From contig CAZCNP010000002.1 in assembly GCA_964500725.1 (NCBI GenBank), positions 69,347 through 133,346 on the forward strand: a DNA stretch of 64,000 nt, written 5' to 3'. Positions 1 through 64,000 of the stretch are shown piece after piece. The DNA comes from an uncultured Gammaproteobacteria bacterium. GTDB taxonomy: Bacteria > Patescibacteriota > Microgenomatia > Daviesbacterales > UBA10151. Numbering within the stretch: the stretch's first letter is position 1; each line of letters begins with the position of its first letter. Below the pieces are notes generated by a model, which was not told where the DNA came from, ran no database searches, and saw only the letters and a program-made list of their open reading frames with translations. The translations under genes and the position numbers were made by a program.

Positions 1-390
1 TTTCTGCGTTTCTCCAAAAACTTTTACCTTTTTACCTTCGTATTGAGAAAGATCAACCACAGAAGAAGTCAAAGCAACAGGCACAGCACCTTCTCTTACA
101 AGCACATGTGTTCCTTCAACATATTCTGAAGGATCAGATGGTTGTGGTTTGGCTTTGAGGGTGCCTTGGGCAAAATCTTTAAAAGTTCTGGTGTCTTGTT
201 GGGCAGATTTTGCAGCTCCTATAGCAAGGGGAGAGGCTTTTGAGCTGCCTTTTGTTGAGAGTATATATCCAGTTAGGGTACCTAAAACTAGGGCAGTAAT
301 AACCACTCCCAGCAGTAAACGTTTAGGATCGTTAACATTTATCAGAGGTTTGGTAATTTTTTCTTCAAACTGCGTTCTTAGAGTTACCAT
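1..390 (-). CDS. Hypothetical small secreted or membrane-anchored protein; partial, the C-terminus runs off the window start.
   Basis: Reverse-strand ORF starting with ATG at 388..390 (MVTLRTQFEEKITKPLINVNDPKRLLLGVVITALVLGTLTGYILS...) with an N-terminal TM/signal-like segment. Co-directional with and immediately downstream of prfB. The + strand ORF 149..412 in the track is its antisense shadow. Confidence 0.4.
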   Translation of the reverse strand, partial: MVTLRTQFEEKITKPLINVNDPKRLLLGVVITALVLGTLTGYILSTKGSSKASPLAIGAAKSAQQDTRTFKDFAQGTLKAKPQPSDPSEYVEGTHVLVREGAVPVALTSSVVDLSQYEGKKVKVFGETQK

Positions 391-432
391 AATACAATAT
401 ATTTTAATATAACCATAAATTGAGTAATTTGT

Positions 433-1500
433 CTACCCCTTCCTAATTTCTGCTTCGATAAAATCATTTAGATCACCATCCAAAACAGCATCTGTATTAG
501 AAGTTTCCACATTCGTTCTTAAGTCTTTGACCATATGATAAGGATGCAGTACATAAGATCTGATTTGTGTTCCCCATGAAGCTTGAGTTGTGCTTCCTTT
601 AAGCTCCTTAGTCAGTTGTTTTTTTTCTGCTTCCTGTTTTTCCCACAGTTTTGCCAAAAGCAGTTTCATAGCATTTTCCCTATTTTGCAGTTGTGATCTT
701 TCTGTTTGGGCTGTAACAGTAATACCGGTTGGAAGATGTTTTACCCTGACAGCAGTTGAGACTTTATTAACATTTTGTCCTCCTGCCCCTCCTGATCTAA
801 AAGCTTCAAATTCAATATCTGCCTCGTTAATCTCGACTTCTTCAGGGTTAATTACTGGTAATGTTTCAACTAAGGCAAATGAGGTTTGTCTTAAATTATC
901 AGCATTAAAAGGGGATTGTCTGACCAGCCTATGAGTCCCAGCCTCGCCTTTTAAATAGCCAAAAGTAAAAGGTTCATGTACAATCATGGAAACTGTTTTA
1001 ATGCCTGCTTCCTCACCCGGGTTTTCATCGGTTATTTCGTATTTCCAATTTTGTCTGTCAAAATATCTTTGGTACATTCTTACAAGCATAGCTGCCCAAT
1101 CCATGGCCTCAACTCCTCCTGCTCCTGAATGAACGGATAAAATAGCTTGTGATCCGTCATGGGGGTTTGATAAAAATAGTTTCAGCTCTAATTTATCCAA
1201 TATTTCCCCTATTTCTTTTACCTCTTTTTTCAGGTCTTCCTGCATAGAAGGTTCTTCTGAAATTTCTAAACAGTTTCCAATCCTGGTTTCTAGTTCTTCC
1301 AATGTTTTTACTGTTTTCTGTTTGTCTGAAAGCTTCCGACTGATGACTGATGACTCCTGAGGATTATTCCAAAAACCCTCTTTCATGGTTTGGGCTTCTA
1401 GTTTTCTGATTTCTTGTCTTAATTCATCCTGGTCAATAGACTCTGAAACTTTCCCAAACCTTTCTTTTAATTCTTTTAACTTATTTTGTATCTCTTCCAT
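433..1500 (-). CDS. prfB: Peptide chain release factor 2.
   Basis: SPF tripeptide (RQSPFNA) diagnostic of RF2, GGQ motif ([13 protein letters not shown]), 355 aa. Continuous ORF with no programmed +1 frameshift site. Confidence 0.92.
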
Positions 1501-1536
1501 AAGGGAAATTATATACTTTTGCTGTATAATTTCCTA
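1501..1536. promoter_or_regulatory. Putative divergent promoter region between prfB and the tsaB-like ORF.
   Basis: 36 bp AT-rich divergent intergenic region containing TATAAT (ctgtataatttcc). No experimental support. Confidence 0.25.
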
Positions 1537-1839
1537 ATGATTCTGTCTATTGATACCAAACATCAGAAAGTGGTTAGGGTAGAGATAAAAGATAAGGCAA
1601 AAGTGATAGGAAGTTTATCTGAGGAAAATGAATATGGATCACAAGTCCTTTTGCCCCTTATTCTGCAATTACTACGAACTACAAACTCCGAACTACGAAC
1701 TCTTAAAGGTATAGAAGTAGAAACTGGACCAGGGTCTTTTACTGGGTTAAGGGTTGGGGCTTCTGTTGCTAATGCTTTGGGGTTTTCTTTAGGAATTCCT
1801 GTTAATGGTAAAAAAATTGAGACAGAGTTGGTATACTAG
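1537..1839 (+). CDS. tsaB: TsaB (YeaZ)-like tRNA t6A biosynthesis protein, N-terminal domain only (about 100 aa).
   Basis: MILSIDT start and GPGSFTGLRVG motif are typical of the TsaB/Kae1 N-terminal domain. Start moved from the track's 1486 to the internal Met at 1537, matching the canonical TsaB N-terminus and removing overlap with prfB. Unusually short. Confidence 0.55.
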   Translation: MILSIDTKHQKVVRVEIKDKAKVIGSLSEENEYGSQVLLPLILQLLRTTNSELRTLKGIEVETGPGSFTGLRVGASVANALGFSLGIPVNGKKIETELVY

Positions 1840-1843
1840 AAGA

Positions 1844-2719
1844 ATGGCCTTGCGTAATTGGTTTTTGCCTCACAAAGATACCCATAAAAAAGCGCATTTA
1901 ATTTCTTGGGAAGGTTTAGTTATTTATATCTTAATTTTTATTCTGCTGCAGGTAAGTTTTTCTATTATAAGTTATACCAAACCAGGGATTTTAGGGATTA
2001 CTTCCAGTGTTAATCAAAAGATTCTTATAGAGCTTACCAATCAGGAAAGGCAAAAAGCAGGCCTCTCTCAAGTTTCAGAAAATGAGGCATTAAACAAAGC
2101 AGCATACCTTAAAGCTCAAAACATGTTTGCTGAAAACTACTGGGCTCACTTTGCTCCTTCTGGGAAATCTCCTTGGGATTTTATCTTAGGAGCAGGTTAT
2201 AAGTTTACTTTTGCTGGGGAAAATTTAGCCAAAAATTTTTATTCTTCTGATGAGGTAGTAAAAGCCTGGATGGCCTCACCTACTCACAGGGATAATTTAT
2301 TAAATTCCAAATATAAAGATATAGGGATAGCTGTGGTGGAGGGGGTATTAGATGGTCAAAAAACTACACTGGTAGTACAGGAATTTGGAACAACACAAAG
2401 TTTGGCTGCAAATCCTGCCGTTGCAGTTCAAGGAAAACAGGTTGTAGTGCCGCCAAAAGTTATAGCCAATCCTCCTCAGCTAATAGAAGGAGCAACGCAG
2501 GCTAAAGTTAGTCCTAAAGTATTGGTAGATCCTTACTCAGTATCTAAGGTAGCTGGATTATCAGTTATAACTTTGATTGTAGTATTGCTTACTATCGATA
2601 TTGTGGTTTTGAAAAGAAGAGGAGTTTTTAGATTATCTTCTCATCATATTGCCCATATGGCTCTTTTATCATTGGCAGCTGGCAGTATGTTTATGTTAGG
2701 TCCAGGTAGTATTTTATGA
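1844..2719 (+). CDS. CAP/SCP (PR-1, YkwD-like) domain protein with a C-terminal transmembrane anchor.
   Basis: N-terminal TM, then CAP-domain motifs (HFAPSGKSPWDF, FAGENLA, WMASPTHRDNLL, GIAVV), then a Pro/Val-rich linker and a C-terminal TM helix. Start chosen at the internal Met (MALRNWF). Confidence 0.65.
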   Translation: MALRNWFLPHKDTHKKAHLISWEGLVIYILIFILLQVSFSIISYTKPGILGITSSVNQKILIELTNQERQKAGLSQVSENEALNKAAYLKAQNMFAENYWAHFAPSGKSPWDFILGAGYKFTFAGENLAKNFYSSDEVVKAWMASPTHRDNLLNSKYKDIGIAVVEGVLDGQKTTLVVQEFGTTQSLAANPAVAVQGKQVVVPPKVIANPPQLIEGATQAKVSPKVLVDPYSVSKVAGLSVITLIVVLLTIDIVVLKRRGVFRLSSHHIAHMALLSLAAGSMFMLGPGSIL

Positions 2720-2871
2720 TCATTAAAGTTTTAATTGCGGGCATTTTAGCTTATCTTTTGTGGGCGCTGTTTCATCATAGGCGCGATAAGAGTTTGACTT
2801 TTTCTGTACTTGTGGAGTATCTTTTAACTGCTGTCTTGGCAACAATATTGATATTTGGAGTAATTTACTAA
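2716..2871 (+). CDS. Small 51-aa two-helix membrane protein; not in the ORF track.
   Basis: ATG overlaps the upstream TGA (TATGA). Translation MIIKVLIAGILAYLLWALFHHRRDKSLTFSVLVEYLLTAVLATILIFGVIY shows two hydrophobic helices. Stop TAA at 2869..2871, two nt before the rmlA start. Confidence 0.35.
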   Translation: MIIKVLIAGILAYLLWALFHHRRDKSLTFSVLVEYLLTAVLATILIFGVIY

Positions 2872-2873
2872 AG

Positions 2874-3956
2874 ATGAAAGCAATTATACCAACAGGTGGG
2901 CGCGGTACCAGAATGCGTCCCTTAACTTTTTCTACTAACAAACATTTTATTCCAGTTGCCAACAAACCCTTAATTTTTTATCCTATTGAAACAATAGCTG
3001 ATGCAGGTATCAAAGAGGTGGCTATAACTTATAACCCAGGAGGTTTGGAAGAAGCAAAAGCATACCTAGGAGATGGCAGTAGGTGGAACTTAAATTTAAC
3101 TTATGTTTTGCAAGAAAAACCAGCTGGACTTGCTAATATTGTCCAAGTTTGTGAGGAGTTTGTTGGTGGAGACTGCTTTGTTTTTCATCTAGGTGACAAT
3201 ATGTTTGTGGATGGAATTGCCGAGCAGGTTGACTATTTTGAGAAGGAAAAACCTAATGGTTTGGTGACAATGATTCATCATAATGAAAATAGGAGGATGG
3301 GAGTGCCTTACTTTAACGATGAAGGCAGGCTTATCAAATATGTAGAAAAACCAGAAAACCCTCCTCATGATTTTGCTGTTCCAGGAGTGTATTTTGGAGA
3401 TAGTAATTTCTTTAAATGTTTTAAAGGCCCGAATGCGCTAAAGCCATCTGCGCGGGGAGAGTATGAAATTCCAGGCGCTTTTCAGTGGTTAATTGATAAT
3501 GGTTTTCGGGTTGATGCTTTGGAATATAAAGGAGTATGGCTGGATCCTGGAAAATTTGATGATTGGATTGATGCAAACCAATACATGTTAAAAAATAAAT
3601 TAAAGGAAAATATTGAATGCAAAGTTGATCCAAGCAGTAAATTACAAGGGACAGTAGCTTTAGGTACAGGATGTAGTGTAGTCAACTCTAAAATCACAGG
3701 TCCAGTCGCAATTGGTGATAATGTGACTATTACCAACTCAGAAATTGGCAGCTATACCTCAATTGCTGGCAATTGTGAAGTAGTAAACAGCAAAGTTTCA
3801 AATAGCGTGCTGATGAATGGGGTAAAGATTTTGGATGTAAGGGAACATCCAGTTGATAATAGTTTAATTGGTACAGATTCTGAAGTTATTGGTAAAGATG
3901 GCAGAGGAGCCACAACATCTCTTTTTGTTGGAGAAAAGTGTAAAATACAAATTTAA
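2874..3956 (+). CDS. rmlA: Glucose-1-phosphate thymidylyltransferase, long form with a C-terminal left-handed beta-helix domain.
   Basis: GGRGTRMRPLT nucleotide-binding signature. C-terminal hexapeptide-repeat region (VAIGDNVTITNSEIGSYTSIAGNCEVVNSKV). Directly precedes rmlB, rmlC and rmlD. Confidence 0.8.
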   Translation: MKAIIPTGGRGTRMRPLTFSTNKHFIPVANKPLIFYPIETIADAGIKEVAITYNPGGLEEAKAYLGDGSRWNLNLTYVLQEKPAGLANIVQVCEEFVGGDCFVFHLGDNMFVDGIAEQVDYFEKEKPNGLVTMIHHNENRRMGVPYFNDEGRLIKYVEKPENPPHDFAVPGVYFGDSNFFKCFKGPNALKPSARGEYEIPGAFQWLIDNGFRVDALEYKGVWLDPGKFDDWIDANQYMLKNKLKENIECKVDPSSKLQGTVALGTGCSVVNSKITGPVAIGDNVTITNSEIGSYTSIAGNCEVVNSKVSNSVLMNGVKILDVREHPVDNSLIGTDSEVIGKDGRGATTSLFVGEKCKIQI

Positions 3957-4960
3957 TGAAACTTCTTGTTACAGGTGGAGCTGGGTTTATCGGATCTAAC
4001 TTTGTGCGTTACTGGATAAAGAATCATCCTGAGGATGAAATAATAATTTTTGATCTCCTAACTTATGCAGGGCATTTAAGTAGTCTGAAAGATGTTGAAA
4101 ATAACCCTAATTATAAATTTATTCAGGGGGATATTACTGATGTAGAAGCTGTTGAGCAGGCTTTGGAAGGTGTTGATATAGTGGTTCATTTTGCAGCTGA
4201 ATCACATGTTGATCGTTCAATTATTGATCCATTGAAGTTTGTAAAAACTAATGTTTTGGGTACTGCAGTTTTATTAAACGCTGCCTTGGATGCAAAAATT
4301 AAAAAGTTTCATCATGTCTCAACAGATGAAGTATACGGAGAGTTGAAACCAAACGATCCTCCATTTGTAGAAAATACACCTTATCAGCCCCGGACACCTT
4401 ATTCAGCGTCTAAGGCAGGATCTGATCATTTAGTGAGAGCCTATTTTGAAACTTATGGTTTGCCGATTACTATTACAAATTGCGCTAATAATTATGGTTT
4501 TTATCATGATCCAGAAAAACTTATCCCTCGGTTTATCACCAATTTTTTAGAAGGGAAGAAGGTTCCGTTGATGGGCAAGGGTGAAAATATTAGGGAATGG
4601 CTACACGCAGAAGATCATGCTGCTGCTATTGATCTTGTTTTGCAAAAAGGTAAAGCAGGAGAGACCTATTTAATTGAAGGGGAAGAGAAAACTAATTTAG
4701 AAATTACTCAAATGTTGCTCAAGATTTTAGGAATGGATGAGTCGATGATTGAATTTGTGGAGCACCGATTAGGGCATGATTTCCGTTATGCCATCAATGG
4801 GGAAAAATTGAAGTCTTTGGGTTGGGAAAGAAAACATAGTTTAGAGGAGGATTTGCCTAAAATAGTTGACTGGTATAAAGAAAACGAGTGGTGGTGGAAG
4901 CCTTTAAAAGAGGGGAGACCTAATATTGATCGGGTTGCCCAAAAATCATATGGAAAATAA
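3956..4960 (+). CDS. rmlB: dTDP-glucose 4,6-dehydratase.
   Basis: TGGAGFIGSNF Rossmann motif, YSASKAGSDHL catalytic YxxxK, ITNCANNYG. Start overlaps the rmlA stop (TAATG). Confidence 0.92.
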   Translation: MKLLVTGGAGFIGSNFVRYWIKNHPEDEIIIFDLLTYAGHLSSLKDVENNPNYKFIQGDITDVEAVEQALEGVDIVVHFAAESHVDRSIIDPLKFVKTNVLGTAVLLNAALDAKIKKFHHVSTDEVYGELKPNDPPFVENTPYQPRTPYSASKAGSDHLVRAYFETYGLPITITNCANNYGFYHDPEKLIPRFITNFLEGKKVPLMGKGENIREWLHAEDHAAAIDLVLQKGKAGETYLIEGEEKTNLEITQMLLKILGMDESMIEFVEHRLGHDFRYAINGEKLKSLGWERKHSLEEDLPKIVDWYKENEWWWKPLKEGRPNIDRVAQKSYGK

Positions 4961-5501
4961 CTACATTAAAAAAACATCTATTCCTGGACTGTTAATTTTA
5001 GAAAGACCAATATTATCAGATGAGCGGGGTTTTTTTAGGGAATTATTCCATAAAGATGAATTAGAAAAAATAAGCGGTATTAAATTTGATGGTGTGCAAA
5101 TGAATCACTCACATTCTGTTTCTGGAGTTATAAGAGGTATTCACGCGGAGCAATGGAATAAAATTATTTATCCAGTTTCCGGAGAGGTTTTTATAGCAAT
5201 AGTTGATATAAGACCAGATTCTCCAACTTTCGGAAAGGTAGAAACCTTTAATGTTGGTGAGAATAACAGAATAGGGCTTTTTATACCAAATGGACTGGCT
5301 AATTCAGTTTGTGTAATAGGAGAAAAGCCGGTGGATTATATTTATTTAGTAGATGCTTACTGGGATGGATCAGATACCAGAGCAATTGCCTGGGATGATC
5401 CTGATTTGCAGATTGACTGGCCTGTTAAAAATCCTGTAATTTCTGAAAGAGACAAAAATAATCCAAAGTTGAGAGAGTTATTTCCGGAGAAGTTTAAATG
5501 A
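4950..5501 (+). CDS. rmlC: dTDP-4-dehydrorhamnose 3,5-epimerase.
   Basis: Cupin-fold RmlC motifs (DERGFFRELF, GIHAEQWNKIIYPVSGEVF, DIRPDSPTFGK). Start moved to the internal Met (MENNYIKK) to limit overlap with rmlB. Confidence 0.88.
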   Translation: MENNYIKKTSIPGLLILERPILSDERGFFRELFHKDELEKISGIKFDGVQMNHSHSVSGVIRGIHAEQWNKIIYPVSGEVFIAIVDIRPDSPTFGKVETFNVGENNRIGLFIPNGLANSVCVIGEKPVDYIYLVDAYWDGSDTRAIAWDDPDLQIDWPVKNPVISERDKNNPKLRELFPEKFK

Positions 5502-6397
5502 AAAAGGTTTTAGTATTTGGTGGCAGTGGTTTAGTTGGTTCTAAATTTATTGATTTATATTCAAACGACTTTGAAATTAAAGCTCCTGATGCATCTTCTG
5601 TAGATATATTAAAAAAAGACCAGGTTGCAAATATAGTAGAGGAATTTAACCCTGATAGCATTATTAATTTTGCAGCTTACACCAATGTTGAAGAAGCTGA
5701 GAAACAAAAAGGGGATAAAGCAGGTATTTGCTATTTAATAAATTCAATTGGAGCAAAGAATGTTGCGGAGATTGCAAAAGAATTTAATAAAAAGTTAATT
5801 CATATCTCAACAGAATATGTTTTTGACGGGACCAAAGATGTAAGTCCGTATACAGAAGAGGACAAACCTAACCCTATTAATTGGTATGGGCAAACAAAAT
5901 ATTTTGGGGAACAGTTTGTTTTAGAAAGCGAATGTTCTGCTGTAATAGTTAGGATATGTATGCCCTATAGCGCATTTTACGAGTTAAAAAAAGATGTTGC
6001 CAGGTTTTTCCTCGAGCAATTAAAGAATGGTAATCAGATAAAAGCAATTGAAGATCAAAGAATCACCCCCACTTTGGTAGATGATATCGCTAATGGTTTG
6101 AGGGTAATAGTTGAATCAAGCGCAAATGGGCTTTATCATGTTAGCAGTATAGATAGTGTAACTCCTTTAGAATTTGCAAAAACCATTGCTGAGACCTTTA
6201 AGCTAAATTATTCACTTATTAGCTCCATTGATTTTGATGAGTATAATAAAGGCAAGCAAGCAAAATTATTGAAATTTTCTTGGTTAAATCCTGCAAAGTT
6301 TGAAGAACAATTTGGGGAAGGAATACTGCATACAGTTGAGCAAGGATTAGTTATTTTTAAAAGAGCTGTTGACGAAAAAGGAAAGAATCAGCTATAG
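5498..6397 (+). CDS. rmlD: dTDP-4-dehydrorhamnose reductase.
   Basis: VLVFGGSGLVGSKF Rossmann motif, INFAAYTNVEEAE, about 300 aa. ATGA overlap with rmlC. The position completes rmlABCD. Confidence 0.8.
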   Translation: MKKVLVFGGSGLVGSKFIDLYSNDFEIKAPDASSVDILKKDQVANIVEEFNPDSIINFAAYTNVEEAEKQKGDKAGICYLINSIGAKNVAEIAKEFNKKLIHISTEYVFDGTKDVSPYTEEDKPNPINWYGQTKYFGEQFVLESECSAVIVRICMPYSAFYELKKDVARFFLEQLKNGNQIKAIEDQRITPTLVDDIANGLRVIVESSANGLYHVSSIDSVTPLEFAKTIAETFKLNYSLISSIDFDEYNKGKQAKLLKFSWLNPAKFEEQFGEGILHTVEQGLVIFKRAVDEKGKNQL

Positions 6398-6407
6398 TAG
6401 ACAAAAT

Positions 6408-7424
6408 ATGGTACAAAGTAAGAGAGCTTTTATAACTGGAGTAAGCGGACAAGATGGATCCTATTTATCAGAGTTCCTTTTAGATAAGGGATATGAAGTG
6501 GCTGGTTTGGTACGCAGAAATGCAGCCTTAGATTTTGGAAACGCTAATGAGATTAAAGATGAGATAAAAATTTATTATGGGGATTTGCATTCTCCGGAAT
6601 CAATTGCCTTAGCATTATTGGATTTCAAGCCGGATGAAATATATAACTTAGCTTCTTTATCATCACCCTTAGGGTCATTTAGTGACAAATTAGGAGCAAT
6701 TATGATTACAGGGGTGGGTGCTTTGCATGTTTTTGAAAGAGCTAAAAGTATTGTTCCAGAGGCAAAAATATATCAAGCATCAACATCTGAAATGTTTGGA
6801 GCCCCTAAGCAAGTTCCTCAGAATGAAGAGACTGTTTTTGCTCCTGCTAATCCTTATGCAGCTGCAAAAGAGTTTGCTCACAGAATGGCAGCTATTGCAA
6901 GGAATGATAAAAATCAACCTCAATTTATTTCCTGTGGAATTTTGTTTAATCATGAAAGCCCAAGACGGGGTTTAAATTTTGTTACTAGAAAAATTACTGC
7001 TGCTGTTGCCATAATTAAGAATGGTCGAAAAGAAGGCATACCACTAAATGAAATAGGCGACCCAATTGTAGAAAACGGCAAAGTGAAATTGGGCGACCTT
7101 AGTGCAAAGCGGGATTGGGGTTTTGCACCTGATTATGTTGAGCTTATGTGGATGATATTACAGCATGAAAAGGCAGATGATTTTGTAGCAGCAACAGGTG
7201 AAATTCATACTGTTGAAGAGTTTGCTAAAGAAGCATTTGCTGTTGTAGGTTTAGACTGGAAAGATCATGTTGAAACTGATTCACATCTTGTGCCACCTGT
7301 ACAAACAGGGCCGCTTTGCGGAGATGCTTCAAAAGCTAAAAAGGTTTTAGGATGGGAACCAAAAACAACTTTTTCCGATTTGGTTAAAATTATGGTTCAT
7401 GCTGATCTGGCAAAATTCTCCTAA
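6408..7424 (+). CDS. gmd: GDP-mannose 4,6-dehydratase.
   Basis: AFITGVSGQDGSYLSEFLL and ILFNHESPRRG are hallmark GMD motifs. Start at the internal Met (MVQSKRAFITG) just after the rmlD stop. Confidence 0.88.
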   Translation: MVQSKRAFITGVSGQDGSYLSEFLLDKGYEVAGLVRRNAALDFGNANEIKDEIKIYYGDLHSPESIALALLDFKPDEIYNLASLSSPLGSFSDKLGAIMITGVGALHVFERAKSIVPEAKIYQASTSEMFGAPKQVPQNEETVFAPANPYAAAKEFAHRMAAIARNDKNQPQFISCGILFNHESPRRGLNFVTRKITAAVAIIKNGRKEGIPLNEIGDPIVENGKVKLGDLSAKRDWGFAPDYVELMWMILQHEKADDFVAATGEIHTVEEFAKEAFAVVGLDWKDHVETDSHLVPPVQTGPLCGDASKAKKVLGWEPKTTFSDLVKIMVHADLAKFS

Positions 7425-7488
7425 TATTTTGGCCTAGTTGCCAACCTCTTATTGTAAAAAAATAACTCATCAAATATCATATTAAACA

Positions 7489-8676
7489 ATGCAAAAGATA
7501 GTTAGCGTAGTTTTACCCACCTTTAACGAGAAAGCAAATATTGTCAGCACTGTTGAGAAAGTCTTTGAGCAGGAGAATAAACTTAAGGACTATAAAATAC
7601 ATATTGTAATTGCAGATGATATTAGATCTTCTGATGGAACAGAGCAAGTCGCCCAACAATTAGCTAAAAAGTACAAAAGAGTTCATTGTTTGAAAGTGAA
7701 CCCAGGGCTTGGTGTAGGTTTGATATCTGGTCATAAATATGCAATTGAAAAATTTCATCCATATGTTTTAGCTCAACTTGATGCTGATGGCCAGGTGGCA
7801 CCAGATATTTTAGTAAGACTTGTTAAAACCATTGAGCAAGGTTATACCCTGGCAATTGGCTCCAGATTTATCAGTGGGGGTAAAAATCAATTATCTTTTA
7901 TGAGAAGGCTTTTTACTTATGGGGCATCGATTGTCTGCAGGTTGTTTATAGGCCCATGGGATATTAAAGAAGTTACTAACTCTGCCAGAGCGTTTACTCC
8001 TGCTCTTTTCCAAAAAATCAATTTAGAAAGATTGCCTTGGCGTGAGCGGACTTTTATTGTGCAACCTGCTTTTTTGCATGAGGCAATTCTAGCAGGCGCT
8101 AAGTATAAAGAGGTGCCATTGGTATTTAAAGACCGTCTAGAAGGTTATTCTAAAAATAAAGTATTTAACTATACCTATGATATTATTGCCTATTGCTTAG
8201 ATGTAAGATTAAACTCTTGGGGAGTAAAAGTTCCTGTCTATAAGTTATCCAGGAAGGCAAAAACTGTAGTTAAGTTTGCTTTAGTTGGATTTGTTGGAAC
8301 AATGATAGACTTTTTATTTTATAAAATATTTATTAATATGTTCGGTGTTCCTCCAGCAACTTCAAAAGGTATCTCTACAGAGATTGCAATATTAAACAAT
8401 TTTATCTTAAATAATTATTGGACATTTAGGTACCGCAAAACAAAAACAAACATCTGGCAGAAATTGGGAATATTTAATTTAGTAAGTTTAGGTGGGCTTA
8501 TTATAGGTGTTTTAATAGTAAAGTTTTTACATCTTACTTTCGGAGATGGATTTGTAGATATACTTGGGCGTCCGATCGCTTACAATAACTTTTATTTTTT
8601 TGCAACTATTCCTCCAGTTATGCTTTGGAATTTTACAGTTAACCACCTTATTACTTGGCGTAACCAAGAAGACTAG
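7489..8676 (+). CDS. GT2 glycosyltransferase (polyprenyl-phosphate sugar synthase-like) fused to a C-terminal GtrA-like 4-TM domain.
   Basis: N-terminus VVLPTFNEKANI...ADDIRSSDGT is a GT2 fold with a DxD-type motif. The C-terminal 130 aa (FALVGFVGTMIDFLFYKIFINMF...NNYWTFR) match the GtrA family signature. Confidence 0.8.
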   Translation: MQKIVSVVLPTFNEKANIVSTVEKVFEQENKLKDYKIHIVIADDIRSSDGTEQVAQQLAKKYKRVHCLKVNPGLGVGLISGHKYAIEKFHPYVLAQLDADGQVAPDILVRLVKTIEQGYTLAIGSRFISGGKNQLSFMRRLFTYGASIVCRLFIGPWDIKEVTNSARAFTPALFQKINLERLPWRERTFIVQPAFLHEAILAGAKYKEVPLVFKDRLEGYSKNKVFNYTYDIIAYCLDVRLNSWGVKVPVYKLSRKAKTVVKFALVGFVGTMIDFLFYKIFINMFGVPPATSKGISTEIAILNNFILNNYWTFRYRKTKTNIWQKLGIFNLVSLGGLIIGVLIVKFLHLTFGDGFVDILGRPIAYNNFYFFATIPPVMLWNFTVNHLITWRNQED

Positions 8677-9827
8677 TTAAATAGTGAGATATTTGGAATT
8701 GGAGCTACATTGGCAATTAGGAAATTTTGGGCATACAGATATGTAGCCAAAAGTATTATAGGAAGTATTATTTTAAATTCTCGGCTGGTTAAAACTTTTT
8801 CAAAAGAAATCAACACAAAAGGGGCAGCAGGTAGTAGGTAACGGCTAATATCTCGATGAGCAACTAAGGAAGAAGCAGCCAAATAGGTTAAAACAAAAAA
8901 TGCCAAAGGGTACAGTTTTTGCTTTAACAGTGTAATTCCACCTAATAGTATTAACATAAAGATATAGACAACATCTTCAAGCCAAATATCTCCTACCCAA
9001 AATTGTTGCTTATTAAATACTTGGAATGGAGGAAAAGTTAAATGAATATTATCACCGCTATGAAAATATGCCCAAAAATCACCATAAGTTTGTCCGTATA
9101 AATAAAATACTCCGAAAAGACTTAATGGGATAAGGAGTAAAGCGGAATATTTTGCTATCGAAGTAAATATTGATACTTGTTGTTTGAGTAATTTCCACAA
9201 AATATACAAAGACAAAGCTATAAATAGTAAAATCCCAGGAGGTCGTGTGATTTGAGCCAGAGCACCAAAGATAGCTGTTAGAAAAATATTTATACTATTA
9301 TGTGACTGTTCAAACTTCATAAAAAAATAGACAGCAGTAATAATAAAGAATATAAAAGTAGGTTCTGATGATCCTACACTATGGACAATTAGCCATCTGG
9401 CAGGTAAGACCAGGAATATAAAAGATAAAAAAAGCGGCTGGTTGGTGAGTTTAAAATCCTTCACTAATAAGTAAAACATCCAAGCGGCGCCAATAGTGGA
9501 TAGCAGAGAAATAAATAACATTGATTTTAAATACCCCAATAGAGGGGCGAGAATATAAATTAAGATTGAATACCCAGGAAAATGAGAGGCAAAATAATTG
9601 GCTGGTAGGGCTTGTCCTAAAGCAGCTATAGAGGCAGGGTTGTAGAAAGTTTTGGCGATAATAATATATTCCAGTCCGTCATAGTTTCGGTAAATGGTGC
9701 TGAAGCCCTCTTTAAAGTTTAATCCCCAAAAATTAGGCATAGCCAGGATATGGGGTAACCAAATTATAAGGGTGATTATAATAGCCAGAGAAGCTAAGAT
9801 AAGGCAGTCTTTTGCAGATTTAACCAT
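8673..9827 (-). CDS. Polytopic membrane protein, putative GT-C glycosyltransferase (PIG-V / GPI mannosyltransferase 2 family-like).
   Basis: About 10 predicted TM helices. First external loop has RNYDGLEYIIIAKTFY, resembling the WDxxHF..IA..GY signature of PIG-V-type mannosyltransferases. Assignment is tentative. Confidence 0.5.
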   Translation of the reverse strand: MVKSAKDCLILASLAIIITLIIWLPHILAMPNFWGLNFKEGFSTIYRNYDGLEYIIIAKTFYNPASIAALGQALPANYFASHFPGYSILIYILAPLLGYLKSMLFISLLSTIGAAWMFYLLVKDFKLTNQPLFLSFIFLVLPARWLIVHSVGSSEPTFIFFIITAVYFFMKFEQSHNSINIFLTAIFGALAQITRPPGILLFIALSLYILWKLLKQQVSIFTSIAKYSALLLIPLSLFGVFYLYGQTYGDFWAYFHSGDNIHLTFPPFQVFNKQQFWVGDIWLEDVVYIFMLILLGGITLLKQKLYPLAFFVLTYLAASSLVAHRDISRYLLPAAPFVLISFEKVLTSREFKIILPIILLATYLYAQNFLIANVAPIPNISLFN

Positions 9828-9876
9828 TGATCAAATCATAGCAGAAAATTGATAAATTATGCTACACTTATGAGCA

Positions 9877-12072
9877 ATGAAGGTTGATTCTTTATCGGTT
9901 TTTTTTCCATGTATTAATGAAGAGGGTAATATTGAAAGCACTGTCTCGCAAGCTGAGACCGTTTTAAAAAAGCTTAAGCTAAAATATGAAATTATTGTTG
10001 TTGATGATGGCTCAACAGACAAGACAGGGGAGATTGCCGATAAATTAGCGAAAGAAAATTCTCATATTAGGGTGATTCATCATCCGAAAAATTTAGGTTA
10101 CGGCGAAGCATTAAAATCGGGTTTCTATAGCGCTAAATACGACGTTATAGTCTATACAGATGGAGATAGACAGTTTGATTTTTCCGAGGTAACTAAATTT
10201 TTAGAAAAAATTAAAGACTCAGATATGGTAATAGGTTATAGAATAAAAAGGCAAGATTCATTTTTGAGAAAACTATTTGGCAGGGGTTGGAGATTGACGC
10301 TATTTACTTTCTTTGGTTTGACGCTGAAGGATGTAGACTGTGGTTTTAAGATGGTGAGAAAAAGTGTGATTGAAAAAATACCTCATCTTGAATCACAAAG
10401 AGGAGCAATGATTAATGCAGAACTGGCAATTAAGGCAAAAAAGTTTGATTTTAGAATAACTCAAGTAGGAGTAAATCATTATCCTAGATTATCAGGTAAG
10501 CCAACAGGAGCAAATATTCAAGTGATAATCAAATCTTATATAGATTTAGTTAAACTTTGGTGGAAACTAAAAGATGAAAAGCTGCTATTTGCTAGTTTAA
10601 TTTTTGTATTGTTTTTAGCAGGTTTTTTCAGGTTTTACAAAATCTCTGAGTACATGACTTTTTTAGGGGATGAGGGACGTGATGCAATTGTTATAAAAAA
10701 AATACTGACAAATTATGACTTACCTTTGATTGGACCTCCAACTTCCGTAGGTAATATTTATTTGGGGCCGCTTTATTACTATCTAATGACGCTTCCGATG
10801 GCAATTTTCTACCTTAACCCTGTAGCTGCTGCTGGCATGAATGCCTTTTTTGGTGTGGCAACTGTGCTGTTTATTTACTATCTTGGTAAAAACTGGTTTG
10901 GCAGGTTTGCAGGCTTAGTAGCAGCTTACTTATATGCTATATCGCCAGTGACAGTAATCTACTCAAGATCCTCCTGGAACCCCAATCCTACTCCTTTTTT
11001 CTCGCTGCTTACTATTTTTGGATTCTATAAAGCTTATGAGTCAAAAAACTTTAAGTGGTTAATTTTAACAGGGATAGGAGCAGCAGCAGCAATACAAATG
11101 CATTATTTAGCGTTGATTTTACTGCCAATTATTGTAGTTGTTTGGATTAAGGCGTTATTAAGTAATTTAGCAGAGAACAAATATAGGGCCTTTTGGGCAG
11201 GGACAATTCTTGCAGTTGCATCTTTTCTATTCTTGATGTCTCCACTTGTAGTTTTCGATATAAAACATAACTTCTTAAATTATCGAGCAATTACTGAGTT
11301 GTTTTCCAATAATGATACGGCGGTAAGTTTTAATCTATTGAATACATTAAGTAAGATTCCCGCAATATTCAGTAATAATTTGATCGGAAGATACATTGCT
11401 GCAGAGAATAGTTTTTTACAGCAGCTAGTTGCGTTACTGGTTCTGATGCCTCTTGCTGGGGCTACTTATCAAGTATATAAAAACCGCTTGATAAATTTTG
11501 GCTTATGGATATTAAATACCTGGTTGTTAATTGGGGTATTAGGGTTGAGTTTTTATAAAGGGAGTATTTACGATCATTACTTAGGGTTTTTAAATCCTGC
11601 TCCTTTCTTGCTTTTGGGGGGAGTTGTATTTTTGATATCTTTAGCGCCAAAAAGGATTAGATGGCTAGGTAACGGAGGAGTGTTTATAATGCTTATTACT
11701 TTGACAATAGTTAATCTTCAAAAATCTCCACTTTTGAAACCTCCAAACAATCAGTTAATAAGAACTCAGCAAGTGGCTAAGTTTGTTATTAATGAGGCAA
11801 AAGGAGAAGACTTCAATTTTGCCTTGCTTGCTGCTAGGAATTATGATTCAGCATACCAGTATTATCTAGATATTTATGGACATAAACCTCAACAAGTACC
11901 GTTTGAAATTACAGATCAATTATTTGTAGTTTGTGAGGATGCTATATGCCAGCCTATTAATAATGCTAAATATGAGATTGCAGGTTTTGGTTGGGCTAAA
12001 GTGGTAAGCGAGCAGAACATATACGGGGTAAAGGTTTTTAAATTAGTGCATAATCCATCTGGTAAACCATGA
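9877..12072 (+). CDS. Bifunctional fusion: N-terminal DPM1-like GT2 and C-terminal ArnT/PMT-like GT-C membrane glycosyltransferase.
   Basis: Residues 1-230 are GT2 (FFPCINEEGNI, VVDDGSTDKTGEIA, DGDRQFD). Residues about 240-731 are polytopic, with LGDEGRDAIVIKKIL and GPLYYY in the first external loop, typical of ArnT/PMT-type GT-C enzymes. Confidence 0.8.
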   Translation: MKVDSLSVFFPCINEEGNIESTVSQAETVLKKLKLKYEIIVVDDGSTDKTGEIADKLAKENSHIRVIHHPKNLGYGEALKSGFYSAKYDVIVYTDGDRQFDFSEVTKFLEKIKDSDMVIGYRIKRQDSFLRKLFGRGWRLTLFTFFGLTLKDVDCGFKMVRKSVIEKIPHLESQRGAMINAELAIKAKKFDFRITQVGVNHYPRLSGKPTGANIQVIIKSYIDLVKLWWKLKDEKLLFASLIFVLFLAGFFRFYKISEYMTFLGDEGRDAIVIKKILTNYDLPLIGPPTSVGNIYLGPLYYYLMTLPMAIFYLNPVAAAGMNAFFGVATVLFIYYLGKNWFGRFAGLVAAYLYAISPVTVIYSRSSWNPNPTPFFSLLTIFGFYKAYESKNFKWLILTGIGAAAAIQMHYLALILLPIIVVVWIKALLSNLAENKYRAFWAGTILAVASFLFLMSPLVVFDIKHNFLNYRAITELFSNNDTAVSFNLLNTLSKIPAIFSNNLIGRYIAAENSFLQQLVALLVLMPLAGATYQVYKNRLINFGLWILNTWLLIGVLGLSFYKGSIYDHYLGFLNPAPFLLLGGVVFLISLAPKRIRWLGNGGVFIMLITLTIVNLQKSPLLKPPNNQLIRTQQVAKFVINEAKGEDFNFALLAARNYDSAYQYYLDIYGHKPQQVPFEITDQLFVVCEDAICQPINNAKYEIAGFGWAKVVSEQNIYGVKVFKLVHNPSGKP

Positions 12073-12806
12073 AAAAGATATCTATTGTTATTCCTGCATA
12101 TAATGAGACAGCTAATTTAAAAAGAGGAGTGTTGTTAGAAGTAGGGAAGTATTTGGACCAACTTAAACTGGATTATGAAGTGATTGTAGTAGATGATGGT
12201 TCTTCGGATCAGAGTGTTGAAATAATTAAAAAATATATATCCAAAAATGAAAATTTCAAACTCCTTCAAAATTCTCATGGAGGAAAAGCCAATGCGGTAA
12301 TGACAGGTATGCTTAGTGCGGCAGGAGAAATTATATTATTTACGGATATGGATCAAGCTACGCCCATTAATCAAATCGAAAAGTTCCTGCCTAAATTTGC
12401 TAATGGTTTTGATATTGTGATTGGATCACGTCAAGGGAGAAAAGGAGCGCCTTTAGTTAGAAAATTATCAGCATGGGGTTTTTCTTTGCTGCGCGCAGTG
12501 ATTTTAGGATTACCTTTTAAAGATACCCAGTGCGGTTTTAAAGCATTTAGTAAAAGTGTGGTTGATAAATTAATACCCAAGATAAAAAGTGAATGGGGAG
12601 TAGTTCATTTTAAGGGTGGGGCAGTTAATGCGGGGTTTGATGTTGAGCTTTTGTACCTAGCTAAAAAGTATGGTTTTAGGATTGCTGAGGTTGAGGTGGA
12701 GTGGAAATATGTTGACACTGAAAGGGTGCAAGTTGTTAAAGATGCAGCAGCAGCAATTTATGATATGTTCAGAATAAGGTTGAATGATTTGAGGAACAAA
12801 TACTGA
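12069..12806 (+). CDS. GT2 glycosyltransferase, DPM1-like (polyprenyl-phosphate hexose synthase-like).
   Basis: ISIVIPAYNETANL, VVDDGSSDQS, FTDMDQATP (DxD). Soluble, 245 aa. ATGA overlap with the upstream gene. Confidence 0.85.
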   Translation: MKKISIVIPAYNETANLKRGVLLEVGKYLDQLKLDYEVIVVDDGSSDQSVEIIKKYISKNENFKLLQNSHGGKANAVMTGMLSAAGEIILFTDMDQATPINQIEKFLPKFANGFDIVIGSRQGRKGAPLVRKLSAWGFSLLRAVILGLPFKDTQCGFKAFSKSVVDKLIPKIKSEWGVVHFKGGAVNAGFDVELLYLAKKYGFRIAEVEVEWKYVDTERVQVVKDAAAAIYDMFRIRLNDLRNKY

Positions 12807-12861
12807 CAATTTCTTCCTATAAAATCTTGCCTTTTATTTTTGCAAAACGTAGAATAGTAGA
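12807..12861. promoter_or_regulatory. Possible internal promoter upstream of the GT-C gene at 12862.
   Basis: One of the few real intergenic gaps (55 bp). Contains a TAGAAT -10-like hexamer. Speculative. Confidence 0.2.
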
Positions 12862-14385
12862 GTGAAGCTCCTGTTGCAACATAAGATTGAAATTTTAATT
12901 CTTTTCTTGCTAGCTGTTTTGTACTTTGCTCTGCGGTTACCAAATTTAACACTGCAGCCTATCTTTGCAGATGAGGCAATCTATATCAGATGGGCGCAGG
13001 TGATGAAAGCAGAGTCTACCTTACGGTTCTTACCTTTATCTGATGGCAAAACCCCTCTTTTTATGTGGGTTTTAATTCCTGTTTTCAAATTTATTAATGA
13101 CCCACTCCTTGCAGGAAGATTTGTATCTGTAGCAGCAGGTTTTTTTACATTGCTAGGAGTATTTTTTCTGTCCAAAAAAGTTTTCAATATAAAAACTGCC
13201 TTGTGGGCATGTTTGTTATATGTAATAACCCCTTATGCTGTTTTTTTTGATCGGATGGCTTTAGTTGATTCGATGCTTTCAGCTTTCACTATTTGGTCAG
13301 TATATCTTGCGATACTTCTTGCTGGTAATTTGAGATTTGATACCTCGATGGTCTTAGGGTATTTGCTTGGTGGCGCTTTACTTACCAAGACTCCTGCTAT
13401 GATTAACCTGTTGCTTCTTCCAATTACCATATTGGGGTTCAGAAATGAAAAGAAAACAAAAAATACTTTTCTTAAATTAGTATTGCTATGGGGGCTAGCG
13501 ATTATCATAGCCTTGGTTATGTATAATACTTTAAGGCTTGGACCTAATTTTCATCTGCTTTCATCAAGAAATGCTGATTATATTTTCTCCCCATTAGAAC
13601 TTTTAGGAAGACCTTTAGATCCTTTTATACCTCATTTTAATGATATCGCTGATTGGTTTCCAAAACTGTTTACCTGGCCGATTTTACTTTCAGGGCTGAT
13701 GGGAATTGCCTATCTGATTTTTGGATTATGGCAACAATCCTTTAGAGGACCACTGCTTAAGGGATTGGTAATATTGCTTTGGGCTTTAATACCGCTTCTG
13801 TTAAACATGACGTTTTTAAAAACTTTTACCTCCCGCTACCTTTTACCCTCAATCCCTACTTTTCTTATTTTAGCTGGTTTTGGGATAACTAAATTATTGC
13901 CAAGGTTGGCTTATATAAAGAGGTTTCCTCTGGCATTAATGTTGATAGTGGTTTTGCCGCTTCCTTTATACTTTAATTATTTATTACTAACCTCACCTGA
14001 TAAAGCTCCTTTACCTAGGGAAACAAGAGAAGGATATTTTGAAGCATGGACAGCAGGATATGGATTTTCTGATATTGCCGAATTTATAAAGGAGAAAAGT
14101 AAAACTCAAAAAGTAGTAGTGGGTACAGAAGGCTTTTTTGGAACTTTGCCAGATGGGTTGTATATTTATTTGGATAAATCAAATGTTTCTTTTGTTGGCT
14201 CTCATGCTACTATCTCTGCTCAAATTAGAGAGGCAGCCAAGGATAATTTAGTATATTTTGTTGGTAATAAAAAGAGGGTTCAAGGCAGTGTTAGTAATGT
14301 AATTTTAATTAAAGAATATCCAAAAGCCAAACCAAAAGATAATTCTCCTCAAGATGCAACAGTTTTATATCAAGTATTGCCGTAG
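12862..14385 (+). CDS. ArnT/PMT-family (GT83/GT39-like) GT-C membrane glycosyltransferase.
   Basis: GTG start. First loop has IFADEAIYIRWAQ (DE catalytic motif). About 11 TM helices followed by a C-terminal soluble domain of about 120 aa. Confidence 0.7.
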   Translation: MKLLLQHKIEILILFLLAVLYFALRLPNLTLQPIFADEAIYIRWAQVMKAESTLRFLPLSDGKTPLFMWVLIPVFKFINDPLLAGRFVSVAAGFFTLLGVFFLSKKVFNIKTALWACLLYVITPYAVFFDRMALVDSMLSAFTIWSVYLAILLAGNLRFDTSMVLGYLLGGALLTKTPAMINLLLLPITILGFRNEKKTKNTFLKLVLLWGLAIIIALVMYNTLRLGPNFHLLSSRNADYIFSPLELLGRPLDPFIPHFNDIADWFPKLFTWPILLSGLMGIAYLIFGLWQQSFRGPLLKGLVILLWALIPLLLNMTFLKTFTSRYLLPSIPTFLILAGFGITKLLPRLAYIKRFPLALMLIVVLPLPLYFNYLLLTSPDKAPLPRETREGYFEAWTAGYGFSDIAEFIKEKSKTQKVVVGTEGFFGTLPDGLYIYLDKSNVSFVGSHATISAQIREAAKDNLVYFVGNKKRVQGSVSNVILIKEYPKAKPKDNSPQDATVLYQVLP

Positions 14386-14391
14386 CTTTTT

Positions 14392-16092
14392 ATGTATAAA
14401 TTTTTAAATAAGGATTTTCTTTTCCCAGTTTTTATTATTGTTTTAACTGTCCCCCTTTTTTCATCGCTTGCCCGTCCTGGTTTTTTTCCGATGCAGGATG
14501 ACTTGCAAGCTTTTAGGGTGCAACAGATGACAAAGTGTCTACAAGATTTTCAAATTCCTTGCAGGTGGATTCCAGACATGGGTTACCAATACGGTTATCC
14601 GCAGTTTAACTTTTACCCTCCCAGTGTATTTTATCTTGGAGGGGTATTAAACCTTCTAGGTATACAAGTGGTAGATAGTGTAAAAATCTTATTCATGTTA
14701 GGGTTTTTGCTTTCAGCTATGACGATGTATATTTTTTTGAAAGCCTTAATAGGGAATTGGTCTGCATTTGTGGGAGCAATCCTTTATAGTTTTGCGCCGT
14801 ATAAAGCAGCGGAAGTTTATGTTAGAGGATCTTTGAGTGAGTTTTGGGCTTTTGTATTTTTTCCACTTATTTTTTGGTCGACCCTGCAGCTTATTAAATT
14901 GGGCAAGTTAAAATACCTTTTATGGCTGTCGGTTTCCATAGGCCTGCTTTTGATTACCCACAATCTAATGTCCTTTATTTTTCTGCCTCTTTTTACTGTT
15001 TGGGCGCTTGCAGTCTCATTCGTTTGGAAAAGATGGGGGGCTCTTCCCAAGGTGGTTGCTGGTTCTTTATTAGGAGCAGGCTTGGCTGGGTTTTTTATTC
15101 TGCCAGTAATATTAGAAGGAAAATACGTACATCTGGAAACTTTAACAGGAGGATATTTTGATTGGCGCCAACATTTTGTCAGCTTACAGCAGCTTTTTTT
15201 ATCTAATCATTTTGGATATGGCTCTTCCTACTTGGGACCAAATGATGATCTGGCGCTTTCAGTTGGAGTTGTGCATTGGATGTTGGGAGCGATAGCTATT
15301 ATTTTTTCTGTATTAACTTTTAAAAAGGAAAGAAAGGTTGCCAGTTTAGTCTTTATATTATCAATTTTGGAACTGATTGTAGTATTTTTAATGCATCAAA
15401 AATCCACCTTTATTTGGGAAAGCATACCTTATTTAAAATGGTTACAATTTCCTTGGAGGTTTTTATCAGATAGTGTTTTTTTGTTATCTATATTGGGCGC
15501 AATTGCCGTCTATTTTATAGGCAAATTTAACACAAAGCTTGAGGTAGTTTTGAGTGTAGTTATAATCTTAAGTTTGATTTTACTGCATGGGTCATTTTTC
15601 CAACCTAAGGAGTGGTTTGATATTTCAGATCAAGAAAAGTTTTCCGGACAGTCTTGGGAAAAGCAATTGACAATTAGCATTTTTGATTATCTGCCAATAT
15701 ATGCCAAACTGCCGCCGAACAAAAAAGCCCCATCCTTACCGGAAGTTCTAGATGGGGAAGCAATATTTATAAATTATAAAAAGGGAAGTAATTATCAGGA
15801 AGGTTTAATTGAAGTAAAAAATAAAGCCACGATTAGGCTGCCACTATTTGATTTTCCTGGCATGGAAGTTACAGTTGATCAAAAAAAGGTAAACCACAGG
15901 CATAATGATTGCAGAAAACAGGAATATTGCTTGGGTCTTATTACCTTTGATGTTGATAAAGGAAAGCATGCTTTAAAAGCTAAGCTTGAGGATACCTTAG
16001 TTAGAACATTAGGTAATATAATTACTTTAGGCAGCTTTTTTATTGTTGCAGGGGGAGTATTTCTCCAAAGCAGAAAAAATGAAAAATCTTAG
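14392..16092 (+). CDS. Tandem paralog 1 of a polytopic membrane protein family with an HDD / Cys-Cys / GYP-FN-Y motif; putative GT-C glycosyltransferase.
   Basis: FFPMQDDLQAFRVQQMTKCLQDFQIPCRWIPDMGYQYGYPQFNFYPP in the first extracytoplasmic loop. Conserved FPWRFL mid-motif. C-terminal soluble domain ending in an LxDTxVRT motif. Confidence 0.7.
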   Translation: MYKFLNKDFLFPVFIIVLTVPLFSSLARPGFFPMQDDLQAFRVQQMTKCLQDFQIPCRWIPDMGYQYGYPQFNFYPPSVFYLGGVLNLLGIQVVDSVKILFMLGFLLSAMTMYIFLKALIGNWSAFVGAILYSFAPYKAAEVYVRGSLSEFWAFVFFPLIFWSTLQLIKLGKLKYLLWLSVSIGLLLITHNLMSFIFLPLFTVWALAVSFVWKRWGALPKVVAGSLLGAGLAGFFILPVILEGKYVHLETLTGGYFDWRQHFVSLQQLFLSNHFGYGSSYLGPNDDLALSVGVVHWMLGAIAIIFSVLTFKKERKVASLVFILSILELIVVFLMHQKSTFIWESIPYLKWLQFPWRFLSDSVFLLSILGAIAVYFIGKFNTKLEVVLSVVIILSLILLHGSFFQPKEWFDISDQEKFSGQSWEKQLTISIFDYLPIYAKLPPNKKAPSLPEVLDGEAIFINYKKGSNYQEGLIEVKNKATIRLPLFDFPGMEVTVDQKKVNHRHNDCRKQEYCLGLITFDVDKGKHALKAKLEDTLVRTLGNIITLGSFFIVAGGVFLQSRKNEKS

Positions 16093-17737
16093 AATTGCTT
16101 ATTGGCCACTATTGGTGATTTTGGTTTTATCAGCGCTAATTGTTTGGCCGCTTTTTTTGCCTGGGTATTTTTCTCACCATGATGATTTGCAGGTAATGAG
16201 AATATTTGAGATGAGAAAATGCTTGCAAGATTTGCAAATTCCCTGCCGTTGGGTACCAGATATGGGATATGGTAATGGTTATCCTCTATTTAATTACTAC
16301 AATCCTTTTCCATATTATTTAGGTGGAGTTTTAAGCTTTTTTCTGGGATTTATAGTATCAGCAAAAATTTTATTTTTTATTCCGCTGGTATTAGGTGGTT
16401 TTTCGATGTATCTTTTTGTTAAAGAAATATTTGGTAAAGAGCCAGCGCTTTTGGCAGCTGTTTTGCATCTTTTTGCTCCATATAGAGCACTGGACTCTTA
16501 TGTTAGGGGAGCAGTGGCAGAAAGTTTTGCTATAGCGCTGATCCCACTAGTTTTATATTTTGCTTTAAAACTTATCAAAGAAAATACAAAAAAATATTTA
16601 ATCTATCTGGCAGTTACTTTGGCAGCATTTTTGACCAGTCACACAATTATGACAATGTTATTTTTACCGGTATTATTAAGTTTAATATCTTACTGGGTAT
16701 GGGTAGAAAAAAGGGGTTTTTATGTAATATTTGGGCTGCTTTTAGGGATTGGATTATCAGCATTTTTTACCCTACCTGCATATTTTGAAAAAAACTTAGT
16801 CCAGATAGATAATTTAGCAAGACTGGATTTAGATTTTAGAGCACATTTTGTCACATTACCTCAGCTTTTTTTAGATAGATCATGGGGGTATGGAGCTTCT
16901 TTTTCCGGCCCTTCAGATACCATATCTTTTCAAGTAGGTTGGCCCCACTGGATTTTAGTTTTTTTATCTATACCTTTGGTATTAATATTAAAAAGAAAAA
17001 ACACTAAACTTCTAGTTTTTTATCTGGGAACCTTAATAGTTTTTATGTTATCAATTTTTATGACCCACAATAAGTCAGCATTTATCTGGGAAAAGATTGG
17101 ACTTTTAAGATTTACTCAATTTCCTTGGAGATTTTTGTCGGTGACAATTTTTACTACATCAATATTGGGGGCATTCTTAATCTATGCTTTAAATCAAAAA
17201 TTAAAAAAAGTGTTAACTATTATTTTAGTTATTATAATAGCTGGTCTTAATTGGAATTATTTCAGGCCTTATCAATTTATCTTTGGTTTGACAGATCAAG
17301 AAAAGCTGTCTGGGAAAGAGTGGGAAACACAGCAAAAAGCTTCTATTTTGGATTACTTGCCTGTTGGAGCCAGAGAGCCGATAGAACCTGCTCCGAATGA
17401 GCCTATTATCAGAAAAGGTCAGGCCAAGACTGACTTTTTTGAGAAAAGATCTAATAGCTGGAAGTTGGGTATAGATGTAAAATCTACCTCAGAAGTAGAA
17501 ATTCCAGTGATAGATTTTCCTAATTGGAAAGTTTTTGAAAACGGAAAAGAGATTAAACATTCAAATGATAATTTTGTAAAAAGGATTAGTGTGAATTTGT
17601 CTCCAGGCAAACACTTACTTTTGGGAAAACTGACAGATACACCGATTAGAACTATTAGTAATGTTATTTCTCTCTTATCTTTACTGGTTGTTTTTTACCT
17701 AATCTTTTATGATGGAAGCAGAAAAATTTTTAAATAA
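16079..17737 (+). CDS. Tandem paralog 2 of the HDD/Cys-Cys family; putative GT-C glycosyltransferase.
   Basis: YFSHHDDLQVMRIFEMRKCLQDLQIPCRWVPDMGYGNGYPLFNYYNP, FPWRFL, LTDTPIRT. Start at the internal Met (MKNLRIAYWP) to minimise overlap. Confidence 0.7.
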   Translation: MKNLRIAYWPLLVILVLSALIVWPLFLPGYFSHHDDLQVMRIFEMRKCLQDLQIPCRWVPDMGYGNGYPLFNYYNPFPYYLGGVLSFFLGFIVSAKILFFIPLVLGGFSMYLFVKEIFGKEPALLAAVLHLFAPYRALDSYVRGAVAESFAIALIPLVLYFALKLIKENTKKYLIYLAVTLAAFLTSHTIMTMLFLPVLLSLISYWVWVEKRGFYVIFGLLLGIGLSAFFTLPAYFEKNLVQIDNLARLDLDFRAHFVTLPQLFLDRSWGYGASFSGPSDTISFQVGWPHWILVFLSIPLVLILKRKNTKLLVFYLGTLIVFMLSIFMTHNKSAFIWEKIGLLRFTQFPWRFLSVTIFTTSILGAFLIYALNQKLKKVLTIILVIIIAGLNWNYFRPYQFIFGLTDQEKLSGKEWETQQKASILDYLPVGAREPIEPAPNEPIIRKGQAKTDFFEKRSNSWKLGIDVKSTSEVEIPVIDFPNWKVFENGKEIKHSNDNFVKRISVNLSPGKHLLLGKLTDTPIRTISNVISLLSLLVVFYLIFYDGSRKIFK

Positions 17738-19388
17738 ATACTCTTTTTTGATAATATTTTTATTATCAATTCCTGCAGCTTGGGCTCTTTTTGTGCCAGG
17801 GTTTTATGGGGCGTCTGATGATATTCATATAGCCTGGTTAAATCAATTTCACAAGACTTTGATGATGGGTCAAATCCCGCCCAGATTTGTTCCTGATTTA
17901 AGTTTTGGGTTCGGTTATCCTTTATTTAATTTTGTCTTTCCTTTACCATTTTATATAGGAGAGAGCTTTCACCTGTTAGGACTGTCGCTGGTTGATAGTA
18001 TAAAAGCAGTATTTTTTATTAGCATCCCCTTGTCAGGAATATTTATGTATTTGCTGCTGAGGCAATTTACTACAGTTAGCTTTAGTTTAGTGGGAGCAAT
18101 ATTGTATATTTACACCCCTTATAGGGCAGTAGATCTTTATATCAGGGGAGCAATAGGGGAGATTGTTAGTTTTGCAATACTGCCTTTGATACTATTATCA
18201 GTTATAAAAATTATTAAATTTCAATCTATAAGGTGGGTTGGAATAGGAGCACTCTCTCTCGCTTCCCTAGTCTTGTCGCATAATATTACTGCTTATATGT
18301 TTTTTCCTTTTGTAGGATTGTTTCTGATTATACAGATTCTGTTTTTACCCACAAAATGGAAAATTATCCAGCAAACCTTTTTGATGATAATTTTGGGACT
18401 TTTGATCAGCATCTATTTTTGGTTGCCTGCAATAGTGGATAGCGGTCTTATGAAATATGATACTGTTTTTAATTTCTCAGATCATTTTCCCACCATTTTA
18501 CAACTTATTAAACCCTATTGGGGTTACGGCGGGTCTGTTCCTGGGCCTTATGACGGGATGTCATTCTTTTTAGGAGGCGCCAATGTTTTGATTTTGATTT
18601 TTGGTATAGTTATCCTTTTGCTGAAGTGGAAAAAGATTGAAATTGAAAAGAAAATATTGCTAAGTTGGGCTTTGACAGTAATTGCTGTTTCTGTTTTTCT
18701 AATGAATCACCGCTCAGCTTTTGTTTGGGCAAGTGTTCCGATGTTGCCATATTTTCAATTTCCCTGGAGATTTTTAATTTTAACCACCTTTTTTATTCCG
18801 CTTTTAGTTATAGTTTTGGAACAGTTTAAATATAAAAAGTACTTACCTTGGGTTTTGTTGGCAGTAATAGTCGTACCAGCAATATCATACTTTTACCCTC
18901 AAGACTTTTTGGGTAGAAAAGATGAATACTTTCTTAATCGTTATGTTCCTTACCCAACCGCCAGTGAGGAATATAAAAAGACCCAAGAAGAATATCTGCG
19001 GCTGCCAAAGAATACACAAATAAGGCCTGATAAGATTTATCCTGTGGTAACTGGAAATAATTTAAATATTCAGCAGTTAAAAATATTAAATCAGTTAAAT
19101 AGTGTTTTCAAGGTAGAATCAGACAGACAGACAACAGTAAACTATAATAAATATTTTTTTCCAGGCTGGGCAGTTACGGTGGATAATAAAAGAGTTGATG
19201 TTAAAGCAGGATCCCCTTTTGGTCAAATTACTTTTACAGTTCCTGCAGGTGCGCATATGGTAAGAGTTAGTTTTGAGGAAACTCAAGCTAAGAGAGTGCT
19301 GGATGCTATATCTTTGGTTAGTTTTTTAGTATCATTAGGTTTGATTAAAAGTTTATGGATTCGATCAAAAAAAGCTGGCCTTTCTTAG
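17709..19388 (+). CDS. Tandem paralog 3 of the same family (most divergent; lacks the Cys pair).
   Basis: FYGASDDIHIAWLNQFHKTLMMGQIPPRFVPDLSFGFGYPLFNFVFP, FQFPWRFL. Same length and predicted topology. Confidence 0.65.
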   Translation: MMEAEKFLNKYSFLIIFLLSIPAAWALFVPGFYGASDDIHIAWLNQFHKTLMMGQIPPRFVPDLSFGFGYPLFNFVFPLPFYIGESFHLLGLSLVDSIKAVFFISIPLSGIFMYLLLRQFTTVSFSLVGAILYIYTPYRAVDLYIRGAIGEIVSFAILPLILLSVIKIIKFQSIRWVGIGALSLASLVLSHNITAYMFFPFVGLFLIIQILFLPTKWKIIQQTFLMIILGLLISIYFWLPAIVDSGLMKYDTVFNFSDHFPTILQLIKPYWGYGGSVPGPYDGMSFFLGGANVLILIFGIVILLLKWKKIEIEKKILLSWALTVIAVSVFLMNHRSAFVWASVPMLPYFQFPWRFLILTTFFIPLLVIVLEQFKYKKYLPWVLLAVIVVPAISYFYPQDFLGRKDEYFLNRYVPYPTASEEYKKTQEEYLRLPKNTQIRPDKIYPVVTGNNLNIQQLKILNQLNSVFKVESDRQTTVNYNKYFFPGWAVTVDNKRVDVKAGSPFGQITFTVPAGAHMVRVSFEETQAKRVLDAISLVSFLVSLGLIKSLWIRSKKAGLS

Positions 19389-21058
19389 TGGGTTTGGTTT
19401 TATCAGTAAGTTTGCTTTGGCCTCTATTTGTTGCTCCTTTGTTTGCCCATCATGATGATGTGCAGGTGATTAGGCTTTATGAGATGGATAAATGTTTTAA
19501 GGATGGCCAGATCCCTTGCAGATGGGTGCCTGATTTAGGTAATTTGTATGGGTATCCTCTATTTAATTATTATGCTCCACTTCCTTATTACTTTGGGGAA
19601 TTGATTCTTAATCTAACGCGGAGCTTGATAATTTCAGTTAAGGTTATGTTTGCCGTGGCTTTTTTAGGTTCCTACATTTTTATGTATCTTTTAACAAAGA
19701 AATTTTGGGGAGTTTTGGGAGGAAGCTTATCTGCAATATTTTATACTCTTATACCCTATCATGCCTTAGATTTCTACGTTAGGGGCGCAATGGGTGAGAT
19801 GTGGGGATTGATGTTTTTTCCAGCTGTGCTTTGGAGCTTATATAGACTTTATGAAAAAGGAAATATTGCCAATACAACACTTTGCGCAGTATTTATAGCA
19901 GGGCTTTTAACTTCACACAACCTTTCATCCATGCTTTTTATACCTATTGCTATTGTTTGGGTATGGTTTCTGTTTTTTCAAAAGCCAGTTAAAAAGTTTT
20001 TGGTGTTTGTTTTAATTTCTGCAGTGTTAGGTATTTCTCTTGCCTCGTTTTATTTGTTTCCTATGTTACTGGAGAAAAATTTAGTGCATGTTAATACCAC
20101 CACTTATGGTTATTTTTCATACACGGAACATTTTAAAGGATTTAAAAAGTTATTTTTAGATAGATCTTGGGGGTGGGGAGCATCAGTCAGGGAAGTTCCA
20201 GGAGGTGAAAAAGACGGTTTATCTTTTCAAATTGGCTGGGTGCATCTTTTAGGGTGGATATTGGCTGTGATTGCAGCCTGTCAATTGTGGAAGAAGCAAA
20301 GATTTTTAAGCCTAGCAATCGTTCTTTCTTCGACAGTTATCCTATTTAGTATTTTTATGGTACATCCTAGGTCAGAATTTATTTGGAAAAGCATTGAACC
20401 TTTAAAGTTTCTTCAATTCCCTTGGAGATTTTTAATGCTAATCTCCTTATTTATTTCTTTTTGCGTAGGTAGCGCATTACTTTTAGTTAAAAGAAAGATT
20501 GTGATGTGGTTGGGACTTGTGATTGCTGTTTTTGTTTTTAATTTTTCTTACTTCCGTCCAGAAAAATTTTTGTTTATTACAGACAAAGATCTTTTACAGG
20601 GTTCCAATTGGGACCGGCAGATCAAAAGATCCATTTTTGATTACCTGCCTATATACGCCAAAGAACCGCCAGCAGAGCTTGCAAGCGCAAGGTATGAAAT
20701 TATCACAGGAGATAGTAAAATTTTTGATTTCAATGAGGGAACCAATTGGTTTAATTTTAAAACTGAGACCAGTTCTCATACTATCATCCGTTTGTCGCAG
20801 TATTATTTTCCTGAGTGGAAAATATATTTAGACGGCAAGGAAGCACAAGTAGAGTATACAAATAACAGCTTAGGGTTGATGACACTAATTTTGGGAAAAG
20901 GAAATCACAAAATTACGGCAAGACTTTATGATACACCAGTAAGATCTGCGTCAAATATAATAACCGCAGTAGGTTTTATAGTAACTATAATATTATTTTT
21001 AACCTCTATTGAAAGGGTCCGCCATTGGATTGCATATTATAAAAAAAGGATGAATTAA
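19355..21058 (+). CDS. Tandem paralog 4 of the HDD/Cys-Cys family; putative GT-C glycosyltransferase.
   Basis: LFAHHDDVQVIRLYEMDKCFKDGQIPCRWVPDLGNLYGYPLFNYYAP, FLQFPWRFL, LYDTPVRS. Confidence 0.7.
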   Translation: MDSIKKSWPFLVGLVLSVSLLWPLFVAPLFAHHDDVQVIRLYEMDKCFKDGQIPCRWVPDLGNLYGYPLFNYYAPLPYYFGELILNLTRSLIISVKVMFAVAFLGSYIFMYLLTKKFWGVLGGSLSAIFYTLIPYHALDFYVRGAMGEMWGLMFFPAVLWSLYRLYEKGNIANTTLCAVFIAGLLTSHNLSSMLFIPIAIVWVWFLFFQKPVKKFLVFVLISAVLGISLASFYLFPMLLEKNLVHVNTTTYGYFSYTEHFKGFKKLFLDRSWGWGASVREVPGGEKDGLSFQIGWVHLLGWILAVIAACQLWKKQRFLSLAIVLSSTVILFSIFMVHPRSEFIWKSIEPLKFLQFPWRFLMLISLFISFCVGSALLLVKRKIVMWLGLVIAVFVFNFSYFRPEKFLFITDKDLLQGSNWDRQIKRSIFDYLPIYAKEPPAELASARYEIITGDSKIFDFNEGTNWFNFKTETSSHTIIRLSQYYFPEWKIYLDGKEAQVEYTNNSLGLMTLILGKGNHKITARLYDTPVRSASNIITAVGFIVTIILFLTSIERVRHWIAYYKKRMN

Positions 21059-21062
21059 GTTT

Positions 21063-22535
21063 ATGGACGAAAGCGTTGAACAGACTGATCCCACAGAAGA
21101 ATTGGCGCCAGATGCTATAAGCAAACAAGTTAAAAAGGGTGTAGCAATATTAACCTTTCGGACAATAATTATTCAAGCAATTTCATTTTTTTCAAATGCC
21201 TTACTAACAGTATTTCTTTTACCAGTGGAATACGGGGTATTTTTTCTTGTATCTGCCGTAATAAACTTTCTTGCCTATTTTAGCGATATTGGATTTGCTG
21301 CCAGCTTGATTCAGAAAAAGAAACTTGAACACGATGATCTAAAGACAGTGTTTACAGCGCAGCAAATTTTGGTATTAGGGCTAATAGTTATAGTTTTATT
21401 GATGACTCCTTTTATAAGTAGTTTTTATAAGTTTGATCAGGCAGCTTTATACCTGCTTTGGGCGCTAGCTTTATCTTTAGTTTTCTCTTCCCTTAAAACA
21501 ATACCTTCAGTTTTGCTGGAAAGAAAATTGGAATTTAACAAATTGGTTATACCTCAAATTATCGAAACTATTGTTTTTAGTATAACTACTGTTTATCTTG
21601 CCTGGAAGGGCTTTGGGGTGACCAGTTTTACAATTGGAGTAATTGCTAGGGGGTTTTTTGGTTTGGTAGCCACATATATAGTTTCTCCTTGGGTGCCTAA
21701 GATTTCCTTTTCTACCGAGTCTTTCAGATCAATAATGAAGTTTGGGATCCCATACCAAGCAAATACATTTTTGGCGATGATAAAAGATGATGGTATGACA
21801 TTGTTTTTAGGTGGCATTTTGGGAGCAGGGGGAATTGGACTTCTGGGATGGGCTCAGAAGTGGGCTTATGCTCCTCTGAGATTTTTTATGGATCAAGTAA
21901 TAAAGGTTACTTTTCCAGCTTTTTCTAGATTACAGGATAATAGAAAGGAATTATCAGATTTGGTAAGTAAATCAATCTTTTTTATCTGTTTTCTAGTTTT
22001 TCCTTCACTTGTTATGCTATTACTTTTAGCGCCAACTTTAGTAACGATTATTCCAAAATACATTAAATGGAGCCCAGCGCTCTTTGCATTATCTGTCTTA
22101 ACAGTTACCTCAGGGTTGGCTGCAATTACTACACCTTTGACTAATACCTTAAACGCTATAGGTAAAATATCCCTGACTTTTAAGTTTATGATTATGTGGA
22201 CAGTACTGACTTGGGTTTTTGTTCCCCTTCTTGCTTATCTTTACGGCTTAAATGGCGCTGCAATTGGATTTACATTAGTAGGTTTTAGTTCTTTTGTAGC
22301 ATTATATCTAGTATCTAAGTATGTAGATATAAACTATCTTCAAAGTGTTGGAAAGCCTTTACTTGCTTCGGCAGTTATGGGAATTTTTGTTTTTATTATA
22401 AAAAATATTTTACTTGTATCATGGCAGCAGATTATCGTTATGGTTGGTGTTGGCGCAGTTGTATATTCATTGATGATGATTATGGTTGAACCAAAGCTTT
22501 TACTACTAATTAAAGATCAATTTAAAAAGAAGTAA
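21063..22535 (+). CDS. Wzx-like oligosaccharide / polysaccharide flippase (MOP superfamily).
   Basis: 490 aa, about 14 TM helices, polysaccharide-biosynthesis-protein architecture (FLAYFSDIGFAASLIQKK, C-terminal hydrophobic repeats). Confidence 0.7.
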   Translation: MDESVEQTDPTEELAPDAISKQVKKGVAILTFRTIIIQAISFFSNALLTVFLLPVEYGVFFLVSAVINFLAYFSDIGFAASLIQKKKLEHDDLKTVFTAQQILVLGLIVIVLLMTPFISSFYKFDQAALYLLWALALSLVFSSLKTIPSVLLERKLEFNKLVIPQIIETIVFSITTVYLAWKGFGVTSFTIGVIARGFFGLVATYIVSPWVPKISFSTESFRSIMKFGIPYQANTFLAMIKDDGMTLFLGGILGAGGIGLLGWAQKWAYAPLRFFMDQVIKVTFPAFSRLQDNRKELSDLVSKSIFFICFLVFPSLVMLLLLAPTLVTIIPKYIKWSPALFALSVLTVTSGLAAITTPLTNTLNAIGKISLTFKFMIMWTVLTWVFVPLLAYLYGLNGAAIGFTLVGFSSFVALYLVSKYVDINYLQSVGKPLLASAVMGIFVFIIKNILLVSWQQIIVMVGVGAVVYSLMMIMVEPKLLLLIKDQFKKK

Positions 22536-25500
22536 TGAAGAAACTAATATTTCTATTATTGTGCTTGCTGTCAACATTTATTGCCCCTGTAGCTTTTGCT
22601 CAAGGCAATTCTTTTGTCTCAATTGTAAACCCTGTCAGGGGTGATGATTTCTGGGACTTAAAAGATCAAAAGATAGAGACTGCAGTATTAGGACAAATAG
22701 AAATTTTAAATAACTTTACCTTGCCTGCTACATGGTTGATAAGATTTGATGCTTTGGATGAGGGTAGGGTTATCAGAGAATTAAAAAATAGATATCAGGA
22801 CGAAAAGGGTTTATTTTTAGAGGTTACTCCAACTTGGGCTGAAGCAGCGGAAGTTAAATACCGTAAATCCAGTAGTTGGCATGCAGCAGGTAGCGCTTTT
22901 TTAACAGGGTATGAAAGAGATGAAAGAGAAAAACTAATAGATAAAAGTTTTGAAAGGTTTGAAAAAGTCTTTGGATATTTCCCAAAATCTGTAGGAGCAT
23001 GGTGGATAGATAGTTACTCCTTAGACTATATGCAGAATAAATATGGAATAACCTCTGGTTTAATAGTTGCAGACCAGTATACAACTGATAATTACCAAAT
23101 TTGGGGTCAATACTTTTCCACTCCTTATTATCCTGATAAGAAGAACGCTCTTCATCCAGCCCAATCAGAGGAGAATAAAATCCCAGTAGTCTTGTCTCAA
23201 TGGGCAGCAAGGGATCCTGTTAATGGGTATGGAAATGGAGTTTTTGAAAGCACGTTTAGTGTACAACCGAATGATTATATTGATTATCACGAGCTGGATA
23301 CTAATTATTTCTCCAAACTTGTTAATTTATACACAAATCAAGGAATTAATCAATTTGGAGCAATTGTAGTAGGACTGGAAAATACTTACGATTGGAATAA
23401 ATACCAAAATGAGTATAAAAATCAGATCAGCTTTTTAAAACAAAGAAATCAGAAAGGTTTGTTAAGCGTTGTAACATTAGGAGATTTTGCTGATTGGTAT
23501 CAAAAAACTTTTCCCCAAGTTTCTCCAGAGCATGTAATTGTTGCAGATGATCCTCTGGGTTTAAATAAAAAAGTAGTCTGGTTTATGAATCCTTATTATA
23601 GAGTTGGGTGGTTTTATAATAATGACGGAAGTGTGATTAGGGATATCAGGCAATATGTAGAAGGTGAAGAAGAGATCTGTTTTCAAAAAAGCTGCAGTGA
23701 AGTTAACTTTGCAACTTTTGCAACAAGAGTTTTGGATGAGGTAACTTACGGACATAAATTGCTAATTGATGAAGGTGAAATTTCTGATTTTAAAGCTTCA
23801 AGAATAGAGGAAAAGATTAGGATTAGTTATCTAAATGAGGCAGGCAAGCACAGAACAGTTGAATTTTTACCAAGAGATATCAGCATTGATGGAAAAATTT
23901 CCTCTATTGATAGAACTATTCTTGATGCAATTAAGCAGGATACTTCGGAGCAAAACAAACAGACTGATTTTAAAGAAGGAAGTTTTAGCTGGAGTATTGC
24001 AGGAGTGCTATCAAAATCAATTAAGTTTTTATTTTTTTTACTGATAGTTTGTTTGGCGCCAGGACTGATTTTTGCTCATAAATTAATTAAGGAAAATGAA
24101 TTTTTAGCATTAAAGATATTTTTAGCGCTAGTTATTGGAATTGTTTTGTTGACAGTAATGTTTTATATAACAAGCGCATTAAATTTAAGACTATTGCTAC
24201 CTTTGTATATTTTGGCAGCTTTATTATTTTTTATCAAAACTAAACAATTTACTCTGTTTCAGATTAAGCCTCCTAAAGCAATAGACAAACTACAAATAGC
24301 AGCTGTAATTGTAGTTATTTTAGGCACAATTTTTCAAAATATCCCCACTTTCAAAAGTGGTTTAACTTTTTCTTTTGGAATGGGTTTTTGGGGACCCAAT
24401 ACACATGATGGAATCTGGCATATCAGTTTAATAAATCAGTTGATTGCAGGTTTCCCAGTTGAAAACCCAATTTATGCAGGCACTGTGTTAAAAAATTATC
24501 ATTTTTTCTATGATTTGTTAGTTGCATCAGTTGCCTTGATTACTAGACTTCCTGTTGTTGATTTGGTTTTTAGGTTCTTTCCTTTACTTTTTTCTTTATT
24601 ATTAGGGCTTGGTACTTATTATCTTGCAATAAAGCTTTTTACAAGTAGAGTTGGAATAGTAAGAGCAAAAATAGCTGCAATTTTTAGTTTATATTTTGTT
24701 TATTTTGCAGGAAGTTTTGGTTGGATTGTAGAATATATAAAGCAAAAAAGTTTTGGCGGGGAGTCTGCATTTTGGGCAAATCAAGCAATTTCATATAATC
24801 TTAATCCTCCGTTTGCGGTTTCGCTTTTAATAATAATCGCTCTTGTTTACTTGTTGATTATGCATCAGAGAAGAAGTCTATATTGGATATTTACAACAGT
24901 TTTATTGACTGGAAGTTTGATAGGCTTTAAAGCATATGGTGCAGTTTTAATACTAGTATCTTTGTTTGCAATATCAATAGTACATATTTTAAAAAAGGAT
25001 TTTTCATATTTTTTTGTTTTTGTTTTTTCTTTAATTATTACTTTAATAATATTTTTATCAAATTTTGAGCAAAGCGAACAGCTGATTGTTTTTTCTCCTT
25101 TTTGGTTTATTCATTCAATGATAGATTCTCCAGATAGAGTCGGTTGGATTAGGTTAACGATGACTAGAATTGTGGGTTTCCAAACACAGAACTATTTAAA
25201 AATATTTTATGCTGAAGGTTTAAGTCTGCTGATTTTTATTGCTGGAAATTTGGGGATGAGAATATTAAGTCTTTTTTTGCTGCTTAAAATAAAAAGCATC
25301 TCTTCCTCTGGAGGACTTATTATATTAATATTTTCCTTAGCCTCATTTTTAATTCCAACACTCTTTATTCAATCAGGTAATCCTTGGAATACAATTCAAT
25401 TTACTTATTACGGTCTTTATATGACAGCAGTCATTAGCGGTTTGGTGCTATCCTCTTTATTTTTTAGTATTCCTAAGCTGTTATCTATTTTACTAATAAT

Positions 25501-25987
25501 ACCAATATTAATACTAACTCCTATAAATTCAATTACCACAGCCTCTTATTATACGGGTTTTTTGCCTCACGGAAGAGTTGATCATAAAGAATTACAAGCT
25601 CTACATTTTTTATCTTACCAGGATGATGGTGTTGTGCTTACAGTTCCATATGATAAAAAATTAAGGAGTAAAGTTTCAGAACCTTGGCCGCTGTTTATAT
25701 ATGATAGTACTGCTTATGTGTCTGCTCTATCTAAAAAAAGTGTTTACCTGGAGGATGAGCCGCAAAACCAAATCCTTTTGACAGATTACACGAAAAGGTT
25801 AGTCACATCAAAAGACTTTTTCTTAAGACCTATATCAGAAAATCTACAATTCTTAAAAGAGAACAGGATAAAATATATTTATATTCCAAAAATATACAAT
25901 CTAAGACTTGATGAAAGTTCTGGGACAATAATGAACCTTTTCGAGAACGAAGAAGTGGTGATTTATAAAGTGGTCAAATTAGTATGA
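22535..25987 (+). CDS. Large 1150-aa protein: signal peptide, extracytoplasmic domain of about 480 aa of unknown (possibly carbohydrate-active) function, then a polytopic HDGIWHI-motif membrane domain.
   Basis: Signal peptide MKKLIFLLLCLLSTFIAPVAFAQG. C-terminal half has about 14 TM helices with FWGPNTHDGIWHISLINQLIAGFPVENPIYAGTVLKNYHFFYDLL, shared with the next ORF. Confidence 0.6.
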   Translation: MKKLIFLLLCLLSTFIAPVAFAQGNSFVSIVNPVRGDDFWDLKDQKIETAVLGQIEILNNFTLPATWLIRFDALDEGRVIRELKNRYQDEKGLFLEVTPTWAEAAEVKYRKSSSWHAAGSAFLTGYERDEREKLIDKSFERFEKVFGYFPKSVGAWWIDSYSLDYMQNKYGITSGLIVADQYTTDNYQIWGQYFSTPYYPDKKNALHPAQSEENKIPVVLSQWAARDPVNGYGNGVFESTFSVQPNDYIDYHELDTNYFSKLVNLYTNQGINQFGAIVVGLENTYDWNKYQNEYKNQISFLKQRNQKGLLSVVTLGDFADWYQKTFPQVSPEHVIVADDPLGLNKKVVWFMNPYYRVGWFYNNDGSVIRDIRQYVEGEEEICFQKSCSEVNFATFATRVLDEVTYGHKLLIDEGEISDFKASRIEEKIRISYLNEAGKHRTVEFLPRDISIDGKISSIDRTILDAIKQDTSEQNKQTDFKEGSFSWSIAGVLSKSIKFLFFLLIVCLAPGLIFAHKLIKENEFLALKIFLALVIGIVLLTVMFYITSALNLRLLLPLYILAALLFFIKTKQFTLFQIKPPKAIDKLQIAAVIVVILGTIFQNIPTFKSGLTFSFGMGFWGPNTHDGIWHISLINQLIAGFPVENPIYAGTVLKNYHFFYDLLVASVALITRLPVVDLVFRFFPLLFSLLLGLGTYYLAIKLFTSRVGIVRAKIAAIFSLYFVYFAGSFGWIVEYIKQKSFGGESAFWANQAISYNLNPPFAVSLLIIIALVYLLIMHQRRSLYWIFTTVLLTGSLIGFKAYGAVLILVSLFAISIVHILKKDFSYFFVFVFSLIITLIIFLSNFEQSEQLIVFSPFWFIHSMIDSPDRVGWIRLTMTRIVGFQTQNYLKIFYAEGLSLLIFIAGNLGMRILSLFLLLKIKSISSSGGLIILIFSLASFLIPTLFIQSGNPWNTIQFTYYGLYMTAVISGLVLSSLFFSIPKLLSILLIIPILILTPINSITTASYYTGFLPHGRVDHKELQALHFLSYQDDGVVLTVPYDKKLRSKVSEPWPLFIYDSTAYVSALSKKSVYLEDEPQNQILLTDYTKRLVTSKDFFLRPISENLQFLKENRIKYIYIPKIYNLRLDESSGTIMNLFENEEVVIYKVVKLV

Positions 25988-27972
25988 ATATATTCCTTCA
26001 AATATTATTAGGCTTAGGATTTTTATTAGTAGTTTTTATTTGTCTTGTTCTGCCCGGCTATGCTATTTTAAGAAAATTTTTATCAGATTTGGATAAACTT
26101 GAACAATTTACAATCTCAAGTATCCTTGGTTTAGTGGTGTTTACTTTAGTTGCATATACTCTAGCGGTTGTTAATTTAAGGTTTTTAATGTGGGTTTTTC
26201 CTATTGCAGGAGTCTGGGTAATTTATAAATTTAGACAAGAAATACTCTCATTTAAATTAAATATCTCTCGTAAGGCAATTTTTCTTACAGTCTTGATTTT
26301 AGGGGTCATAGGGATGGTAGCAGTTAATGCTCCGTCAGGCTTTCCTTATACAAATGGGATATATTTTTATAGCTCACATGGTCACGACGGAATTTGGCAT
26401 ATTGCTTTAATGGAGCATATGAAAAATTCAATATTCCCTTTTCAGAATCCAGAACTAACCGGAGCAAAACTACAAAATTATCATTTTTTTGTTGATCTTT
26501 TAATGTCTGAATTTAGTAGGATGTTTCGTTTTTCTTCCTTGGATATTTATTTTAGATTTATGCCAGTAGTATTTGCAATTTTATTAGGACTTGGCAGTTT
26601 TATATTTGTAAGAGCTTGGAGTAAATCTGAGGCAGCAGGTATTTGGGCAATGATATTTACATATTTTGCAGGTAGTTTTGGGTATTTATTATATGTTCCA
26701 ACACATAAAAGCTTAGGAGGAGAATCAATATTTTGGGTATCTCAAACACAATCGGTTTTGGGTAATCCTCCCCATGCAGCTGCATTTATTATTGCCTCAG
26801 TGTGTTTATTTATATTCTTAAAGTATCTAGCGACTCGAAGGTTAATCTATTTCCTGCTTTGCGCAATTTTGGTAGGTTCGATTATCGAGTTTAAGGTTTA
26901 TGCAGGAGTTCTAATTCTGGGAGGATTTTTACTTGTAGGAATTTATGAATTATTTTTTAAAAAAATATTTAGTACTATTTTATTGTTTTTGACTACATTT
27001 TCTATTTCATTGCTTATATATTTACCTAACAGCCAAAACTCGCAGGATTTTTTGCTTTGGCAACCATGGTGGTATATCAGGACAATGGTTGTTGCATCAG
27101 ATAGGCTCAATTGGTTAGATTTGGAACTTAGAAGGCAGACCTATATTTCAGAGAACAATTGGAAGCGGGTAATACAAGTTGAGGCAACTGCATTTGTTAT
27201 TTTCTTGTTAGGTAATTTGGGGATGAGGTTTTTAGGATTTTGGACTTTTATTAAAAAGATAAAATTAAATTTATTTAAAAGTACTTTTGATATATTTTTT
27301 CTTTCAATTACTTTAGCCTCTTTTTTTATCCCAGTATTTTTTTTGCAAAAGGGTGTTGCGTGGAACTCTATACAATTTAACCAGTATTTTCTGCTATTTT
27401 TTGGCTTTCTGGCAGCAGTTTCAGTAGCTGAAATAATATCTTTTGTTAAAAATAGATTGGCCAAAGTGATTATTTCATTATTAATAATTATTCTTGCTGT
27501 TCCTACCCAAATTGGATTATTGTGGCAGTTTTATTCCAATACTGCGCTTTCGAAAATAACTTATAAAGAGCTTGATGCTTTAAATTTCTTAAAAAATAAA
27601 TCTCCAGAAAAGGCAATCGTATTGACTGCTCCGTTTAATGGTTACGAAAGAGATAAATATACTAATCCTCCAATACCTATATATGCTTGGTATGATACAG
27701 GCTATGTTTCTGCCTTTTCTGGAAAGTCAACTTTAATAGCAGATGAAGAGCAGGTAAACATCATGGGATACGATGTGGAACAATTATTAAAAGAGAGGAA
27801 AGAGGCTTTTGAAAGTGATAATTTTGGGATAATGAATAATTTCTTAAAAAAATATAATATAAATTTTATATACCTTGTTTGGAATCAAAAGATTACAGCC
27901 AATAAAGGGTCCTTAAACGCTGATTTAGTTTTTCAAAATGAAGATGCTAAGGTATTTAAGGTAAGACAATGA
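25984..27972 (+). CDS. Polytopic membrane protein, paralog of the C-terminal domain of the preceding gene (HDGIWHI family); putative glycan polymerase or GT-C transferase.
   Basis: YSSHGHDGIWHIALMEHMKNSIFPFQNPELTGAKLQNYHFFVDLL is the same loop motif. ATGA overlap with the upstream gene. C-terminal soluble domain of about 150 aa. Confidence 0.6.
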   Translation: MNIFLQILLGLGFLLVVFICLVLPGYAILRKFLSDLDKLEQFTISSILGLVVFTLVAYTLAVVNLRFLMWVFPIAGVWVIYKFRQEILSFKLNISRKAIFLTVLILGVIGMVAVNAPSGFPYTNGIYFYSSHGHDGIWHIALMEHMKNSIFPFQNPELTGAKLQNYHFFVDLLMSEFSRMFRFSSLDIYFRFMPVVFAILLGLGSFIFVRAWSKSEAAGIWAMIFTYFAGSFGYLLYVPTHKSLGGESIFWVSQTQSVLGNPPHAAAFIIASVCLFIFLKYLATRRLIYFLLCAILVGSIIEFKVYAGVLILGGFLLVGIYELFFKKIFSTILLFLTTFSISLLIYLPNSQNSQDFLLWQPWWYIRTMVVASDRLNWLDLELRRQTYISENNWKRVIQVEATAFVIFLLGNLGMRFLGFWTFIKKIKLNLFKSTFDIFFLSITLASFFIPVFFLQKGVAWNSIQFNQYFLLFFGFLAAVSVAEIISFVKNRLAKVIISLLIIILAVPTQIGLLWQFYSNTALSKITYKELDALNFLKNKSPEKAIVLTAPFNGYERDKYTNPPIPIYAWYDTGYVSAFSGKSTLIADEEQVNIMGYDVEQLLKERKEAFESDNFGIMNNFLKKYNINFIYLVWNQKITANKGSLNADLVFQNEDAKVFKVRQ

Positions 27973-29594
27973 GAAAAACTATTTTAAGAAAAAAATTGCT
28001 TTTTTTAATTGTGATACTTGGGTTAATACTTCGTATTTTACTCATAGATAGCGCTCCGCCATCATTATACGGAGACGAGCTTACTATTGCTCTAGATGCG
28101 CAATCTTTACTTAAAACAGGGCGTGATCAGTTAGGTAATTTTTTACCGCTTACTTTTTCTATGGGGGCAGGGAGACCAGCGGGGTATGTCTACGGATCCA
28201 TTCCATTTGTAGCATTATTCGGGCCAACCGCCTTAGGAGTCAGAACACTATCAATAATCTCTGGTTTAGCAATTATCATATTACTGTATCTTCTTGGTAG
28301 AAGAGTTCTTGGAGAAAAAACAGGACTTTGTGCAGCTGCCATTGGGGCTATCTCTCCTTGGGATATATCTTTAAGTAGGGGAGGATTTGAAGCCCATCTT
28401 GCCTTATTGTTGGCATTGCTGGGAACTTATCTTTTTTTAAGGGCATCAGAGAAACCTATGTTTTATATATTGTCAGCATTAAGCTTCGGATTGACCCTGC
28501 ACACATATCCTACGTATAAGGTGAGTCTGCTTTTGTTTTTTCCGTTACTGTTTTGGTATCAGGGGGGCAGAAAAATTTTAATGAATGGTAAAAAATATTT
28601 CTTAAGTGGAGTCTTAGTGCTTTTCTTTTTAGGTATTTTATCTTTCAGTCAAACCTTTATTGGCGGGTCAGAAGTCAGATTTTTTAATATAAATATTTTT
28701 TCCCAAAAAGAGTTAAAAAGCTTCATTGAACAAAAAATTAATTTTGAAAGGCAAATATCTAAATTGCCTAAAACTGTTAGAAAATATTTTCATAATAAAC
28801 CGGTCGAATATACAAATGTCTTTATTGACAACTATCTAAAAAACTTTTCACTGGACTTTTTAATATTGCAAGGAGATGGAAATCCCCGCCACAATATGGC
28901 AACTACTGGCCAAATTTATACCGTAGAAATATTTTTGATTATTATTGCAATTTTGACCTTTTGGCAAAAAGAGAAAAGGTTAATATTATTTTTATTGCTT
29001 TGGATTCTTTTAGCGCCAGTTCCCACGGCAATTGTTGATTTGCCACATGCTTTGAGAAGTTCTTTTATGATGCCTCCGTTGATTATACTTTCTGCATTAG
29101 GATTAGTTACAATCCTAAAGTTTCAAAGTAGGATACCACTAGTATTGGTATCTATATTCTTCTTTATTCAGTTTGTATTTTTTATTCAAAAGTTGTATTT
29201 CTTGGCTCCAAACGAATACAGCAACTTTTGGTCGTATCCTGCAAAATTTGCCTCAGAGATTGCACTTGAAAATAGGGAAAAATATGACTTTATAATTCTT
29301 TCTGATAAGATTGAGTCTGTGGAGTTTGCTTACCCTGTTTATTCAAAAACTGATCCAAATTTAATAATTGATCAAAATAAAAATAAGAATATGTTTTTTG
29401 GTTATCGGTTAAAAAAATATGGTAATGTATTTATTGGTAATATTGTAGATACTGGTTTTGAGGAAGCTATTAACAATATTCCAGGTTCTGTTTTATACAT
29501 TGGATCCAAATACGAGGGGAATTCTTTTGTTGATTATGAAATAATTAATGGACTTGATGAACAAGCAGCATTAGTAGTAAAAAAGAAACATTAA
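27969..29594 (+). CDS. ArnT/PMT-family GT-C membrane glycosyltransferase (DE-motif paralog).
   Basis: PPSLYGDELTIALDAQSLLKTGRDQLGNFLP, ISPWDISLSRGGFEAH and LPHALRSSF motifs shared with the genes at 38028, 39695 and 42952. Confidence 0.72.
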   Translation: MRKTILRKKLLFLIVILGLILRILLIDSAPPSLYGDELTIALDAQSLLKTGRDQLGNFLPLTFSMGAGRPAGYVYGSIPFVALFGPTALGVRTLSIISGLAIIILLYLLGRRVLGEKTGLCAAAIGAISPWDISLSRGGFEAHLALLLALLGTYLFLRASEKPMFYILSALSFGLTLHTYPTYKVSLLLFFPLLFWYQGGRKILMNGKKYFLSGVLVLFFLGILSFSQTFIGGSEVRFFNINIFSQKELKSFIEQKINFERQISKLPKTVRKYFHNKPVEYTNVFIDNYLKNFSLDFLILQGDGNPRHNMATTGQIYTVEIFLIIIAILTFWQKEKRLILFLLLWILLAPVPTAIVDLPHALRSSFMMPPLIILSALGLVTILKFQSRIPLVLVSIFFFIQFVFFIQKLYFLAPNEYSNFWSYPAKFASEIALENREKYDFIILSDKIESVEFAYPVYSKTDPNLIIDQNKNKNMFFGYRLKKYGNVFIGNIVDTGFEEAINNIPGSVLYIGSKYEGNSFVDYEIINGLDEQAALVVKKKH

Positions 29595-29597
29595 GAT

Positions 29598-30497
29598 ATG
29601 CAAAACAAAATATCAGTTGTAATAAATGCATTAAATGAAGAGAAAAATATAGCAAAAGCTATAACCTCAGTTGGTTGGGCAAACGAGATTATAGTCTGTG
29701 ATATGCATTCTGGGGATGGTACTGTTGAGACAGCAAAAAAACTTGGAGCAAAAGTCGTCTATCATAAAAAAGAAGAATATGTAGAGCGCGCCCGTAATTT
29801 TGCTATCTCTAAAGCTTCAAATGATTGGGTTTTAATCCTTGACCCTGATGAGCAAATTCCAGAGAGTTTGGCAAAAAGGTTGCAAGAGATTGCTGCAGGC
29901 ATGGAGAGGATAAATTATGTTAGATTGCCTAGAAAGAATATAATTTTTAATTATTATATGCAGTCTGCGATGTGGTGGCCAGATTACAATATAAGATTTT
30001 TTAGAAAAGGTCAGGTAAAGTGGACTAATAAAATTCACAAAGATCCTGAAGTATTTGGGGAAGGGATAGATTTATCGGAAGATGAAAAATGGGCGATTAT
30101 TCATAACCACTATAACTCTTTGATGCAGTTTCTTGAGCGTATGATCAGATACACTAAAATACAGGCAGAGGAACTAGTCCAGGATGGTTATAAGTTTGAC
30201 TGGAAAGACTTAATTAAAAAACCATTAGGGGAATTTTTAAGTAGGTTTTTTGCCAACCGCGGCTTTAGAGATGGTTTGCATGGTTTAGCGCTAAGCTTGC
30301 TTCAATCATTCTCATTTTTAATTGTATATCTCCGAGTTTGGGAAATAGAAAGGTTTCCATCCCAGCAGGTAAATCTTTCAGAGCTTAAGCAAGTAAGTAA
30401 TCAATCTGCGGTTGAAATTAAATATTGGTTTAACTATGCAAATTTATCGAAAAATTCATTCAAGAGGTTTTTTCAAAAAATAAAAAACAAAATCTAA
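29598..30497 (+). CDS. GT2 glycosyltransferase (WaaE/KdtX-like architecture).
   Basis: ISVVINALNEEKNI, EIIVCDMHSGDGT, LDPDEQ (DxD). C-terminal conserved helix GLHGLALSLLQSFSFLIVYLRVWE. Confidence 0.8.
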   Translation: MQNKISVVINALNEEKNIAKAITSVGWANEIIVCDMHSGDGTVETAKKLGAKVVYHKKEEYVERARNFAISKASNDWVLILDPDEQIPESLAKRLQEIAAGMERINYVRLPRKNIIFNYYMQSAMWWPDYNIRFFRKGQVKWTNKIHKDPEVFGEGIDLSEDEKWAIIHNHYNSLMQFLERMIRYTKIQAEELVQDGYKFDWKDLIKKPLGEFLSRFFANRGFRDGLHGLALSLLQSFSFLIVYLRVWEIERFPSQQVNLSELKQVSNQSAVEIKYWFNYANLSKNSFKRFFQKIKNKI

Positions 30498-31298
30498 ATG
30501 CTTAGTGTAATTATTATTAGTAAAAATGAGGAAAGTAGGATTAAAGCCTGTTTGGAATCTGTTAGTTGGGCTGATGAGATTATTGTTGTAGATAATGGGT
30601 CTTTCGATCAAACTTTAGATATTGCAAAAAAATATACCAATAAAATTTTTGAGAGGAGTTTTGATAATTTTGCATCGTGGCGTAATTTCGCTACTGAGAA
30701 GGCGTCGGGTGATTGGTTACTATTTGTAGATCCAGATGAGAGGGTGGTTGATTCTTTGCGAGTTGAGATAGAAGCTATGGTAAGCTTTTCCGATTTTGCC
30801 GCATATGCAATTTCACGAAAAAACATTATTTTTGGGAAGGAAGTTAAATACGGTCCTTTTTGGCCAGATTGGGTAATAAGGTTGATAAAAAAGAGCAGCT
30901 TTGAAGGGTGGGTTGGCAGTGTGCATGAATATCCCAAATTTAATGGCAAGCTGGGGTACAGCAAGAATTCATTGCTTCATCTGACACATCGAAATATTGA
31001 TCAAATTACTCTTAAGAGTTTAGAGTGGTCCAAAATTGATGCAAAGCTTAGATTGGAAATGAACCATCCCAGGATGTCTGGCTGGAGATTTATTAGGATA
31101 TTACTTACTGAAACTTTTAAACAAGGGATTTTAAGGAAGGGTTTTTTTAATGGGGCTATCGGTACGATGGATTCGCTTTTACAGGTTTTCAGCTTGATGA
31201 TAACCTATATTAGGTTATGGGAGATGCAGCAACCGAAGTCATTAAAGGAGAAATATGATCAGTTGGACCAGGATTTAATTAATAATAATTTTAAATAA
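30498..31298 (+). CDS. GT2 glycosyltransferase, paralog of the gene at 29598.
   Basis: LSVIIISKNEESRI, EIIVVDNGSFDQT, VDPDER. C-terminal AIGTMDSLLQVFSLMITYIRLWE. Confidence 0.8.
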   Translation: MLSVIIISKNEESRIKACLESVSWADEIIVVDNGSFDQTLDIAKKYTNKIFERSFDNFASWRNFATEKASGDWLLFVDPDERVVDSLRVEIEAMVSFSDFAAYAISRKNIIFGKEVKYGPFWPDWVIRLIKKSSFEGWVGSVHEYPKFNGKLGYSKNSLLHLTHRNIDQITLKSLEWSKIDAKLRLEMNHPRMSGWRFIRILLTETFKQGILRKGFFNGAIGTMDSLLQVFSLMITYIRLWEMQQPKSLKEKYDQLDQDLINNNFK

Positions 31299-32375
31299 GT
31301 GAAAATTGCAATTTACTCTCCATACCTTGATACCTTCGGCGGCGGGGAAAAATACATGATGACTATTGCTGAGGTGTTATCTTCTGGTAATAGTGTTGAT
31401 GTATTCTTAGATAAGCATCTTGAAGCTGTAGGTGGGGAGAGATTAAAAGATGAATTATCAAAACGGTTTAATTTAAACCTTCAAACGGTAAGGTTTATTA
31501 AAGCTCCTGTTGGAAAGAATTCCTCACATGTTTTGCGAATGATTTATTTAAAAAAATACGGCGCGCTTTTTTATTTAACTGATGGAAGTATTTTCTATCC
31601 AACAGCCAGGAAAAATTTTTTGCATATACAATCTCCTCTTGTGGGTCAGCCAGCAAAAAGTCTGTGGGGAAAGATTAAGCTTACAGGTTGGGATTTGGCT
31701 ATTTATAATTCTTTGTTTACACAACAGTTTTCCAGGGAGAATTGGAAGATTAAATCAAGGGTTATATACCCTCCTGTTGGTACAGATTGCATTAAACCAT
31801 TAATAAAGAAAAAATATATCCTTTCAGTGGGGCGTTTTTTTGGATATTTGAAAGACAAAAAGCACAAAGAATTAATTAATGCCTTCAAAAGTTTGTGTAA
31901 AGATAGAAAAGCACAAGATTGGAGTTTGCATTTAGTAGGGTCTGCTGGGGAAGGTGATCAAGATTATATAACTCATTTAAAGAATCTTGCCAAAGATATA
32001 CCTGTAAACTTTTATCCAAATTTAGGTTATGATGAATTAATTAAACTTTATGGGCAATCTTCAATTTATTGGCATGCAGCGGGATTTGAAGAAGTTGATC
32101 CAACTAAGATGGAGCACTTTGGCATTGCAACAGTCGAAGCTATGGCAGGAGGCTGTGTTCCTGTGGTAATAGGCAAGGGCGGACAGAAAGAAATCGTTGA
32201 GCATGAAAAAACCGGCTTTCTGTGGGATGATCTGGATCAACTGCAAAAGTTTACTATAAAATTAATTACAGATGAGAGTCTTTGGACACGGATGTCAAAT
32301 GAGGCTCTAAGCAGATCAAAGGATTTTAATAGGAAAAGGTTTCAGGAGGAAATTTTAAGTTTAATACAGAAATGA
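31299..32375 (+). CDS. GT4 (GT-B fold) glycosyltransferase.
   Basis: GTG start directly after the upstream TAA. C-terminal EHFGIATVEAMAGGCVPVV...EIVEHEKTGFL (E-x7-E retaining GT4 motif). Confidence 0.8.
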   Translation: MKIAIYSPYLDTFGGGEKYMMTIAEVLSSGNSVDVFLDKHLEAVGGERLKDELSKRFNLNLQTVRFIKAPVGKNSSHVLRMIYLKKYGALFYLTDGSIFYPTARKNFLHIQSPLVGQPAKSLWGKIKLTGWDLAIYNSLFTQQFSRENWKIKSRVIYPPVGTDCIKPLIKKKYILSVGRFFGYLKDKKHKELINAFKSLCKDRKAQDWSLHLVGSAGEGDQDYITHLKNLAKDIPVNFYPNLGYDELIKLYGQSSIYWHAAGFEEVDPTKMEHFGIATVEAMAGGCVPVVIGKGGQKEIVEHEKTGFLWDDLDQLQKFTIKLITDESLWTRMSNEALSRSKDFNRKRFQEEILSLIQK

Positions 32376-33487
32376 AAAAAGTATGGGTTATCTTAATAAT
32401 AGGAGTTTTGATAAGGATTTTATTATCTTATGCTACTTTTCATCCTGATATTGAAGCCATAAGGCAAGGGGGACAGGTTTTTTCAGAGGGACATATTTTA
32501 AATTTATATGACTATAGTTCTGATGCAAATATTCTAAATTATCCCCCTTTAATATACTGGTTTTTTGGAATATTTAATTTAATCTTCGGAAGCACCATAT
32601 GGCTATATAAGTTACCATATTTAGTTTTTGATTTATTATTAGGTTATTTAATCTACAAACTGGTATCTCCAAATAAAGCAATATTTGCCTTTGGGCTTTG
32701 GATATTTAACCCTATTAATTTGTATGCAACTTATATGATGGGTCAGTTTGATATTATTCCTACCTTTTTTTCCTTTCTTTCAATATATTTAGCCTTTAAG
32801 GGCAAACTAAATTGGGCAGCGCTTGCTTTGGGGGGTGGTATTGCTTTTAAGCTATATCCAATATTTTTGATTGTTCCGCTGATGTTGCTGGGGAAAGGGA
32901 TTGGAGCAAAGGTAAAGCTACTAATTCTTTCTGTCTTACCATATATTATTTCAATTCTGCCATATCTTCCCTCGCCAAGCTTTAGGTCAACAGCATTGTT
33001 GGCAAATCAAAGTTCAAAAAGCCTTTATGCTAGTATTCCTGTATCAGGCGGGGAGTCTATAATTTTATTTCCAGCTTTTTTATTACTCTTTTATCTTTTG
33101 ATACATAATTTTAGAATAAAGTTAGAAGCATGGAAATTATATTTAATCCCTCTTCTATTATTTTTTATCTTTACCCATTATCATCCTCAATGGTTAATTT
33201 GGATAACACCATTTTTGGTTTTAGATCTGGCAGTAAATAAATTTAAAAATATCTTGCTAGTTTTAATAATCTTTGGGAGCTGGTTTGGATCGTTGTTTTT
33301 CTTTGATCCATCACTCACGATTGGACTCTTTAGCCCTCTTTTTCCCATATTAAAAGATACTGCAGATATATGGGCATTGCTGCATTTAAATTTAGAATAT
33401 AATTTATCAAGAAGTATATTGCAAACAATTTTTGCTTCTAGTTCAATCTATTTAATCTTCAATTACCTATTTAATAAAGATGCTTAA
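32372..33487 (+). CDS. Polytopic membrane protein, putative GT-C mannosyltransferase-like (DUF2029/GT87- or PIG-M-like).
   Basis: 371 aa, about 10 TM helices. First-loop acidic residues (HPDIEAIRQGG). ATGA overlap with the upstream GT4 gene. Family assignment uncertain. Confidence 0.45.
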   Translation: MKKVWVILIIGVLIRILLSYATFHPDIEAIRQGGQVFSEGHILNLYDYSSDANILNYPPLIYWFFGIFNLIFGSTIWLYKLPYLVFDLLLGYLIYKLVSPNKAIFAFGLWIFNPINLYATYMMGQFDIIPTFFSFLSIYLAFKGKLNWAALALGGGIAFKLYPIFLIVPLMLLGKGIGAKVKLLILSVLPYIISILPYLPSPSFRSTALLANQSSKSLYASIPVSGGESIILFPAFLLLFYLLIHNFRIKLEAWKLYLIPLLLFFIFTHYHPQWLIWITPFLVLDLAVNKFKNILLVLIIFGSWFGSLFFFDPSLTIGLFSPLFPILKDTADIWALLHLNLEYNLSRSILQTIFASSSIYLIFNYLFNKDA

Positions 33488-34949
33488 AAGTGTAAGTTTG
33501 CTTCTAATTTTTAGCTTAATAACATTTTTTTTATTTACTTATAGAATTACAGATGTTCCACCAGGAATTAATGGTGATGAAGCAGCAATTGGCACAAGCG
33601 CGGCATTAATTTCAAAAACGGGATACGACGCACAGCAACAGTTTTTACCTTTATTTACAAATACGATAAATTCTCCGGATTGGAAACAGCCGGTTACTGT
33701 ATATGCTACAGCTTTAGTTTTTAAAATATTTGGAGTTTCATATTTTGCATTGCGGGCCACCAGTGTAATTTTTGTTGTTCTAAGTTTGTTGTTTATCTAT
33801 TTGCTAGTTAAGGAGATAGCAGATACAAAGGTAGCAATAGCAGCTGCTTTCCTTTTTTTAACAACGCCTATTGTAATGATCCAATCACATTTAGCTATAG
33901 AAAATATTGCCCCAGTGCCATTTGTATCTGCTTGGTTATTAATGCTTATCAAATTTACCAAGAAGCAAAATTACAAATTATTAATGCTAGCTGGAGCATT
34001 TTTGGGAATAAGTTTATTTTCTTATTTAGGAATGAGAGTGATTGCTCCAGTGTTTTTTGTGCTTACACTTGTATATGTTTATTATTTAAATAGGGTAACA
34101 AAAGGTCAATATTTAAACACTATTAAATGGTTTTTAGTGGGGTTTGTGCCTTTCATTCTAGTATTATTGCTTTCCAAGTTTAATTATACGGGAGTTTTAT
34201 TAGGGCAATATAGACTATATAAAATTGAAGATTATCAAACATTAATTTTGCCATATTTATCAACTTTTGACCCATCTTTCCTATTCTTAAGGGGTGATTC
34301 AACTCCTTATCACTCAACTGGTAAACAAGGTATGTTTTTGCTTGCAAGTTTACCTATGTTTATTCTGGGGCTGGTAAATATAATAAAAACTAAGAAACCT
34401 ATTCTAATTTTAATACTGATGTCCTTCTTTTTAGCCCCTTTGCTTTTTGGACTAGGTTCTACTATTTATAGAGCAAGCAGACTGCTAGCGATGATTCCAT
34501 TTTATATTGTGATTGCAAGTGTAGGTATACAGCAGATACTTGCAGTTAGGCAGCAACAGGTGCGTAAAGGAATATTGGTAATAGTTACATTACTAATAAG
34601 CTTAAATTTTGTTGATTTTTTGAATGATTATTGGTATCAATATCCTCAAAGGGTAAAAGCAGACTTTGCAAAACCAATACACGATGTTTATAAGGGGTTA
34701 GCAACTACTGCAAAGGAAAAAAACTTAACTCCCTATGCAGAGTATTACCTTTTTAAACAATATCCAGATGCTGAAACTTTCTTTAAATGGATATATTTCC
34801 CCCAGGGCTTATCTGAGTGGTATAGAGAAAAAGAGATCCCTCCACAAAGTATAATTTTGACGGATTTAAGTAATTTTAAGTCCAAAGAAAAAATTAGCAC
34901 TATTAAGGTAGAAGAACTGGATTATTATTTCATAATTCGAACAAAGTGA
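33480..34949 (+). CDS. ArnT/PMT-family GT-C membrane glycosyltransferase (DE-motif paralog).
   Basis: PPGINGDEAAIGTSAALISKTGYDAQQQFLP in the first external loop. 489 aa with about 11 TM helices. Confidence 0.7.
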   Translation: MLKSVSLLLIFSLITFFLFTYRITDVPPGINGDEAAIGTSAALISKTGYDAQQQFLPLFTNTINSPDWKQPVTVYATALVFKIFGVSYFALRATSVIFVVLSLLFIYLLVKEIADTKVAIAAAFLFLTTPIVMIQSHLAIENIAPVPFVSAWLLMLIKFTKKQNYKLLMLAGAFLGISLFSYLGMRVIAPVFFVLTLVYVYYLNRVTKGQYLNTIKWFLVGFVPFILVLLLSKFNYTGVLLGQYRLYKIEDYQTLILPYLSTFDPSFLFLRGDSTPYHSTGKQGMFLLASLPMFILGLVNIIKTKKPILILILMSFFLAPLLFGLGSTIYRASRLLAMIPFYIVIASVGIQQILAVRQQQVRKGILVIVTLLISLNFVDFLNDYWYQYPQRVKADFAKPIHDVYKGLATTAKEKNLTPYAEYYLFKQYPDAETFFKWIYFPQGLSEWYREKEIPPQSIILTDLSNFKSKEKISTIKVEELDYYFIIRTK

Positions 34950-34962
34950 GAATTATAATTTT

Positions 34963-36588
34963 TTAAAATATTTGTTTACATGTCGGTTTAGGATTTGTGC
35001 TATAACCCCGTAATACTACTTTATTATCTGGGCCCTTAACTTCAAATAATAAAGTTAAGTTATGATCTTTACTTTGCTTTTCAGAGATTGATAAAGCATC
35101 TCCTACCAGAATTGTATTTTTGGAGCATAAATCCACTTCCCATATAAAAGGTCTGACAGTTATATTATCCATTTTATAAATTTCTTGGACTGCAACTTCT
35201 GAGCTGTAGTAATTTGTTGTTAGCTGAGGACGCAGGGTTTTTGCTAATTTATTGGCATCAAACCTTCTTAAATAAGCAATTCGAAGTCCTATACCTGAAT
35301 CACGTTGCGAGTCTACAACAATTTTTTTGTCCTTATAGGGTTTTAGATAATTGTTAAGGTCAGTATAGGTTTTTCCAAAGTACTCATTAGATTCATATTT
35401 AAAAAGGACAGCATGAGATACATAAAAAGCAATTATAGAATATACTATTAAGAAGCCCAAGAGAGTGAAGCCGATTAACCTATTATTGATAGAAGTAAAA
35501 ATAACATAAATCCCTAAAGCGACAATAACAGATATAAGCCATAAAAATTCTAAGATTCTCAAAGGATAAAAAAGGTCTCCGGTTAAAGAAGTAGAAACTA
35601 AGGATAGAGGGACAAGAAGAATTATTATTTTAGAAGAATAATTTCTGATATCTTTTAAAAGATAAACTAGACCTACCAAAAATGGTATAAATAACCAGCT
35701 GTAAAATACTCCTAAATCTGGAGATGTTCTCCCTAAAGCGCTTCCCATATCGGCAAAAAGATTTCGGGGGGAAATATAATCTAAAAAATGCTTAATAAAT
35801 TCTGTGGTTAAATAAATAATTCTAGGTAAATCTCCTGGATCATTGTTAAAATAGCTCACTTGAGCAAACCTTCTGGCATAGGCTCCAGTTGTTAATATCC
35901 ATAAATGAGGAATTTGTGTTATTCCAAAAACTATAAAACCCAGTAATATAGCTAATTTATGTTTTAAATAAACCTTCCAAAATAAAAATAAAAATAAAGG
36001 AATAAAAAGTATAATGAGTATTCTTTCGCTATAGTAAGCTTGTGTAGCAAGGCCTAGCACAAGTAATGAGATAGGAAAGAGTCTAGGGTGCTTTAGCGAT
36101 CGTACAATTAAATACAATCCCCCTAAAAAAGTGGCTAGTCCTAAATTACTTTCTACCACTCGCCGGCTAAATTGTATAGCCCAAGGAGAGATGCTAACCA
36201 CTAAAGCAGCAATTATCCCTAGGGTATATCTGAACTTTTTTTCTATCAACTCTACTACAATAAGATAAGTAAGTATTACTATTACAACTCCAGAAAAAGC
36301 TGAAAGAAATCTTGCAGAATAAACAGTATTACCCAGAATTATAACAGGTATGATAGAAAGATAGGTGTAAATTGGTGGCTGATAGGAGCCAAAGGCCCGA
36401 AATAATATTGGAAAATATTCCCCATATCTGTCGTGTCCAGTTGTACCTAAAGAGAAAGCATTATATGCTTGCGAAACTTCATCTTGATGAAAACCCATTG
36501 GGATACTATCTAATCTATAGAACCTTAGTAAAATAGCTAAAACTATTACTAAGAATAAAGGTAGATATATTTTTTTAAACTTTGACAT
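34963..36588 (-). CDS. ArnT/PMT-family GT-C membrane glycosyltransferase (DE-motif paralog).
   Basis: IPMGFHQDEVSQAYNAFSLGTTGHDRYGEYFP, ISPWAIQFSRR. Convergent with the upstream + gene, separated by only 13 bp. Confidence 0.72.
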   Translation of the reverse strand: MSKFKKIYLPLFLVIVLAILLRFYRLDSIPMGFHQDEVSQAYNAFSLGTTGHDRYGEYFPILFRAFGSYQPPIYTYLSIIPVIILGNTVYSARFLSAFSGVVIVILTYLIVVELIEKKFRYTLGIIAALVVSISPWAIQFSRRVVESNLGLATFLGGLYLIVRSLKHPRLFPISLLVLGLATQAYYSERILIILFIPLFLFLFWKVYLKHKLAILLGFIVFGITQIPHLWILTTGAYARRFAQVSYFNNDPGDLPRIIYLTTEFIKHFLDYISPRNLFADMGSALGRTSPDLGVFYSWLFIPFLVGLVYLLKDIRNYSSKIIILLVPLSLVSTSLTGDLFYPLRILEFLWLISVIVALGIYVIFTSINNRLIGFTLLGFLIVYSIIAFYVSHAVLFKYESNEYFGKTYTDLNNYLKPYKDKKIVVDSQRDSGIGLRIAYLRRFDANKLAKTLRPQLTTNYYSSEVAVQEIYKMDNITVRPFIWEVDLCSKNTILVGDALSISEKQSKDHNLTLLFEVKGPDNKVVLRGYSTNPKPTCKQIF

Positions 36589-37990
36589 ATTTTAGTGCCC
36601 TTAAAATTTGTATCAACCCTAGATAAATAGCTAGATTAACAAAGGGAACGTATAATAAATATCCATACGTTCCTGTTGCGGATAAGAATCCTCCTGCTAT
36701 AAACACAGACAATAGATAAATAACTAATAATTTAGTAATTTTTTTTGATAGATTATATAGTCCTAATATAAATAGTGGAAGGAAAAATAGAGAAATTACA
36801 TTTCTGGTATTAAAAAACAAATTAAAATCCAAATGGGAAAATAGATTATAATTATATTTTATAATAATAGGTCGAAAGAAGCTTGCATATCCAATACCTA
36901 TTTTATTTTTATAAAATCTTCCGAACTCACTGGCAAAATATTCATGTCTTGAAGCTAATTTGTCTGCTTCGAAAGTAGTTAAATGAAATAGATCACGATC
37001 AAAACTATTTAGCAAGGAGATCAGTAGTAAGGCGCTTAATAGAGTGAAGAAGAGCAGTTTGGTAATAATATTATTTCTAATATAACTAAAATAAAGTAGG
37101 ATACTTACCGCAAAAAGAACAAACGTGAAGATTAAGTTAGACTGGAACATTTTATGCAAACTTATATTTATTAACGAGATGGTTGAAATAGCTAGAAGAT
37201 GGTATTTTATTTTAGATACGCTTTGGTCTGTATTAATAAATTGATCATCCTTTATAATGCCAAGATTGTGAAGATATAGTTTTATTATTACCCAAAAGCC
37301 ATCCAAGATAAATTTGGTGCCTTTTAGGAATTTAATGGAAGAAGCCTTTTGATGATACCTTGTGGGAATTGCAATCTCTCCAACAGAAAATCCATGATTT
37401 AACGCAGAGATAGTCATTTCTTGATCAAAAACAAAGTCATTTGAAAATTGATCAAACGGAATTGTTTTAAGAAGAGTACTAGAATATGCACGAAATCCAG
37501 AAAAATGTTCTGTAAAATTTACTCCCAGTAGAACGTTTTGGATTAAGCATACAATTCGATTTACATAATACTTGAGTGGAGGCATGCCGCCTGCTAAAGC
37601 CCCATTTTTGTTAGCAATACGGCTCCCAAACATAAAATCATACCTACCTCTTGCAATTGGATTTATTAAATCCTCTATCATTGATGCATCATATTGATAA
37701 TCGGGATGAAGCATGACAACAATGTCCGGTTTTAATTTTAAAGCTTCCTTATAACATGTTTTTTGATTTGCCCCATAACCTAAATTATTGATATGTTCAA
37801 ATACTTTAATGCCGAGTTTTCTTGCAACTTTAATGGTCTGGTCGCTGCTGCCGTCATCAACCAAAATAATATATTTTTTAAGGTGTTTAGGGATTTCATG
37901 ATAGGTATCGTAAACAGTTTTTGCTGCATTAAAAGCAGGCATTACTATTACAATTTTAGGGGTTTTCCTATGTAAAATAGCGCTTGGCAT
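36575..37990 (-). CDS. GT2 DPM1-like glycosyltransferase with a C-terminal polytopic membrane extension of about 230 aa.
   Basis: IVIVMPAFNAAKTV, ILVDDGSSDQT, MLHPDYQYD (DxD-like). Residues about 240-471 are hydrophobic TM segments. Confidence 0.78.
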   Translation of the reverse strand: MPSAILHRKTPKIVIVMPAFNAAKTVYDTYHEIPKHLKKYIILVDDGSSDQTIKVARKLGIKVFEHINNLGYGANQKTCYKEALKLKPDIVVMLHPDYQYDASMIEDLINPIARGRYDFMFGSRIANKNGALAGGMPPLKYYVNRIVCLIQNVLLGVNFTEHFSGFRAYSSTLLKTIPFDQFSNDFVFDQEMTISALNHGFSVGEIAIPTRYHQKASSIKFLKGTKFILDGFWVIIKLYLHNLGIIKDDQFINTDQSVSKIKYHLLAISTISLINISLHKMFQSNLIFTFVLFAVSILLYFSYIRNNIITKLLFFTLLSALLLISLLNSFDRDLFHLTTFEADKLASRHEYFASEFGRFYKNKIGIGYASFFRPIIIKYNYNLFSHLDFNLFFNTRNVISLFFLPLFILGLYNLSKKITKLLVIYLLSVFIAGGFLSATGTYGYLLYVPFVNLAIYLGLIQILRALKYVKV

Positions 37991-38027
37991 ACGATATATA
38001 TTTGTAGGATAATTGATTTAGAATAAT
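37991..38027. promoter_or_regulatory. Putative divergent promoter region (37 bp) between the GT2 gene on - and the GT-C gene on +.
   Basis: Contains TAGGATAAT / TAGAATAAT -10-like elements. Very compact. Confidence 0.25.
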
Positions 38028-39698
38028 ATGACAACACTTAATCCAATGGATAGAAAATCTTTACTCTCTCTTGCAATTATCATCCTTCTATCATTCATGT
38101 TAAGGTTTTATCAAGTTACCAATAACCCTCCTGCTTTAAATTGGGATGAGGTGTCTATTGGCTATAATGCCTTCTCGATCCTAAAAACAGGTAAAGACGA
38201 ATGGAATAAACCGTTTCCGATACATTTTAAAGCCTATGGTGAATATAAGCTGCCTATGCAAATTTATGCCAGTATCCCAGGGATATACGTTTTTGGTCTT
38301 AATGAATTAGGGGTAAGAGTTACTCCGGTTATTTATGGAACGCTAACAGTATTGGTTATGTTCTTTTTAGGAAGAGCGCTTTTTGTAAGCCAATTGGCTG
38401 GTTTGGCTGCCGCATTTTTATTGGGGGTTTCTCCGTGGCATATTCAGCTTACTAGAGGTTCTTTTGAGGCCTCTTTTGCAACTTTTTGGGTAGTTTTGGG
38501 AGTTTGGTTTTTAGTTAAAGGTTTTAGAGATCAAAAGTGGTTGGTTTTTTCAATGATTCCTTTTGCCTTATCTGTTTTTACCTATAATTCAGCAAGAATT
38601 TTTTCACCGTTATTTTTATTTACAATTTTAATTATATATAGAAAAACACTATCTAAATTTAAAAAAGCTATTTCTGCTGCAATTTTGCTTTTTACAATTC
38701 TACTTATTCCACTTGTACCTTTTTTATTTAGTGGAGATAGAAGCGCAAGGTATAAATTAGTCAGCATTACAGATGACCCAGGGTTGATTCCGCGCATCAA
38801 TGAAAACAGAGGGCTCTCAAAATTGTCTTCACCACTTCCTAAATTAATTCATAACAAAGTAACATACGTAACATTTTATTTTACTAGAAATTATTTGGCT
38901 CACTTTAGTCCACAGTTTCTTTTTATCTCAGGGGCGCCTCATAAACAACATCATGTTCAGAATATGGGACAACTTTATTTGTTTCAAGCACCGTTTCTTT
39001 TGCTAGGTTTGTATGCTCTTATTGCCTTTAAAAATAAGTATAAAGGATTACTGTTTACTTGGGTGTTGTTAGCATTTGTACCTGTATCTGTAACCAATGA
39101 TAGTATCCCGCACGCTTTAAGGACATTAATAGCAGCTCCTTTTTATCAATTAGTTTCTGGGTATGGCTTTTTAGTATCTTTAAATTGGTTAAAGAAATAC
39201 TCAAAAAATATTAAAATATCTTTTGGTGCAATAGTGCTCACTATTATAGTGATTAGTTTAGGTTATTATCTAAATCAATATTACAAAATTTATCCAAATA
39301 AATACTCTAGAGATTGGCAATATGGGTATAAGCAAGTAGTAGATTATATAAATGAGCATAAGGATGAATACGATATGATAGTTTTTTCCCGACATTATGG
39401 TGAGCCTCATATGTTTACCTTATTTTTCTTAAACTATGATCCTGCGAAGTATCAAGCTGATCCAAACTTAAATAGAGTAGAAACAAATAATTGGGTATGG
39501 GTGCTACAGTTTAATAAGTTTTATTTTCCAGACTTGGGTGATAAAGGAACGAAGCAAAGAGATATACTGGAGCAATATAAAGGTAAACGCATATTATTTA
39601 TAGGAAAAAATGGGGATTTCCCATATGGCGGCAGAAAACTAAAAGAGATTTACTTTCTTGATGGTAGTTCAGCCTTTCTAATAGTTGATAACAAATGA
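38028..39698 (+). CDS. ArnT/PMT-family GT-C membrane glycosyltransferase (WDE-motif close paralog A).
   Basis: LNWDEVSIGYNAFSILKTGKDEWNKPFPIHFKAYGEYKLP, VSPWHIQLTRGSFEAS, IPHALRTL. C-terminal soluble domain with RDWQYGYKQVVDY. Confidence 0.75.
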   Translation: MTTLNPMDRKSLLSLAIIILLSFMLRFYQVTNNPPALNWDEVSIGYNAFSILKTGKDEWNKPFPIHFKAYGEYKLPMQIYASIPGIYVFGLNELGVRVTPVIYGTLTVLVMFFLGRALFVSQLAGLAAAFLLGVSPWHIQLTRGSFEASFATFWVVLGVWFLVKGFRDQKWLVFSMIPFALSVFTYNSARIFSPLFLFTILIIYRKTLSKFKKAISAAILLFTILLIPLVPFLFSGDRSARYKLVSITDDPGLIPRINENRGLSKLSSPLPKLIHNKVTYVTFYFTRNYLAHFSPQFLFISGAPHKQHHVQNMGQLYLFQAPFLLLGLYALIAFKNKYKGLLFTWVLLAFVPVSVTNDSIPHALRTLIAAPFYQLVSGYGFLVSLNWLKKYSKNIKISFGAIVLTIIVISLGYYLNQYYKIYPNKYSRDWQYGYKQVVDYINEHKDEYDMIVFSRHYGEPHMFTLFFLNYDPAKYQADPNLNRVETNNWVWVLQFNKFYFPDLGDKGTKQRDILEQYKGKRILFIGKNGDFPYGGRKLKEIYFLDGSSAFLIVDNK

Positions 39699-41251
39699 GC
39701 TCTAGACAAAGTTTGTTTATTTTGCTGCTAATATTGCTTCTTTTTGTTTTTACCCGTTTATATAAAATTACAGAAATTCCCCCATCAGTTTATTGGGATG
39801 AGGCTTCTATTGGCTATAATGCTTATTCTATTTTAAAGACAGGACAAGATGAGTGGGGAAGGAATTTTCCTTTAGGTTTTGAAGCATTTGGAGAGTATAA
39901 GCTTCCCGTTTATATATACACCACAGCATTTTTTATAAAGCTTTTTGGTTTAAATGAATTTGCTGTAAGAATTTCTGCAGTCCTATTTTCTTTAGGAGTA
40001 GTGATAGTAAGTTTTCTACTTGCAAAAAGGATAACTAAAGATAGCAAAGTAGGGATGCTGACAGCTTTTTTTGTAACAATTTCCCAATGGTTTTTTATCA
40101 TTAGCAGAACAGGATTTGAAGCGACTACAGGATTATTCTTCTTTATATCTGGAATTTATTTTTTCATCTCAGCTATGGAAGAGCAAAAAAGGCTTTTAAT
40201 ACTATCTGTTATTAGCTTTATTTTAACCCTATATAGCTATAACAGTTTTTTGATAATTACTCCGGTGACCTTACTGATTTTAATAGTTGTATACTTTAAG
40301 CAGTTTAGCTTTTATATTCAAAAGAACGTAATATTCTCATTTATTTGCTTTATTATCCTAATTATAGGTGGGGTTGGAGTTGTGCATTCTATTACTTCAG
40401 GTAGGATTGCAAGACTTGATGAAGTGGGAATTTCTGGTGCTTATAATCATCGAAAATATCAGACGCTTGTTACAGTTGCTGCCAATTACCTCGCTCATTT
40501 TAATCCTAAGTTCCTCTTTTTGACAGGAGATGGAAATGGAAGAAGCCAACAGCCTAAGTTTGGTCAGGTAAGTTTAGCTCATTTACCTCTTTTATTTCTC
40601 GGAATTATCTATAGCCTTCAGCAAAAAAGAAAAGAATACAAGCTTATCTTATTATTACTTTTGATAGCACCAATTCCGGCAAGTATAACTAGAGAATCCC
40701 CTCATGCCCTGCGTTCTATATCAGCAGTGCCTTTTATCGCCTTCATTTCATCCTTGGGTGTATTAAAGTTAACATCATTTATTAATAAGAATTTTTATAC
40801 AAAAATTATTATTGGGGTAACGCTGATAGCTTTTTTAGGTTACTACCAGGCCTTTATTTCCAATTATGCTAAAGAAACAGCAAATGACTGGCAATATGGT
40901 TATAAGGCATTTTATAGCAAATATAAATCAAAATTTCCCCAATTTGATAATATATTAATATCAGACAGGTTTAATCAACCGTATATATTTACTCTCTTTT
41001 ATCTACAATATGATCCTGTTAAGTTTAGATCTGAAGTTGTTTATAATACTTCTAACCGCCGTAAAACCTCACTGGTTAAATCATTTGATAAATTTATTTT
41101 TAGGGATATTGATTACTACCAGATACCTTCTGGAAAAAATTTAATTTTTACTCATATTACTGATAAGATGGATGAAATTAAATGGAAAGAAACAATTTTA
41201 AATCCTGATGGGAGCATAGGAGGGTATGTGTATGAATATGAAAAGCGGTAG
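39695..41251 (+). CDS. ArnT/PMT-family GT-C membrane glycosyltransferase (WDE-motif close paralog B).
   Basis: VYWDEASIGYNAYSILKTGQDEWGRNFPLGFEAFGEYKLP, SPHALRSIS, NDWQYGYKAFYSKY. ATGA overlap with the upstream paralog. Confidence 0.75.
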   Translation: MSSRQSLFILLLILLLFVFTRLYKITEIPPSVYWDEASIGYNAYSILKTGQDEWGRNFPLGFEAFGEYKLPVYIYTTAFFIKLFGLNEFAVRISAVLFSLGVVIVSFLLAKRITKDSKVGMLTAFFVTISQWFFIISRTGFEATTGLFFFISGIYFFISAMEEQKRLLILSVISFILTLYSYNSFLIITPVTLLILIVVYFKQFSFYIQKNVIFSFICFIILIIGGVGVVHSITSGRIARLDEVGISGAYNHRKYQTLVTVAANYLAHFNPKFLFLTGDGNGRSQQPKFGQVSLAHLPLLFLGIIYSLQQKRKEYKLILLLLLIAPIPASITRESPHALRSISAVPFIAFISSLGVLKLTSFINKNFYTKIIIGVTLIAFLGYYQAFISNYAKETANDWQYGYKAFYSKYKSKFPQFDNILISDRFNQPYIFTLFYLQYDPVKFRSEVVYNTSNRRKTSLVKSFDKFIFRDIDYYQIPSGKNLIFTHITDKMDEIKWKETILNPDGSIGGYVYEYEKR

Positions 41252-41260
41252 AGGTTTATA

Positions 41261-42880
41261 CTAAAAGTTAGGGAGGCTTGGAATGGGTAGATTTCCCCAA
41301 TGTGATACTAAGTAAGGTATAAATAAGTGGTTAAAAGTAATAATTTTTTGAATAATTATTATCCAAAAGGCAAGCCATATAATTTTAGTTAAATAGTGTT
41401 TATGAAATACTAGCCTTAAGATAAGTAGAGTGCAGAATATAAGAAAAGAATATCTATAATGGGTGATGCTGGGTTGCAGATTTAATGCGACTCTGCCCCA
41501 ATAATAGCTACTAGAAAAAGGAATAAAGAAGAATGCCAGAGCCGTAGCTATGTTAGGATCTTTATATATTTGCCAAATTACTATTGCGCTGCAACATGCA
41601 AAAAAAGGAATCATTGATATGAAATACCATGGATAATTAGGACTTCCTAAGAAAAGCACCAATAGAAAGTGGAATAACAACGGGATTGTTAAAAATTGTA
41701 AGTTTTCTTGTTTTTTGAGGGATACTATTAAAAAGCTAAGGAGTCCCCAAACCCACCAACCATCCGTGGGGAAATCTTTAAATTTCAGAGCCTCTAACAT
41801 CGAAACTAGTTTTAAGGCGCCAAAGTAACTCCTTTCGGTGTTAGCCCTCAGGATATCTAAGAATAAATCCATTTGTAACCAAAAACCCCAAAGAAAATAA
41901 GAGACAATTGGGATCAGCATGGCAAGAAAGAAAGTTATTAAGTACCTTTTAGGAATTTTATTTATAAATAGTAAAATTGTAGATCCAACCAGGAATCCTA
42001 ATGTAGGCTCTTTTACTAATAGTCCTAATCCACCAATGAACCCTGATAAAGTTAAAGCAATAAAAGTTATTTTTGAGGAAAGATCTTTTTTATATGCCTG
42101 TATAGCTCCAAATAAAATTATTAAATGGAGTAAGATAAATGGTGGTACTGCATTTTCCAGAAAAGCAGTCCTAGTTGCTAATAAATAAGTAGGTACGGTT
42201 GAATAAATGATTAAAGAGAGCGATGCGATCCAAGGGTTTTGTGTAATTAAATAAGTAAATAAGAATAATAAAATTGCTGTTATTACGGCTAAAACTAAAG
42301 TGGGCTTTCTAAACTCAGCTGGTTTTACCTGGTTAAACTCCTTGATGTTACTTCCTTCTCCCAGGCTATAAATTAATCCTCCGAGTGGAGGGTGGTCAAA
42401 AAAGGGTGCAACAAAAAACATATGCTCTAAGCCCTTGTTGTAATTTATTTGCTCTATGGCTATGAACGGATTTTTATTTTTATGGAATTCTTCTAAAGTA
42501 ATAATTTTGCCTTCGGATACAAGCTTAAACCCTATTAAATTAGCTCCCTTGGATTGATATTGAGGTTTATCATAGATATGCCTAAAGGTAACCCAACCGA
42601 TTGGTAAGCCGGTTGATCTTAAACTTAAACCTTGCCAAACATAATTATATTCATCAGTAATCGTCGGCGAAGGAACGGTTTCATATCCAAACCATCTATA
42701 AAATAAGCTTTGGTATAAAATTATAGCTGACACAATTAAAGCGACCAAGAGGCTAACTATTTTTAAATAAGGTAATGTTGACTTCTGGAAGGGTAATAAA
42801 GATTTAATTTTTTTGTACAAAAATAATAATCGATTATTTGCTAAACTAAGCCCGATTTGGTGTATTTTCTTAAATGGCAT
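41261..42880 (-). CDS. Polytopic membrane protein, putative GT-C glycosyltransferase (DE-motif).
   Basis: First external loop TITDEYNYVWQGLSLRSTG. 539 aa with at least 10 TM helices. Convergent with the upstream gene, 9 bp apart. Confidence 0.55.
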   Translation of the reverse strand: MPFKKIHQIGLSLANNRLLFLYKKIKSLLPFQKSTLPYLKIVSLLVALIVSAIILYQSLFYRWFGYETVPSPTITDEYNYVWQGLSLRSTGLPIGWVTFRHIYDKPQYQSKGANLIGFKLVSEGKIITLEEFHKNKNPFIAIEQINYNKGLEHMFFVAPFFDHPPLGGLIYSLGEGSNIKEFNQVKPAEFRKPTLVLAVITAILLFLFTYLITQNPWIASLSLIIYSTVPTYLLATRTAFLENAVPPFILLHLIILFGAIQAYKKDLSSKITFIALTLSGFIGGLGLLVKEPTLGFLVGSTILLFINKIPKRYLITFFLAMLIPIVSYFLWGFWLQMDLFLDILRANTERSYFGALKLVSMLEALKFKDFPTDGWWVWGLLSFLIVSLKKQENLQFLTIPLLFHFLLVLFLGSPNYPWYFISMIPFFACCSAIVIWQIYKDPNIATALAFFFIPFSSSYYWGRVALNLQPSITHYRYSFLIFCTLLILRLVFHKHYLTKIIWLAFWIIIIQKIITFNHLFIPYLVSHWGNLPIPSLPNF

Positions 42881-42951
42881 ATCTATAATAATGTAGCCAA
42901 AATATGGAGAGTTAGCAAGTACAAATGATAAATGATATGCTTATTTAATAA
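42881..42951. promoter_or_regulatory. Putative divergent promoter region (71 bp).
   Basis: AT-rich with a TATAAT hexamer (ctataataatg). Flanked by divergent GT-C genes. Confidence 0.25.
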
Positions 42952-44550
42952 GTGAATAACTGGTTGTACAAATCAATATTAATACTTATATTAATTATAT
43001 CGTTTGCTTTGAGGGTATATAAATTGGATTCAGTTCCTCCTGCTTTATCGTGGGATGAAGCAGCAAATGGTTATAACGCCTATACTATTGCAAACTGGGG
43101 GAGAGATGAATATGGAAAATTTTTGCCTGCATATTTTAGATCGTTTGCAGATGATAAGCATCCGGTGCATATTTATGCAACAGCAGTTAGTGTTAAGTTA
43201 TTAGGCCTATCAGAATTTAGTACTAGGTTACCTGCTGCTGTTTTTGGGACTCTTAGTATACTATTAATTTTCTTTCTGGCTAGAATGTTATTTAATAATA
43301 ATTTAGTCGGTCTAATTGCCTCTTTTTTCCTTGCTGTATCTCCTTATCATTTTCACTTTTCAAGAACTAATCACGAAGCTGTGCCAACCTTATTTTTCTT
43401 TTTGCTGGGATTAGTGTTATTTTTTAAGTCTTTAAAAAAAGGGGGATTCTATTTGCCAGGATCAGTTTTAAGTTTTGTAATTGCCTTTCTTGGTTATCAT
43501 ACATCAAAGGTAGTTTTGCCAATGATATTAGTGCTATTGTTTTTTCTTTGGAGAAAAACTCTTCTAAAAAATCAACAAGGTTTGCTAATTTCTTTTATAA
43601 TTATTGTATTACTTGCTTTGCATTTGTTTCTTAATCCACAACTTTTAGGTCTTGCCAGAATTAATCAGACCTCATTAAACAAACAGACAATCGAGTCAAC
43701 TCAGCTTTTCAAATTAACAAATAATGAATTTTTAGGGAGAGTAAATATTACTTTGGAGCAGTACTCTTGGCATTTTTATCCGCAATATTTGTTTGTCTCT
43801 GGGGACAAGAATGCCCGTTTATCAGCTCAAGGTGCAGGAGAATTTTATTGGATTGATGCTATATTTTTTATCTTTGGTCTTGCTTATTTGCTGTATAAGA
43901 GGTCAAAGGAAGGGGTGCTCCTCATATCATGGGCTTTAATTGCTCCTCTTCCATCAAGCTTAGTAGGAGAAGCGCCGCATGCTGCAAGGGCAATGTTTAT
44001 GATGGGAAGCTTTCATCTAATTTCTGCTTTGGGGTTGTATTTTATCATTAAATTACTTAAGAGCAAGATATTTCAAGTATCGTTTTTGGTACTTACAGTT
44101 GCGACTTTAATAATTTTATTTCAAGGATTTTTAAAATATTATTTTGGTGAATATGCCAGCAGGTACGCAATAGAATGGCAATATGGTATGAAACAGATTG
44201 TTGAGTATGTTAAAGATCATAAAGAATATGATCAAGTTTTCATGACTGATGCCAGATCTCAGCCTTACATATTTTTTCTATATTACTTAAAGCCAGATTG
44301 GGGGAATTATTTAAGTTCTGTTATATATAACAATGCAGAGAGTAACAGAAGCTATAATACTGTTTCTGCCTATGATAGGTATTATTTTGGAGGTTGGGAT
44401 CCTCTGGCAAGCTTTCCTAGTCCAGGCGTACTTTATATATTGACGCCTAGCCAATACGACGGATTAATGCATAAATCCACTTTTGATGTAAAAAAGGTTA
44501 TATACTATCCTAATGGAGTGACTGCATATTTCTTAGTCAGTGTTAAATAA
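42952..44550 (+). CDS. ArnT/PMT-family GT-C membrane glycosyltransferase (WDE-motif close paralog C).
   Basis: GTG start. LSWDEAANGYNAYTIANWGRDEYGKFLPAYFRSFADDKHPVHIY, VSPYHFHFSRTNHEAV, APHAARAM, IEWQYGMKQIVEYV. Confidence 0.72.
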   Translation: MNNWLYKSILILILIISFALRVYKLDSVPPALSWDEAANGYNAYTIANWGRDEYGKFLPAYFRSFADDKHPVHIYATAVSVKLLGLSEFSTRLPAAVFGTLSILLIFFLARMLFNNNLVGLIASFFLAVSPYHFHFSRTNHEAVPTLFFFLLGLVLFFKSLKKGGFYLPGSVLSFVIAFLGYHTSKVVLPMILVLLFFLWRKTLLKNQQGLLISFIIIVLLALHLFLNPQLLGLARINQTSLNKQTIESTQLFKLTNNEFLGRVNITLEQYSWHFYPQYLFVSGDKNARLSAQGAGEFYWIDAIFFIFGLAYLLYKRSKEGVLLISWALIAPLPSSLVGEAPHAARAMFMMGSFHLISALGLYFIIKLLKSKIFQVSFLVLTVATLIILFQGFLKYYFGEYASRYAIEWQYGMKQIVEYVKDHKEYDQVFMTDARSQPYIFFLYYLKPDWGNYLSSVIYNNAESNRSYNTVSAYDRYYFGGWDPLASFPSPGVLYILTPSQYDGLMHKSTFDVKKVIYYPNGVTAYFLVSVK

Positions 44551-45328
44551 TATGAGTGATCAAAAAATATCTATTGTTTTAGCTACTTTTAATGAAGAGC
44601 AAAATTTAAGAAATTGTTTAGAATCGGTTAAAGATATAGCCTGGGAAATTGTAATTGTTGACGGAGGGTCTAGAGACAAAACTATAGAAGTAGCAAAAGA
44701 ATTTGGAGCTAAGATTATTCAAACTAATAATCCACCTGTTTTTCATATCAATAAAAATAAGGCAATTGATGCAAGCCATGGAGATTGGATTTTACAACTA
44801 GATGCTGACGAGCTACTAACTCATGAGCTGGTTGCCGAGATCAAGAAGGTGGTAAACTCTAATTCTGATATTAATGGTTATTGGTTTCCAAGAAGAAATT
44901 TTTTCCTTGGGAGGTATTTGACAAAAGGGGGCCAATATCCGGATTATACTTTAAGGTTGTATCGGAAAGGTAAAGGAAGACTTCCTGCAAAAGATGTTCA
45001 TGAGCAGGCAGAAGTTTTAGGGAGGGTAGGTTATTTAAAAAATGACCTTTTGCATCTAAGAGACAAAAAGTTTTCAGATTATATAAAAAGATTTAACAGG
45101 TATACAGATTTATTGGCATCTCAGCTGCAAGATAAAGGGATAAAGATAAGTATATTTTCATTTATCAGTTATATATTTATAAAATCAATTTACTGGTTTT
45201 TTAAAGTTTATATAAGGCATAAAGGGTTTGTAGATGGATTCCCAGGATTTGTTTTTGCCTTTTTTTCATCGCTTCGTTTCCCAGTTGCTTATTTTAAATT
45301 ATGGAGGTTGTATGCAGGTAGGAATTAA
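44540..45328 (+). CDS. GT2 glycosyltransferase, third paralog of the genes at 29598 and 30498.
   Basis: ISIVLATFNEEQNL, EIVIVDGGSRDKT, LDADE. The C-terminal hydrophobic helix is conserved with the other two. Confidence 0.8.
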   Translation: MLNNMSDQKISIVLATFNEEQNLRNCLESVKDIAWEIVIVDGGSRDKTIEVAKEFGAKIIQTNNPPVFHINKNKAIDASHGDWILQLDADELLTHELVAEIKKVVNSNSDINGYWFPRRNFFLGRYLTKGGQYPDYTLRLYRKGKGRLPAKDVHEQAEVLGRVGYLKNDLLHLRDKKFSDYIKRFNRYTDLLASQLQDKGIKISIFSFISYIFIKSIYWFFKVYIRHKGFVDGFPGFVFAFFSSLRFPVAYFKLWRLYAGRN

Positions 45329-46382
45329 CATTACACCTTTACATTCAGGACATAAGGTAAGAGGTATAGGGTACTATACTAAGAATCTTCTAAACTCCTT
45401 AAAAAAAGAAGAAGATATTCAAGTAGTTGAACTTACTAAAATATTAGAAACAAAAAATATTGAAGTTGTTCATTATCCTTGGTTTGATTTATACTATCAT
45501 ACCCTCCCTATTGTAAAATCTATCCCCACTGTTGTAACAATACATGATGTAATCCCCCTTATTTTCCCAAAACAATACCCAGTTGGTATTAAAGGCAGGC
45601 TAAGCTTTTTTCTGCAAAGACTTGCTCTAAACAGTTGTAAATTTATCATTACTGATTCTTTATCTTCGAAGAAAGATATTATTAAATATCTTAAAATTAA
45701 TGAAGAAAAAATTATAGCTATTCCATTGGCAGCAGATCCACAATTTAAAGTACTGGAAGATCCTCAGTTGCTTAAAGTCCAGAGAAAATATAATTTACCT
45801 AAAACTTTTTTAATGTATGTAGGTGATGCTAATTGGAGCAAAAATCTCCCTTTTTTGATTGAGGGATATAGAAAACTGATTCAAGATCCTCAATTTAATC
45901 AAGTTAAATTAGTATTAGTAGGGGGAGTGTTTTTAAAGAATGTGGAAAATATTGATCATCCAGAATTGGAAAGCTTAAAAAAGGTTAATAGAATGATTAA
46001 AGAATTACATTTAGAAAATCAGATAATTAGGCCTGGAAATATTGAGAGTAGTGAGTTAGTAGCTTTTTACAATCTTGCTACCCTATATATACAACCTTCA
46101 TTGTATGAAGGATTTGGGCTACCGGTTTTGCAGGCTTTTGCTTGTGGCACTCCGGTAATTTCTTCTAACGCAGGAAGTTTACCAGAAATAGGTGGTAAAG
46201 CCACAATTTACTTTGATCCAACTAATATAGATCAGTTTATTTCGCTTCTGAAGGGGGTAATACAAGATAAATCATTAAGATACAAACTTTCAAGGTTAGG
46301 ACTTGAAAGAGCTGCTAAATTTTCTTGGGAGAAGGTAATGCAGCAGACAAAAGAGGTATACAAAAAGGCAATAGCAAGTTAA
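45312..46382 (+). CDS. GT4 (GT-B) glycosyltransferase.
   Basis: Start at MQVGINITPL, preceded by a GGAGG Shine-Dalgarno 4 nt upstream (the track's start at 45234 is probably too early). YEGFGLPVLQAFACGTPVISSNAGSLPEIGG motif. Confidence 0.8.
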   Translation: MQVGINITPLHSGHKVRGIGYYTKNLLNSLKKEEDIQVVELTKILETKNIEVVHYPWFDLYYHTLPIVKSIPTVVTIHDVIPLIFPKQYPVGIKGRLSFFLQRLALNSCKFIITDSLSSKKDIIKYLKINEEKIIAIPLAADPQFKVLEDPQLLKVQRKYNLPKTFLMYVGDANWSKNLPFLIEGYRKLIQDPQFNQVKLVLVGGVFLKNVENIDHPELESLKKVNRMIKELHLENQIIRPGNIESSELVAFYNLATLYIQPSLYEGFGLPVLQAFACGTPVISSNAGSLPEIGGKATIYFDPTNIDQFISLLKGVIQDKSLRYKLSRLGLERAAKFSWEKVMQQTKEVYKKAIAS

Positions 46383-47554
46383 TGTTTAGCAAAATACTAG
46401 GGATATTTTTTTTATGGAGAATAAGTTTGTTTACAGTAGCATTATTGGCAACTATTGCTTTACCAGTATTTGGTAATCGTTTTCCTTATTTCAATCAGGT
46501 GCTTGCTGTAACCGGATTTCCTTCATTTATATGGGGATTTGGCAACTTTGATGGGGTTCATTATTTAAGAATTGCCCAAAATGGTTATGATGCGCAGTAT
46601 TCCCAAGCTTTTTTTCCACTATACCCGTTACTTATACGTTTCGTTAACATGTTACCTAAAAATCCGACATTAGATACCAGAATCTTTGTGGACCCAAGCT
46701 ATTTTATTGTGGGACTTATCTTATCAAATATACTTTTTTTAATATCTTTATATTATTTTTATAAATTAATAAGAATAGATTTTGATCATAAAATCGCTTT
46801 AGGAGCAGTAGTTTTACTAGTTTCTTTTCCTACCTCTTTTTATTTTGGCTCCGTATACACAGAATCACTATTTTTATTATTAGTACTGGCTACACTTTAT
46901 TTTACTAGGAAAGGAAATTTTCTAGCAGCAGGCATTTTTAGCTTATTTGCATCTGTAACAAGGATTTTTGGATTACTACTAATTCCAGTCTTACTAGTTG
47001 AGCTATATTTAAAGATAAAAAGCGGAGAGATTAAATTAAATAGTTGGGAAACAACTAAAGGAATGATTGGAATTTTACTTGCTCCTTTTGGCACGTTGCT
47101 TTATATGTTGTATCTTAGATTGAATTTTGAAAATCCTTTGTATTTTTTGACCTCGCAACCTCTTTTTGGAGCAGAAAGGACACCAAATAGTTTAATTTTG
47201 CTGCCTCAGGTACTTTACAGGTATATAAAAATATTTACAACTGTTCCTCTAAATTCTCTATTATTTTTTAATGCCTTCCTAGAATTTATTTTTACAGTGA
47301 TACCTTTAGCAGTTTTAGTAATATTTTATAAAAAAATGAGGATAAGTTATTTTATATTTACTTTAGGATGTTTAATTTTACCAACCCTAACAGGAACATT
47401 GTCTTCGATGCCCAGATATTCTTTGATGGGTTTTTTAATTTTACCATTTGTTATGCAAAAAATTCATAAAAATTATAAATTATTAATAGGAATTTTTGTA
47501 TCAATTGGGATAATATTGGTAAGTTTTTTTACAAGAGGATATTGGGTAGCATGA
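46382..47554 (+). CDS. Polytopic membrane protein, PIG-V / GPI-mannosyltransferase-2-like GT-C glycosyltransferase.
   Basis: Start at MFSKILG (TAATG overlap). First external loop GFGNFDGVHYLRIAQNGYDAQYSQAFFPLYP resembles the PIG-V family signature. About 10 TM helices. Confidence 0.55.
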   Translation: MFSKILGIFFLWRISLFTVALLATIALPVFGNRFPYFNQVLAVTGFPSFIWGFGNFDGVHYLRIAQNGYDAQYSQAFFPLYPLLIRFVNMLPKNPTLDTRIFVDPSYFIVGLILSNILFLISLYYFYKLIRIDFDHKIALGAVVLLVSFPTSFYFGSVYTESLFLLLVLATLYFTRKGNFLAAGIFSLFASVTRIFGLLLIPVLLVELYLKIKSGEIKLNSWETTKGMIGILLAPFGTLLYMLYLRLNFENPLYFLTSQPLFGAERTPNSLILLPQVLYRYIKIFTTVPLNSLLFFNAFLEFIFTVIPLAVLVIFYKKMRISYFIFTLGCLILPTLTGTLSSMPRYSLMGFLILPFVMQKIHKNYKLLIGIFVSIGIILVSFFTRGYWVA

Positions 47555-48828
47555 AAATTATCTTCAATTTATTAAAAAATCCTCTCTTTTCAGGTAGTAT
47601 TATTATGATAATAGGTAGTAATGCATATAACGCTTTAAATTATTTGTTCCACTTGATTGTTGGTAGACTGCTAGGACCTCCAAGTTACGGAGAATTGGCT
47701 TCACTAATATCATTAGGAGGTCTTTTGGGAGTTATACCGGCAACTGCAAGTTTAGTGATAATAAAATATATTTCCGCTGCCAGGTCTGAGGATGAGATAG
47801 CGATACTGATTAGTTGGTTTAGAAGAAAGACTTTGCAGTTATCAGTTTTAGTCTTTATTCTTTTAATAATATTATCTCCTGTAATTAGATCGTTTCTAAA
47901 TATAAGTAATATATTTTATGTAAGCGGGCTTGCTATCAGTTTTTTGTTTTACTTACCTGCATTACTCAATAGAGCAATATTGCAGGGTTTACTGAAATTT
48001 AAGGAGCTGGTTGTAAGTATATTAATTGAGAATTGCATTAAATTAGTCGGTAGTATTTTTCTTATTTATTTAGGTTATCGTATTGGTGGAGTAATGATAG
48101 CAATTATTGTTTCTGCAGTTTTTAGTTTATATATTACATCTTATTATCTAAAAGTTAATAGCAAGAATAAATTAGGGGTACCTTCTGATATTAAGGCAAT
48201 GATGAAATATACATTTCCGGTTATTGTTCAGTCAATTGCTTTAACTTCTATTTATTCTTCTGACTTAATTTTAGTAAAGCATTTTTTTTCTCCGCATGAT
48301 GCTGGAATTTATGCCTCCTTATCCACTTTAGGAAAAATCATTTTTTTTGGTGCCGGTCCAATCGGAGCAGTTATGTTTCCTTTAGTCTCACAGAAACGGT
48401 CTAAAGGTGCCAGGTGCAATAAGGAAATATTTTATAGCTTTTTATCAACTTTAATTTTAGCAATATTTGTATTGTTAATTTATTGGTTATTCCCTCAGTT
48501 TGCTATAAATCTTCTTTACGGACAATCATTTCTAGAAGCTGTTCCTTTGCTAGTTTGGTTTGGAATATTTATGACATTTTTTACCCTAGCATCGCTTTTA
48601 GTAAGTTTTCATCTTTCTTTAGGCAATACAAAGGTAGTATTACTACCTGCAGTTGCGGCTATTGCCCAAGTTACCCTCATTTGGTTTTACCATGAAAGTC
48701 TATTTAGCGTAATTCAAATTTCACTTATGGTGAGTGCTTTACTACTTGCCTTTCTGCTTATATACTCTAGCTATGCAAAAAAGACTTCAGGAGATCAGAT
48801 TAATTTCAGTAATAGTTCCAGCATATAA
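47551..48828 (+). CDS. Second Wzx-like oligosaccharide flippase (MOP superfamily).
   Basis: ATGA overlap with the upstream gene. About 12-14 TM helices. LLGPPSYGELASLISLGGLLGVIPATASLVIIKYIS is typical of polysaccharide-biosynthesis (Wzx) family proteins. Confidence 0.7.
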   Translation: MKIIFNLLKNPLFSGSIIMIIGSNAYNALNYLFHLIVGRLLGPPSYGELASLISLGGLLGVIPATASLVIIKYISAARSEDEIAILISWFRRKTLQLSVLVFILLIILSPVIRSFLNISNIFYVSGLAISFLFYLPALLNRAILQGLLKFKELVVSILIENCIKLVGSIFLIYLGYRIGGVMIAIIVSAVFSLYITSYYLKVNSKNKLGVPSDIKAMMKYTFPVIVQSIALTSIYSSDLILVKHFFSPHDAGIYASLSTLGKIIFFGAGPIGAVMFPLVSQKRSKGARCNKEIFYSFLSTLILAIFVLLIYWLFPQFAINLLYGQSFLEAVPLLVWFGIFMTFFTLASLLVSFHLSLGNTKVVLLPAVAAIAQVTLIWFYHESLFSVIQISLMVSALLLAFLLIYSSYAKKTSGDQINFSNSSSI

Positions 48829-49594
48829 ACAAGAAAAAACAATAGCAGCAGATTTAAACAGAATAAGTAAAGTATTGAGTAAATTGCGTTTCCCCGCTGA
48901 ACTTATATGTGTAGTTGATGGTAAAGAAGATAAAACTTTTGATAATGCTCTGAAGCTTACTAAGAAGATTCCTAATATTAAAATAGTTGGGTATGAATCA
49001 AATAAAGGCAAGGGATATGCAATAAGATATGGAATGGCTGAAAGTAAAGGAGAGTTAATAGGATTTATCGATTCGGGAATGGATGTAAACCCTAATGGTT
49101 TGGCGATGCTTCTGGAACATTTTGAATGGTATGATGCAGATATTATTGTTGGCTCAAAGAGGCATCCAGTTTCAAAGGTGGTATATCCATGGCAGAGAAA
49201 GATTTTATCGTTTGGATACCAACTCTTAACTTTTCTTTTATTTGGCTTAAAGGTCAAAGATACTCAAGCGGGAATAAAATTTTTCAAAAGAGAGGTATTA
49301 GAAAAAGTTTTGCCAAGGGTGTTAGTAAAAAAGTTTGCTTTTGATGTAGAAATATTAGCTGTTTCAAATTATTTGGGATATAAAAGAATATATGAAGCCC
49401 CTGTTGATATTAAATTAAAATTTGGTGGCTCATCTACAATAACAAGTAAAAAATTTATAAAAGAGGTACTAGCTATGTTAATAGATACGTTTGCAGTTTT
49501 TTACCGATTAAAAATATTAAATTATTACTCAATAAACAACAGGCGTAAATGGAGGTTTGATCCCGAGTTAAATTTTAGGGTAAATATCGGATGA
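48773..49594 (+). CDS. GT2 DPM1-like glycosyltransferase.
   Basis: ISVIVPAYKQEKTI, ICVVDGKEDKT, FIDSGMDVNP (DxD region). Start at the internal Met (MQKRLQEIRL). Overlaps the flippase 3' end. Confidence 0.8.
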   Translation: MQKRLQEIRLISVIVPAYKQEKTIAADLNRISKVLSKLRFPAELICVVDGKEDKTFDNALKLTKKIPNIKIVGYESNKGKGYAIRYGMAESKGELIGFIDSGMDVNPNGLAMLLEHFEWYDADIIVGSKRHPVSKVVYPWQRKILSFGYQLLTFLLFGLKVKDTQAGIKFFKREVLEKVLPRVLVKKFAFDVEILAVSNYLGYKRIYEAPVDIKLKFGGSSTITSKKFIKEVLAMLIDTFAVFYRLKILNYYSINNRRKWRFDPELNFRVNIG

Positions 49595-50721
49595 ATATTT
49601 TGATTCTTTCTTGGCGAGGACCTAAGCACCCTAATGCTGGTGGAGCAGAAATTTCTACACATGAACATGCAAAAGGCTGGGTAAAGGTAGGTCATCAAGT
49701 AACTTTGTTTACCTCTGCTTTTGTAAACTGTAAAATGGAAGAAGTAATAGATGGTGTAAAAATAATAAGGCGAGGAAGGCAAATACTTGGGGTTCAATGG
49801 GAGGCTTTTAAATGGTATATATTCGGTAAACACCCTGAATTTGATTTAGTAATTGACCAATTTCATGGTATTCCTTTTTTTGCTCCGTTATATATAAAGG
49901 TTAAGAAGTTAGCATTTATTCATGAAGTAACTAAAGAAGTTTGGTGGTTAAATCCTTGGCCTTGGCCACTGAATAGGATGGTAGCCTTTATTGGAATTGT
50001 ATTTGAACCAGTAATATTTTGGTTATATAGACATATTCCATTTATGACGGTATCAAAGTCTACGCGAGATGATTTAGTTGCTTGGGGAATCCGAAAAGAT
50101 AAAATTACTATAGTCAATAATGGGGTAAAGTTTCCAAAAGTAATGAGTTTTCCCGAGAAAGAAGGCAAAAAAACTCTTATTTTTTTTGGAGCGTTAAGTA
50201 AGGATAAAGGTATAGAGGATGCGCTTATAACTTTTAGATTAGTTAGTCAGACGGAAAAGCAACTACAATTTTGGGTGATAGGTGAAGCTGACCCCAGGTA
50301 TTTACAAAGATTAAAATTGGAAAGTAAAAAGCTAGGAATTGATCAGCTAGTAAAATTTTGGGGGTTTGTTAATGAGAAGAAAAAGTTTGAATTATTGACA
50401 AAAGCCTATTTAGCAATAAACCCTTCTGTTAGGGAGGGTTGGGGTTTAGTTGTGATCGAAGCTGCTGCAATGGGAACTCCTACTATTGGTTATAATGTCC
50501 CTGGATTAAGAGACTCGATAATAGATGGAAAAACAGGTTTACTATCTAAGCCAACTCCCGAGTCTTTAGCAGAAAGAGTATTATATCTTTTGAGGAAAGA
50601 TGCATTATATAAAAAGCTGCAAACTAAATGTATTAAATGGAGTAAACAGTTTAATTGGAGCAAGTCGGTATTAAAGAGTGTAAAATTAGTAAAAGAGGTA
50701 CAATCTGAATTAGTTAATTGA
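49591..50721 (+). CDS. GT4 (GT-B) glycosyltransferase.
   Basis: ATGA overlap with the upstream gene. REGWGLVVIEAAAMGTPTIGYNVPGLRDSIIDGKTGLL (E-x7-E). Confidence 0.82.
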   Translation: MNILILSWRGPKHPNAGGAEISTHEHAKGWVKVGHQVTLFTSAFVNCKMEEVIDGVKIIRRGRQILGVQWEAFKWYIFGKHPEFDLVIDQFHGIPFFAPLYIKVKKLAFIHEVTKEVWWLNPWPWPLNRMVAFIGIVFEPVIFWLYRHIPFMTVSKSTRDDLVAWGIRKDKITIVNNGVKFPKVMSFPEKEGKKTLIFFGALSKDKGIEDALITFRLVSQTEKQLQFWVIGEADPRYLQRLKLESKKLGIDQLVKFWGFVNEKKKFELLTKAYLAINPSVREGWGLVVIEAAAMGTPTIGYNVPGLRDSIIDGKTGLLSKPTPESLAERVLYLLRKDALYKKLQTKCIKWSKQFNWSKSVLKSVKLVKEVQSELVN

Positions 50722-52521
50722 CTTTAGATCTTTCTTAACTTGATCGGTAATATCTAATACCTTTTTATCTATTAATCTCAGGGCAAAGAAATTATTTGAA
50801 TTGTAAAATATATCTTCAAAAATAAAGCCCTTGATGCCATCTCTGGTTACCATTAAGGATTTAAGTTTGTTAAAATCTGTAATTATTGGAGGAACCAGCT
50901 CTCTTCTAAAATTTATCTGCGGCCACCAGCCTGCCCAGCCAGCATTGCCATCTCCACGATATCCAGCGATAATATTTTTTTCGTAATAGTTCTTATTATT
51001 TAAGTCAGTATCCTTATCGATATATATCAAACGAGGATTTTCAATAGAAAGATTCTGATAATACGGTAGTAATTGTCCTCGCATGTAATTTTGATCCTCG
51101 AAATTACCAACAAACAGATAAGGGGAATCAAAAAGTTGTTTTATTTCCTGAACACTGATTACAAAATAAACCAGTATTAATAGGAAAGAAAAATACGCTA
51201 TTCTTTTGAAGAAGGTATTACGCAGTTTTTTATAAAGAACAACTGTAAATGTGCCAAGGAAAAAGTTTATGAATACCGTGGATAGCGTTAAGTAACGATG
51301 CTCGTTAAAAAAAAGAAGATTTCTTTCGTGGGTGCCTACCCACATACCAAAAATCATAATAAAAGAAAAAATAGGACCTAAGAAGAAGCCTACATATAGT
51401 GAGTTCCTATGTTCTAACCAATCTAAGAAAAAAGCTAGGGATAACCCTAAGATGTAAAAACCAATTGGGGATTTGTTTTCAAGATCAATTGAATAATTAG
51501 CGCCACCGGTTAATATAGAAGCTAGTAGTATACCAATAACCCATATTATAAAAGTGATCATAATGAATCTAGATGGATGCTTAGATAGAAGAAGCGCTAG
51601 TGCTGGCGTTAAGAAAAAAAATAGTAAATATATATAAGAGGGCCATATATAGGTTGGTAAGATAGTTGACGCAAATGCGGTAAAAGGTATTAACAGATAG
51701 CCGTTATCATTTCCAGATAAGTTATATTGTATTGTAAGGGCGAGAACAGTAGATATCCTTTCTGTAATATTGGCAGAGGTGATTAATGTTAGGATAATTG
51801 CTAGCAGTAGCGGTAATAAAAAAAAGACAAATCTCCTGATGTTTAAATTTAACTTATTACAAGATCTATTTCTAAATAAAACAAATAGTTCTGATAGTAA
51901 TATGATGATTACAAGAGGATAGGTTCTGGCGGTTGAAATAACAAAAGTTAAGAAAAGGAATATTAAGGCAAGGGGGTATAAGGGAAAGATTCTAGATTCC
52001 TTGCTTTTAATCAAATGGAAATATATCGTTAAAAATATTGACATAGTAGATATAGCTAAATAGTTTCCTGCAGTGACAACATTTAGTAAATCTCCTGTTG
52101 TGGCATAAGAAATGGCAAAAAAGATTGAAGAAACGAAAGCAACTAGGATACTCCCTGATAATACAAAAAATAGGGGATAAGTAGATAATGCAGCTAAAGC
52201 TTTAAAGAAATGTGCTGTTTGATGATAAGCAACAAAATTATCCCCCAAAAAGAAATTTAAAATACCGATATAATAATATTGGTGTAAATATAAGGTTGGC
52301 CATTCTTGGAGACTTTTCATAATGAATTGAACAGGATTTGGATATTGTCTTTTAAGTGTTATGAAAAAGGCAACAGACCCATCATCGATATCTCCAAAAC
52401 CATATTTTAATTGTGGTTGAAGAAGATAAATTTGACTTGCAAAAATAAGTGGAATAAGGATAAAGAAGAGGAAATGAGTTCTAAGCAATTTTTTAACACA
52501 ATTAACCAACTTAGCCTTCAT
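50710..52521 (-). CDS. Polytopic membrane protein (603 aa), putative GT-C glycosyltransferase or polymerase.
   Basis: First loop YGFGDIDDGSVAFFITLKRQY (acidic DD motif). At least 12 TM helices. The 3' end overlaps the convergent GT4 gene by 12 nt. Confidence 0.5.
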   Translation of the reverse strand: MKAKLVNCVKKLLRTHFLFFILIPLIFASQIYLLQPQLKYGFGDIDDGSVAFFITLKRQYPNPVQFIMKSLQEWPTLYLHQYYYIGILNFFLGDNFVAYHQTAHFFKALAALSTYPLFFVLSGSILVAFVSSIFFAISYATTGDLLNVVTAGNYLAISTMSIFLTIYFHLIKSKESRIFPLYPLALIFLFLTFVISTARTYPLVIIILLSELFVLFRNRSCNKLNLNIRRFVFFLLPLLLAIILTLITSANITERISTVLALTIQYNLSGNDNGYLLIPFTAFASTILPTYIWPSYIYLLFFFLTPALALLLSKHPSRFIMITFIIWVIGILLASILTGGANYSIDLENKSPIGFYILGLSLAFFLDWLEHRNSLYVGFFLGPIFSFIMIFGMWVGTHERNLLFFNEHRYLTLSTVFINFFLGTFTVVLYKKLRNTFFKRIAYFSFLLILVYFVISVQEIKQLFDSPYLFVGNFEDQNYMRGQLLPYYQNLSIENPRLIYIDKDTDLNNKNYYEKNIIAGYRGDGNAGWAGWWPQINFRRELVPPIITDFNKLKSLMVTRDGIKGFIFEDIFYNSNNFFALRLIDKKVLDITDQVKKDLKSIN

Positions 52522-52536
52522 TGTTACAATTATATA

Positions 52537-54249
52537 TTAAAACTCTTTCGGGTATTCAAGTGGATACTTAGAAATAATATATTCTCCTAGGATTAAATAA
52601 TCCATATTAGTTCTAAAAAAAGCGGATATAGCATCTTGAGGAGTACAAACGATTGGCTCTCCGGCAAGGTTGAAACTAGTATTTAATAGTGCAGGGATGC
52701 CTGTGAGTTTATAAAACTCATTTATAAGATTCCAATATCTTGGATTAGTTTTTTTAGATACGGTTTGAGGTCTAACTGTTTTATCAATATGCATTGCTGC
52801 AGTTATATCTTTTTGTTTTTCTAGGCATACTCTAGATGAAAGAATCATGAAGGGTGAATTAGGAGTATCAACTAAATAATCTTTTGCATATTCCTGGAGG
52901 ATTGATGGAGCAAACGGTCTCCAATTTTCTCGGCCTTTGACTTTAAGATTAACTAAGTCTTTCATCTTTGGTATCGAAGGGTCTGCCAAAATTGAACGGT
53001 TTCCTAAAGCTCTTGGTCCTACTTCCATTCTTCCTTGAAACCAACCGATTATTTTTCCTTCTGATATTAATTTTGCTACCCTTTTTTCAATATTTTCTTC
53101 TTTTTTATAAAATGGTAGGTCGGCTTTCTTGATGACTTTTAAAATTTGATCATTTGAGAAGGATGGTCCCCAATATGCATGGTTTAATTTAAAATCAGGC
53201 CTTTTTCCTAATACATCTGTATGAATTGCCAATGCAGCTCCCAGGGCGGTTCCGGCATCATTACTAGCAGGTTGAATATAAATATTTTTGACGAAAGATT
53301 GCTTTAAGACTTGAGTATTTGCTAGACAATTCAGCGAAACTCCTCCTGTTAAACAGAAGTTACTAATTCCAGACTTTTCATATAAATATTTCGCCATATA
53401 GATATATGCTTGTTCTATGGTTTTTTGTAGCGACCCAGCGATGTTTCTATTAGGCTTGTCTAATGGATTATTGGATAATTTCTTACTCATTTGATTTAAG
53501 TAAGTTATCATTTTATTTTTATCAACTCTCAAAAACCCATCTTTAAAGCTTACGAAAGGAAAAATATCTACATTTTTATCTGCATATGAAGATAACCCCA
53601 TAACCTTACCAGGCCCATCATAACCGTCAAAACCCAAAAACTCGGTAAAGAATCCATATAAAAAACCAAGGCTGTCATTAATAGGAATCCTTTTTAAAAT
53701 ATTAATCTTTTCCCCATTTCCTATTGCCAATATTCCAGCTTCCTGCCCCCCGCTTCCGTCCATAGATATAATACAAGCATTTTTCATACCGGAACAAAAA
53801 TAAGTACTGGTAATATGAGCAAGATGGTGTCTAATAAATTGCACTCTTTTCTCTCGCCAATTAAAGGGAAGATTTAGAAGACCTTGATAACAAACTAGAA
53901 ATGGTTGGATAATTCCATAAGCTGTACCTGTTATCCATTTAGATTCTATATTTAATTTTGTCCTATTAGTAGAAAGCGTATTTTTCAGTAGGGAAAAGGT
54001 TTTAGTAACTAAATTACTCGTCAAGATTGTCAGATAATTATTGGATCCAATCCCAATATAATCGAGATCATCAATGGTAATATTGCCTTCCTTCAGACAG
54101 TAGTTAATAGAGTGGTAAGCAGGCTGATTAATGGAATGTTTAACTCGGTTAAACCGCTCTTCTTCAGCGAACGCGATAAGTTTACCATCAATTATTAGAG
54201 CGGCGGCCGGATTTAATGAGATAGGATGCGAAATTCCTAATATTTTCAT
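52537..54249 (-). CDS. Carbamoyltransferase of the NodU/CmcH family (O-carbamoyltransferase).
   Basis: N-terminus MKILGISHPISLNPAAALIIDGKLIAFAEEERFNRVKH is the characteristic carbamoyltransferase N-domain signature. 570 aa, the typical size. Confidence 0.8.
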   Translation of the reverse strand: MKILGISHPISLNPAAALIIDGKLIAFAEEERFNRVKHSINQPAYHSINYCLKEGNITIDDLDYIGIGSNNYLTILTSNLVTKTFSLLKNTLSTNRTKLNIESKWITGTAYGIIQPFLVCYQGLLNLPFNWREKRVQFIRHHLAHITSTYFCSGMKNACIISMDGSGGQEAGILAIGNGEKINILKRIPINDSLGFLYGFFTEFLGFDGYDGPGKVMGLSSYADKNVDIFPFVSFKDGFLRVDKNKMITYLNQMSKKLSNNPLDKPNRNIAGSLQKTIEQAYIYMAKYLYEKSGISNFCLTGGVSLNCLANTQVLKQSFVKNIYIQPASNDAGTALGAALAIHTDVLGKRPDFKLNHAYWGPSFSNDQILKVIKKADLPFYKKEENIEKRVAKLISEGKIIGWFQGRMEVGPRALGNRSILADPSIPKMKDLVNLKVKGRENWRPFAPSILQEYAKDYLVDTPNSPFMILSSRVCLEKQKDITAAMHIDKTVRPQTVSKKTNPRYWNLINEFYKLTGIPALLNTSFNLAGEPIVCTPQDAISAFFRTNMDYLILGEYIISKYPLEYPKEF

Positions 54250-54368
54250 GAATGAAATTAGAGCTATTATAGAGTTTAACTATTTTTTAATCAATAGAAA
54301 CTGAAATTAGCTGTATTACTGAGTTTTACCATCTTGTATTATAGTTTTTAAATTTGGATAATCCTGTT
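54250..54368. promoter_or_regulatory. Putative divergent promoter region between the carbamoyltransferase gene (-) and the GT2 gene (+).
   Basis: 119 bp AT-rich non-coding gap, the largest in the locus. Candidate -10 elements (TATTATAG). Confidence 0.25.
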
Positions 54369-55196
54369 ATGCAAAGTGCTTTAGTTTCTATTGTCATAAC
54401 AACAAAGAATGAGGTAGATGTTATAGGCAGATTATTAAAAAGTATTAGAAAGCAGTCATATAGAAAAGTTGAAATTATTGTAGTTGATAATAAATCAACT
54501 GATAGAACAAAGGCAATTGCAAAAAAATTTACAAAAAAAATCTATGATAAAGGTTCAGAAAGATCATCACAAAGAAATTTTGGTGCCCAAAAAGCAAAGG
54601 GTAATTATTTACTTTTTATGGATGCTGATATGGAGTTGTCTGAAAGAGTTGTCGAGGCATGTGTCGTTAAGACAGAAGGAAGTGATAAGATTGTGGCGTT
54701 AATAGTTCCGGAAATATCTAAAGGAAAAGGGTATTGGGAAAAAGTGAAGGCATTTGAAAGATCCTTTTATAATATAGCAGGTGATGACATTACAGATGCA
54801 GCTAGATTTTTTAGAAGAGAAGTATTTGAAAAGGCTGGGGGTTATGATAAAGAATTAACTGGTACGGAGGATTGGGAATTAACAGATAGATTAAGAACAA
54901 AAGGATTTTTAATTGATAGAATTGATGCTTCAATTTATCATTATGAAAGGATTCCTAATTTGTATTCGCTTCTTAAGAAAAAATATTATTATGGCTTAAA
55001 AAGCTATATTTATATCAAAAAACATAGTTTACAAATAATGAATCCAAAAATAATATATTTCTTAAGGCCAGTATTTTATAAACAATGGCAAAGAATGATA
55101 AAGCACCCAGTTCTTACTCTGTCTATGTTTTTTATGTTTGTATTAGAGATGATAGCTGGGGGATTAGGGTATCTAAGAGGTAGATATTATGAGTAA
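54369..55196 (+). CDS. GT2 glycosyltransferase.
   Basis: Start at ATG 54369 (MQSALVSIVITTKNE). The track's start at 54354 is a TTG. KQSYRKVEIIVVDNKSTDRT, FMDADME (DxD). Confidence 0.8.
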   Translation: MQSALVSIVITTKNEVDVIGRLLKSIRKQSYRKVEIIVVDNKSTDRTKAIAKKFTKKIYDKGSERSSQRNFGAQKAKGNYLLFMDADMELSERVVEACVVKTEGSDKIVALIVPEISKGKGYWEKVKAFERSFYNIAGDDITDAARFFRREVFEKAGGYDKELTGTEDWELTDRLRTKGFLIDRIDASIYHYERIPNLYSLLKKKYYYGLKSYIYIKKHSLQIMNPKIIYFLRPVFYKQWQRMIKHPVLTLSMFFMFVLEMIAGGLGYLRGRYYE

Positions 55197-57189
55197 GCTC
55201 TCAGTTTTACAAATCTCACCATTCTTTTCACCTAATACAGGAGGGGTAGAAACCCATTTGGATGATTTGATAAAACTTGCAGGAAAAAGAAAGATTAAAA
55301 ATACTGTTATTGCGTATCAGCCCCTAGTGGGAAGCCAAAGAGATAAAGGTTTTGAAAGGAGGGGTAATAGCAAGATCTATAGAGTCAATTGGTTGAGGAA
55401 TATCTTTTATAAGACTGAAAAATATCCCATCCTTCATTTTATTTACCTAACTCCTTATTTAGCTTTAAGGAGTTTAATTATAATGAAAAAGGAAAGTAAG
55501 AAAATAGATATTGTGCATTCTCACGGCATAAATGCTGCAGTTATCGGAGTTTTAATAAAAAAGCTATTTAAGAAACCTTTAGTTGTAAGTCTCCATGTTG
55601 AATTAAATTTACTTAGAACGACATTTTCTACCAGGTTTATTTTGTTTTGTTTAAAAAAGGCAGACTGTATTTTAGTACTGACAAAAAAAACTAAAAAAAA
55701 GCTTATCAAATTAGGAATCGATGAAAGAAAAATTAAGCTTTTTTCGTATTGGGTTGACCAGCAAATTTTTAGTCCGCAAAATAAACAGCAAATAAGAAAA
55801 CAGCTGAAATGGGATATGCATTTTAATGTGCTTTTTGTTGGTCGTTTGGTTATTGAAAAGGGGGTTAAGGTTTTATTAGATGTTGCTAAGAAAATGCCGG
55901 ATATTCAATTTATTTTTGCAGGTACAGGCCAATTGGATAATGAAGTTAGGCAAAGAAGTAGGGAATATAATAATATTATTTACTTAGGAAAGATCTCTAA
56001 TACTAAGTTAACCACTTATTATAATGCTGCCGATGTGTTGGTGGTTCCTTCTCTAATAGAAAATGTAAAAAAAGAATACGAAGAAGGAGTTCCCAGGGTA
56101 ATAATAGAAGCATTATCTTGCGGTTTACCTATTATAGGAACTGATAACGGTGGAATGAAAGAGATAATTTCAGAGAGTATGGTAGGAAAAGTTTGCGAAG
56201 GCAGTTTGGAGGCCATAATTTTTGCTATAAGAGAGATATCAAATTCCAATCAAATGTATCAATACAAAAATAGGGCTAGGCAATATGCTTTAGAACGTTT
56301 TAATGAACGCAACGGTTTAATAATTATAGATACTTATGAAGAATTAAGGTTCCAGGCTTTAATTGAATCTAAATTAAAAGTCCTTTTAGAAAAAGTAGGA
56401 GATATGGCGTTAAAAAGGCGGGCTCACAGTGTAATTGAATCTTTGGACCTACAAAAGGGTAAGAAAATTTTGGATGTTGGTTGCGGGGATGGATTTTACC
56501 TTTATTTGTTATCAAATCTGGGAGTAAAGCTTAAGTTAGTAGGAATAGATTTAGAGGTAAGAGGTTTAAGAAGTGCCAAAAGGAATTTAAGAAAGAAAAG
56601 TATTACTTTTATCCAAGCTGATTTAATGAAGCGGTTACCGTTTGCTTCCAGCAGTTTTGATAATATAATCATGAGTGAAGTTGCAGAACACCTGTTAGAT
56701 GATGTTAAAGGCCTAAAAGAAGTTTATCGAATTTTAAAGCAAGGAGGTAAGCTTTTATTAACAGTGCCTTGTCAAAGTTATCCATTGTTATGGGATCCAG
56801 TAAATTGGATATTGGAACATTTATTTAAGACCCATATTAAAAGTGGTTTTTGGGCAGGTATTTGGAACCAGCATGTGAGGCTTTATTCTTTGAGAGGCAT
56901 TAATACGGTTCTAGAATCATCCGGTTTTAGTATAGAAAAATCCGAGATACAAACTTTCTGGTGCATTCCTTTTAATCACCATATTCTTAATTTAGGAGCA
57001 AGACTTCTAACAAGTAAGCGTTTGCCTAGCTCACTTGAGAATTCTGTTAATAAATTTTCGGAAAGCCCGAATAAAAATATTAATCCAATAAGCCTTTTTT
57101 TTGCAATTATTAATCTTATTGATAAACTGAATAATGTTTTATCAATTAATTCATCAGGAGTTTCAATTTTTGTTAAAGCAAGGAAATAG
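55189..57189 (+). CDS. Fusion protein: N-terminal GT4 glycosyltransferase and C-terminal class I SAM-dependent methyltransferase.
   Basis: Residues 1-390 are GT4 (GVPRVIIEALSCGLPIIGTDNGGMKEII). Residues about 400-600 carry the SAM-binding motif I ILDVGCGDGFY, acidic motif II (GIDLE), and LKQGGKLLLTVP (post-II/III). Confidence 0.8.
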   Translation: MSKLSVLQISPFFSPNTGGVETHLDDLIKLAGKRKIKNTVIAYQPLVGSQRDKGFERRGNSKIYRVNWLRNIFYKTEKYPILHFIYLTPYLALRSLIIMKKESKKIDIVHSHGINAAVIGVLIKKLFKKPLVVSLHVELNLLRTTFSTRFILFCLKKADCILVLTKKTKKKLIKLGIDERKIKLFSYWVDQQIFSPQNKQQIRKQLKWDMHFNVLFVGRLVIEKGVKVLLDVAKKMPDIQFIFAGTGQLDNEVRQRSREYNNIIYLGKISNTKLTTYYNAADVLVVPSLIENVKKEYEEGVPRVIIEALSCGLPIIGTDNGGMKEIISESMVGKVCEGSLEAIIFAIREISNSNQMYQYKNRARQYALERFNERNGLIIIDTYEELRFQALIESKLKVLLEKVGDMALKRRAHSVIESLDLQKGKKILDVGCGDGFYLYLLSNLGVKLKLVGIDLEVRGLRSAKRNLRKKSITFIQADLMKRLPFASSSFDNIIMSEVAEHLLDDVKGLKEVYRILKQGGKLLLTVPCQSYPLLWDPVNWILEHLFKTHIKSGFWAGIWNQHVRLYSLRGINTVLESSGFSIEKSEIQTFWCIPFNHHILNLGARLLTSKRLPSSLENSVNKFSESPNKNINPISLFFAIINLIDKLNNVLSINSSGVSIFVKARK

Positions 57190-57204
57190 ATTAATTATTT
57201 ATTA

Positions 57205-58260
57205 TTAACCTCCGTAATTTTTAATTGGTGGAGCTACTTTTAACAGTTTTAGAGTTTCATAATAGATGATCATTATAATTGTGTAGTAGCATAAAGGTAT
57301 GTGAATACAATAGATGATTTTTTTACGGGTTAAAAGAAAATATATCGAATCTTTCAAAGGGAATATAAAGCTGAGGGTGTAGGGGATAAATAGATATTTT
57401 TTTAACTTAAACCATAAAGATTGGAATTGGTTACGACCCGAATATCCTGCTTTGCCCATGTCGGTATTGAAGATATTATTCTTAATTCGAGAATTAATTT
57501 TCTTTAAATATTTATTAAGTGAAGCAGATGAATAGTGAACGGTACTATCATTTTTTGTTATAGCAATAAAATCTCCCTTTTTGTTTAATAAATAAAATAA
57601 TAAAGCGATTAAATGAGGATTTCTTTTTAAGTTAGGGAATACCTTCTTTGCATACTTAAGATCGAACATGCATCCTCCAGCCCACAATTCTATCTGTGGG
57701 AGTAATTTAATACTGGATAAATCCAATATGACGAAGTTATTAGTGTTAGAGACAACAGGGTATTTTTCAGACCATTCTCTTACCATAAAGTATTCATTTT
57801 TGGATTCATGATAGATAAAAAAAGAAAAAGGATCTCCAAAATCATTAATATAATAATTTATTGAGGGATAATTTAAGGGTGTTTTATAACCGCCTAATAA
57901 TACTGCCTTAACTTGAGGATTTTTTCTAAAAGCAGAATATTTGATCTTTAAACTATCGCGATTATCGAGAACCTCATCGCTGTCTAAATAGATAATATAT
58001 TTTCCGGTTGCCTTTAGAAAACCGAGATACTTAGCGTAGATTAATTCTACTTTCGAGTTAGTGATAATTTTGCAACGATATTTTTTTGCTATATTAATTG
58101 TTTGATCATTAGATCTACCATCTACTACTAAAATTTCAATTTTATCCTGAGGGTATGACTGCTTCTTTATAGATTCTAAAGTCATTTTGACTGTTTTCTC
58201 TGAGTTAAATGTAGCTACTACGATACTAATAATAGGATATGTATCAAGTTTTTTTATCAT
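57205..58260 (-). CDS. GT2 glycosyltransferase, paralog of the gene at 54369.
   Basis: ISIVVATFNSEKTV, KKQSYPQDKIEILVVDGRSNDQT, YLDSDE (DxD). 351 aa. Confidence 0.8.
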   Translation of the reverse strand: MIKKLDTYPIISIVVATFNSEKTVKMTLESIKKQSYPQDKIEILVVDGRSNDQTINIAKKYRCKIITNSKVELIYAKYLGFLKATGKYIIYLDSDEVLDNRDSLKIKYSAFRKNPQVKAVLLGGYKTPLNYPSINYYINDFGDPFSFFIYHESKNEYFMVREWSEKYPVVSNTNNFVILDLSSIKLLPQIELWAGGCMFDLKYAKKVFPNLKRNPHLIALLFYLLNKKGDFIAITKNDSTVHYSSASLNKYLKKINSRIKNNIFNTDMGKAGYSGRNQFQSLWFKLKKYLFIPYTLSFIFPLKDSIYFLLTRKKIIYCIHIPLCYYTIIMIIYYETLKLLKVAPPIKNYGG

Positions 58261-59345
58261 TTCATTAGGAAATCTACAATAATTTTAGATGGTTGCACTT
58301 TGGTGGTTATAGGGGGATTGATGTATTTGGTATATTCTTGCAGAAAAGACAAAGTAGTTTCTCTGTTGTTTTTACTTATAACTACATTTTTATTAATTCC
58401 TTCTATACGTTCTGTGTTATTTCGTAAAGAGAGCATCGGTAAACCCATATAATAAGCTTCTTCTTGGTTGATGCCGCCATCCGTGGCGATAAATTCGGCA
58501 TTTTTCATAAAATGGACGAATTGGACATAGGGTAAACGTGGAATAACAGTTATACCTTTGGCATTTATCCATGATTTAAATACTTTGGGTTTCATCAATC
58601 TTTTTGTTAAGGTATACATCATCAAGGCGCAGGTTAAGTTTTTATCAGCGTGATCAATTATAAAGTTTAGTATTCGTTGAGTCTGTTTCTTTTGAAAATA
58701 GATATGCTCTTGCCTATGCATAATTAAAACATAGTATTTAGCAATTTTTTTCCGGCGGTCTAATGAACTCTCTTTCTGTAGTGCCCAAAGGTAAGATTCG
58801 AGAAGCGTATTTTGATGAGTATTAACTCTGGTTCCTCTGATATTCTTTAAGTTGTCAAAGGCCCACTTTGTAGGACTAAACAAGATATCGGAGAGATGGA
58901 TGATTATAAACCTGCATATCTCTTCCGGAAAAGGCTCAAAAAAATTAAAAGATCTTAATCCAGACTCTATATGTACTAGTTTCAACCTATATCGGATAGC
59001 AATAATAGCTCCTATTAAAGCAGAGATTGTATCGCCGTGTATTATGAAATAACTATTGCTTTTATTTAAACCTTTGAATTCTTTATTCAAAATGATACAA
59101 GATATGAACAATGTTTTAATAGCCCAGAGAAAGAAATGTATCATTGAAGATCGTTGGGATTTTTCAGCGAGCGCTATATCGGCTCTTAAGATTCCGCAGT
59201 ATTCCGCTAAATCCTCGAAATTTATTCTGTTTTGGCCAGATGTAATAATCTTAAAATGAATACCCCTTGATTTAAGCTCTTTTATTACAGGAGCTAGTTT
59301 AATAAATTCAGCAGTAGTCCCCAGAAAAAAATAGATTTTTTTCAT
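58257..59345 (-). CDS. UDP-N-acetylglucosamine 2-epimerase (WecB/MnaA)-like protein; the middle region is divergent.
   Basis: N-terminus MKKIYFFLGTTAEFIKLAPVIKEL (compare the GTRPExIKxAPV signature). C-terminus ATDGGINQEEAYYMGLPMLSLRNNTERIEG (compare TDSGGxQEEA...LRxxTERPE). Confidence 0.6.
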   Translation of the reverse strand: MKKIYFFLGTTAEFIKLAPVIKELKSRGIHFKIITSGQNRINFEDLAEYCGILRADIALAEKSQRSSMIHFFLWAIKTLFISCIILNKEFKGLNKSNSYFIIHGDTISALIGAIIAIRYRLKLVHIESGLRSFNFFEPFPEEICRFIIIHLSDILFSPTKWAFDNLKNIRGTRVNTHQNTLLESYLWALQKESSLDRRKKIAKYYVLIMHRQEHIYFQKKQTQRILNFIIDHADKNLTCALMMYTLTKRLMKPKVFKSWINAKGITVIPRLPYVQFVHFMKNAEFIATDGGINQEEAYYMGLPMLSLRNNTERIEGINKNVVISKNNRETTLSFLQEYTKYINPPITTKVQPSKIIVDFLMK

Positions 59346-59427
59346 TTTTATACCGTCCGATGTTATTATAATCTATTATTTTTATAAATCCCTAGCTTTT
59401 TCAAAAAAAAGAATAGATAATGTTAAT
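59346..59427. promoter_or_regulatory. Putative divergent promoter region (82 bp).
   Basis: AT-rich gap between the wecB-like gene (-) and the 903-aa membrane protein gene (+, GTG start). Contains TTATAAT. Confidence 0.25.
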
Positions 59428-62139
59428 GTGTTTTTAAAGAACAAAGTTTGGTTTCGGGATTTAGTATTTATCAGCATTATCTCACTTGTTATTACAACTA
59501 TATGGTTTCGTCATGGTGTTTTGTACGGAGGAGGAGAATCAGGGTTATATTTCAACGATTTAAATTTAACTTTGAAGAATTCTTTCTCAGTTTGGCTTGA
59601 TAGTTATGTCGGCGTTCCATCACTTTATCAAATTATTAATATACCATTTTATTTTTTTTCTTATCTACTTTTTATTCTCAAAATTCCAGGTTGGTTAATT
59701 CAAGCATTTATAAATTTCATTTTACTTAGTACAGGAATGATTTCGATGTATTTCCTTCTTCAAAAAACGCTTTCGAAAAATAATTGTTATAGTGGAGGTG
59801 CGCTTTTTGGAGCCCTTTTTTATTTATTCAATCTTTATTCAATGAGCCAAATCTGGAGCAGAGGGCTTTATCAGCAGTTTATTCCGTTTGCTTCTTTTCC
59901 GTTAATGTTTTTGCTGGCATATCTGGCATTAGAAAAGCTGCAGACTGTTTATATTTTAATTTTACTTATAGCATCATTTATTTTTTCTGCTGGATATACT
60001 CCAGCAAATGTACTGTCTTTTTGGATAATGATAGGGATAGAGTTTTTATATTTTTTTTGGTTTTATAGAAAGAAGTTTAATTATCTTTTGAAGAGTGCTA
60101 TTTTATTTTTTGTTCTTGTATTTGGATGGATAGGGATTCATTCCTCCTGGATTGTTGGATATTTTCTATTTGCAAATAATCTATATTTATCAAACCCATC
60201 TGTTAGAAACGAAGGATTAGGTACGCTTTTGACGATAAGTAGATACTCGCCTTTAACCTCTGTTCTTCGTCTTGTTCAGGATTATTACTTTAATAGTAAT
60301 TTACTTTATGGAGACTTTTATCCCTCTTCATTCTTCAAGATAACTAGTTGGATTACTCCGATATTGTTTTTATTCAGTCTCTCAGCAGTGAAACGAGCCG
60401 AAAAGATGTATTTGTGGATGATTTTATTATTTGTCGCTTTATTTATTTGTTTAGGTGCAAGTTTGCCATTAGGATTTATATTTGTGTGGTTTTTTCAAAT
60501 TTTCCCAATTTTAGAATTATTTAGAAATCCTTATGAAAAATTTGGAATTGTTTTATTAATATCTTATACACCTTTTATTGCTCTTGGGTACTTAAAATTA
60601 TCAGAATTTTTGAAGCTTAGGTTTAGAATGTTTCAATCTTTCTTCAAAACTATTATCATTTTCATAATTTTTTTTCTGCTGGTTTGGCCAATGTGGACAG
60701 GACTTGTTATAACTACAAAGGATAATCGTAATTTTGTCAATATTCCATCCTACTATCAAGAGTTAAAGGATTGGATGGAGAAGCATAATAAAATTAATAA
60801 TCGGATTGCCATGTTGCCCTTTTTGCCTGGTGAAGGAGTAACTTTGGAATGGAATGGAAGAATTTATTCTGGTATTGATCCAAGTATAAATATCTTGGAT
60901 TATTCTATTATTTCTTGGGTGCAGAATTACCCTTATATAGAACCGCTACTAAAGGAGGTTTATAAAGATATAAATAAAATAGATATAACTTCAATATTTG
61001 GATTGCTTAGAGCAAAATACTTAGTTATTAGGGATGATGTTTTAGAGGTAAATAAAAGAGATTTGCAACAGGAAGAAAGTTTGTTGCATGCTGTTTATGC
61101 GCCTCAAGCCATCAATGAACAGATGCCTGTCATCTGTCCGAACCAAGCATCGACTTTATATACAGAAAACCATTTAATTTTTATTTGTCAGATTCCTGTC
61201 AACCTTTCTGATTGGAGGAGATATCATTATCTGCATTTACTTGTTAAAACAGATAAACCTGCAGCTTTAGATATAGCTCTAAGAGATCAAAATAATGAAA
61301 GACCTAGGTGGGATGGGACTACTAATCCTGATTTTAGAACATATTCTTCTAACTTAACTAATTTATTTTTGGATTTGGATCTATATATATACTCAGATGA
61401 GAAATTTAATCCATCCGTAGTTAAATCATTGGAAATTTATGGTTATTCGAATCCTGAGATTAAAGATTCATTGTTGCCTACAAAAGTGGAAGTAATAGCG
61501 GGACATCTTGACTCTGGCAAAAAGACAGATGTAGATAATTATAATTTCATTAAGCAGTTCGGAAGATTAAGATTATACCAATTGAAAAAATACCAAGATT
61601 TTCCCGATATAACTACTTTAGCAGACCTTTTTATGGTAGATAATTTTTCGCAAATGTTCAAAGTAGCAGCTAATCTATCCGTGATAGATGGATCTAGAGG
61701 TTATATGCTTAGATCGCAAAATGACAAGTTTACTCCATTGACAAGCTTTTCTAGGTATGCGTCAAAGTCTGTAACCGAGCTTTCCTCAACAAAATATTTA
61801 GTTAATCTGGAAAGTAAGGAAAATTATTATTTGGCTTTGCACAAAACTTTTAATACTTTATGGAAAGTTATACCAAATGTTTCAGAGGGTGATTTAAAAG
61901 GTGGCTTTATTAATAATATACGCCTTATACAAAAACAAACTCTATCAGAAAAAAACCATTTTATAGTAAATGGTTATGCCAATGGCTGGAAGCTTGACCA
62001 GCAAAGCAATGAATATGCTGTAGTATTTATTCCTCAAATTATTACAGAGATATTGATTTACGTTTCCGTGGTATTTCTTTTATTCATATTATTTCTCCTA
62101 TTTTGTCTGTTAAAAATTAACAAAGTTAAATCTAAGTAA
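59428..62139 (+). CDS. Large 903-aa membrane protein: N-terminal polytopic domain (about 430 aa), large extracytoplasmic domain and a C-terminal TM anchor; YfhO- or AftD-like GT-C glycosyltransferase candidate.
   Basis: GTG start. About 12 N-terminal TM helices with an acidic loop (GGGESGLYFNDLN), a soluble region of about 430 aa, and a final hydrophobic helix (ILIYVSVVFLLFILFLLFCLL). This architecture resembles YfhO-type LTA/WTA glycosyltransferases. Confidence 0.5.
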   Translation: MFLKNKVWFRDLVFISIISLVITTIWFRHGVLYGGGESGLYFNDLNLTLKNSFSVWLDSYVGVPSLYQIINIPFYFFSYLLFILKIPGWLIQAFINFILLSTGMISMYFLLQKTLSKNNCYSGGALFGALFYLFNLYSMSQIWSRGLYQQFIPFASFPLMFLLAYLALEKLQTVYILILLIASFIFSAGYTPANVLSFWIMIGIEFLYFFWFYRKKFNYLLKSAILFFVLVFGWIGIHSSWIVGYFLFANNLYLSNPSVRNEGLGTLLTISRYSPLTSVLRLVQDYYFNSNLLYGDFYPSSFFKITSWITPILFLFSLSAVKRAEKMYLWMILLFVALFICLGASLPLGFIFVWFFQIFPILELFRNPYEKFGIVLLISYTPFIALGYLKLSEFLKLRFRMFQSFFKTIIIFIIFFLLVWPMWTGLVITTKDNRNFVNIPSYYQELKDWMEKHNKINNRIAMLPFLPGEGVTLEWNGRIYSGIDPSINILDYSIISWVQNYPYIEPLLKEVYKDINKIDITSIFGLLRAKYLVIRDDVLEVNKRDLQQEESLLHAVYAPQAINEQMPVICPNQASTLYTENHLIFICQIPVNLSDWRRYHYLHLLVKTDKPAALDIALRDQNNERPRWDGTTNPDFRTYSSNLTNLFLDLDLYIYSDEKFNPSVVKSLEIYGYSNPEIKDSLLPTKVEVIAGHLDSGKKTDVDNYNFIKQFGRLRLYQLKKYQDFPDITTLADLFMVDNFSQMFKVAANLSVIDGSRGYMLRSQNDKFTPLTSFSRYASKSVTELSSTKYLVNLESKENYYLALHKTFNTLWKVIPNVSEGDLKGGFINNIRLIQKQTLSEKNHFIVNGYANGWKLDQQSNEYAVVFIPQIITEILIYVSVVFLLFILFLLFCLLKINKVKSK

Positions 62140-62171
62140 ATATTTATTTTCTAAGCTGATAGAATATACTT

Positions 62172-63380
62172 ATGAAAGATTCTAAGCTTCATTTTTATTT
62201 CTTAGCTCTTGCAGCCAGGGGTAAGGGTTTGTCAGGGAGTGACCGAATTTTTATTGAGCTTTCTAAACGATGGTCGAAAGAAAACCCTGTTGAAATATTT
62301 GTTTGGCAAGAAGGGTTCCAGATGTGCCATAGGCAAGGGTTGGATAAGAGTAGGGTAAAGTTTAATATTGTTTCTTTAAGCAGCTGGGAGAAACATAACT
62401 TTGTTATAAACTACGTCTCGCTTATTATAAAAGGTATTTGGTTGGCATTTAAATTAGATCTAAAAAATGATAAATTTACTATTATTTATTCAGCATCTGA
62501 TTTCTGGATGGATTGTATACCTGGCTGGATATTAAAATGTAGATTTCCTAAAATAAATTGGATTGGAAGCTGGTATTTAACTGCCTCCAATCCAAGGAAG
62601 GGTTTTATAGAGGATCATACGCTAATCAAGAATCCTCAAATTAGTCCTTTTCTCTATTGGTTATCACAAAAACTTGCTTATAATTTAGTCAAAAGAAAGT
62701 CAGATTTTGTCTTTGTTACTAGTGAACCAGATAAATTAAAATTTCCTAATCAACTTAAAGATAAAAGAGCTTTAGCAATAAAGGGAGGTGTGGATTTAGA
62801 AGCCATTAACTTTTGGCAAAAGGAGTTTAAAGGATTACCTAAGATTTATGATGCTGTTTTTCAAGGTAGGTTTCACCCCCAGAAAGGCGTAGTGAAACTT
62901 GTTGATATCTGGAAGATAGTTGTTAATAAGAAACATGATGCTAAATTAATAATGATAGGAGATGGACCTTTAATGCAGAAGGTGCAAAATAAAATCAGTA
63001 AGCTTAAATTGGAAAATAACGTTACTTTAGTGGGATATAAATATGATGGAGAGAAAAAATATAAGATTTTCCATCAAACTAAAATAGTTGTTCATCCGGC
63101 AATTTATGATTCCGGCGGTATGGCTGCAGCGGAAGCAATGGCTTGGGGTTTGCCAGGGGTTAGTTTTAATCTGGAAGCGTTAAAAACATATTATCCAAAG
63201 GGTGTACTTAAGGCTTCTCTGGGAGATGAAAAGGAATTTGCAAAGTTAGTAATTGAGTTGTTGGATAATCCGAAACTTTATCAAAAAATAGCTACAGAAG
63301 CAAAAGATTTAATATTGGGGAACTGGGATTGGAATAAAAGGGCAAGGGAAATTGTTGCATTAATCAAAAATAATCTCTAG
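62172..63380 (+). CDS. GT4 (GT-B) glycosyltransferase.
   Basis: C-terminal IYDSGGMAAAEAMAWGLPGVSFNLEALKTYYP (E-x7-E-like GT4 motif). 402 aa. Confidence 0.8.
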   Translation: MKDSKLHFYFLALAARGKGLSGSDRIFIELSKRWSKENPVEIFVWQEGFQMCHRQGLDKSRVKFNIVSLSSWEKHNFVINYVSLIIKGIWLAFKLDLKNDKFTIIYSASDFWMDCIPGWILKCRFPKINWIGSWYLTASNPRKGFIEDHTLIKNPQISPFLYWLSQKLAYNLVKRKSDFVFVTSEPDKLKFPNQLKDKRALAIKGGVDLEAINFWQKEFKGLPKIYDAVFQGRFHPQKGVVKLVDIWKIVVNKKHDAKLIMIGDGPLMQKVQNKISKLKLENNVTLVGYKYDGEKKYKIFHQTKIVVHPAIYDSGGMAAAEAMAWGLPGVSFNLEALKTYYPKGVLKASLGDEKEFAKLVIELLDNPKLYQKIATEAKDLILGNWDWNKRAREIVALIKNNL

Positions 63381-63391
63381 AATAGGCAACT

Positions 63392-64000
63392 ATGTTAGAA
63401 GAAAAGGGAGCAATGATTCCTAATCTAAGCCTTCCAACAATAGAGGATGTAATAGCTGAAGCGTATAGTGATAGGCAGAACAAAGGGGATTTACTTGATC
63501 GGATAGGTGAAGAGGAGGCAAGAAAGTTTATTGGGAAGTGTATATCAATGATTGGAAACTTCGAAGAGGTTAGTGACTATTCTGCTCAAGAGAGATTGTT
63601 GCCTAAAGATGCAGAAGAGGCAAATAAGATAAAAATTATTTGGGTATTATCTGGCCCAGGGTATTACGGTCAGCCGTTTAAAGATGATCGGTATAAAGAT
63701 AAACCGTGGGCTAGATGGATGGATAGAAATAGGGCGCATAGAGGAGTCTGGTTAGCTCGTCGTCTAACTGAACTAAAGATTGGTCAAAAGTTACCAAATG
63801 ATCCTGGTGTAATAAAACAGGCTATATTACAAGATGGCCCCTATATTATTTACAATGGAAGAAATGATGAAAATCGGGAAATGCGTAGAGCTTTAACTGA
63901 TGAAAAAGCTCTCATCCCGCCTGAGAAGGTATTTATTATGGATGAAGGCATCGATAATACAGTTGATCAAGTGACAGGATTTCGATTACCGCTAGGAACC
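63392..64000 (+). CDS. Hypothetical protein; partial, continues past the window end.
   Basis: ATG at 63392 with an open frame to the end of the window (MLEEKGAMIPNLSLPTIEDV...GPGYYGQPFKDDRYKDKPWARWMDRNRAHRGVWLARRL...). No family recognised. Absent from the ORF track because it has no stop. Confidence 0.45.
   Translation, partial: MLEEKGAMIPNLSLPTIEDVIAEAYSDRQNKGDLLDRIGEEEARKFIGKCISMIGNFEEVSDYSAQERLLPKDAEEANKIKIIWVLSGPGYYGQPFKDDRYKDKPWARWMDRNRAHRGVWLARRLTELKIGQKLPNDPGVIKQAILQDGPYIIYNGRNDENREMRRALTDEKALIPPEKVFIMDEGIDNTVDQVTGFRLPLGT

What the first reader, a model, noticed from the sequence alone, without database searches (positions are those of the whole stretch)
22535..27972. Pair of HDGIWHI-motif polytopic proteins, one carrying an extra secreted N-terminal domain of about 480 aa.
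ORFs 22535 and 25984 share a loop motif, HDGIWHI(S/A)L........P..NP...G..L.NYHFF.DLL, that I cannot assign to a known family. The first copy is preceded by a cleavable signal peptide and a large soluble domain, possibly hydrolase- or deacetylase-like. This suggests a coupled polymerase/transferase and glycan-modifying enzyme. Both follow the first Wzx flippase directly, the position where a Wzy-type polymerase would normally sit.
Basis: seen in the sequence. Interest (0 to 1): 0.65.

Follow-up and report, generated by a model that had tools for sequence, protein, structure and literature searches.

The report
Wzx-linked orphan GT-C glycosyltransferase pair
Two neighbouring membrane proteins of a Candidatus Daviesbacteria (CPR) genome belong to a large family with no curated profile that folds like the GT-C membrane glycosyltransferases (closest to oligosaccharyltransferases), and one of them carries an extra secreted enzyme-like barrel, so this is a new branch and architecture of a known enzyme class rather than a new kind of system.

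Summary
ORFs 22535..25987 (1150 aa) and 25984..27972 (662 aa) are paralogs (31% identity over about 660 aa, E=1e-91) and share the HDGIWH...NYHFF.DLL loop. Neither matches Pfam, NCBIfam or PDB sequences.

- **Membrane part:** an AlphaFold2 model (pLDDT 91) matches only GT-C-fold glycosyltransferases. STT3/AglB/PglB score best (E about 1e-9 to 1e-10), followed by DPY19, AftA, ArnT, AftD, Pmt4 and EmbB. No Wzy, WaaL or SEDS structure appears in the 50 hits listed.
- **Motif:** the Asp of HDGIWH is invariant in 136/136 family representatives and lies in the first extracytoplasmic loop. The oligosaccharyltransferase WWDYG motif is not conserved.
- **N-terminal domain:** the model (pLDDT 95) is a DUF3863-like barrel plus beta-sandwich. 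The top hit is PDB 3LM3, then CE4 deacetylases and GH57/GH38. It lacks the CE4 His-His pair.
- **Fusion and context:** the fusion is genuine, with more than 110 protein clusters of 1119-1166 aa. In 24 of 31 fusion genes examined it lies directly downstream of a Wzx flippase.

Best reading: two glycosyltransferases acting outside the membrane on a lipid-linked glycan flipped by Wzx, one with a built-in glycan-processing domain. Donor, acceptor and N-domain activity are inferred, not shown.

The parts
21063..22535 (+). Wzx-type (MOP) flippase, the conserved upstream partner
   Evidence: PF13440 Polysacc_synt_3 E=2.9e-55. Its stop overlaps the next start codon (TAATG). A Wzx gene lies directly upstream of 24 of 31 N-domain fusion genes in other genomes. 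One library representative, P0369 (1639 aa), has Wzx, N-domain and membrane part in a single called protein.
22535..25987 (+). Paralog 1 (1150 aa): signal peptide, DUF3863-like domain, linker and GT-C membrane glycosyltransferase with C-terminal domain
   Evidence: ORF. Identical protein P0241 is in public data. Local HMMs hit the N-domain at aa 25-464 (E=1.6e-183) and the membrane family at aa 494-1147 (E=1.2e-254).
22535..22600 (+). Predicted Sec signal peptide (aa 1-22, MKKLIFLLLCLLSTFIAPVAFA)
   Evidence: Read directly from the sequence: basic n-region, hydrophobic core, AFA|Q site. No predictor was run.
22604..23905 (+). Extracytoplasmic DUF3863-like domain (aa 24-457): beta/alpha barrel of the GH/CE superfamily plus a beta-sandwich
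   Evidence: AF2 model has pLDDT 95.4 and pTM 0.93. Foldseek top hit is 3LM3 at E=1.3e-16, TM 0.61/0.65, followed by CE4, PuuE, GH57 and GH38. The alignment profile hits 3lm3 at E=2.5e-6. Pfam DUF3863 scores only 12-15 bits on homologs against a cut-off of 27.
24014..25555 (+). Polytopic GT-C_A-type membrane core of paralog 1 (aa about 494-1007)
   Evidence: Aligns with paralog 2 over its full length. The paralog 2 model is GT-C.
24404..24520 (+). HDGIWH...NYHFF.DLL loop of paralog 1 (first extracytoplasmic loop, putative catalytic Asp at aa 625)
   Evidence: Translation. Family-wide invariance of the Asp, Tyr and His.
25556..25984 (+). C-terminal extracytoplasmic alpha/beta domain of paralog 1
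   Evidence: Translation. Homologous to aa 519-662 of paralog 2, whose model region matches the AglB-S2 C-terminal globular domain 3vu0 (prob 0.99-1.00, E 0.1-0.3).
25984..27972 (+). Paralog 2 (662 aa): the same GT-C family without the N-domain; predicted N-terminus outside, 3 extra plus about 11 core transmembrane helices, and a C-terminal domain
   Evidence: AF2 pLDDT 91.0, pTM 0.91. Foldseek hits: STT3/AglB/PglB at E 6e-10 to 1e-7, DPY19 1e-8, AftA 2e-5, ArnT 3e-4, AftD 5e-4. The ATGA overlap with paralog 1 is.
26383..26502 (+). HDGIWH...NYHFF.DLL loop of paralog 2 (D135, Y166, H167, D171)
   Evidence: Translation. In 50%-identity representatives D135 is conserved in 136/136, Y166 in 136/136, H167 in 136/136 and H139 in 134/136. 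The motif starts a helix at aa 132-146 that follows a transmembrane helix at aa 97-112.
27969..29594 (+). PMT_2-type GT-C glycosyltransferase, the conserved downstream neighbour
   Evidence: PF13231 E=1.3e-11. Start overlaps the stop of paralog 2. A PMT_2 gene follows 27 of the 54 unfused full-length family genes scored, about half.
14392..21058 (+). Four tandem PTPS_related (PF10131) GT-C-like paralogs, the conserved upstream block
   Evidence: Pfam hits. Paralogy at 30-40% identity. A PTPS_related gene precedes Wzx in most Daviesbacteria loci.

Best explanation
Both proteins are integral-membrane glycosyltransferases of the GT-C_A structural class. They belong to a large family found mainly in Microgenomates-group CPR bacteria that has no Pfam or NCBIfam model.

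**Shown at the fold and conservation level**
- The active site faces the outside of the cell.
- The HDGxWH loop is the start of the first extracytoplasmic loop. Its invariant Asp (D135 in the 662-aa protein) is the likely catalytic or metal-binding carboxylate.
- Other invariant residues lie in outward-facing loops or near the loop-membrane boundary: Y166/H167, D171, E247, K304, D373/R374, R415, Q455, Q464. They could bind the phosphate(s) of a polyprenyl-linked donor and the acceptor.

**Inferred mechanism**
- The adjacent Wzx, which is probably translationally coupled, flips a polyprenyl-diphosphate-linked oligosaccharide.
- The two paralogs then transfer that glycan, or extend it, on the outer face. 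They share only 31% identity, so they probably have different specificities or steps.
- This would work like an oligosaccharyltransferase without being a GT66 member.
- In paralog 1 the secreted DUF3863-like barrel plus beta-sandwich sits next to the active site. It trims, modifies or holds the same glycan.

The product is probably a rhamnose-containing surface glycan or glycoprotein, built together with the roughly 15 other GT-C, GT2 and GT4 enzymes of this 64-kb cluster.
For: **Fold**
- The AF2 model of the 662-aa protein has pLDDT 91.
- The first 31 Foldseek PDB hits are all GT-C_A enzymes, and hit 32 is an AglB C-terminal domain. Oligosaccharyltransferases score best, at E 6e-10 to 1e-7.

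**Topology**
- The N-domain carries a signal peptide.
- Three helices separate it from the helix that precedes the motif.
- The loops at aa 31-37 and 83-96 are Lys/Arg-rich, so they should be cytoplasmic. This places the HDGIWH loop and the C-terminal domain outside.

**Conservation**
- D135, Y166, H167, K304 and Q464 are invariant in 136-147 representatives clustered at 50% identity.
- The family has 2028 representatives at E<=1e-3.

**Link to Wzx**
- The junctions overlap.
- Wzx lies directly upstream of 24 of 31 fusion genes across Daviesbacteria, Shapirobacteria and other Patescibacteria.
- A 1639-aa representative has Wzx, N-domain and membrane part in one called protein.
- Among GT-C_A families only GT66 uses lipid-PP-oligosaccharide donors (PMC10920833, Table 1).

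**N-domain**
- pLDDT 95. 3LM3 scores E=1.3e-16 by fold and 2.5e-6 by profile.
- Invariant residues R12, E73, D136, Q158, D162, W167, W200, R203, D224 and E259 sit at or just after the barrel strands seen.

**Domain co-occurrence**
- The N-domain also occurs in stand-alone proteins of about 676 aa. Their C-terminus matches the C-terminal domain of the GT-C family (51 of 120 proteins; P0172 at E=2.9e-8). The two outer domains therefore travel together.

**Public annotation**
- UniRef already names one ortholog 'Glycosyltransferase RgtA/B/C/D-like domain-containing protein'.
Against: - No sequence-level link to any characterised GT-C was found. hhalign against the window's PTPS_related and PMT_2 paralogs gives probabilities of 1.1% and 6.7%.
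- TM-scores to all GT-C structures are only 0.41-0.52. They do not separate oligosaccharyltransferases from AftA or ArnT.
- The WWDYG motif that defines oligosaccharyltransferases is not conserved.
- Most GT-C_A families use lipid-P-monosaccharide donors. The window also encodes the parts of such systems: a GT2-GtrA fusion at 7489..8676 and a GT2-PMT_2 fusion at 9877..12072.
- The Wzx link is not universal. The 28 Woesebacteria-type family genes have no Wzx within 6 kb, and only 5 of 19 'core' forms have one upstream.
- No priming phosphoglycosyltransferase was seen in the window.
- There is no experimental data on any family member and no literature.
Confidence: 0.45

Rival explanations
1. 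They are GT-C_A glycosyltransferases that add single sugars from polyprenyl-monophosphate donors (such as polyprenyl-P-hexose) to a growing extracellular glycan, as ArnT, PMT, Aft/Emb and YfhO-type enzymes do. On this reading the position next to Wzx reflects membership of one large operon, not donor supply.
For: - Four of the five GT-C_A CAZy families listed in PMC10920833 Table 1 use lipid-P-monosaccharide donors.
- TM-scores to AftA (0.52/0.57) and ArnT (0.41/0.48) are as good as those to oligosaccharyltransferases.
- The WWDYG motif is absent.
- The window holds many GT2 enzymes, a GT2-GtrA/DPMS fusion and a GT2-PMT_2 fusion.
- Many family members are embedded in PMT_2/PTPS_related arrays with no Wzx nearby.
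Against: - Wzx lies directly upstream of 24 of 31 fusion genes, across deep divergence.
- The start and stop codons overlap, and one representative has Wzx in the same called protein.
- Foldseek E-values favour GT66 by 4-6 orders of magnitude over AftA and ArnT.
- The C-terminal domain resembles that of AglB.
Confidence: 0.3
2. One or both proteins replace Wzy and/or WaaL functionally. A GT-C_A-fold enzyme would polymerise the Wzx-flipped repeat unit, and the second paralog would ligate the polymer to its final acceptor. The DUF3863-like domain would control or trim chain length.
For: - The pair sits directly after Wzx, where wzy often lies.
- No Wzy_C or other Wzy-like family turned up in the Pfam scans of the window's ORFs of 150 aa or more.
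- The order Wzx, then fusion, then paralog is conserved: 21 of the 29 full-length fusion genes scored are followed by the unfused paralog.
Against: - No GT-C_A enzyme is known to polymerise PP-linked repeats. Known polymerases and ligases fall in GT-C_B or other clans.
- No structural hit to WaaL, RodA or FtsW appears in the 50 hits listed.
- Three polytopic ORFs in the window have no Pfam hit or only a sub-threshold one, and a divergent Wzy could hide among them (41261..42880, 50710..52521, 59428..62139).
- The full Pfam list showed only 25 of 51 families.
Confidence: 0.15
3. The 1150-aa ORF is an artefact, two genes merged by an assembly or frameshift error, or the proteins are non-catalytic membrane scaffolds or transporters.
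For: - Truncated or frameshifted versions exist in some assemblies (P0121 and P0122, 764 and 756 aa, ending out of frame).
- Some genomes have the first paralog without the N-domain (L006, L017, L068).
Against: - More than 110 independent clusters hold full-length fusions of 1119-1166 aa, and 32 of 78 species loci carry one.
- The AF2 models are confident.
- Transporter hits (MFS and others) have probability of about 0.16 or less.
- Invariant charged residues lie in outward-facing loops and near the loop-membrane boundary.
Confidence: 0.03

Closest known systems
Oligosaccharyltransferases STT3 / AglB / PglB (CAZy GT66, Pfam PF02516)
   Same: - Best structural matches: E 6e-10 to 1e-7, probability 1.0, alignments of about 610-730 columns.
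- The same overall plan: a polytopic GT-C_A core followed by a C-terminal extracytoplasmic alpha/beta domain. That domain matches the minimal AglB-S2 C-terminal domain 3vu0.
- An invariant Asp in the first outer loop.
- Encoded next to a flippase for lipid-linked oligosaccharide.
   Different: - No sequence match to PF02516 or to any PDB oligosaccharyltransferase.
- The WWDYG motif is not conserved; the corresponding stretch reads (Y/W)-x-(S/T/D)-(T/S)-x-Y.
- HD(G/A)xWH replaces DxD.
- About 11 core helices plus 0-3 extra N-terminal helices, instead of 13.
- TM-scores are only 0.44-0.49.
Other GT-C_A enzymes: AftA/AftD/EmbB (mycobacterial arabinosyltransferases), ArnT (GT83), PMT (GT39), DPY19 C-mannosyltransferase
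   Same: - Same fold class: AftA E=2e-5 (TM 0.52/0.57), ArnT 3e-4, AftD 5e-4, DPY19 1e-8, Pmt4 2e-2.
- They act outside the membrane on lipid-linked donors.
- Several carry extra extracytoplasmic domains. From my own knowledge these are carbohydrate-binding modules in Emb and AftD and the MIR domain in PMT.
   Different: - No detectable sequence relation.
- The extra domain here is an enzyme-like GH/CE barrel, not a carbohydrate-binding module.
- The donors of these families are lipid-P-monosaccharides, and they are not typically paired with Wzx.
DUF3863 (PF12979), PDB 3LM3 (BDI_3119, Parabacteroides distasonis, 'putative glycoside hydrolase/deacetylase')
   Same: - The N-domain is a distant homolog. 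The profile scores E=2.5e-6.
- Foldseek gives E=1.3e-16 over 420 columns, TM 0.61/0.65.
- It has the same two-part build, a barrel plus a C-terminal beta-sandwich.
   Different: - Below Pfam's gathering score (12-15 bits against 27), and the window protein itself gets no hit.
- 18% identity.
- Here it is fused to a membrane glycosyltransferase or to a single helix plus the GT-C-type C-terminal domain.
- DUF3863 itself has no known activity, and no paper was found.
CE4 (NodB) polysaccharide deacetylases, and PgaB as a bifunctional model
   Same: Same barrel superfamily (HP0310, MSMEG and PdaC-type structures at E 1e-8 to 1e-5). All are extracytoplasmic glycan-modifying enzymes.
   Different: - TM-score relative to the query is only 0.28-0.42.
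- The Asp-His-His metal triad is not conserved; there is one near-invariant His in 111 sequences.
- PgaB itself is not among the 50 hits listed.
Wzy-type polymerases / O-antigen ligases (Wzy_C, GT-C_B and related clans)
   Same: Same genomic position directly after wzx. Both are polytopic membrane proteins that would act on the flipped lipid-linked unit.
   Different: Different structural subclass: no WaaL, SEDS or Wzy-like hit appears in the 50 hits listed. There is no Wzy_C Pfam match.
PTPS_related membrane proteins (PF10131, Pfam GT-C clan from my own knowledge): the four upstream paralogs in this window
   Same: - They are co-localised and conserved in synteny.
- The best, non-significant, hhalign path lines up HDGIWH with their HDDVQV, and NYHFF with FNYY.
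   Different: hhalign probability is 1.1% with E=0.049, so no demonstrable homology at the sequence level.

Membership tests
GT-C_A fold glycosyltransferases (structural class) | Polytopic membrane core whose structure superposes on solved GT-C_A enzymes | tested here: met
   AF2 pLDDT 91. Foldseek PDB ranks 1-31 are all GT-C_A enzymes with probability 0.99-1.00. Transporters score a probability of about 0.16 or less.
GT-C_A fold glycosyltransferases (structural class) | Long first extracytoplasmic loop with short helices that carries a conserved catalytic or metal-binding acidic residue | tested here: inconclusive
   The loop at aa 113-184 has helices at 132-146 and 169-181. D135 is invariant in 136/136 and D171 is Asp in 121/136. 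The outside location follows from the signal-peptide fusion and positive-inside counts. Residue-level superposition on a known catalytic Asp could not be done.
GT-C_A fold glycosyltransferases (structural class) | Uses a polyprenyl-phosphate-linked sugar donor | not testable with these tools
   Only context is available: an adjacent Wzx and a glycan cluster.
Oligosaccharyltransferase GT66 (STT3/AglB/PglB) | Sequence membership (PF02516 STT3) | tested here: not met
   No Pfam hit at E<=1. The family profile finds no oligosaccharyltransferase in PDB sequences at E<=10.
Oligosaccharyltransferase GT66 (STT3/AglB/PglB) | WWDYG motif in the C-terminal domain (motif recalled from my own knowledge) | tested here: not met
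   The only similar stretch is AWYDTGY in paralog 2 and IYDSTAY in paralog 1. Family-wide the Trp is mostly Tyr (95 Y, 22 W) and the Asp positions vary.
Oligosaccharyltransferase GT66 (STT3/AglB/PglB) | C-terminal extracytoplasmic globular domain of the AglB/PglB type | tested here: inconclusive
   Hits to the AglB-S2 C-terminal domain 3vu0 have probability 0.99-1.00 and target TM about 0.5, but E is only 0.1-0.3.
Wzy-type polymerase / O-antigen ligase (Wzy_C, GT-C_B) | Wzy_C or related profile match, and a fold like WaaL or SEDS | tested here: not met
   No Pfam hit. No such structure is among the 50 Foldseek hits listed.
PMT_2 / ArnT-like (PF13231) | Profile match above threshold | tested here: not met
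   No hit for either window protein or for ortholog P0252. hhalign against the window's PMT_2 paralogs gives probability 6.7%. UniRef nevertheless names P0252 'Glycosyltransferase RgtA/B/C/D-like domain-containing protein'.
DUF3863 (PF12979): N-terminal domain | Pfam gathering score | tested here: not met
   The window protein has no hit at E<=1. Homologs score 12-15 bits against a cut-off of 27.
DUF3863 (PF12979): N-terminal domain | Homology and fold identity with the family's structure, 3LM3 | tested here: met
   The profile against 3lm3 gives E=2.5e-6. Foldseek gives E=1.3e-16, 420 columns, TM 0.61/0.65.
CE4 (NodB) deacetylases: N-terminal domain | Asp-His-His metal triad and catalytic His motifs (recalled from my own knowledge) | tested here: not met
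   Among 111 aligned sequences only one His (H93 in domain numbering) is near-invariant. The invariant polar residues are R, D, E, Q and W. Only the fold is shared. This was judged from conservation, not from a residue-level superposition.

The most novel reading that the evidence does not exclude
This family would be a second lineage of GT-C_A enzymes, found mainly in CPR bacteria, that uses Wzx-flipped polyprenyl-diphosphate oligosaccharides. It would be a WWDYG-less sister of the oligosaccharyltransferases. The tandem pair would replace the classical Wzy polymerase and WaaL/PglL ligase steps, and the fused DUF3863-type barrel would supply a first biochemical role for that orphan domain family, namely trimming or editing the glycan at the point of transfer.
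Probability: 0.2. Interest if true: 0.7.

Novelty: new variant of a known kind. Interest (0 to 1): 0.45.

Why it matters
CPR/Patescibacteria are ultra-small, mostly uncultured bacteria. Their surfaces mediate attachment to hosts, yet their envelope glycobiology is essentially unknown.

- **Scale.** This window devotes about 64 kb to glycan assembly, with roughly 16 GT-C-type membrane enzymes. The HDGIWH family alone has about 2000 representatives at 50% identity and has no Pfam or NCBIfam profile, although UniRef already names one ortholog as GT-C-like.
- **Immediate value.** Assigning the family to the GT-C_A fold improves annotation straight away. The invariant residues give mutagenesis targets, and the conserved Wzx partner gives a testable pathway.
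- **If the donor is a Wzx-flipped diphosphate-linked oligosaccharide.** The family would be only the second GT-C_A family known to use such donors, and a possible new tool for glycoengineering.
- **The fusion.** It also gives the orphan DUF3863 domain a functional context.

If the enzymes simply add single sugars from monophosphate donors, the finding is a routine new GT-C family.

Tried and rejected
- **Sequence libraries.** Pfam, NCBIfam and PDB-sequence searches with the single proteins and with family profiles gave no significant or relevant hit for the membrane part.
- **hhalign against the neighbours.** Comparison with the window's own PTPS_related and PMT_2 paralogs was not significant (probability 1.1% and 6.7%). 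The HDG/HDD line-up is only suggestive.
- **hhalign of A2 against A1.** This is trivial, because both alignments contain the fusion proteins, so I discarded it. The shared C-terminal domain was shown with hmmsearch instead.
- **A degenerate WWDYG (AWYDTGY).** Rejected after family-wide conservation showed that the Trp and Asp positions are not kept.
- **CE4 deacetylase identity for the N-domain.** Rejected because there is no conserved His pair.
- **Assembly merger of two genes.** Rejected.
- **Promoter and terminator scan of 14000-33600.** Counts equal those of shuffled sequence, so it is uninformative.
- **Literature.** Searches for DUF3863, PF12979, 3LM3, Patescibacteria with GT-C, and CPR with oligosaccharyltransferase found nothing relevant.
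- **Further family members in the window.** None were found.
- **Pfam on ten divergent representatives.** No family was found beyond the Wzx part of P0369.

Full report
**1. Observation**

The ORF listing shows two uninterrupted ORFs on the + strand: 22535..25987 (1150 aa) and 25984..27972 (662 aa). BLASTP of one against the other gives 31% identity (208/663), E=1e-91. The alignment runs from residue 505 to 1146 of the long protein and from 19 to 660 of the short one. They are full-length paralogs, and the long one has about 490 extra N-terminal residues.

The long protein begins MKKLIFLLLCLLSTFIAPVAFA|QG, a classical Sec signal by direct reading.

The upstream gene 21063..22535 is a Wzx/MOP flippase (PF13440, E=2.9e-55). 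The three genes overlap at their junctions (TAATG, ATGA), and the next gene, a PMT_2 family member at 27969, also overlaps. All of this points to a single operon.

**2. The fusion is real**

The protein identical to the 1150-aa ORF is in public data (P0241). More than 110 further 90%-identity clusters of 1119-1166 aa cover both parts. A related genome and an independent Logan contig show the same order: Wzx, then a 1134-aa fusion, then a 660-aa paralog, then PMT_2.

In a scan of one genome per species, 319 stretches encode family members. The 78 loci kept come mainly from Daviesbacteria, Woesebacteria, Shapirobacteria, Blackburnbacteria and other Microgenomates/Patescibacteria. A few records carry other names (see section 8).

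My HMM-based annotation of those loci found the following:

| Feature | Count |
|---|---|
| Loci with an N-domain fusion | 32 of 78 |
| Fusion genes scored | 31 |
| Fusion genes with Wzx directly upstream on the same strand | 24 of 31 |
| Fusion genes followed by the unfused paralog | 21 (all among the 29 full-length fusions) |

One library representative, P0369 (1639 aa), has Wzx, N-domain and membrane part in a single called protein. Some assemblies hold truncated, frameshifted copies (P0121, P0122). These are the exception.

**3. What the membrane part is**

Neither protein, nor ten divergent family representatives, matches any Pfam model. NCBIfam and PDB sequences also give nothing for it. 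The family is nevertheless large: 2028 representatives at 50% identity with E<=1e-3, and 997 with E<=1e-30.

An AlphaFold2 model of the 662-aa protein, built on 71 sequences from both paralog groups, is confident (pLDDT 91.0, pTM 0.91). Foldseek against the PDB returns only GT-C_A glycosyltransferases in ranks 1-31:

| Structure | E-value |
|---|---|
| STT3 (inferred for the translocon entries), AglB and PglB oligosaccharyltransferases | 6e-10 to 1e-7 |
| DPY19 | 1e-8 |
| AftA | 2e-5 |
| ArnT | 3e-4 |
| AftD | 5e-4 |
| Pmt4, EmbB | about 1e-2 |

Rank 32 is the C-terminal globular domain of AglB-S2 (3vu0). Transporter folds follow with a probability of about 0.16 or less. No WaaL, SEDS or Wzy-type structure appears in the 50 hits listed.

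TM-scores are moderate (0.41-0.52) and do not by themselves separate oligosaccharyltransferases from AftA or ArnT. By the classification summarised in PMC10920833 (Table 1), GT-C_A comprises GT53, GT83, GT39 and GT57 (lipid-P-monosaccharide donors) and GT66 (lipid-PP-oligosaccharide donors). Wzy-type polymerases, O-antigen ligases and SEDS proteins belong to other classes.

**4. Anatomy and topology**

The model shows helices at 2-30, 38-62, 66-88 and 97-112. An outer loop follows at 113-184, with a beta-hairpin and two short helices (132-146, which starts with HDGIWH, and 169-181, which contains D171). About ten more transmembrane helices come next, then a C-terminal alpha/beta domain at 519-662.

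In the fusion the signal peptide puts the N-domain outside. Three helices then lead to the canonical GT-C first helix (aa 97-112 in the short protein's numbering), so the HDGIWH loop is outside. The Lys/Arg-rich loops at 31-37 and 83-96 agree with this by the positive-inside rule, which I applied by direct reading.

Family variants support the view that the three N-terminal helices are an add-on. Forms of about 565 aa start at profile position about 95-100. Woesebacteria forms start at about 40. Fusions of 1019-1026 aa join the N-domain to the core.

Conservation across 150 representatives at 50% identity:

| Residue (662-aa numbering) | Conservation |
|---|---|
| D135 | 136/136 |
| Y166, H167 | 136/136 each |
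| H139 | 134/136 |
| K304 | 147/147 |
| Q464 | 147/147 |
| Q455 | 147/148 |
| N261 | 141/142 |
| R415 | 139 R + 8 K |
| E247 | 129 E + 7 D |
| D171 | 121 D + 10 N |
| D373, R374 | 131 each |

Both window paralogs keep all of these residues, so both are probably active. An invariant Asp at the start of the first outer loop, together with further carboxylates and basic residues in outer loops or near the loop-membrane boundary, is the GT-C active-site pattern. I could not superpose residues on a solved structure, so this is an inference.

The stretch AWYDTGY, which looked like a degenerate WWDYG, is not conserved. Membership of GT66 therefore fails on its defining motif and on sequence.

hhalign against the window's own PTPS_related and PMT_2 paralogs is not significant. 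The best path does align HDGIWH with HDDVQV.

**5. The N-terminal domain**

A 111-sequence alignment gives a model with pLDDT 95.4. It shows a beta/alpha barrel (strands up to about residue 290 of the domain), a beta-sandwich (310-434) and a long helix that leads to the membrane.

Foldseek's best hit is 3LM3 (BDI_3119, 'putative glycoside hydrolase/deacetylase'; DUF3863) at E=1.3e-16 over 420 columns, TM 0.61/0.65. CE4 deacetylases, PuuE, GH57 and GH38 follow. The alignment profile finds 3lm3 by sequence at E=2.5e-6. Pfam's DUF3863 model scores only 12-15 bits on homologs, and nothing on the window protein.

The invariant residues are R12, E73, D136, Q158, D162, Y164, W167, W200, R203, Q221, D224 and E259 (domain numbering). 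By the secondary structure, most lie at or just after barrel strands, where this superfamily has its active site. This pattern suggests a working carbohydrate-active enzyme.

Only one His is near-invariant, so the CE4 Asp-His-His metal site is not kept. No publication on DUF3863 was found.

The same domain also occurs in stand-alone proteins of about 676 aa, built as N-domain, one transmembrane helix and a C-terminal domain. In 51 of 120 such proteins the C-terminus matches the C-terminal domain of the GT-C family profile (for example P0172, E=2.9e-8, profile positions 466-658). The two extracytoplasmic domains therefore go together with or without the glycosyltransferase core.

**6. Surroundings**

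The window is one large glycan-assembly region. It contains:

- dTDP-rhamnose-type genes at 2874..7424;
- a GT2-GtrA/DPMS fusion at 7489..8676;
- a GT2-PMT_2 fusion at 9877..12072;
- four PTPS_related paralogs at 14392..21058;
- seven or more PMT_2 genes;
- a PIG-V-like GT-C at 46325..47554;
- a second Wzx-like gene at 47542..48828;
- many GT2 and GT4 genes, and a carbamoyltransferase.

No Wzy_C and no priming phosphoglycosyltransferase were seen. However, three polytopic ORFs have no Pfam hit or only a sub-threshold one, and one search listed only 25 of 51 families.

**7. Mechanism and rivals**

- **Best supported (core claim about 0.9; full mechanism about 0.45).** These are outward-facing GT-C_A glycosyltransferases that act on the lipid-linked glycan delivered by the adjacent Wzx. 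That implies a diphosphate-linked oligosaccharide donor, as for oligosaccharyltransferases. Paralog 1 carries a glycan-processing domain.
- **Main rival (0.3).** Single-sugar addition from polyprenyl-P-sugars, as in most GT-C_A families. This is favoured by the absence of WWDYG, the equal TM-scores and the presence of three-component parts in the window.
- **More novel sub-case (0.15).** The pair replaces Wzy and/or the ligase.
- **Artefact or non-enzyme.** Essentially excluded.

**8. Comparison and novelty**

The proteins work like GT-C_A enzymes and look most like oligosaccharyltransferases. They are not members of GT66, PMT_2, Wzy_C or any curated family. The N-domain is a distant DUF3863 relative, not a CE4 enzyme.

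One ortholog already carries the automatic UniRef name 'Glycosyltransferase RgtA/B/C/D-like domain-containing protein'. The general class is therefore not a complete surprise.

What is new is this combination:
- a very large GT-C family, found mainly in CPR bacteria, with no curated profile;
- its own invariant HD(G/A)xWH...YH signature;
- conserved coupling to Wzx;
- fusion to a GH/CE-type barrel.

Verdict: a real feature and a new variant of a known kind, of moderate interest.

Noticed in passing
window 14392..21058 (+): Four tandem paralogs (559-567 aa, 30-40% identical) of the PTPS_related membrane family (PF10131), each with an HDD/SDD motif near the N-terminus. A copy precedes Wzx in most related genomes.
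   Followed up: partly
window 9877..12072 (+): A 731-aa protein that fuses an N-terminal GT2 domain (E=1.1e-29) to a PMT_2-type GT-C membrane domain (E=1.7e-12). It may combine a polyprenyl-P-sugar synthase and its GT-C transferase in one chain.
   Followed up: no
window 7489..8676 (+): A GT2 domain fused to a GtrA/DPMS transmembrane domain (PF04138, E=1.6e-21). This is the synthase/flippase half of a three-component extracytoplasmic glycosylation system.
   Followed up: no
window 41261..42880 (-), 50710..52521 (-), 59428..62139 (+): Three further large ORFs (539, 603 and 903 aa) with no significant Pfam hit; the 903-aa one has only a weak GT-C_AftD match at E=0.0044. They may be additional orphan GT-C or Wzy-like proteins.
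   Followed up: no
window 27969..29594, 33480..44550 (both strands), 12862..14385: At least seven PMT_2-type GT-C paralogs (21-36% identical). With the other GT-C genes the window holds about 16 membrane glycosyltransferases in 64 kb.
   Followed up: partly
window 46325..48828 (+): A PIG-V-like mannosyltransferase (PF04188, E=1.7e-11) is followed, with an overlap, by a second Wzx-like flippase (PF13440, E=5.8e-15). This is another pairing of a GT-C enzyme with a flippase.
   Followed up: no
window 2874..7424 (+): A run of nucleotide-sugar genes: NTP_transferase, 4,6-dehydratase/epimerase, dTDP-4-dehydrorhamnose 3,5-epimerase, RmlD-like reductase and a second 4,6-dehydratase. They suggest rhamnose or another 6-deoxyhexose in the glycan.
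   Followed up: no
window 52537..54249 (-) and 55189..57189 (+): A carbamoyltransferase (Carbam_trans_N/C) and a GT4-methyltransferase fusion. They suggest carbamoylated and methylated sugars.
   Followed up: no
P0369 (1639 aa, library representative; not in the window): A single called protein that combines Wzx (aa about 27-333 by Pfam), the DUF3863-like domain and the GT-C part (aa 985-1634). It is either a true three-way fusion or a lost stop at the 1-nt TAATG-type junction.
   Followed up: partly
P0150, P0197, P0172 and about 100 others; L027 1264..3354 (-): Stand-alone proteins of about 676 aa, built as DUF3863-like domain, one transmembrane helix and a C-terminal domain homologous to that of the GT-C family. 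They look like the fusion with the glycosyltransferase core removed.
   Followed up: partly
L001 15461..17455 (-), L003, L020: Some close relatives carry a third family paralog (about 660 aa) on the opposite strand a few kb downstream. The window has none.
   Followed up: partly
L003, L004 and many other loci; L039, L073: Many MAG records that hold these typical Daviesbacteria/Woesebacteria loci are titled 'uncultured Gammaproteobacteria bacterium'. One is titled Bathyarchaeia and one Clostridia. These are probably mislabelled or mis-binned records.
   Followed up: no
window 1805..2719 (+): A CAP/SCP-domain (cysteine-rich secretory protein family) protein lies just upstream of the sugar-nucleotide genes.
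   Followed up: no

Follow-up and report, generated by a model that had tools for sequence, protein, structure and literature searches.

Gene content of the glycan locus

The window, the whole stretch of 64,000 nucleotides that was analysed, comes from Candidatus Daviesbacteria, a tiny, uncultured bacterium of groundwater type. At least 16 GT-C-fold membrane glycosyltransferases, four of them YfhO-like, lie within a single cell-surface glycan locus of ~60 kb (Table 1), together with dTDP-rhamnose genes, five ArnC/DPM1-like GT2s, two Wzx-like flippases and, according to Pfam, GT4s and a carbamoyltransferase. The dTDP-rhamnose pathway genes stand at the head of the locus, where the nucleotide-sugar set comprises RmlA-like, RmlB-like, RmlC and RmlD proteins and a GDP-mannose-dehydratase-family protein. 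Pfam searches of the window found no initiating phosphoglycosyltransferase, LCP-type ligase or recognisable Wzy polymerase, nor did any teichoic-acid or LCP genes turn up in the locus.

The original prediction described an expanded array of PMT/ArnT-like GT-C paralogs between 27969 and 44550, with 12862 and the C-terminal half of 9877 as further members. All the open reading frames it listed exist at their coordinates, and the strong expansion of the family is borne out. The nine genes named do belong here, but they are an undercount, as the locus also holds four YfhO/PTPS_related genes (30–40% mutual identity, with TM1 followed by a DD motif in each), 46325, the fold-level members 22535 and 25984, and four sub-threshold or unassigned candidates in the window (8673-, 32372, 50710- and 59428). 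The genes of the array are real and encode divergent members of a known enzyme class.

Table 1. Features of the glycan locus (genes are named by their first coordinate, with a minus sign for the minus strand; DE context, residues around the first-loop Asp-Glu).
Feature	Coordinates	Strand	Evidence	DE context
Nucleotide-sugar genes and GT2 fusion	2874..8676	+	Pfam
GT2 fused to GtrA/DPMS-type membrane domain	7489-8676	+	Pfam
ArnC/DPMS/GtrB-like GT2 + PMT_2-type GT-C fusion	9877..12072	+	PF00535, 104 bits; PF13231, 48 bits	LGDEGRD (C-terminal half)
ArnC/PgfS-like GT2, upstream of 12862	12069-12806
Distant PMT_2-type GT-C, 507 aa	12862..14385	+	PF13231, 45.2 bits; hmmsearch with A2, E 9e-8	FADEAIY
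Four tandem YfhO/PTPS_related GT-C paralogs (14392, 16043, 17709, 19355)	14392..21058	+	PF10131, 32-65 bits
Wzx-like (Polysacc_synt_3) flippase	21063..22535	+	PF13440, 188 bits
Pfam-less polytopic protein, 1150 aa	22535-25987	+	fold-level GT-C
Pfam-less polytopic protein, 662 aa	25984-27972	+	fold-level GT-C, modelled
Core-subfamily PMT_2-type GT-C, 541 aa	27969..29594	+	PF13231, 45.4 bits	YGDELTI
Two tandem GT2s (29598-30497, 30498-31298), paralogs of 44540	29598..31298	+	PF00535
GT4 (Glycos_transf_1), cytoplasmic glycosyltransferase	31299..32375	+	PF00534, 86 bits
Candidate GT-C, small polytopic, 371 aa	32372..33487	+	sub-threshold PMT_2 and PIG-M matches
Core-subfamily PMT_2-type GT-C, 489 aa, without WQYGYK	33480..34949	+	PF13231, 54.4 bits; PF02366, 27.6 bits	NGDEAAI
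Core-subfamily PMT_2-type GT-C, 541 aa	34963..36588	-	PF13231, 34.8 bits	HQDEVSQ
GT2 + C-terminal six-helix membrane domain	36575..37990	-	PF00535
Universal core GT-C, 556 aa	38028..39698	+	11 predicted TM helices, N-terminus in, C-terminus out	NWDEVSI
Universal core GT-C, 518 aa	39695..41251	+	PMT, 38.9 bits	YWDEASI
Divergent PMT_2-like GT-C, 539 aa, accessory	41261..42880	-	no Pfam hit; profile-profile match	ITDEYNY
Universal core GT-C, 532 aa	42952..44550	+	PMT_2, 61.2 bits	SWDEAAN
GT2 translationally coupled to 42952	44540..45328	+	PF00535, 80 bits
PIG-V-like (Mannosyl_trans2) GT-C	46325..47554	+	PF04188, 44.6 bits (cut-off 22.4)
Second Wzx-like flippase	47542-48828		PF13440, 55.7 bits

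Family membership and conserved motifs

Eight of the nine proteins match PMT_2/PMT above the Pfam gathering cut-off (E 1e-8 to 2e-16; the C-terminal half of 9877, 12862, 27969, 33480, 34963-, 38028, 39695 and 42952), and PF02366 (PMT) exceeds it in six (the C-terminal half of 9877, 12862, 33480, 38028, 39695 and 42952). The ninth, 41261-, joins the array only by profile-profile comparison, where its family profile matches that of 38028 with a probability of 93.7% (hhalign, E 1.9e-7) and aligns DE on DE; many of its homologs carry PF13231 or PF02366. Pfam and fold comparison agree on the predicted GT-C-fold, PMT_2-type identity. Every NCBIfam model stays below its cut-off for the array proteins, so that no function can be transferred by orthology.

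The full-length paralog subfamily consists only of 27969, 33480, 34963-, 38028, 39695 and 42952, with 22–37% identity, while the C-terminal half of 9877 and 12862 match this core mainly over the N-terminal 200–250 residues. The near-identical architecture ascribed to 38028, 39695 and 42952 holds for the architecture, but the sequences are only 31–36% identical. Similarly, the WQYGYK motif, thought to be shared, is found in this trio alone (WQYG[YM]K), with a degenerate version in 27969 and none in 33480 or 34963-, and PHALRS is present as PHA[LA]R in four of the six proteins, with only its Arg in all six.

An Asp-Glu dipeptide stands a few residues past the first hydrophobic helix in all nine translations, as predicted. 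Among 69 core-subfamily sequences (paralogs and orthologs from 13 Daviesbacteria genomes, in 38028 numbering), D40 is kept in 68 and E41 in 67, a near-invariance that makes the first-loop DE more than chance and upholds its expected conservation in orthologs. D57, P64, Y80 and E147 are invariant (69/69), R97 is found in 67/69 and R365 in 62/69; the corresponding D76/E77 of 41261- are invariant in 23 sequences. The DE, which the original prediction read as the logic of GT39/GT83, is not specific to these families, since a DE/DxD motif in the first extracytoplasmic loop characterises the entire GT-C superfamily, for all enzymes of which four conserved extracytoplasmic-loop motifs have been described (PMC6801728). 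The conserved residues D40, E41, D57, Y80, R97, E147 and R365 match these motifs (PMC6801728).

Nor do differing loops after the DE seem to set specificity. EL1, just after the DE, is where the paralogs are most alike, with 49% identity versus 23–25% for EL4 and the C-terminal domain, which reach 60% within orthogroups. EL4 and the C-terminal domain are a better place than EL1 to look for specificity differences. The observation behind the original prediction is confirmed, and its interpretation is partly supported.

Synteny and age of the paralogs

The synteny of the locus is kept across 12 Daviesbacteria loci and L017, with the trio 38028/39695/42952 as its universal part (the 39695 and 42952 orthogroups each occur in 12 of the 13 genomes) and the other paralogs in variable slots. 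The core subfamily comprises at least 11 orthogroups across genomes, and orthologs are 40–74% identical versus 22–36% for paralogs, which indicates that the paralogs are old and individually maintained. Within the trio, 39695 is 36% identical to 38028 and the two genes overlap by 4 bp, whilst the stop of 42952 overlaps the start of the GT2 44540 by 11 bp, a neighbourhood kept in 11/11 loci.

With regard to the remaining members, 27969 shares 28–31% full-length identity with the trio and has orthologs in L005 and L011 (49–65%). Orthologs of 33480 are found in six loci (43–52%), five of which cluster with it, giving 6/13 genomes. 34963-, which forms a two-gene cassette with the GT2 36575-, has orthologs of 42–44% identity in only three other genomes, there on the plus strand. 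41261-, with an EL1 insertion of roughly 50–70 aa and an FFDHPPLGG motif, is an accessory insertion between 39695 and 42952: an ortholog is absent at this position in the 12 loci, and its only best hits, ~25–28% identical, lie upstream of 38028 in L005, L011 and L015. Between the array genes, the GT4 31299 has syntenic orthologs of 54–66% identity, and 32372, also syntenic, has about 10 hydrophobic segments and scores 24.3 bits against PMT_2 (cut-off 26.1) and 22.3 bits against PIG-M (cut-off 23.4).

Predicted topology, fold and closest known enzymes

The array proteins are predicted to have ~11 TM helices each, in an N-in, C-out orientation. The predicted outer face carries D40-E41 and D57 in EL1, E147 where EL2 meets TM4 and R365 in the final short loop, and the last helix is predicted to be followed by an extracytoplasmic C-terminal domain, which in 38028 is an alpha/beta domain of ~125 aa. 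The confident AF2 model of 38028 (pLDDT 88.6) has STT3/PglB/AglB as its top Foldseek matches (E about 6e-9), and ArnT, STT3 and ALG12 are closer to it than Pmt. In a comparison of the 38028 family profile with the PDB, ArnT is the only significant sequence match (E 2.8e-4), E147 falling on the Asp of 'NTLDMT'.

ArnT (undecaprenyl-phosphate-L-Ara4N:lipid A transferase, GT83, PDB 5EZM/5F15) belongs to the same Pfam family, PMT_2, and shares the acidic EL1 residue, an acidic residue at the 'NTLDMT' Asp, the extracytoplasmic C-terminal domain and an ArnC-like GT2 partner, here fused to the GT-C in 9877. This fusion, along with the JGI naming of many homologs as 'Ara4N transferase-like', would fit a transfer of aminoarabinose or another sugar to lipid A or a glycolipid anchor. 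Such a role is highly improbable, as the array has 11% identity to ArnT, ~11 predicted TM helices versus 13 and many co-resident paralogs in place of one gene; NCBIfam ArnT models are unmatched, ArnA-, ArnB- and ArnD-type domains were not found in the window, and one lipid target would hardly account for at least 11 orthogroups. Furthermore, Patescibacteria are regarded as devoid of lipopolysaccharide and presumed to lack lipid A.

The protein O-mannosyltransferases (Pmt/PMT/POMT, GT39) resemble the array in the DE of the first extracytoplasmic loop, in the PF02366 matches and in their 11-TM topology model (PMC6801728), and NCBI labels the array orthologs 'glycosyltransferase family 39 protein'. 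The array could accordingly be read as PMT-like enzymes transferring sugar from polyprenyl phosphate to Ser/Thr residues of proteins that are secreted or lie on the surface (pilins, S-layer, exoenzymes), the paralogs differing in protein substrate or adding successive sugars to a protein-bound glycan. The Pmt1-type DE motif (PMC6801728), the glycosylation of many secreted proteins by bacterial GT39 enzymes (PMC6151902, PMC11727336) and the resemblance of the adjoining GT2s to protein glycosyltransferases speak for this reading. We nonetheless consider it unlikely: the NCBIfam Pmt equivalog scores 20 bits versus a cut-off of 800, the array lacks a MIR domain, its long EL4 and C-terminal domain bear no relation to their Pmt counterparts, ArnT, STT3 and ALG12 match the fold better, no candidate acceptor protein was found, and the rest of the locus is polysaccharide-cluster-like (rml genes, Wzx-like flippases, GT4s, carbamoyltransferase).

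Some or all paralogs might instead be non-catalytic, associated with a flippase in the manner of Agl23/TIGR03663 or serving as scaffolds within hetero-oligomers. Heterodimers are indeed known among GT-Cs, such as Pmt1-Pmt2 and EmbA-EmbB, entries for which are among the PDB fold matches, and 'flippase activity-associated protein Agl23' is the best NCBIfam model for several paralogs. Its scores are all far under the cut-off (51.7 bits versus 126 for 42952), and the putative catalytic residues are complete in each orthogroup, unexpected for non-catalytic subunits, which makes this very improbable. The mycobacterial GT-Cs (EmbA/B/C, AftA-D, PimE, Mpt enzymes) belong to other Pfam and CAZy families and are structurally less similar to the array than ArnT or STT3. 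Their genes are dispersed over a genome of >4 Mb, whereas the Daviesbacteria GT-Cs share one ~60-kb locus, on contigs of up to only 0.6–0.77 Mb.

STT3-like neighbours of the array

Upstream of the array, 25984 overlaps the start of 27969 by 4 bp and shares 31% identity with 22535 over the membrane and C-terminal parts. Its model shows an STT3/PglB/AglB-like GT-C fold with a matching C-terminal domain, and 50 residues past the last TM helix a W-Y-[DE]-T-G-Y motif is conserved (W-Y-D-T-G-Y in 25984, W569-Y574), which we take to resemble the WWDYG signature of oligosaccharyltransferases. The order 22535-25984-PMT_2 is kept in L005 and L017.

These features raise the possibility of an ER/archaeal-style assembly line, in which a lipid-linked oligosaccharide made by cytoplasmic GT4 and GT2 enzymes would be flipped by a Wzx-like protein, extended on the outer face by the PMT_2-, YfhO- and PIG-like GT-Cs from polyprenyl-phosphate-monosaccharides, as by ALG3/9/12/6/8/10, and transferred en bloc to proteins by 25984 and 22535. 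This scheme seems distinctly unlikely, as sequence comparison links neither 25984 nor its C-terminal domain to an STT3, PglB or AglB chain or to a Pfam family, the equivalence to WWDYG is one of motif position rather than superposition, the motif of 22535 is degenerate (IYDSTAY), and there is no sequon or acceptor evidence. Concerning the array itself, Pfam STT3 (GT66) is unmatched by every window gene, and in 38028 the last TM helix is immediately followed by WQYGYK instead of a WWDYG loop. Unlike for STT3/PglB/AglB, the context would suggest as donor a single sugar in mono-phosphate linkage.

GT2 partners

The original prediction regarded the adjacent GT2s as DPM1-like. ArnC/DPM1-like partners do exist, namely 7489, the N-terminal half of 9877, 12069, 36575- and 48734, but most GT2s adjoining the array inside 27969-44550 (29598, 30498 and 44540) belong to a GmaR/SunS-like subgroup and are not DPM1-like. 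In the fusion protein 9877, which lies outside 27969-44550 yet is part of the same system, residues 1–230 form the GT2 and 235–731 the GT-C; the N-terminal domain matches ArnC (1e-17), P. furiosus DPMS (5e-16) and GtrB (2e-11) in the PDB, and the four other GT2s are homologous to it. Among these, 12069 reaches 84 bits for PgfS and 79 bits for ArnC in NCBIfam, both below cut-off. 36575- is 25% identical to the 9877 domain, has six hydrophobic segments and best matches AglJ, PpgS and dolichyl-P-hexose transferase, each below the NCBIfam cut-off, and is a candidate polyprenyl-phosphate-sugar synthase partner.

The best PDB matches of 44540 are GmaR (2e-16) and then SunS, and its orthologs are 65–73% identical; 29598 and 30498 share 30–32% identity with it and are syntenic in 10/12 loci.

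A proposed multi-component system for surface glycans

Given family membership, fold, motif conservation, synteny and gene fusion, the genes of 27969-44550, 9877 and 12862 probably encode active inverting PMT_2-type GT-Cs, extracytoplasmic polyprenyl-phosphate-sugar transferases that elaborate a surface glycoconjugate. Several points stand against this: the window lacks an initiating phosphoglycosyltransferase, an LCP-type ligase and a recognisable Wzy polymerase, no NCBIfam model is matched above its cut-off, 29598, 30498 and 44540 resemble the protein- or peptide-glycosylating type rather than lipid-sugar synthases, and the oligosaccharyltransferase look of 22535 and 25984 points towards protein glycosylation.

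A Gram-positive precedent exists, where PMT_2 and YfhO GT-Cs with GT2 partners decorate teichoic acids and rhamnose polysaccharides (CsbB/GtcA/YfhO, GtlA/GtlB and GacI/GacK/GacL, YfhO being a GT-C; PMC8035078, PMC5836110). The parts are the same, comprising a GT2 lipid-sugar synthase, a GtrA- or Wzx-type flippase and a PMT_2- or YfhO-type GT-C, with rhamnose pathway genes in the same locus; this likeness is one of parts list, not of established sequence orthology to GtlB, GacL or YfhO. Listeria GtlB is a PMT_2 protein, and the Daviesbacteria window has both PMT_2 and YfhO types. A single GT-C is described for each of those systems, in contrast to at least 16 here. Full-text searches of the literature yielded no relevant paper on glycosyltransferases, GT-C enzymes or oligosaccharyltransferases in CPR/Patescibacteria or Daviesbacteria.

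The array would then represent the outer-face step of multi-component transmembrane glycosylation systems, for which we infer the donor type, reaction order and acceptor as follows. Cytoplasmic ArnC/DPM1/GtrB-like GT2s (7489, the N-terminal half of 9877, 12069, 36575- and 48734) would load single sugars on polyprenyl phosphate, and either the GtrA-type domain of 7489 or the Wzx-like 21063 and 47542, or both, would flip the lipid-sugars. Each GT-C orthogroup would then add its sugar at a position of its own on a cell-surface glycoconjugate, most likely a rhamnose-containing wall- or membrane-anchored glycopolymer from the same 60-kb locus. The trio 38028/39695/42952 would build the conserved part of the glycan structure, and the patchy paralogs (34963- with its GT2 36575-, 41261- and others present only in other genomes) may provide strain-specific decorations.

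Family membership and paralogy of the array genes

All the open reading frames named in the original prediction, which described an array of ArnT/PMT-like GT-C paralogues at 27969-44550, are present at their coordinates (genes are designated here by their start coordinate, a trailing hyphen marking the minus strand) in a window of ~33% G+C with nearly gap-free coding, predominantly on the plus strand. In the translations, an Asp-Glu pair is found shortly past the first hydrophobic helix in 12862, 27969, 33480, 34963-, 38028, 39695, 41261- and 42952, as well as in the C-terminal half of 9877. Eight of these genes match PMT_2 (PF13231) and/or PMT (PF02366) above the Pfam gathering cut-off, while 41261- has no Pfam match, even at E = 1. 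It is linked to the PMT_2 family by the Pfam content of its 79 homologues, many of which carry PF13231 or PF02366, by the alignment of its family profile with that of 38028 (93.7% probability, E 1.9e-7, DE aligned on DE) and by the invariance of D76/E77 in the 23 sequences of the 41261 family. Two further genes stay under the cut-off, namely 32372 (PMT_2, 24.3 bits vs a cut-off of 26.1) and 8673- (PMT_2/PMT, 18 bits).

All-against-all BLASTP and a six-sequence alignment delineate one full-length core subfamily of six genes with 22-37% identity (27969, 33480, 34963-, 38028, 39695 and 42952), within which 38028, 39695 and 42952 form the closest trio, at 31-36% identity. The near-identical architecture ascribed to the trio is thus correct for the architecture, but the sequences are those of old paralogues and not of recent copies. 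The WQYG[YM]K motif, previously considered to be shared across the array, is carried by the trio only, directly after the last membrane helix. Set further apart are 12862 and the C-terminal half of 9877, which match the core subfamily mainly over the N-terminal 200-250 residues. Metagenomes contain very many members of the core subfamily: with a profile built on the six paralogues, 7,140 clusters (50% identity) were retrieved at E <= 1e-30 in a search of 1.84 billion representative proteins. Among JGI metagenome proteins, P0416 (1391 aa) matches this profile over two stretches, best at residues 719-1192, and may be a tandem GT-C fusion. Separately, residues 37-119 of a membrane-anchored CAP/SCP-domain protein encoded at 1805-2719 match the fourth extracytoplasmic loop (EL4) of the 38028-family profile at 18 bits, including 'NYWAHF' vs 'NYLAHF', a similarity that may be due to hydrophobic bias or chance.

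Predicted fold and relation to ArnT and Pmt

The AlphaFold2 model of 38028, a confident one obtained from 29 aligned sequences (pLDDT 88.6, pTM 0.88), has the polytopic fold of the GT-C superfamily. Reading from its helices, the protein has ~11 transmembrane segments with the N-terminus in and the C-terminus out, a structured first outer loop (EL1; helix 39-54, beta-hairpin 67-74), an extended outer stretch (EL4, 226-317) and a C-terminal alpha/beta domain at 426-556. In fold comparison, the highest score was obtained with ArnT (22.4 over 423 residues, at 11% identity), followed by STT3B (21.0), ALG12 (20.8), AglB (18.7), PglB (18.1), Pmt4 (17.5), PIG-M (16.8) and AftA (14.6), and Foldseek ranked AglB, STT3 and PglB at the top. 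With regard to PDB sequences, nothing was found by phmmer with 38028 or with the 41261-family profile, and with the 38028-family profile the matches were confined to ArnT (E 2.8e-4) and STT3 (E 7e-3). E147 (38028 numbering, as for all residues below) is aligned on the Asp of ArnT 'NTLDMT', which by our own count we take to be Asp 158 of the ArnT literature. The model places D40, E41, D57, E147 and R365 at the predicted outer face, in agreement with the four extracytoplasmic-loop motifs reported to be conserved throughout the GT-C superfamily (PMC6801728). The first-loop DxD/DE motif is itself pan-GT-C (PMC6801728), so that the DE pair does not single out GT39 or GT83, and reading it as the logic of these two families was an over-reach.

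The NCBIfam scan of the nine genes gave no match over any cut-off, and hence no function can be transferred from it. The best matches were to the archaeal Agl23 subfamily (<= 52 bits vs a cut-off of 126), whereas no ArnT model was among the matches at E up to 0.01 and the Pmt equivalog NF058602 was matched by 39695 only, at 20 bits vs a cut-off of 800. ArnT-like lipid modification, to which the 'Ara4N transferase-like' name given to the closest relatives by JGI might point, appears highly improbable: among the 45 ORFs scanned there are ArnC-like GT2 domains but no ArnA-, ArnB- or ArnD-type domains, and genes for lipid A biosynthesis were not seen in the window either. We conclude that the array genes are PMT_2-type GT-C enzymes and not demonstrable members of ArnT or Pmt proper. 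They add uncharacterised new members to a known enzyme class and are already annotated publicly as GT39-family, the closest relatives of 38028 (67-80% identity, Candidatus Daviesbacteria, Patescibacteria group, Microgenomates group) being named 'glycosyltransferase family 39 protein' at NCBI. A literature search on GT-C, GT39, ArnT-like enzymes or oligosaccharyltransferases in CPR, Patescibacteria, Microgenomates or Daviesbacteria returned nothing relevant, and a bioRxiv paper on the bacterial ancestry of the ALG enzymes does not mention CPR.

Orthogroups and synteny across Daviesbacteria

Twelve loci from other Daviesbacteria genomes (L005-L016), whose synteny with the window spans 29598 to 49591, yielded 63 further core-subfamily ORFs, giving a combined set of 69 sequences. 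The first-loop DE pair is kept in the orthologues (D40 in 68/69, E41 in 67/69); D57, P64, Y80 and E147 are each present in all 69, R97 in 67/69 and R365 in 62/69. Non-catalytic roles for these proteins are regarded as very unlikely. Clustering of the 69 sequences resolves at least 11 orthogroups, of which those of 38028, 39695 and 42952 are found in 12-13 of 13 genomes and the remaining ones in 1-7 of 13. The latter are located in two slots of variable content, one flanked by 33480 and 38028 and the other by 39695 and 42952. In the window, these slots hold a minus-strand cassette of a GT-C and a GT2 (34963-/36575-) and 41261-, and in other genomes hold different paralogues or a GT2 with a YfhO-like gene. 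Since orthologues are 40-74% identical vs 22-36% for paralogues, the duplications are older than the diversification of these genomes, with every copy retained since.

The 34963-/36575- cassette, separated by only 37 bp from the divergent 38028, is inverted relative to three of the comparison loci (L009, L010 and L013), where the GT2 precedes the GT-C on the plus strand. It was considered as an invertible element and rejected as such, as the only inverted repeats are short, AT-rich and due to chance, and none flank the cassette; the inversion is treated as a fixed rearrangement. Serotype-conversion-like cassettes, as possible phage-borne relatives, were sought in viral contigs and none were found. 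Six of the syntenic loci (L005, L007, L008, L011, L014 and L015; 67-74% identity) belong to MAGs that bear the title 'uncultured Gammaproteobacteria bacterium (binchicken ...)', a title that is probably wrong given that gene content and synteny match Daviesbacteria.

A comparison of segments in four orthogroups gave identities of 76% within and 49% between orthogroups for EL1, 60% and 25% for EL4, and 60% and 23% for the C-terminal domain, with about a quarter of the positions gapped between orthogroups both in EL4 and in the C-terminal domain. The idea that the paralogues differ in specificity is reasonable, but as judged from these alignments the differences lie within EL4 and the C-terminal domain and not in the loop after the DE motif, EL1 being the best conserved by both measures.

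The surrounding glycan locus

The array forms the middle of a glycan locus extending from ~2.9 kb to the end of the window. Across the 64 kb, the GT-C genes number 16 with support and up to 20 when the candidates are included. The expansion of PMT_2-type GT-C genes proposed from the first reading is borne out and was, if anything, understated.

Features of the glycan locus and its flank
Feature	Coordinates	Strand	Remarks
CAP/SCP-domain protein	1805-2719	+	membrane-anchored
RmlA-, RmlB-, RmlC-, RmlD-like and GDP-mannose-dehydratase-family genes	2874-7424		nucleotide-sugar supply
ArnC/DPM1/GtrB-like GT2s (n=5)	7489, 9877 (N-terminal half), 12069, 36575-, 48734		7489 fused to GtrA/DPMS membrane domain (GtrA_DPMS_TM); 36575- with six C-terminal membrane helices
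GT2-GT-C fusion	9877-12072	+	731 aa; ArnC/DPMS/GtrB-like GT2 and PMT_2 GT-C in a single protein
PMT_2/PMT genes above Pfam cut-off	9877 (C-terminal half), 12862, 27969, 33480, 34963-, 38028, 39695, 42952
YfhO/PTPS_related GT-C paralogues	14392-21058	+	four in tandem; 566, 564, 559 and 567 aa; 30-40% identical
Wzx-like flippases	21063, 47542
Fold-level GT-Cs	22535, 25984-27972
PIG-V-like GT-C	46325
Inverted cassette	34963-37990	-	GT-C and GT2
GT4s	31299, 45234, 49591, 55189, 62172		55189 a methyltransferase fusion
Second GT2 subgroup	29598, 30498, 44540, 54354, 57205-
Three paralogous small GT2s	29598-31298, 44540-45328	+
NodU/CmcH-type carbamoyltransferase	52537-54249	-
GT4-methyltransferase fusion	55189-57189	+
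UDP-GlcNAc 2-epimerase	58257-	-
Sub-threshold or unassigned GT-C candidates	8673-, 32372
Sub-threshold or unassigned GT-C candidate	50710-52521	-	603 aa
Sub-threshold or unassigned GT-C candidate	59428-62139	+	903 aa

The suggested partnership with lipid-sugar GT2s is supported by the ArnC-like GT2s of the locus and by 9877, whose N-terminal half matches ArnC (1e-17), DPMS (5e-16) and GtrB (2e-11) in the PDB; as a gene fusion, it provides direct evidence that an ArnC-like GT2 would work together with a PMT_2 GT-C here. The carbamoyltransferase and the GT4-methyltransferase fusion suggest that carbamoylated and methylated sugars are present in the product. Neither an initiating phosphoglycosyltransferase nor an LCP ligase or Wzy polymerase was seen in the window.

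The YfhO/PTPS_related tandem, each member of which has a DD motif after TM1, is a second expanded GT-C family that lies immediately upstream of a Wzx-like flippase, as it also does in a more distant locus, L017. The large polytopic proteins 50710- and 59428 have no Pfam match above the cut-off; a 15-bit match to the AftD GT-C domain was obtained for 59428, and both are possibly further GT-Cs or polymerases.

Proposed function and alternatives

In Gram-positive systems, the polyprenyl-phosphate-sugar made by a GT2 is flipped by a protein of the GtrA or Wzx type, after which a PMT_2-/YfhO-type GT-C attaches the sugar, outside the cell, to teichoic acids or rhamnose polysaccharides (PMC8035078, PMC5836110). 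[quoted passage not shown] On the basis of this match and of the 9877 fusion, each orthogroup probably contributes one defined sugar or linkage to a surface glycoconjugate, with polyprenyl-phosphate-sugar as donor and with the universal trio building the conserved part of the structure and the cassette genes adding variable decoration. Family membership, fold, residue conservation, synteny and the fusion are results of the analysis. From the fusion and the four other ArnC/DPM1/GtrB-like GT2s of the locus, we infer that the donor class is a polyprenyl-phosphate-linked sugar, while the choice of acceptor between wall polymer, protein and lipid-linked intermediate is a guess.

Direct protein O-glycosylation by the array enzymes would place the acceptor among proteins. 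The best solved relatives of 44540, the member tested from the second GT2 subgroup, are GmaR (E 2e-16) and SunS, the former being the Listeria flagellin O-GlcNAc transferase and the latter a peptide S-glycosyltransferase, and this likeness hints at protein-directed glycosylation. Overall, direct protein O-glycosylation is considered unlikely.

Another alternative involves 25984 and 22535, the most novel element of the locus, which may constitute a candidate oligosaccharyltransferase (OST)-like family. The former overlaps the first array gene by 4 bp and has orthologues annotated 'hypothetical protein', while its own exact sequence is unnamed in the databases. No significant Pfam match was obtained for 26 members of its family: the window protein has none even at E = 1, and the few weak ones of other members (best E 0.004) are spread among families that have no relation to one another. 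Neither 25984 nor the profile of its C-terminal domain matches a PDB sequence. W-Y-[DE]-T-G-Y (or W-Y-D-T-A-Y) is present in 23/25 sequences of its orthogroup; this motif resembles the WWDYG(Y) signature of the STT3/PglB/AglB (GT66) oligosaccharyltransferases and may be its counterpart. There is no Pfam STT3 match for 25984. The 31%-identical paralogue 22535 has an extra extracytoplasmic N-terminal domain of ~480 aa, and the order YfhO-likes, Wzx, 22535, 25984, PMT_2 is kept in L017, from a 56%-identical genome.

The locus could accordingly be pictured as a bacterial counterpart of the eukaryotic/archaeal lipid-linked-oligosaccharide pathway. At least a dozen GT-Cs at the outer face (PMT_2-, YfhO-, PIG-M- and PIG-V-like) would lengthen a flipped lipid-linked glycan in an ALG-like manner, using polyprenyl-phosphate-monosaccharides as donors, and the Pfam-less and hitherto unrecognised STT3/PglB/AglB-like family (25984, 22535; W-Y-D-T-G-Y) would move it en bloc to proteins as the OST-like step. 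Both the ALG-like extension with en bloc transfer and the wider parallel with that pathway are considered decidedly unlikely, the surface-glycoconjugate reading being preferred. If true, Daviesbacteria, and probably other Microgenomates, would carry a new oligosaccharyltransferase lineage and the most GT-C-rich glycosylation pathway known in bacteria.

Biological significance

As the fold and the Pfam family are known and the GT39 label is already public, the advance is one of scale and organisation and not of principle; what stands out is the scale, the core-plus-cassette layout in a very small genome and the adjacent OST-like family. The locus provides a defined gene set with candidate catalytic residues for heterologous expression, together with the candidate OST-like family of 25984. 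Cells of Patescibacteria/CPR are generally regarded as living in attachment to other microbes. A locus of ~60 kb with at least 16 GT-C enzymes, in genomes represented here by largest contigs of only 0.6-0.77 Mb, represents a large investment in extracytoplasmic glycan construction. The combination of a conserved trio with variable cassettes suggests a conserved core structure with strain-specific decoration, as would be expected of a surface exposed to host-recognition or phage pressure.

What the first reader, a model, noticed from the sequence alone, without database searches (positions are those of the whole stretch)
52537..54249. NodU/CmcH-type O-carbamoyltransferase embedded in the glycan locus.
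The N-terminal signature (MKILGIS...AAAL.DGKL...EEERF.R.KH) is characteristic of carbamoyl-phosphate-dependent O-carbamoyltransferases. Its presence implies that a sugar of this glycan is O-carbamoylated. This decoration is rare, known from Nod factors, some O-antigens and cyanobacterial polysaccharides.
Basis: partly seen in the sequence, partly recalled or inferred. Interest (0 to 1): 0.6.

Follow-up and report, generated by a model that had tools for sequence, protein, structure and literature searches.

The report
Glycan-locus carbamoyltransferase lacking the usual catalytic histidine
The gene is a genuine TobZ/NodU-family carbamoyltransferase in a very large sugar-chain gene cluster of an uncultured Patescibacteria bacterium, and it belongs to an unstudied branch of the family that lacks the histidine all characterised members need to attach the carbamoyl group.

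Summary
The ORF at 52537-54249 (minus strand, 570 aa) is real and is a full-length class III carbamoyltransferase. Both Pfam domains score far above cutoff, TobZ is the best solved relative (E 2e-99), and the AlphaFold model matches TobZ, VtdB, GdmN and NovN at TM 0.82-0.86. It is not Kae1/TsaD/HypF and not a NodU equivalog. The four metal ligands and the carbamoyl-phosphate/ATP-site residues are invariant. The His-Asp dyad that holds the general base (TobZ H14, GdmN H27; GdmN H27N is inactive) is Leu12-Asn13 here. This defines a clade (Patescibacteria, Chloroflexota, Scalindua and others) with the motif G-x-[ST]-H-P-x-S-x-N-x-A-A. About a quarter of the nearest family representatives also lack the His. 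The gene lies in a roughly 60 kb glycan locus. It is transcribed divergently from a GT2 and a GT4-methyltransferase fusion, and apparently co-transcribed with a weakly GT-C-like membrane protein. A Daviesbacteria genome carries the same five functions with a distant carbamoyltransferase paralogue. Carbamoylation of a sugar of this glycan is the best reading. Whether the acceptor is a hydroxyl or an amine, and which residue acts as base, are open. Ordinary as a family member; modestly interesting as a mechanistic variant.

The parts
52537..54249 (-). Class III (TobZ/NodU-type) carbamoyltransferase, 570 aa, no predicted TM segment (cytoplasmic)
   Evidence: ORF; Pfam; PDB sequence hits; AF2 model pLDDT 89.4; Foldseek TM 0.82-0.86 to TobZ, VtdB, GdmN and NovN; hydropathy
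53230..54246 (-). Kae1-like N-terminal (transfer) domain, aa 2-340, with metal ligands H141, H145, D164, D331
   Evidence: Pfam PF02543. The ligands align with TobZ H114/H118/D137/D338 and are invariant in 119/119 relatives
54208..54228 (-). Beta1-beta2 catalytic loop, aa 8-14 (H-P-I-S-L-N-P). Leu12 and Asn13 occupy the positions of the TobZ H14-D15 general-base dyad. His8-Pro9 is specific to this clade
   Evidence: L-INS-i alignment with TobZ; censuses; loop limits from DSSP of the model (strands 2-7 and 15-20, pLDDT 92-93); role of the His from PMC9633730
52567..53076 (-). YrdC-like C-terminal (carbamoyl-adenylate-forming) domain, aa 392-561, with R413, K438, R440, M468, S525, N527
   Evidence: Pfam PF16861. 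K438, M468 and S525 align with TobZ K443, M473 and S530, the residues mutated in PDB 3VEZ, 3VF2 and 3VF4. All are invariant in 119/119 relatives and in 149-150 of 150 representatives
50710..52521 (-). 603-aa polytopic membrane protein (about 11 TM segments plus a C-terminal soluble domain) of an orphan family with a weak GT-C-like fold. It starts 15 bp after the carbamoyltransferase stop codon on the same strand, so co-transcription is likely
   Evidence: no Pfam or NCBIfam hit; only 13 homologues; hydropathy; AF2 pLDDT 76.7; Foldseek top hits are STT3, PglB, AglB, ArnT and DPY19 with probability ~1 but TM 0.3-0.4; no terminator-like site in the 15-bp gap
54250..54353 (.). 104-bp divergent intergenic region. 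The best promoter-like site, TTGATT-17-TATAAT, lies at 54294..54266 on the minus strand, 17 bp upstream of the carbamoyltransferase ATG
   Evidence: This is a consensus match only; the number of such sites in the region is not above the shuffled expectation
54354..55196 (+). GT2 glycosyltransferase (280 aa) of the conserved module, transcribed divergently from the carbamoyltransferase
   Evidence: Pfam; 55% identical to the GT2 that heads the Daviesbacteria operon in L089
55189..57189 (+). GT4 glycosyltransferase fused to a class-I SAM methyltransferase (666 aa)
   Evidence: Pfam. The two halves match two separate genes in L089, GT4 at 36% and methyltransferase at 46% identity. The same fusion is present in the 81%-identity orthologue locus L005

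Best explanation
The gene encodes an active, cytoplasmic, two-domain class III carbamoyltransferase. By analogy with TobZ, the YrdC-like C-domain condenses carbamoyl phosphate with ATP to give carbamoyl-AMP. The Kae1-like N-domain holds this intermediate at a His2Asp2 metal site and transfers the carbamoyl group to an acceptor. The acceptor is most probably a sugar of a lipid-linked or nascent saccharide built by the adjacent GT2 and GT4-methyltransferase. That saccharide would therefore carry both methyl and carbamoyl groups, and would then be delivered outside the membrane by the apparently co-transcribed GT-C-like protein. Unlike every characterised relative, this enzyme has no His at the general-base position (Leu12). 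It must either use another base, with the clade-specific His8 in the same seven-residue loop as the obvious candidate, or act on a nucleophile that needs none. Shown here: family, fold, conserved cofactor residues, absence of the His, and the gene context with its partial conservation. Inferred: enzyme activity, the identity of the acceptor, O- versus N-linkage, the role of His8, and the lipid-linked route.
For: Both Pfam domains score far above cutoff. TobZ matches at E 2e-99 by sequence, and at 1e-134 with the clade profile. The model has pLDDT 89.4 and full-length TM 0.82-0.86 to TobZ, VtdB, GdmN and NovN. The metal ligands H141/H145/D164/D331 and the adenylation-site residues R413/K438/R440/M468/S525/N527 are invariant in 119/119 relatives and in at least 147 of 150 representatives, which argues for a working enzyme under selection. 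Context also supports a glycan role. The window is a glycan locus. Homologues at 57-60% identity sit directly beside methyltransferases and among GT2/GT4 genes. A census of 107 neighbouring ORFs in 16 clade loci is led by methyltransferases (11), radical SAM enzymes (9), GT4 (8), GT2 (7) and sugar epimerases/dehydratases (5). A Daviesbacteria locus has GT2, GT4, methyltransferase and carbamoyltransferase in one operon, divergent from a 39%-identical homologue of the 603-aa membrane protein. Its carbamoyltransferase is only 32% identical to the query, so the function is retained while the gene has been swapped. The membrane protein's best fold matches are all GT-C enzymes.
Against: No biochemistry exists for any member of this clade. 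The general-base His is absent, and in GdmN the H27N mutant is completely inactive (PMC9633730), so the transfer activity cannot be taken for granted. His8 is not universal even in the wider clade: L018-L023 and P0106 lack it. The 603-aa partner is not conserved next to the 57-60%-identity homologues. Its GT-C assignment is weak (TM 0.3-0.4; E 5e-4 at best). No source of carbamoyl phosphate (carbamate kinase or CPSase) is encoded in the window. Co-transcription is inferred only from the 15-bp spacing.
Confidence: 0.68

Rival explanations
1. It is an N-carbamoyltransferase. The acceptor is the free amine of an amino sugar (or another amine) of the glycan, giving a ureido rather than a carbamate linkage. 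An amine nucleophile would explain why the general-base His is dispensable.
For: The general-base position is Leu, and it varies across the clade (W, L, R, Y, M, H, F), so it is not catalytic there. A NodU-like enzyme, StdF, carbamoylates a lysine epsilon-amine (PMC13174530). The related Kae1/TsaD enzymes transfer to an adenine N6 amine. The 81%-identity orthologue locus L005 carries a DegT-type sugar aminotransferase and a hexapeptide acyltransferase inside the same gene block, and L090 also has a DegT gene.
Against: No aminotransferase or deacetylase was found among the window's ORFs. Whether StdF lacks the His was not checked. A conserved His8 in the loop fits a relocated base equally well. 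All known sugar carbamoylations by this family are O-linked (NodU, NolO, TobZ, NovN; my own knowledge).
Confidence: 0.2
2. The acceptor is not the locus glycan but some other molecule, such as a small metabolite, a natural product, a peptide or a nucleic-acid base. In that case the gene's position among glycosyltransferases would be incidental.
For: The family's acceptors are very diverse: aminoglycosides, ansamycins, coumarins, cephems, peptide lysine and phage 5hmC DNA. Radical-SAM/B12/SPASM enzymes, typical of natural-product tailoring, are the second most common neighbours of clade members.
Against: In the window the gene is surrounded for tens of kilobases only by glycan genes. The GT2 + GT4 + methyltransferase + carbamoyltransferase + membrane-protein set recurs in Daviesbacteria. 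No PKS, NRPS, RiPP or phage genes were seen here.
Confidence: 0.07
3. The protein is impaired in the transfer half-reaction because the general base has been lost. It would act only as a carbamoyl-AMP-forming or -binding protein, or be a decaying enzyme.
For: GdmN H27N is completely inactive. The TobZ H14N variant was crystallised in complex with the carbamoyl adenylate intermediate (3VEX title).
Against: The Kae1-like domain, all four of its metal ligands and the clade-specific loop motif (H8, P9, S11, N13, each >=90% conserved) persist across sequences down to 43% identity in several phyla. That pattern indicates purifying selection on a working active site. The ORF is intact and identical in several samples.
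Confidence: 0.04
4. It is a Kae1/TsaD (tRNA t6A) or HypF (hydrogenase maturation) family protein rather than a carbamoyltransferase of the TobZ/NodU type.
For: There are weak sub-threshold hits to TsaD, HypF_C_2 and Sua5/YrdC models, as expected from the shared ancestry of the domains.
Against: All of these hits are below their cutoffs: TsaD 13.1 vs 24.8, TIGR00329 35.1 vs 207.8, HypF 29.7 vs 466.1. The carbamoyltransferase C-domain is present at 236.9 bits. Structurally, TsaD/Kae1 covers only the N-domain (TM ~0.4), against 0.82-0.86 for full-length TobZ-type enzymes.
Confidence: 0.01

Closest known systems
TobZ (tobramycin 6''-O-carbamoyltransferase, Streptoalloteichus tenebrarius; PDB 3VEN and related entries)
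   Same: It is the best solved relative: E 2e-99, 33% identity in the structural alignment, TM 0.82. It has the same two-domain Kae1-like + YrdC-like architecture. The metal ligands (H114/H118/D137/D338 = H141/H145/D164/D331) and the adenylation residues (K443/M473/S530 = K438/M468/S525) match.
   Different: TobZ has the His14-Asp15 dyad; the query has Leu12-Asn13. The query's beta1-beta2 loop is two residues shorter and starts with a clade-specific His8-Pro9 where TobZ has Trp9-Pro10. The TobZ acceptor is a free aminoglycoside in an antibiotic pathway, not a cell-envelope glycan.
VtdB, GdmN and NovN (O-carbamoyltransferases with solved structures: 7XB6, 7VYJ and related entries, 9S2T)
   Same: All match over the full length, at TM 0.83-0.86 and sequence E 1e-74 to 1e-78. 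The carbamoyl-AMP mechanism and the His2Asp2 iron site are described for GdmN (PMC9633730).
   Different: GdmN His27 is the proven general base (H27N is inactive), and VtdB has LGHDAAAAL. The query has no such His. GdmN and NovN carry an extra C-terminal dimerisation domain of about 100 aa that the query lacks (570 aa vs 682-687 aa). Their acceptors are polyketide or aminocoumarin metabolites.
NodU (with NodS) of rhizobial Nod-factor synthesis
   Same: Same Pfam family. NodU carbamoylates a sugar (6-O of the non-reducing GlcNAc of the lipo-chitooligosaccharide). Its gene lies next to that of the SAM methyltransferase NodS, which modifies the same residue (my own knowledge). That mirrors the methyltransferase-carbamoyltransferase pairing seen here and in L006-L008 and L089.
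   Different: The query is not a NodU equivalog: 141.7 bits vs a cutoff of 1000, aligned over residues 270-532 only. NodU carries the canonical His-Asp (my own knowledge, not tested here). The methyltransferase here is fused to a GT4, and there are no nodABC-type genes in the window.
WapO (PA5005), putative carbamoyltransferase of the Pseudomonas aeruginosa LPS core oligosaccharide
   Same: It is a carbamoyltransferase gene embedded in a cell-envelope glycan operon beside glycosyltransferases (wapH). It is thought to carbamoylate core-oligosaccharide sugars using CarB-derived carbamoyl phosphate (PMC13552734). Functionally it is the nearest analogue of what is proposed here.
   Different: It acts in a Gram-negative LPS pathway, whereas this locus is dominated by GT-C enzymes and polyprenyl-phosphate-sugar synthases in a Patescibacteria genome. 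WapO's own biochemistry is still putative.
StdF (NodU-like carbamoyltransferase domain in a RiPP pathway) and the phage 5hmC carbamoyltransferase
   Same: Same family and the same carbamoyl phosphate + ATP requirement. They show that the family's nucleophile is not restricted to sugar hydroxyls.
   Different: Their acceptors are a peptide lysine amine and DNA 5-hydroxymethylcytosine, in RiPP and phage gene contexts. Neither context is present in this window.

Membership tests
Class III carbamoyltransferase (TobZ/NodU/CmcH type; Pfam Carbam_trans_N + Carbam_trans_C) | Kae1-like N-terminal domain matching PF02543 above its gathering score | tested here: met
   152.7 bits vs cutoff 24; residues 2-340 cover model positions 1-346 of 346
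Class III carbamoyltransferase (TobZ/NodU/CmcH type; Pfam Carbam_trans_N + Carbam_trans_C) | YrdC-like C-terminal domain matching PF16861 above its gathering score | tested here: met
   236.9 bits vs cutoff 27; residues 392-561 cover model positions 1-170 of 170
Class III carbamoyltransferase (TobZ/NodU/CmcH type; Pfam Carbam_trans_N + Carbam_trans_C) | Full-length two-domain fold shared with the solved members | tested here: met
   AF2 model pLDDT 89.4, pTM 0.89. Foldseek: TobZ TM 0.82 (E 3e-51), VtdB 0.86, GdmN 0.83-0.85, NovN 0.83
Class III carbamoyltransferase (TobZ/NodU/CmcH type; Pfam Carbam_trans_N + Carbam_trans_C) | His2Asp2 metal site in the Kae1-like domain (TobZ H114/H118/D137/D338; GdmN H133/H137/D156/D333) | tested here: met
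   H141, H145, D164 and D331 align to these positions and are invariant in 119/119 relatives
Class III carbamoyltransferase (TobZ/NodU/CmcH type; Pfam Carbam_trans_N + Carbam_trans_C) | Carbamoyl phosphate/ATP-site residues of the YrdC-like domain (TobZ K443, M473, S530 and neighbours) | tested here: met
   K438, M468 and S525, together with R413, R440 and N527, are invariant in 119/119 relatives and in 149-150 of 150 representatives
Class III carbamoyltransferase (TobZ/NodU/CmcH type; Pfam Carbam_trans_N + Carbam_trans_C) | General-base His, followed by Asp, in the beta1-beta2 loop (TobZ H14-D15, GdmN H27-D28, VtdB H-D) | tested here: not met
   The query has Leu12-Asn13 in the ungapped register given by the 120-sequence L-INS-i alignment and by the alignment-free rule of 20 residues before the Arg of EER. 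No register places a His there. The His is essential in GdmN.
Class III carbamoyltransferase (TobZ/NodU/CmcH type; Pfam Carbam_trans_N + Carbam_trans_C) | Carbamoyl-AMP formation from carbamoyl phosphate + ATP, and carbamoyl transfer to an acceptor | not testable with these tools
   This requires an enzyme assay.
NodU (NCBIfam NF041651, equivalog) | Whole-protein score at or above the curated equivalog cutoff | tested here: not met
   141.7 bits vs cutoff 1000; only residues 270-532 align
CmcH (3-hydroxymethylcephem carbamoyltransferase) | Specific orthology to CmcH and a beta-lactam cluster context | not tested
   No CmcH-specific model or sequence was available. The window holds no beta-lactam biosynthesis genes.
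Kae1/TsaD (t6A) and HypF | Score above the family cutoffs; for Kae1/TsaD, absence of a fused carbamoyltransferase C-domain; for HypF, acylphosphatase and Zn-finger domains | tested here: not met
   PF00814 13.1 vs 24.8; TIGR00329 35.1 vs 207.8; TIGR03723 28.2 vs 296.1; HypF TIGR00143 29.7 vs 466.1. Structural overlap is limited to the N-domain (TM ~0.4).
GT-C fold glycosyltransferases (for the apparently co-transcribed 603-aa membrane protein) | Polytopic N-terminal module plus an extracytoplasmic C-terminal domain with a GT-C fold | tested here: inconclusive

The most novel reading that the evidence does not exclude
The 'HP-x-S-x-N' proteins form a mechanistically distinct subclass of class III carbamoyltransferases. 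They are widespread in Patescibacteria, Chloroflexota, anammox Planctomycetes and other phyla. In this subclass the canonical general-base His has been lost and its role has either moved to His8 in the same loop or become unnecessary because the acceptor is an amine. The subclass would be dedicated to capping cell-envelope glycans with carbamoyl groups (together with methyl groups) on a lipid-linked precursor that a new GT-C-like family then exports. This would be the first defined glycan decoration chemistry for Candidate Phyla Radiation bacteria.
Probability: 0.3. Interest if true: 0.55.

Novelty: new variant of a known kind. Interest (0 to 1): 0.4.

Why it matters
As a plain family assignment this is routine. 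Public databases already label the protein 'carbamoyltransferase', and the family has thousands of clusters. Two things add value. First, every biochemically or structurally characterised member uses a His general base that is indispensable in GdmN. This protein and a large clade around it lack that His, yet keep everything else, so current mechanistic models do not cover a substantial part of the family. Second, the surface glycans of Patescibacteria (CPR) are essentially uncharacterised. A conserved module of GT2, GT4, methyltransferase, carbamoyltransferase and a GT-C-like protein makes a concrete, testable prediction for mass spectrometry of enrichment cultures or for heterologous expression: a sugar unit that is both methylated and carbamoylated.

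Tried and rejected
(1) The pairwise and profile HMMER alignments to TobZ placed Asn13 opposite His14 by opening single-residue gaps, whereas the GdmN alignment placed position 12 there. The 120-sequence L-INS-i alignment and an alignment-free rule resolved the register to Leu12 = His14 and Asn13 = Asp15. I dropped the initial 'natural H14N' reading.

(2) I tested whether the 603-aa membrane protein is a universal partner of the clade. BLASTP against the unannotated membrane proteins beside the 57%-identity homologues (L007, L008) found nothing. It is conserved only in closer Microgenomates-type loci.

(3) The GTDB genome scan did not recover the source genome; the best genome locus is 45% identical, from Falkowbacteria. 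The organism is therefore inferred only from protein names (Patescibacteria group, Daviesbacteria).

(4) L-INS-i on the 152 representative sequences timed out. The fast MAFFT run mis-registered some N-termini, for example scoring THPISWNNAA as 'HP', so I replaced it with the anchor rule.

(6) There are no tRNA or Rfam elements in the window.

(7) The promoter and terminator scans gave counts no higher than shuffled sequence. I report only the position of the best site.

(8) NCBIfam gave no equivalog-level name for any protein of the module.
Full report
**1. Observation**

An intact 570-aa ORF (ATG to stop) lies at exactly 52537..54249 on the minus strand. The identical protein is called on 8 contigs from at least four independent sequencing runs, the longest contig being 277 kb. 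The gene is therefore real. The window has about 33% G+C, with nothing unusual around the gene. It contains no tRNA genes and no Rfam matches.

**2. Family and fold**

- **Pfam.** Carbam_trans_N scores 152.7 bits (cutoff 24) over residues 2-340. Carbam_trans_C scores 236.9 bits (cutoff 27) over residues 392-561. Each match covers its whole model.
- **Refutation test.** The TsaD, gcp_kae1 and HypF models all score far below their cutoffs.
- **Not NodU.** The NCBIfam NodU equivalog reaches 141.7 bits against a cutoff of 1000, over residues 270-532 only.
- **Solved relatives by sequence.** TobZ is best (E 2e-99), followed by VtdB (7XB6), NovN and GdmN. With a profile of 40 clade members, TobZ reaches E 1e-134.
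- **Structure.** An AlphaFold2 model built on that alignment is confident (pLDDT 89.4, pTM 0.89). It superposes over its full length on TobZ (TM 0.82), VtdB (0.86), GdmN (0.83-0.85) and NovN (0.83). TsaD/Kae1 structures cover only the N-domain (TM about 0.4).
- **Location.** No TM segment is predicted, so the enzyme is cytoplasmic.

**3. Catalytic residues**

The TobZ alignment maps the residues as follows.

| Role | TobZ | Query |
|---|---|---|
| Metal ligands | H114, H118, D137, D338 | H141, H145, D164, D331 |
| Adenylation site (mutated in 3VEZ, 3VF2, 3VF4) | K443, M473, S530 | K438, M468, S525 |

The identity of the mutated TobZ residues comes from the PDB entry titles. GdmN's iron ligands H133/H137/D156/D333 are the same set (PMC9633730). 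These residues, together with R413, R440 and N527, are invariant in all 119 family members I aligned. They are also present in at least 147 of 150 diverse cluster representatives. The adenylate-forming half and the metal centre are therefore intact and under selection.

**4. The deviation**

In GdmN, His27 sits 2.5-2.8 Å from the acceptor hydroxyl and acts as the general base. The H27N mutant is completely inactive, and the authors call the His universally conserved in that CTase subclade (PMC9633730). TobZ His14 is the same residue; the H14N variant was crystallised with the carbamoyl adenylate intermediate (3VEX title). VtdB also has it, as LGHDAAAAL.

In the query this position is not His.

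- **Register.** Pairwise HMMER alignments were ambiguous: Asn13 if a gap is opened, position 12 if not. An L-INS-i alignment of 119 relatives plus the TobZ N-terminus gives an ungapped register, TobZ F13-H14-D15-A-S-A-A = query S11-L12-N13-P14-A15-A16-A17.
- **Independent check.** An alignment-free rule agrees: the base position lies 20 residues before the Arg of the invariant EER motif, in TobZ and the query alike.
- **Result.** The His-Asp dyad is Leu-Asn in the query.
- **Census of 119 relatives.** Forty-eight are HD; all of these are 37-43% identical to the query, and none has His at the column of query position 8. Sixty-one are x-N, with x = W 29, L 8, H 5, Y 5, R 5, M 3, F 2 and four singletons. 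Of the x-N proteins, 47 of 61 have His at position 8 and 53 of 61 have Pro at position 9.
- **Within the 40 closest homologues (43-84% identity).** H8, P9, S11 and N13 are each at least 90% conserved.
- **Phylogeny.** A neighbour-joining tree built only from columns outside the first 25 residues places the HP...xN proteins contiguously in leaf order, apart from every HD protein. The motif therefore marks a real clade. It includes Patescibacteria, Chloroflexota/Anaerolineae, Candidatus Scalindua, Peribacteria, Thioploca and a Bradyrhizobium MAG.
- **Wider sample.** Among the 150 nearest 50%-identity representatives, 97 of 142 classifiable sequences have His at the base position. About 38 truly lack it, once roughly seven off-by-one cases are discounted.
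- **Family size.** There are 6,969 representatives at E ≤ 1e-30.

The loop itself (residues 8-14, between strands 2-7 and 15-20) is modelled with pLDDT 92-93. His8 and position 12 lie in the same seven-residue hairpin. A relocated base is therefore geometrically plausible, but I could not measure it.

**5. Surroundings**

The whole window is one glycan locus. It contains:

- prfA and a CAP-domain protein at the left edge;
- rmlABCD and a GDP-mannose 4,6-dehydratase (2874-7424);
- a GT2-GtrA polyprenyl-phosphate-sugar synthase (7489-8676);
- a GT2-PMT_2 fusion (9877-12072);
- about 14 GT-C paralogues (PMT_2, PTPS_related, YfhO), partly in tandem arrays;
- two Polysacc_synt flippases;
- many GT2 and GT4 genes, a PIG-V-like mannosyltransferase and a UDP-GlcNAc 2-epimerase.

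The carbamoyltransferase is followed after 15 bp, on the same strand, by a 603-aa protein with no terminator-like site between them. Across a 104-bp intergenic region it faces a GT2 (54354-55196) and a GT4-methyltransferase fusion (55189-57189). That region contains the best promoter-like site of the scan (TTGATT-17-TATAAT, 17 bp upstream of the ATG). This is a consensus match only.

The 603-aa protein has about 11 TM segments and a C-terminal soluble domain. It has no Pfam or NCBIfam hit and only 13 homologues in 5.8 billion clusters. Its AF2 model (pLDDT 76.7) has GT-C enzymes as its top 16 Foldseek matches (STT3, PglB, AglB, ArnT, DPY19). Probability is about 1, but TM is only 0.27-0.42. 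I treat this as a weak GT-C-like assignment.

**6. Conservation of context**

- **Orthologue at 81% identity (L005).** It has the same divergent GT2 + GT4-MT pair, and in addition a DegT aminotransferase and a hexapeptide acyltransferase.
- **Homologues at 57-60% identity (L006-L008).** Each has a class-I methyltransferase immediately upstream, GT2 genes and (in L007) a GT4 around it, and large polytopic proteins without annotation (9-13 TM) nearby. These membrane proteins are not detectably related to the 603-aa protein.
- **Census of 107 neighbouring ORFs in 16 genome loci of the clade.** It is led by methyltransferases (11), radical SAM enzymes (9, some with B12 or SPASM domains), GT4 (8), GT2 (7), NAD-dependent sugar epimerases/dehydratases (5) and extra carbamoyltransferase paralogues (3).
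- **Daviesbacteria genome GCA_016180885.1 (L089).** This is the most telling case. A 39%-identical homologue of the 603-aa protein is transcribed divergently from an operon of GT2 (55% identical to 54354-55196), GT4 (36% to the N-half of 55189-57189), methyltransferase (46% to its C-half) and a carbamoyltransferase. That carbamoyltransferase is only 32% identical to the query and has an H-N dyad.

The five functions therefore travel together, while the carbamoyltransferase itself has been replaced by a distant paralogue. This is good evidence that carbamoylation is part of what the module makes.

**7. Mechanism proposed**

- **Shown here:** family, fold, intact adenylation and metal sites, absence of the canonical base, and gene context.
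- **From established knowledge of TobZ and GdmN:** carbamoyl phosphate + ATP gives carbamoyl-AMP in the YrdC-like domain. The intermediate then moves to the Kae1-like metal site, where the acceptor attacks it.
- **Inferred:**
  - The acceptor is a sugar of a short saccharide assembled by the GT2 and GT4 enzymes, probably on a polyprenyl phosphate carrier.
  - The fused methyltransferase methylates that saccharide.
  - The product is flipped across the membrane.
  - The GT-C-like protein then transfers it to its final acceptor.
  - Either His8 replaces the missing base, or the nucleophile is an amine that needs none.

NodU-like enzymes do carbamoylate amines (StdF, lysine ε-NH2; PMC13174530) and DNA 5hmC (PMC8670742). 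Family membership therefore does not fix O- versus N-linkage. No aminotransferase was found in this window, which mildly favours O-carbamoylation. The DegT gene in the L005 orthologue locus keeps the N-route open.

**8. Comparison with known systems and novelty**

The protein works like TobZ, VtdB, GdmN and NovN. It is a member of the Pfam-defined class III carbamoyltransferases, but it fails the one catalytic feature shared by all characterised members. It is neither NodU nor a Kae1/TsaD/HypF protein.

The nearest functional analogues are NodU, which is paired with the methyltransferase NodS on a sugar (my own knowledge), and the putative LPS-core carbamoyltransferase WapO of P. aeruginosa (PMC13552734).

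A literature search combining Patescibacteria, glycosyltransferase and carbamoyltransferase returned one unrelated paper. I found no description of the His-less clade, but the searchable library is incomplete.

**Verdict**

I rate the gene a new variant of a known kind, of moderate interest.

Noticed in passing
window 12862-21058 and 33480-44550: There are tandem arrays of GT-C-type membrane glycosyltransferase paralogues (PMT_2, PTPS_related, YfhO). The first stretch has five in a row and the second at least six, giving about 14 in the window. That is an unusually dense expansion for one locus.
   Followed up: partly
window 9877-12072 (+): A single 731-aa protein fuses a cytoplasmic GT2 domain (residues 7-168) to a PMT_2 GT-C domain (residues 298-456). 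This looks like a polyprenyl-phosphate-sugar synthase and its consuming transferase joined in one polypeptide.
   Followed up: no
window 22535-25987 (+) and 25984-27972 (+): Two adjacent large ORFs (1150 and 662 aa) have no Pfam hit but are clear paralogues of each other (phmmer E ~1e-94). Their function is unknown, and they sit in the middle of the glycan locus.
   Followed up: partly
window 59428-62139 (+): A 903-aa ORF with no Pfam or NCBIfam match lies between the UDP-GlcNAc 2-epimerase and a GT4. It is also present in the sister contig L001.
   Followed up: no
window 55189-57189 (+); L089:3214-5140: The GT4-methyltransferase is a single fused gene in this genome and in the 81%-identity orthologue locus L005. 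In the Daviesbacteria locus it is two separate adjacent genes, which indicates a gene fusion or fission event within the module.
   Followed up: yes
L089:8541-12141; L090:7853-13471: The orphan 603-aa GT-C-like family occurs as two to four tandem paralogues in the Daviesbacteria locus and in a second metagenomic locus (hmmsearch E 1e-25 to 1e-268). The window has only one copy.
   Followed up: partly
L025, L027, L029, L030, L032, L033, L047, L049, L055, L061, L062, L078 (match regions): A second, separate group of family members also lacks the canonical His-Asp. Its motifs are x-N-P-A-A-C or G-H-P-A-A-C (His shifted one position), and it occurs in Planctomycetes, Ignavibacteria, Acidobacteriota, Polyangia and a Bacteroidales MAG. 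It clusters apart from the query's clade in the tree.
   Followed up: partly
neighbourhoods of L009-L023, L044, L053: Radical-SAM enzymes (some with B12-binding or SPASM domains) are the second most frequent neighbours of clade members, at 9 of 107 ORFs. Three loci carry an additional carbamoyltransferase paralogue. The reason for the radical-SAM association is unknown.
   Followed up: no
window 41261-42880 (-) and 8673-9827 (-): Two further minus-strand ORFs (539 aa, about 8 TM segments; and 384 aa) have no Pfam hit and no paralogue in the window.
   Followed up: no
window 433-2719: The left edge of the glycan locus is marked by prfA (peptide chain release factor 1) on the minus strand, next to a CAP/SCP-domain secreted protein (1805-2719).
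   Followed up: no
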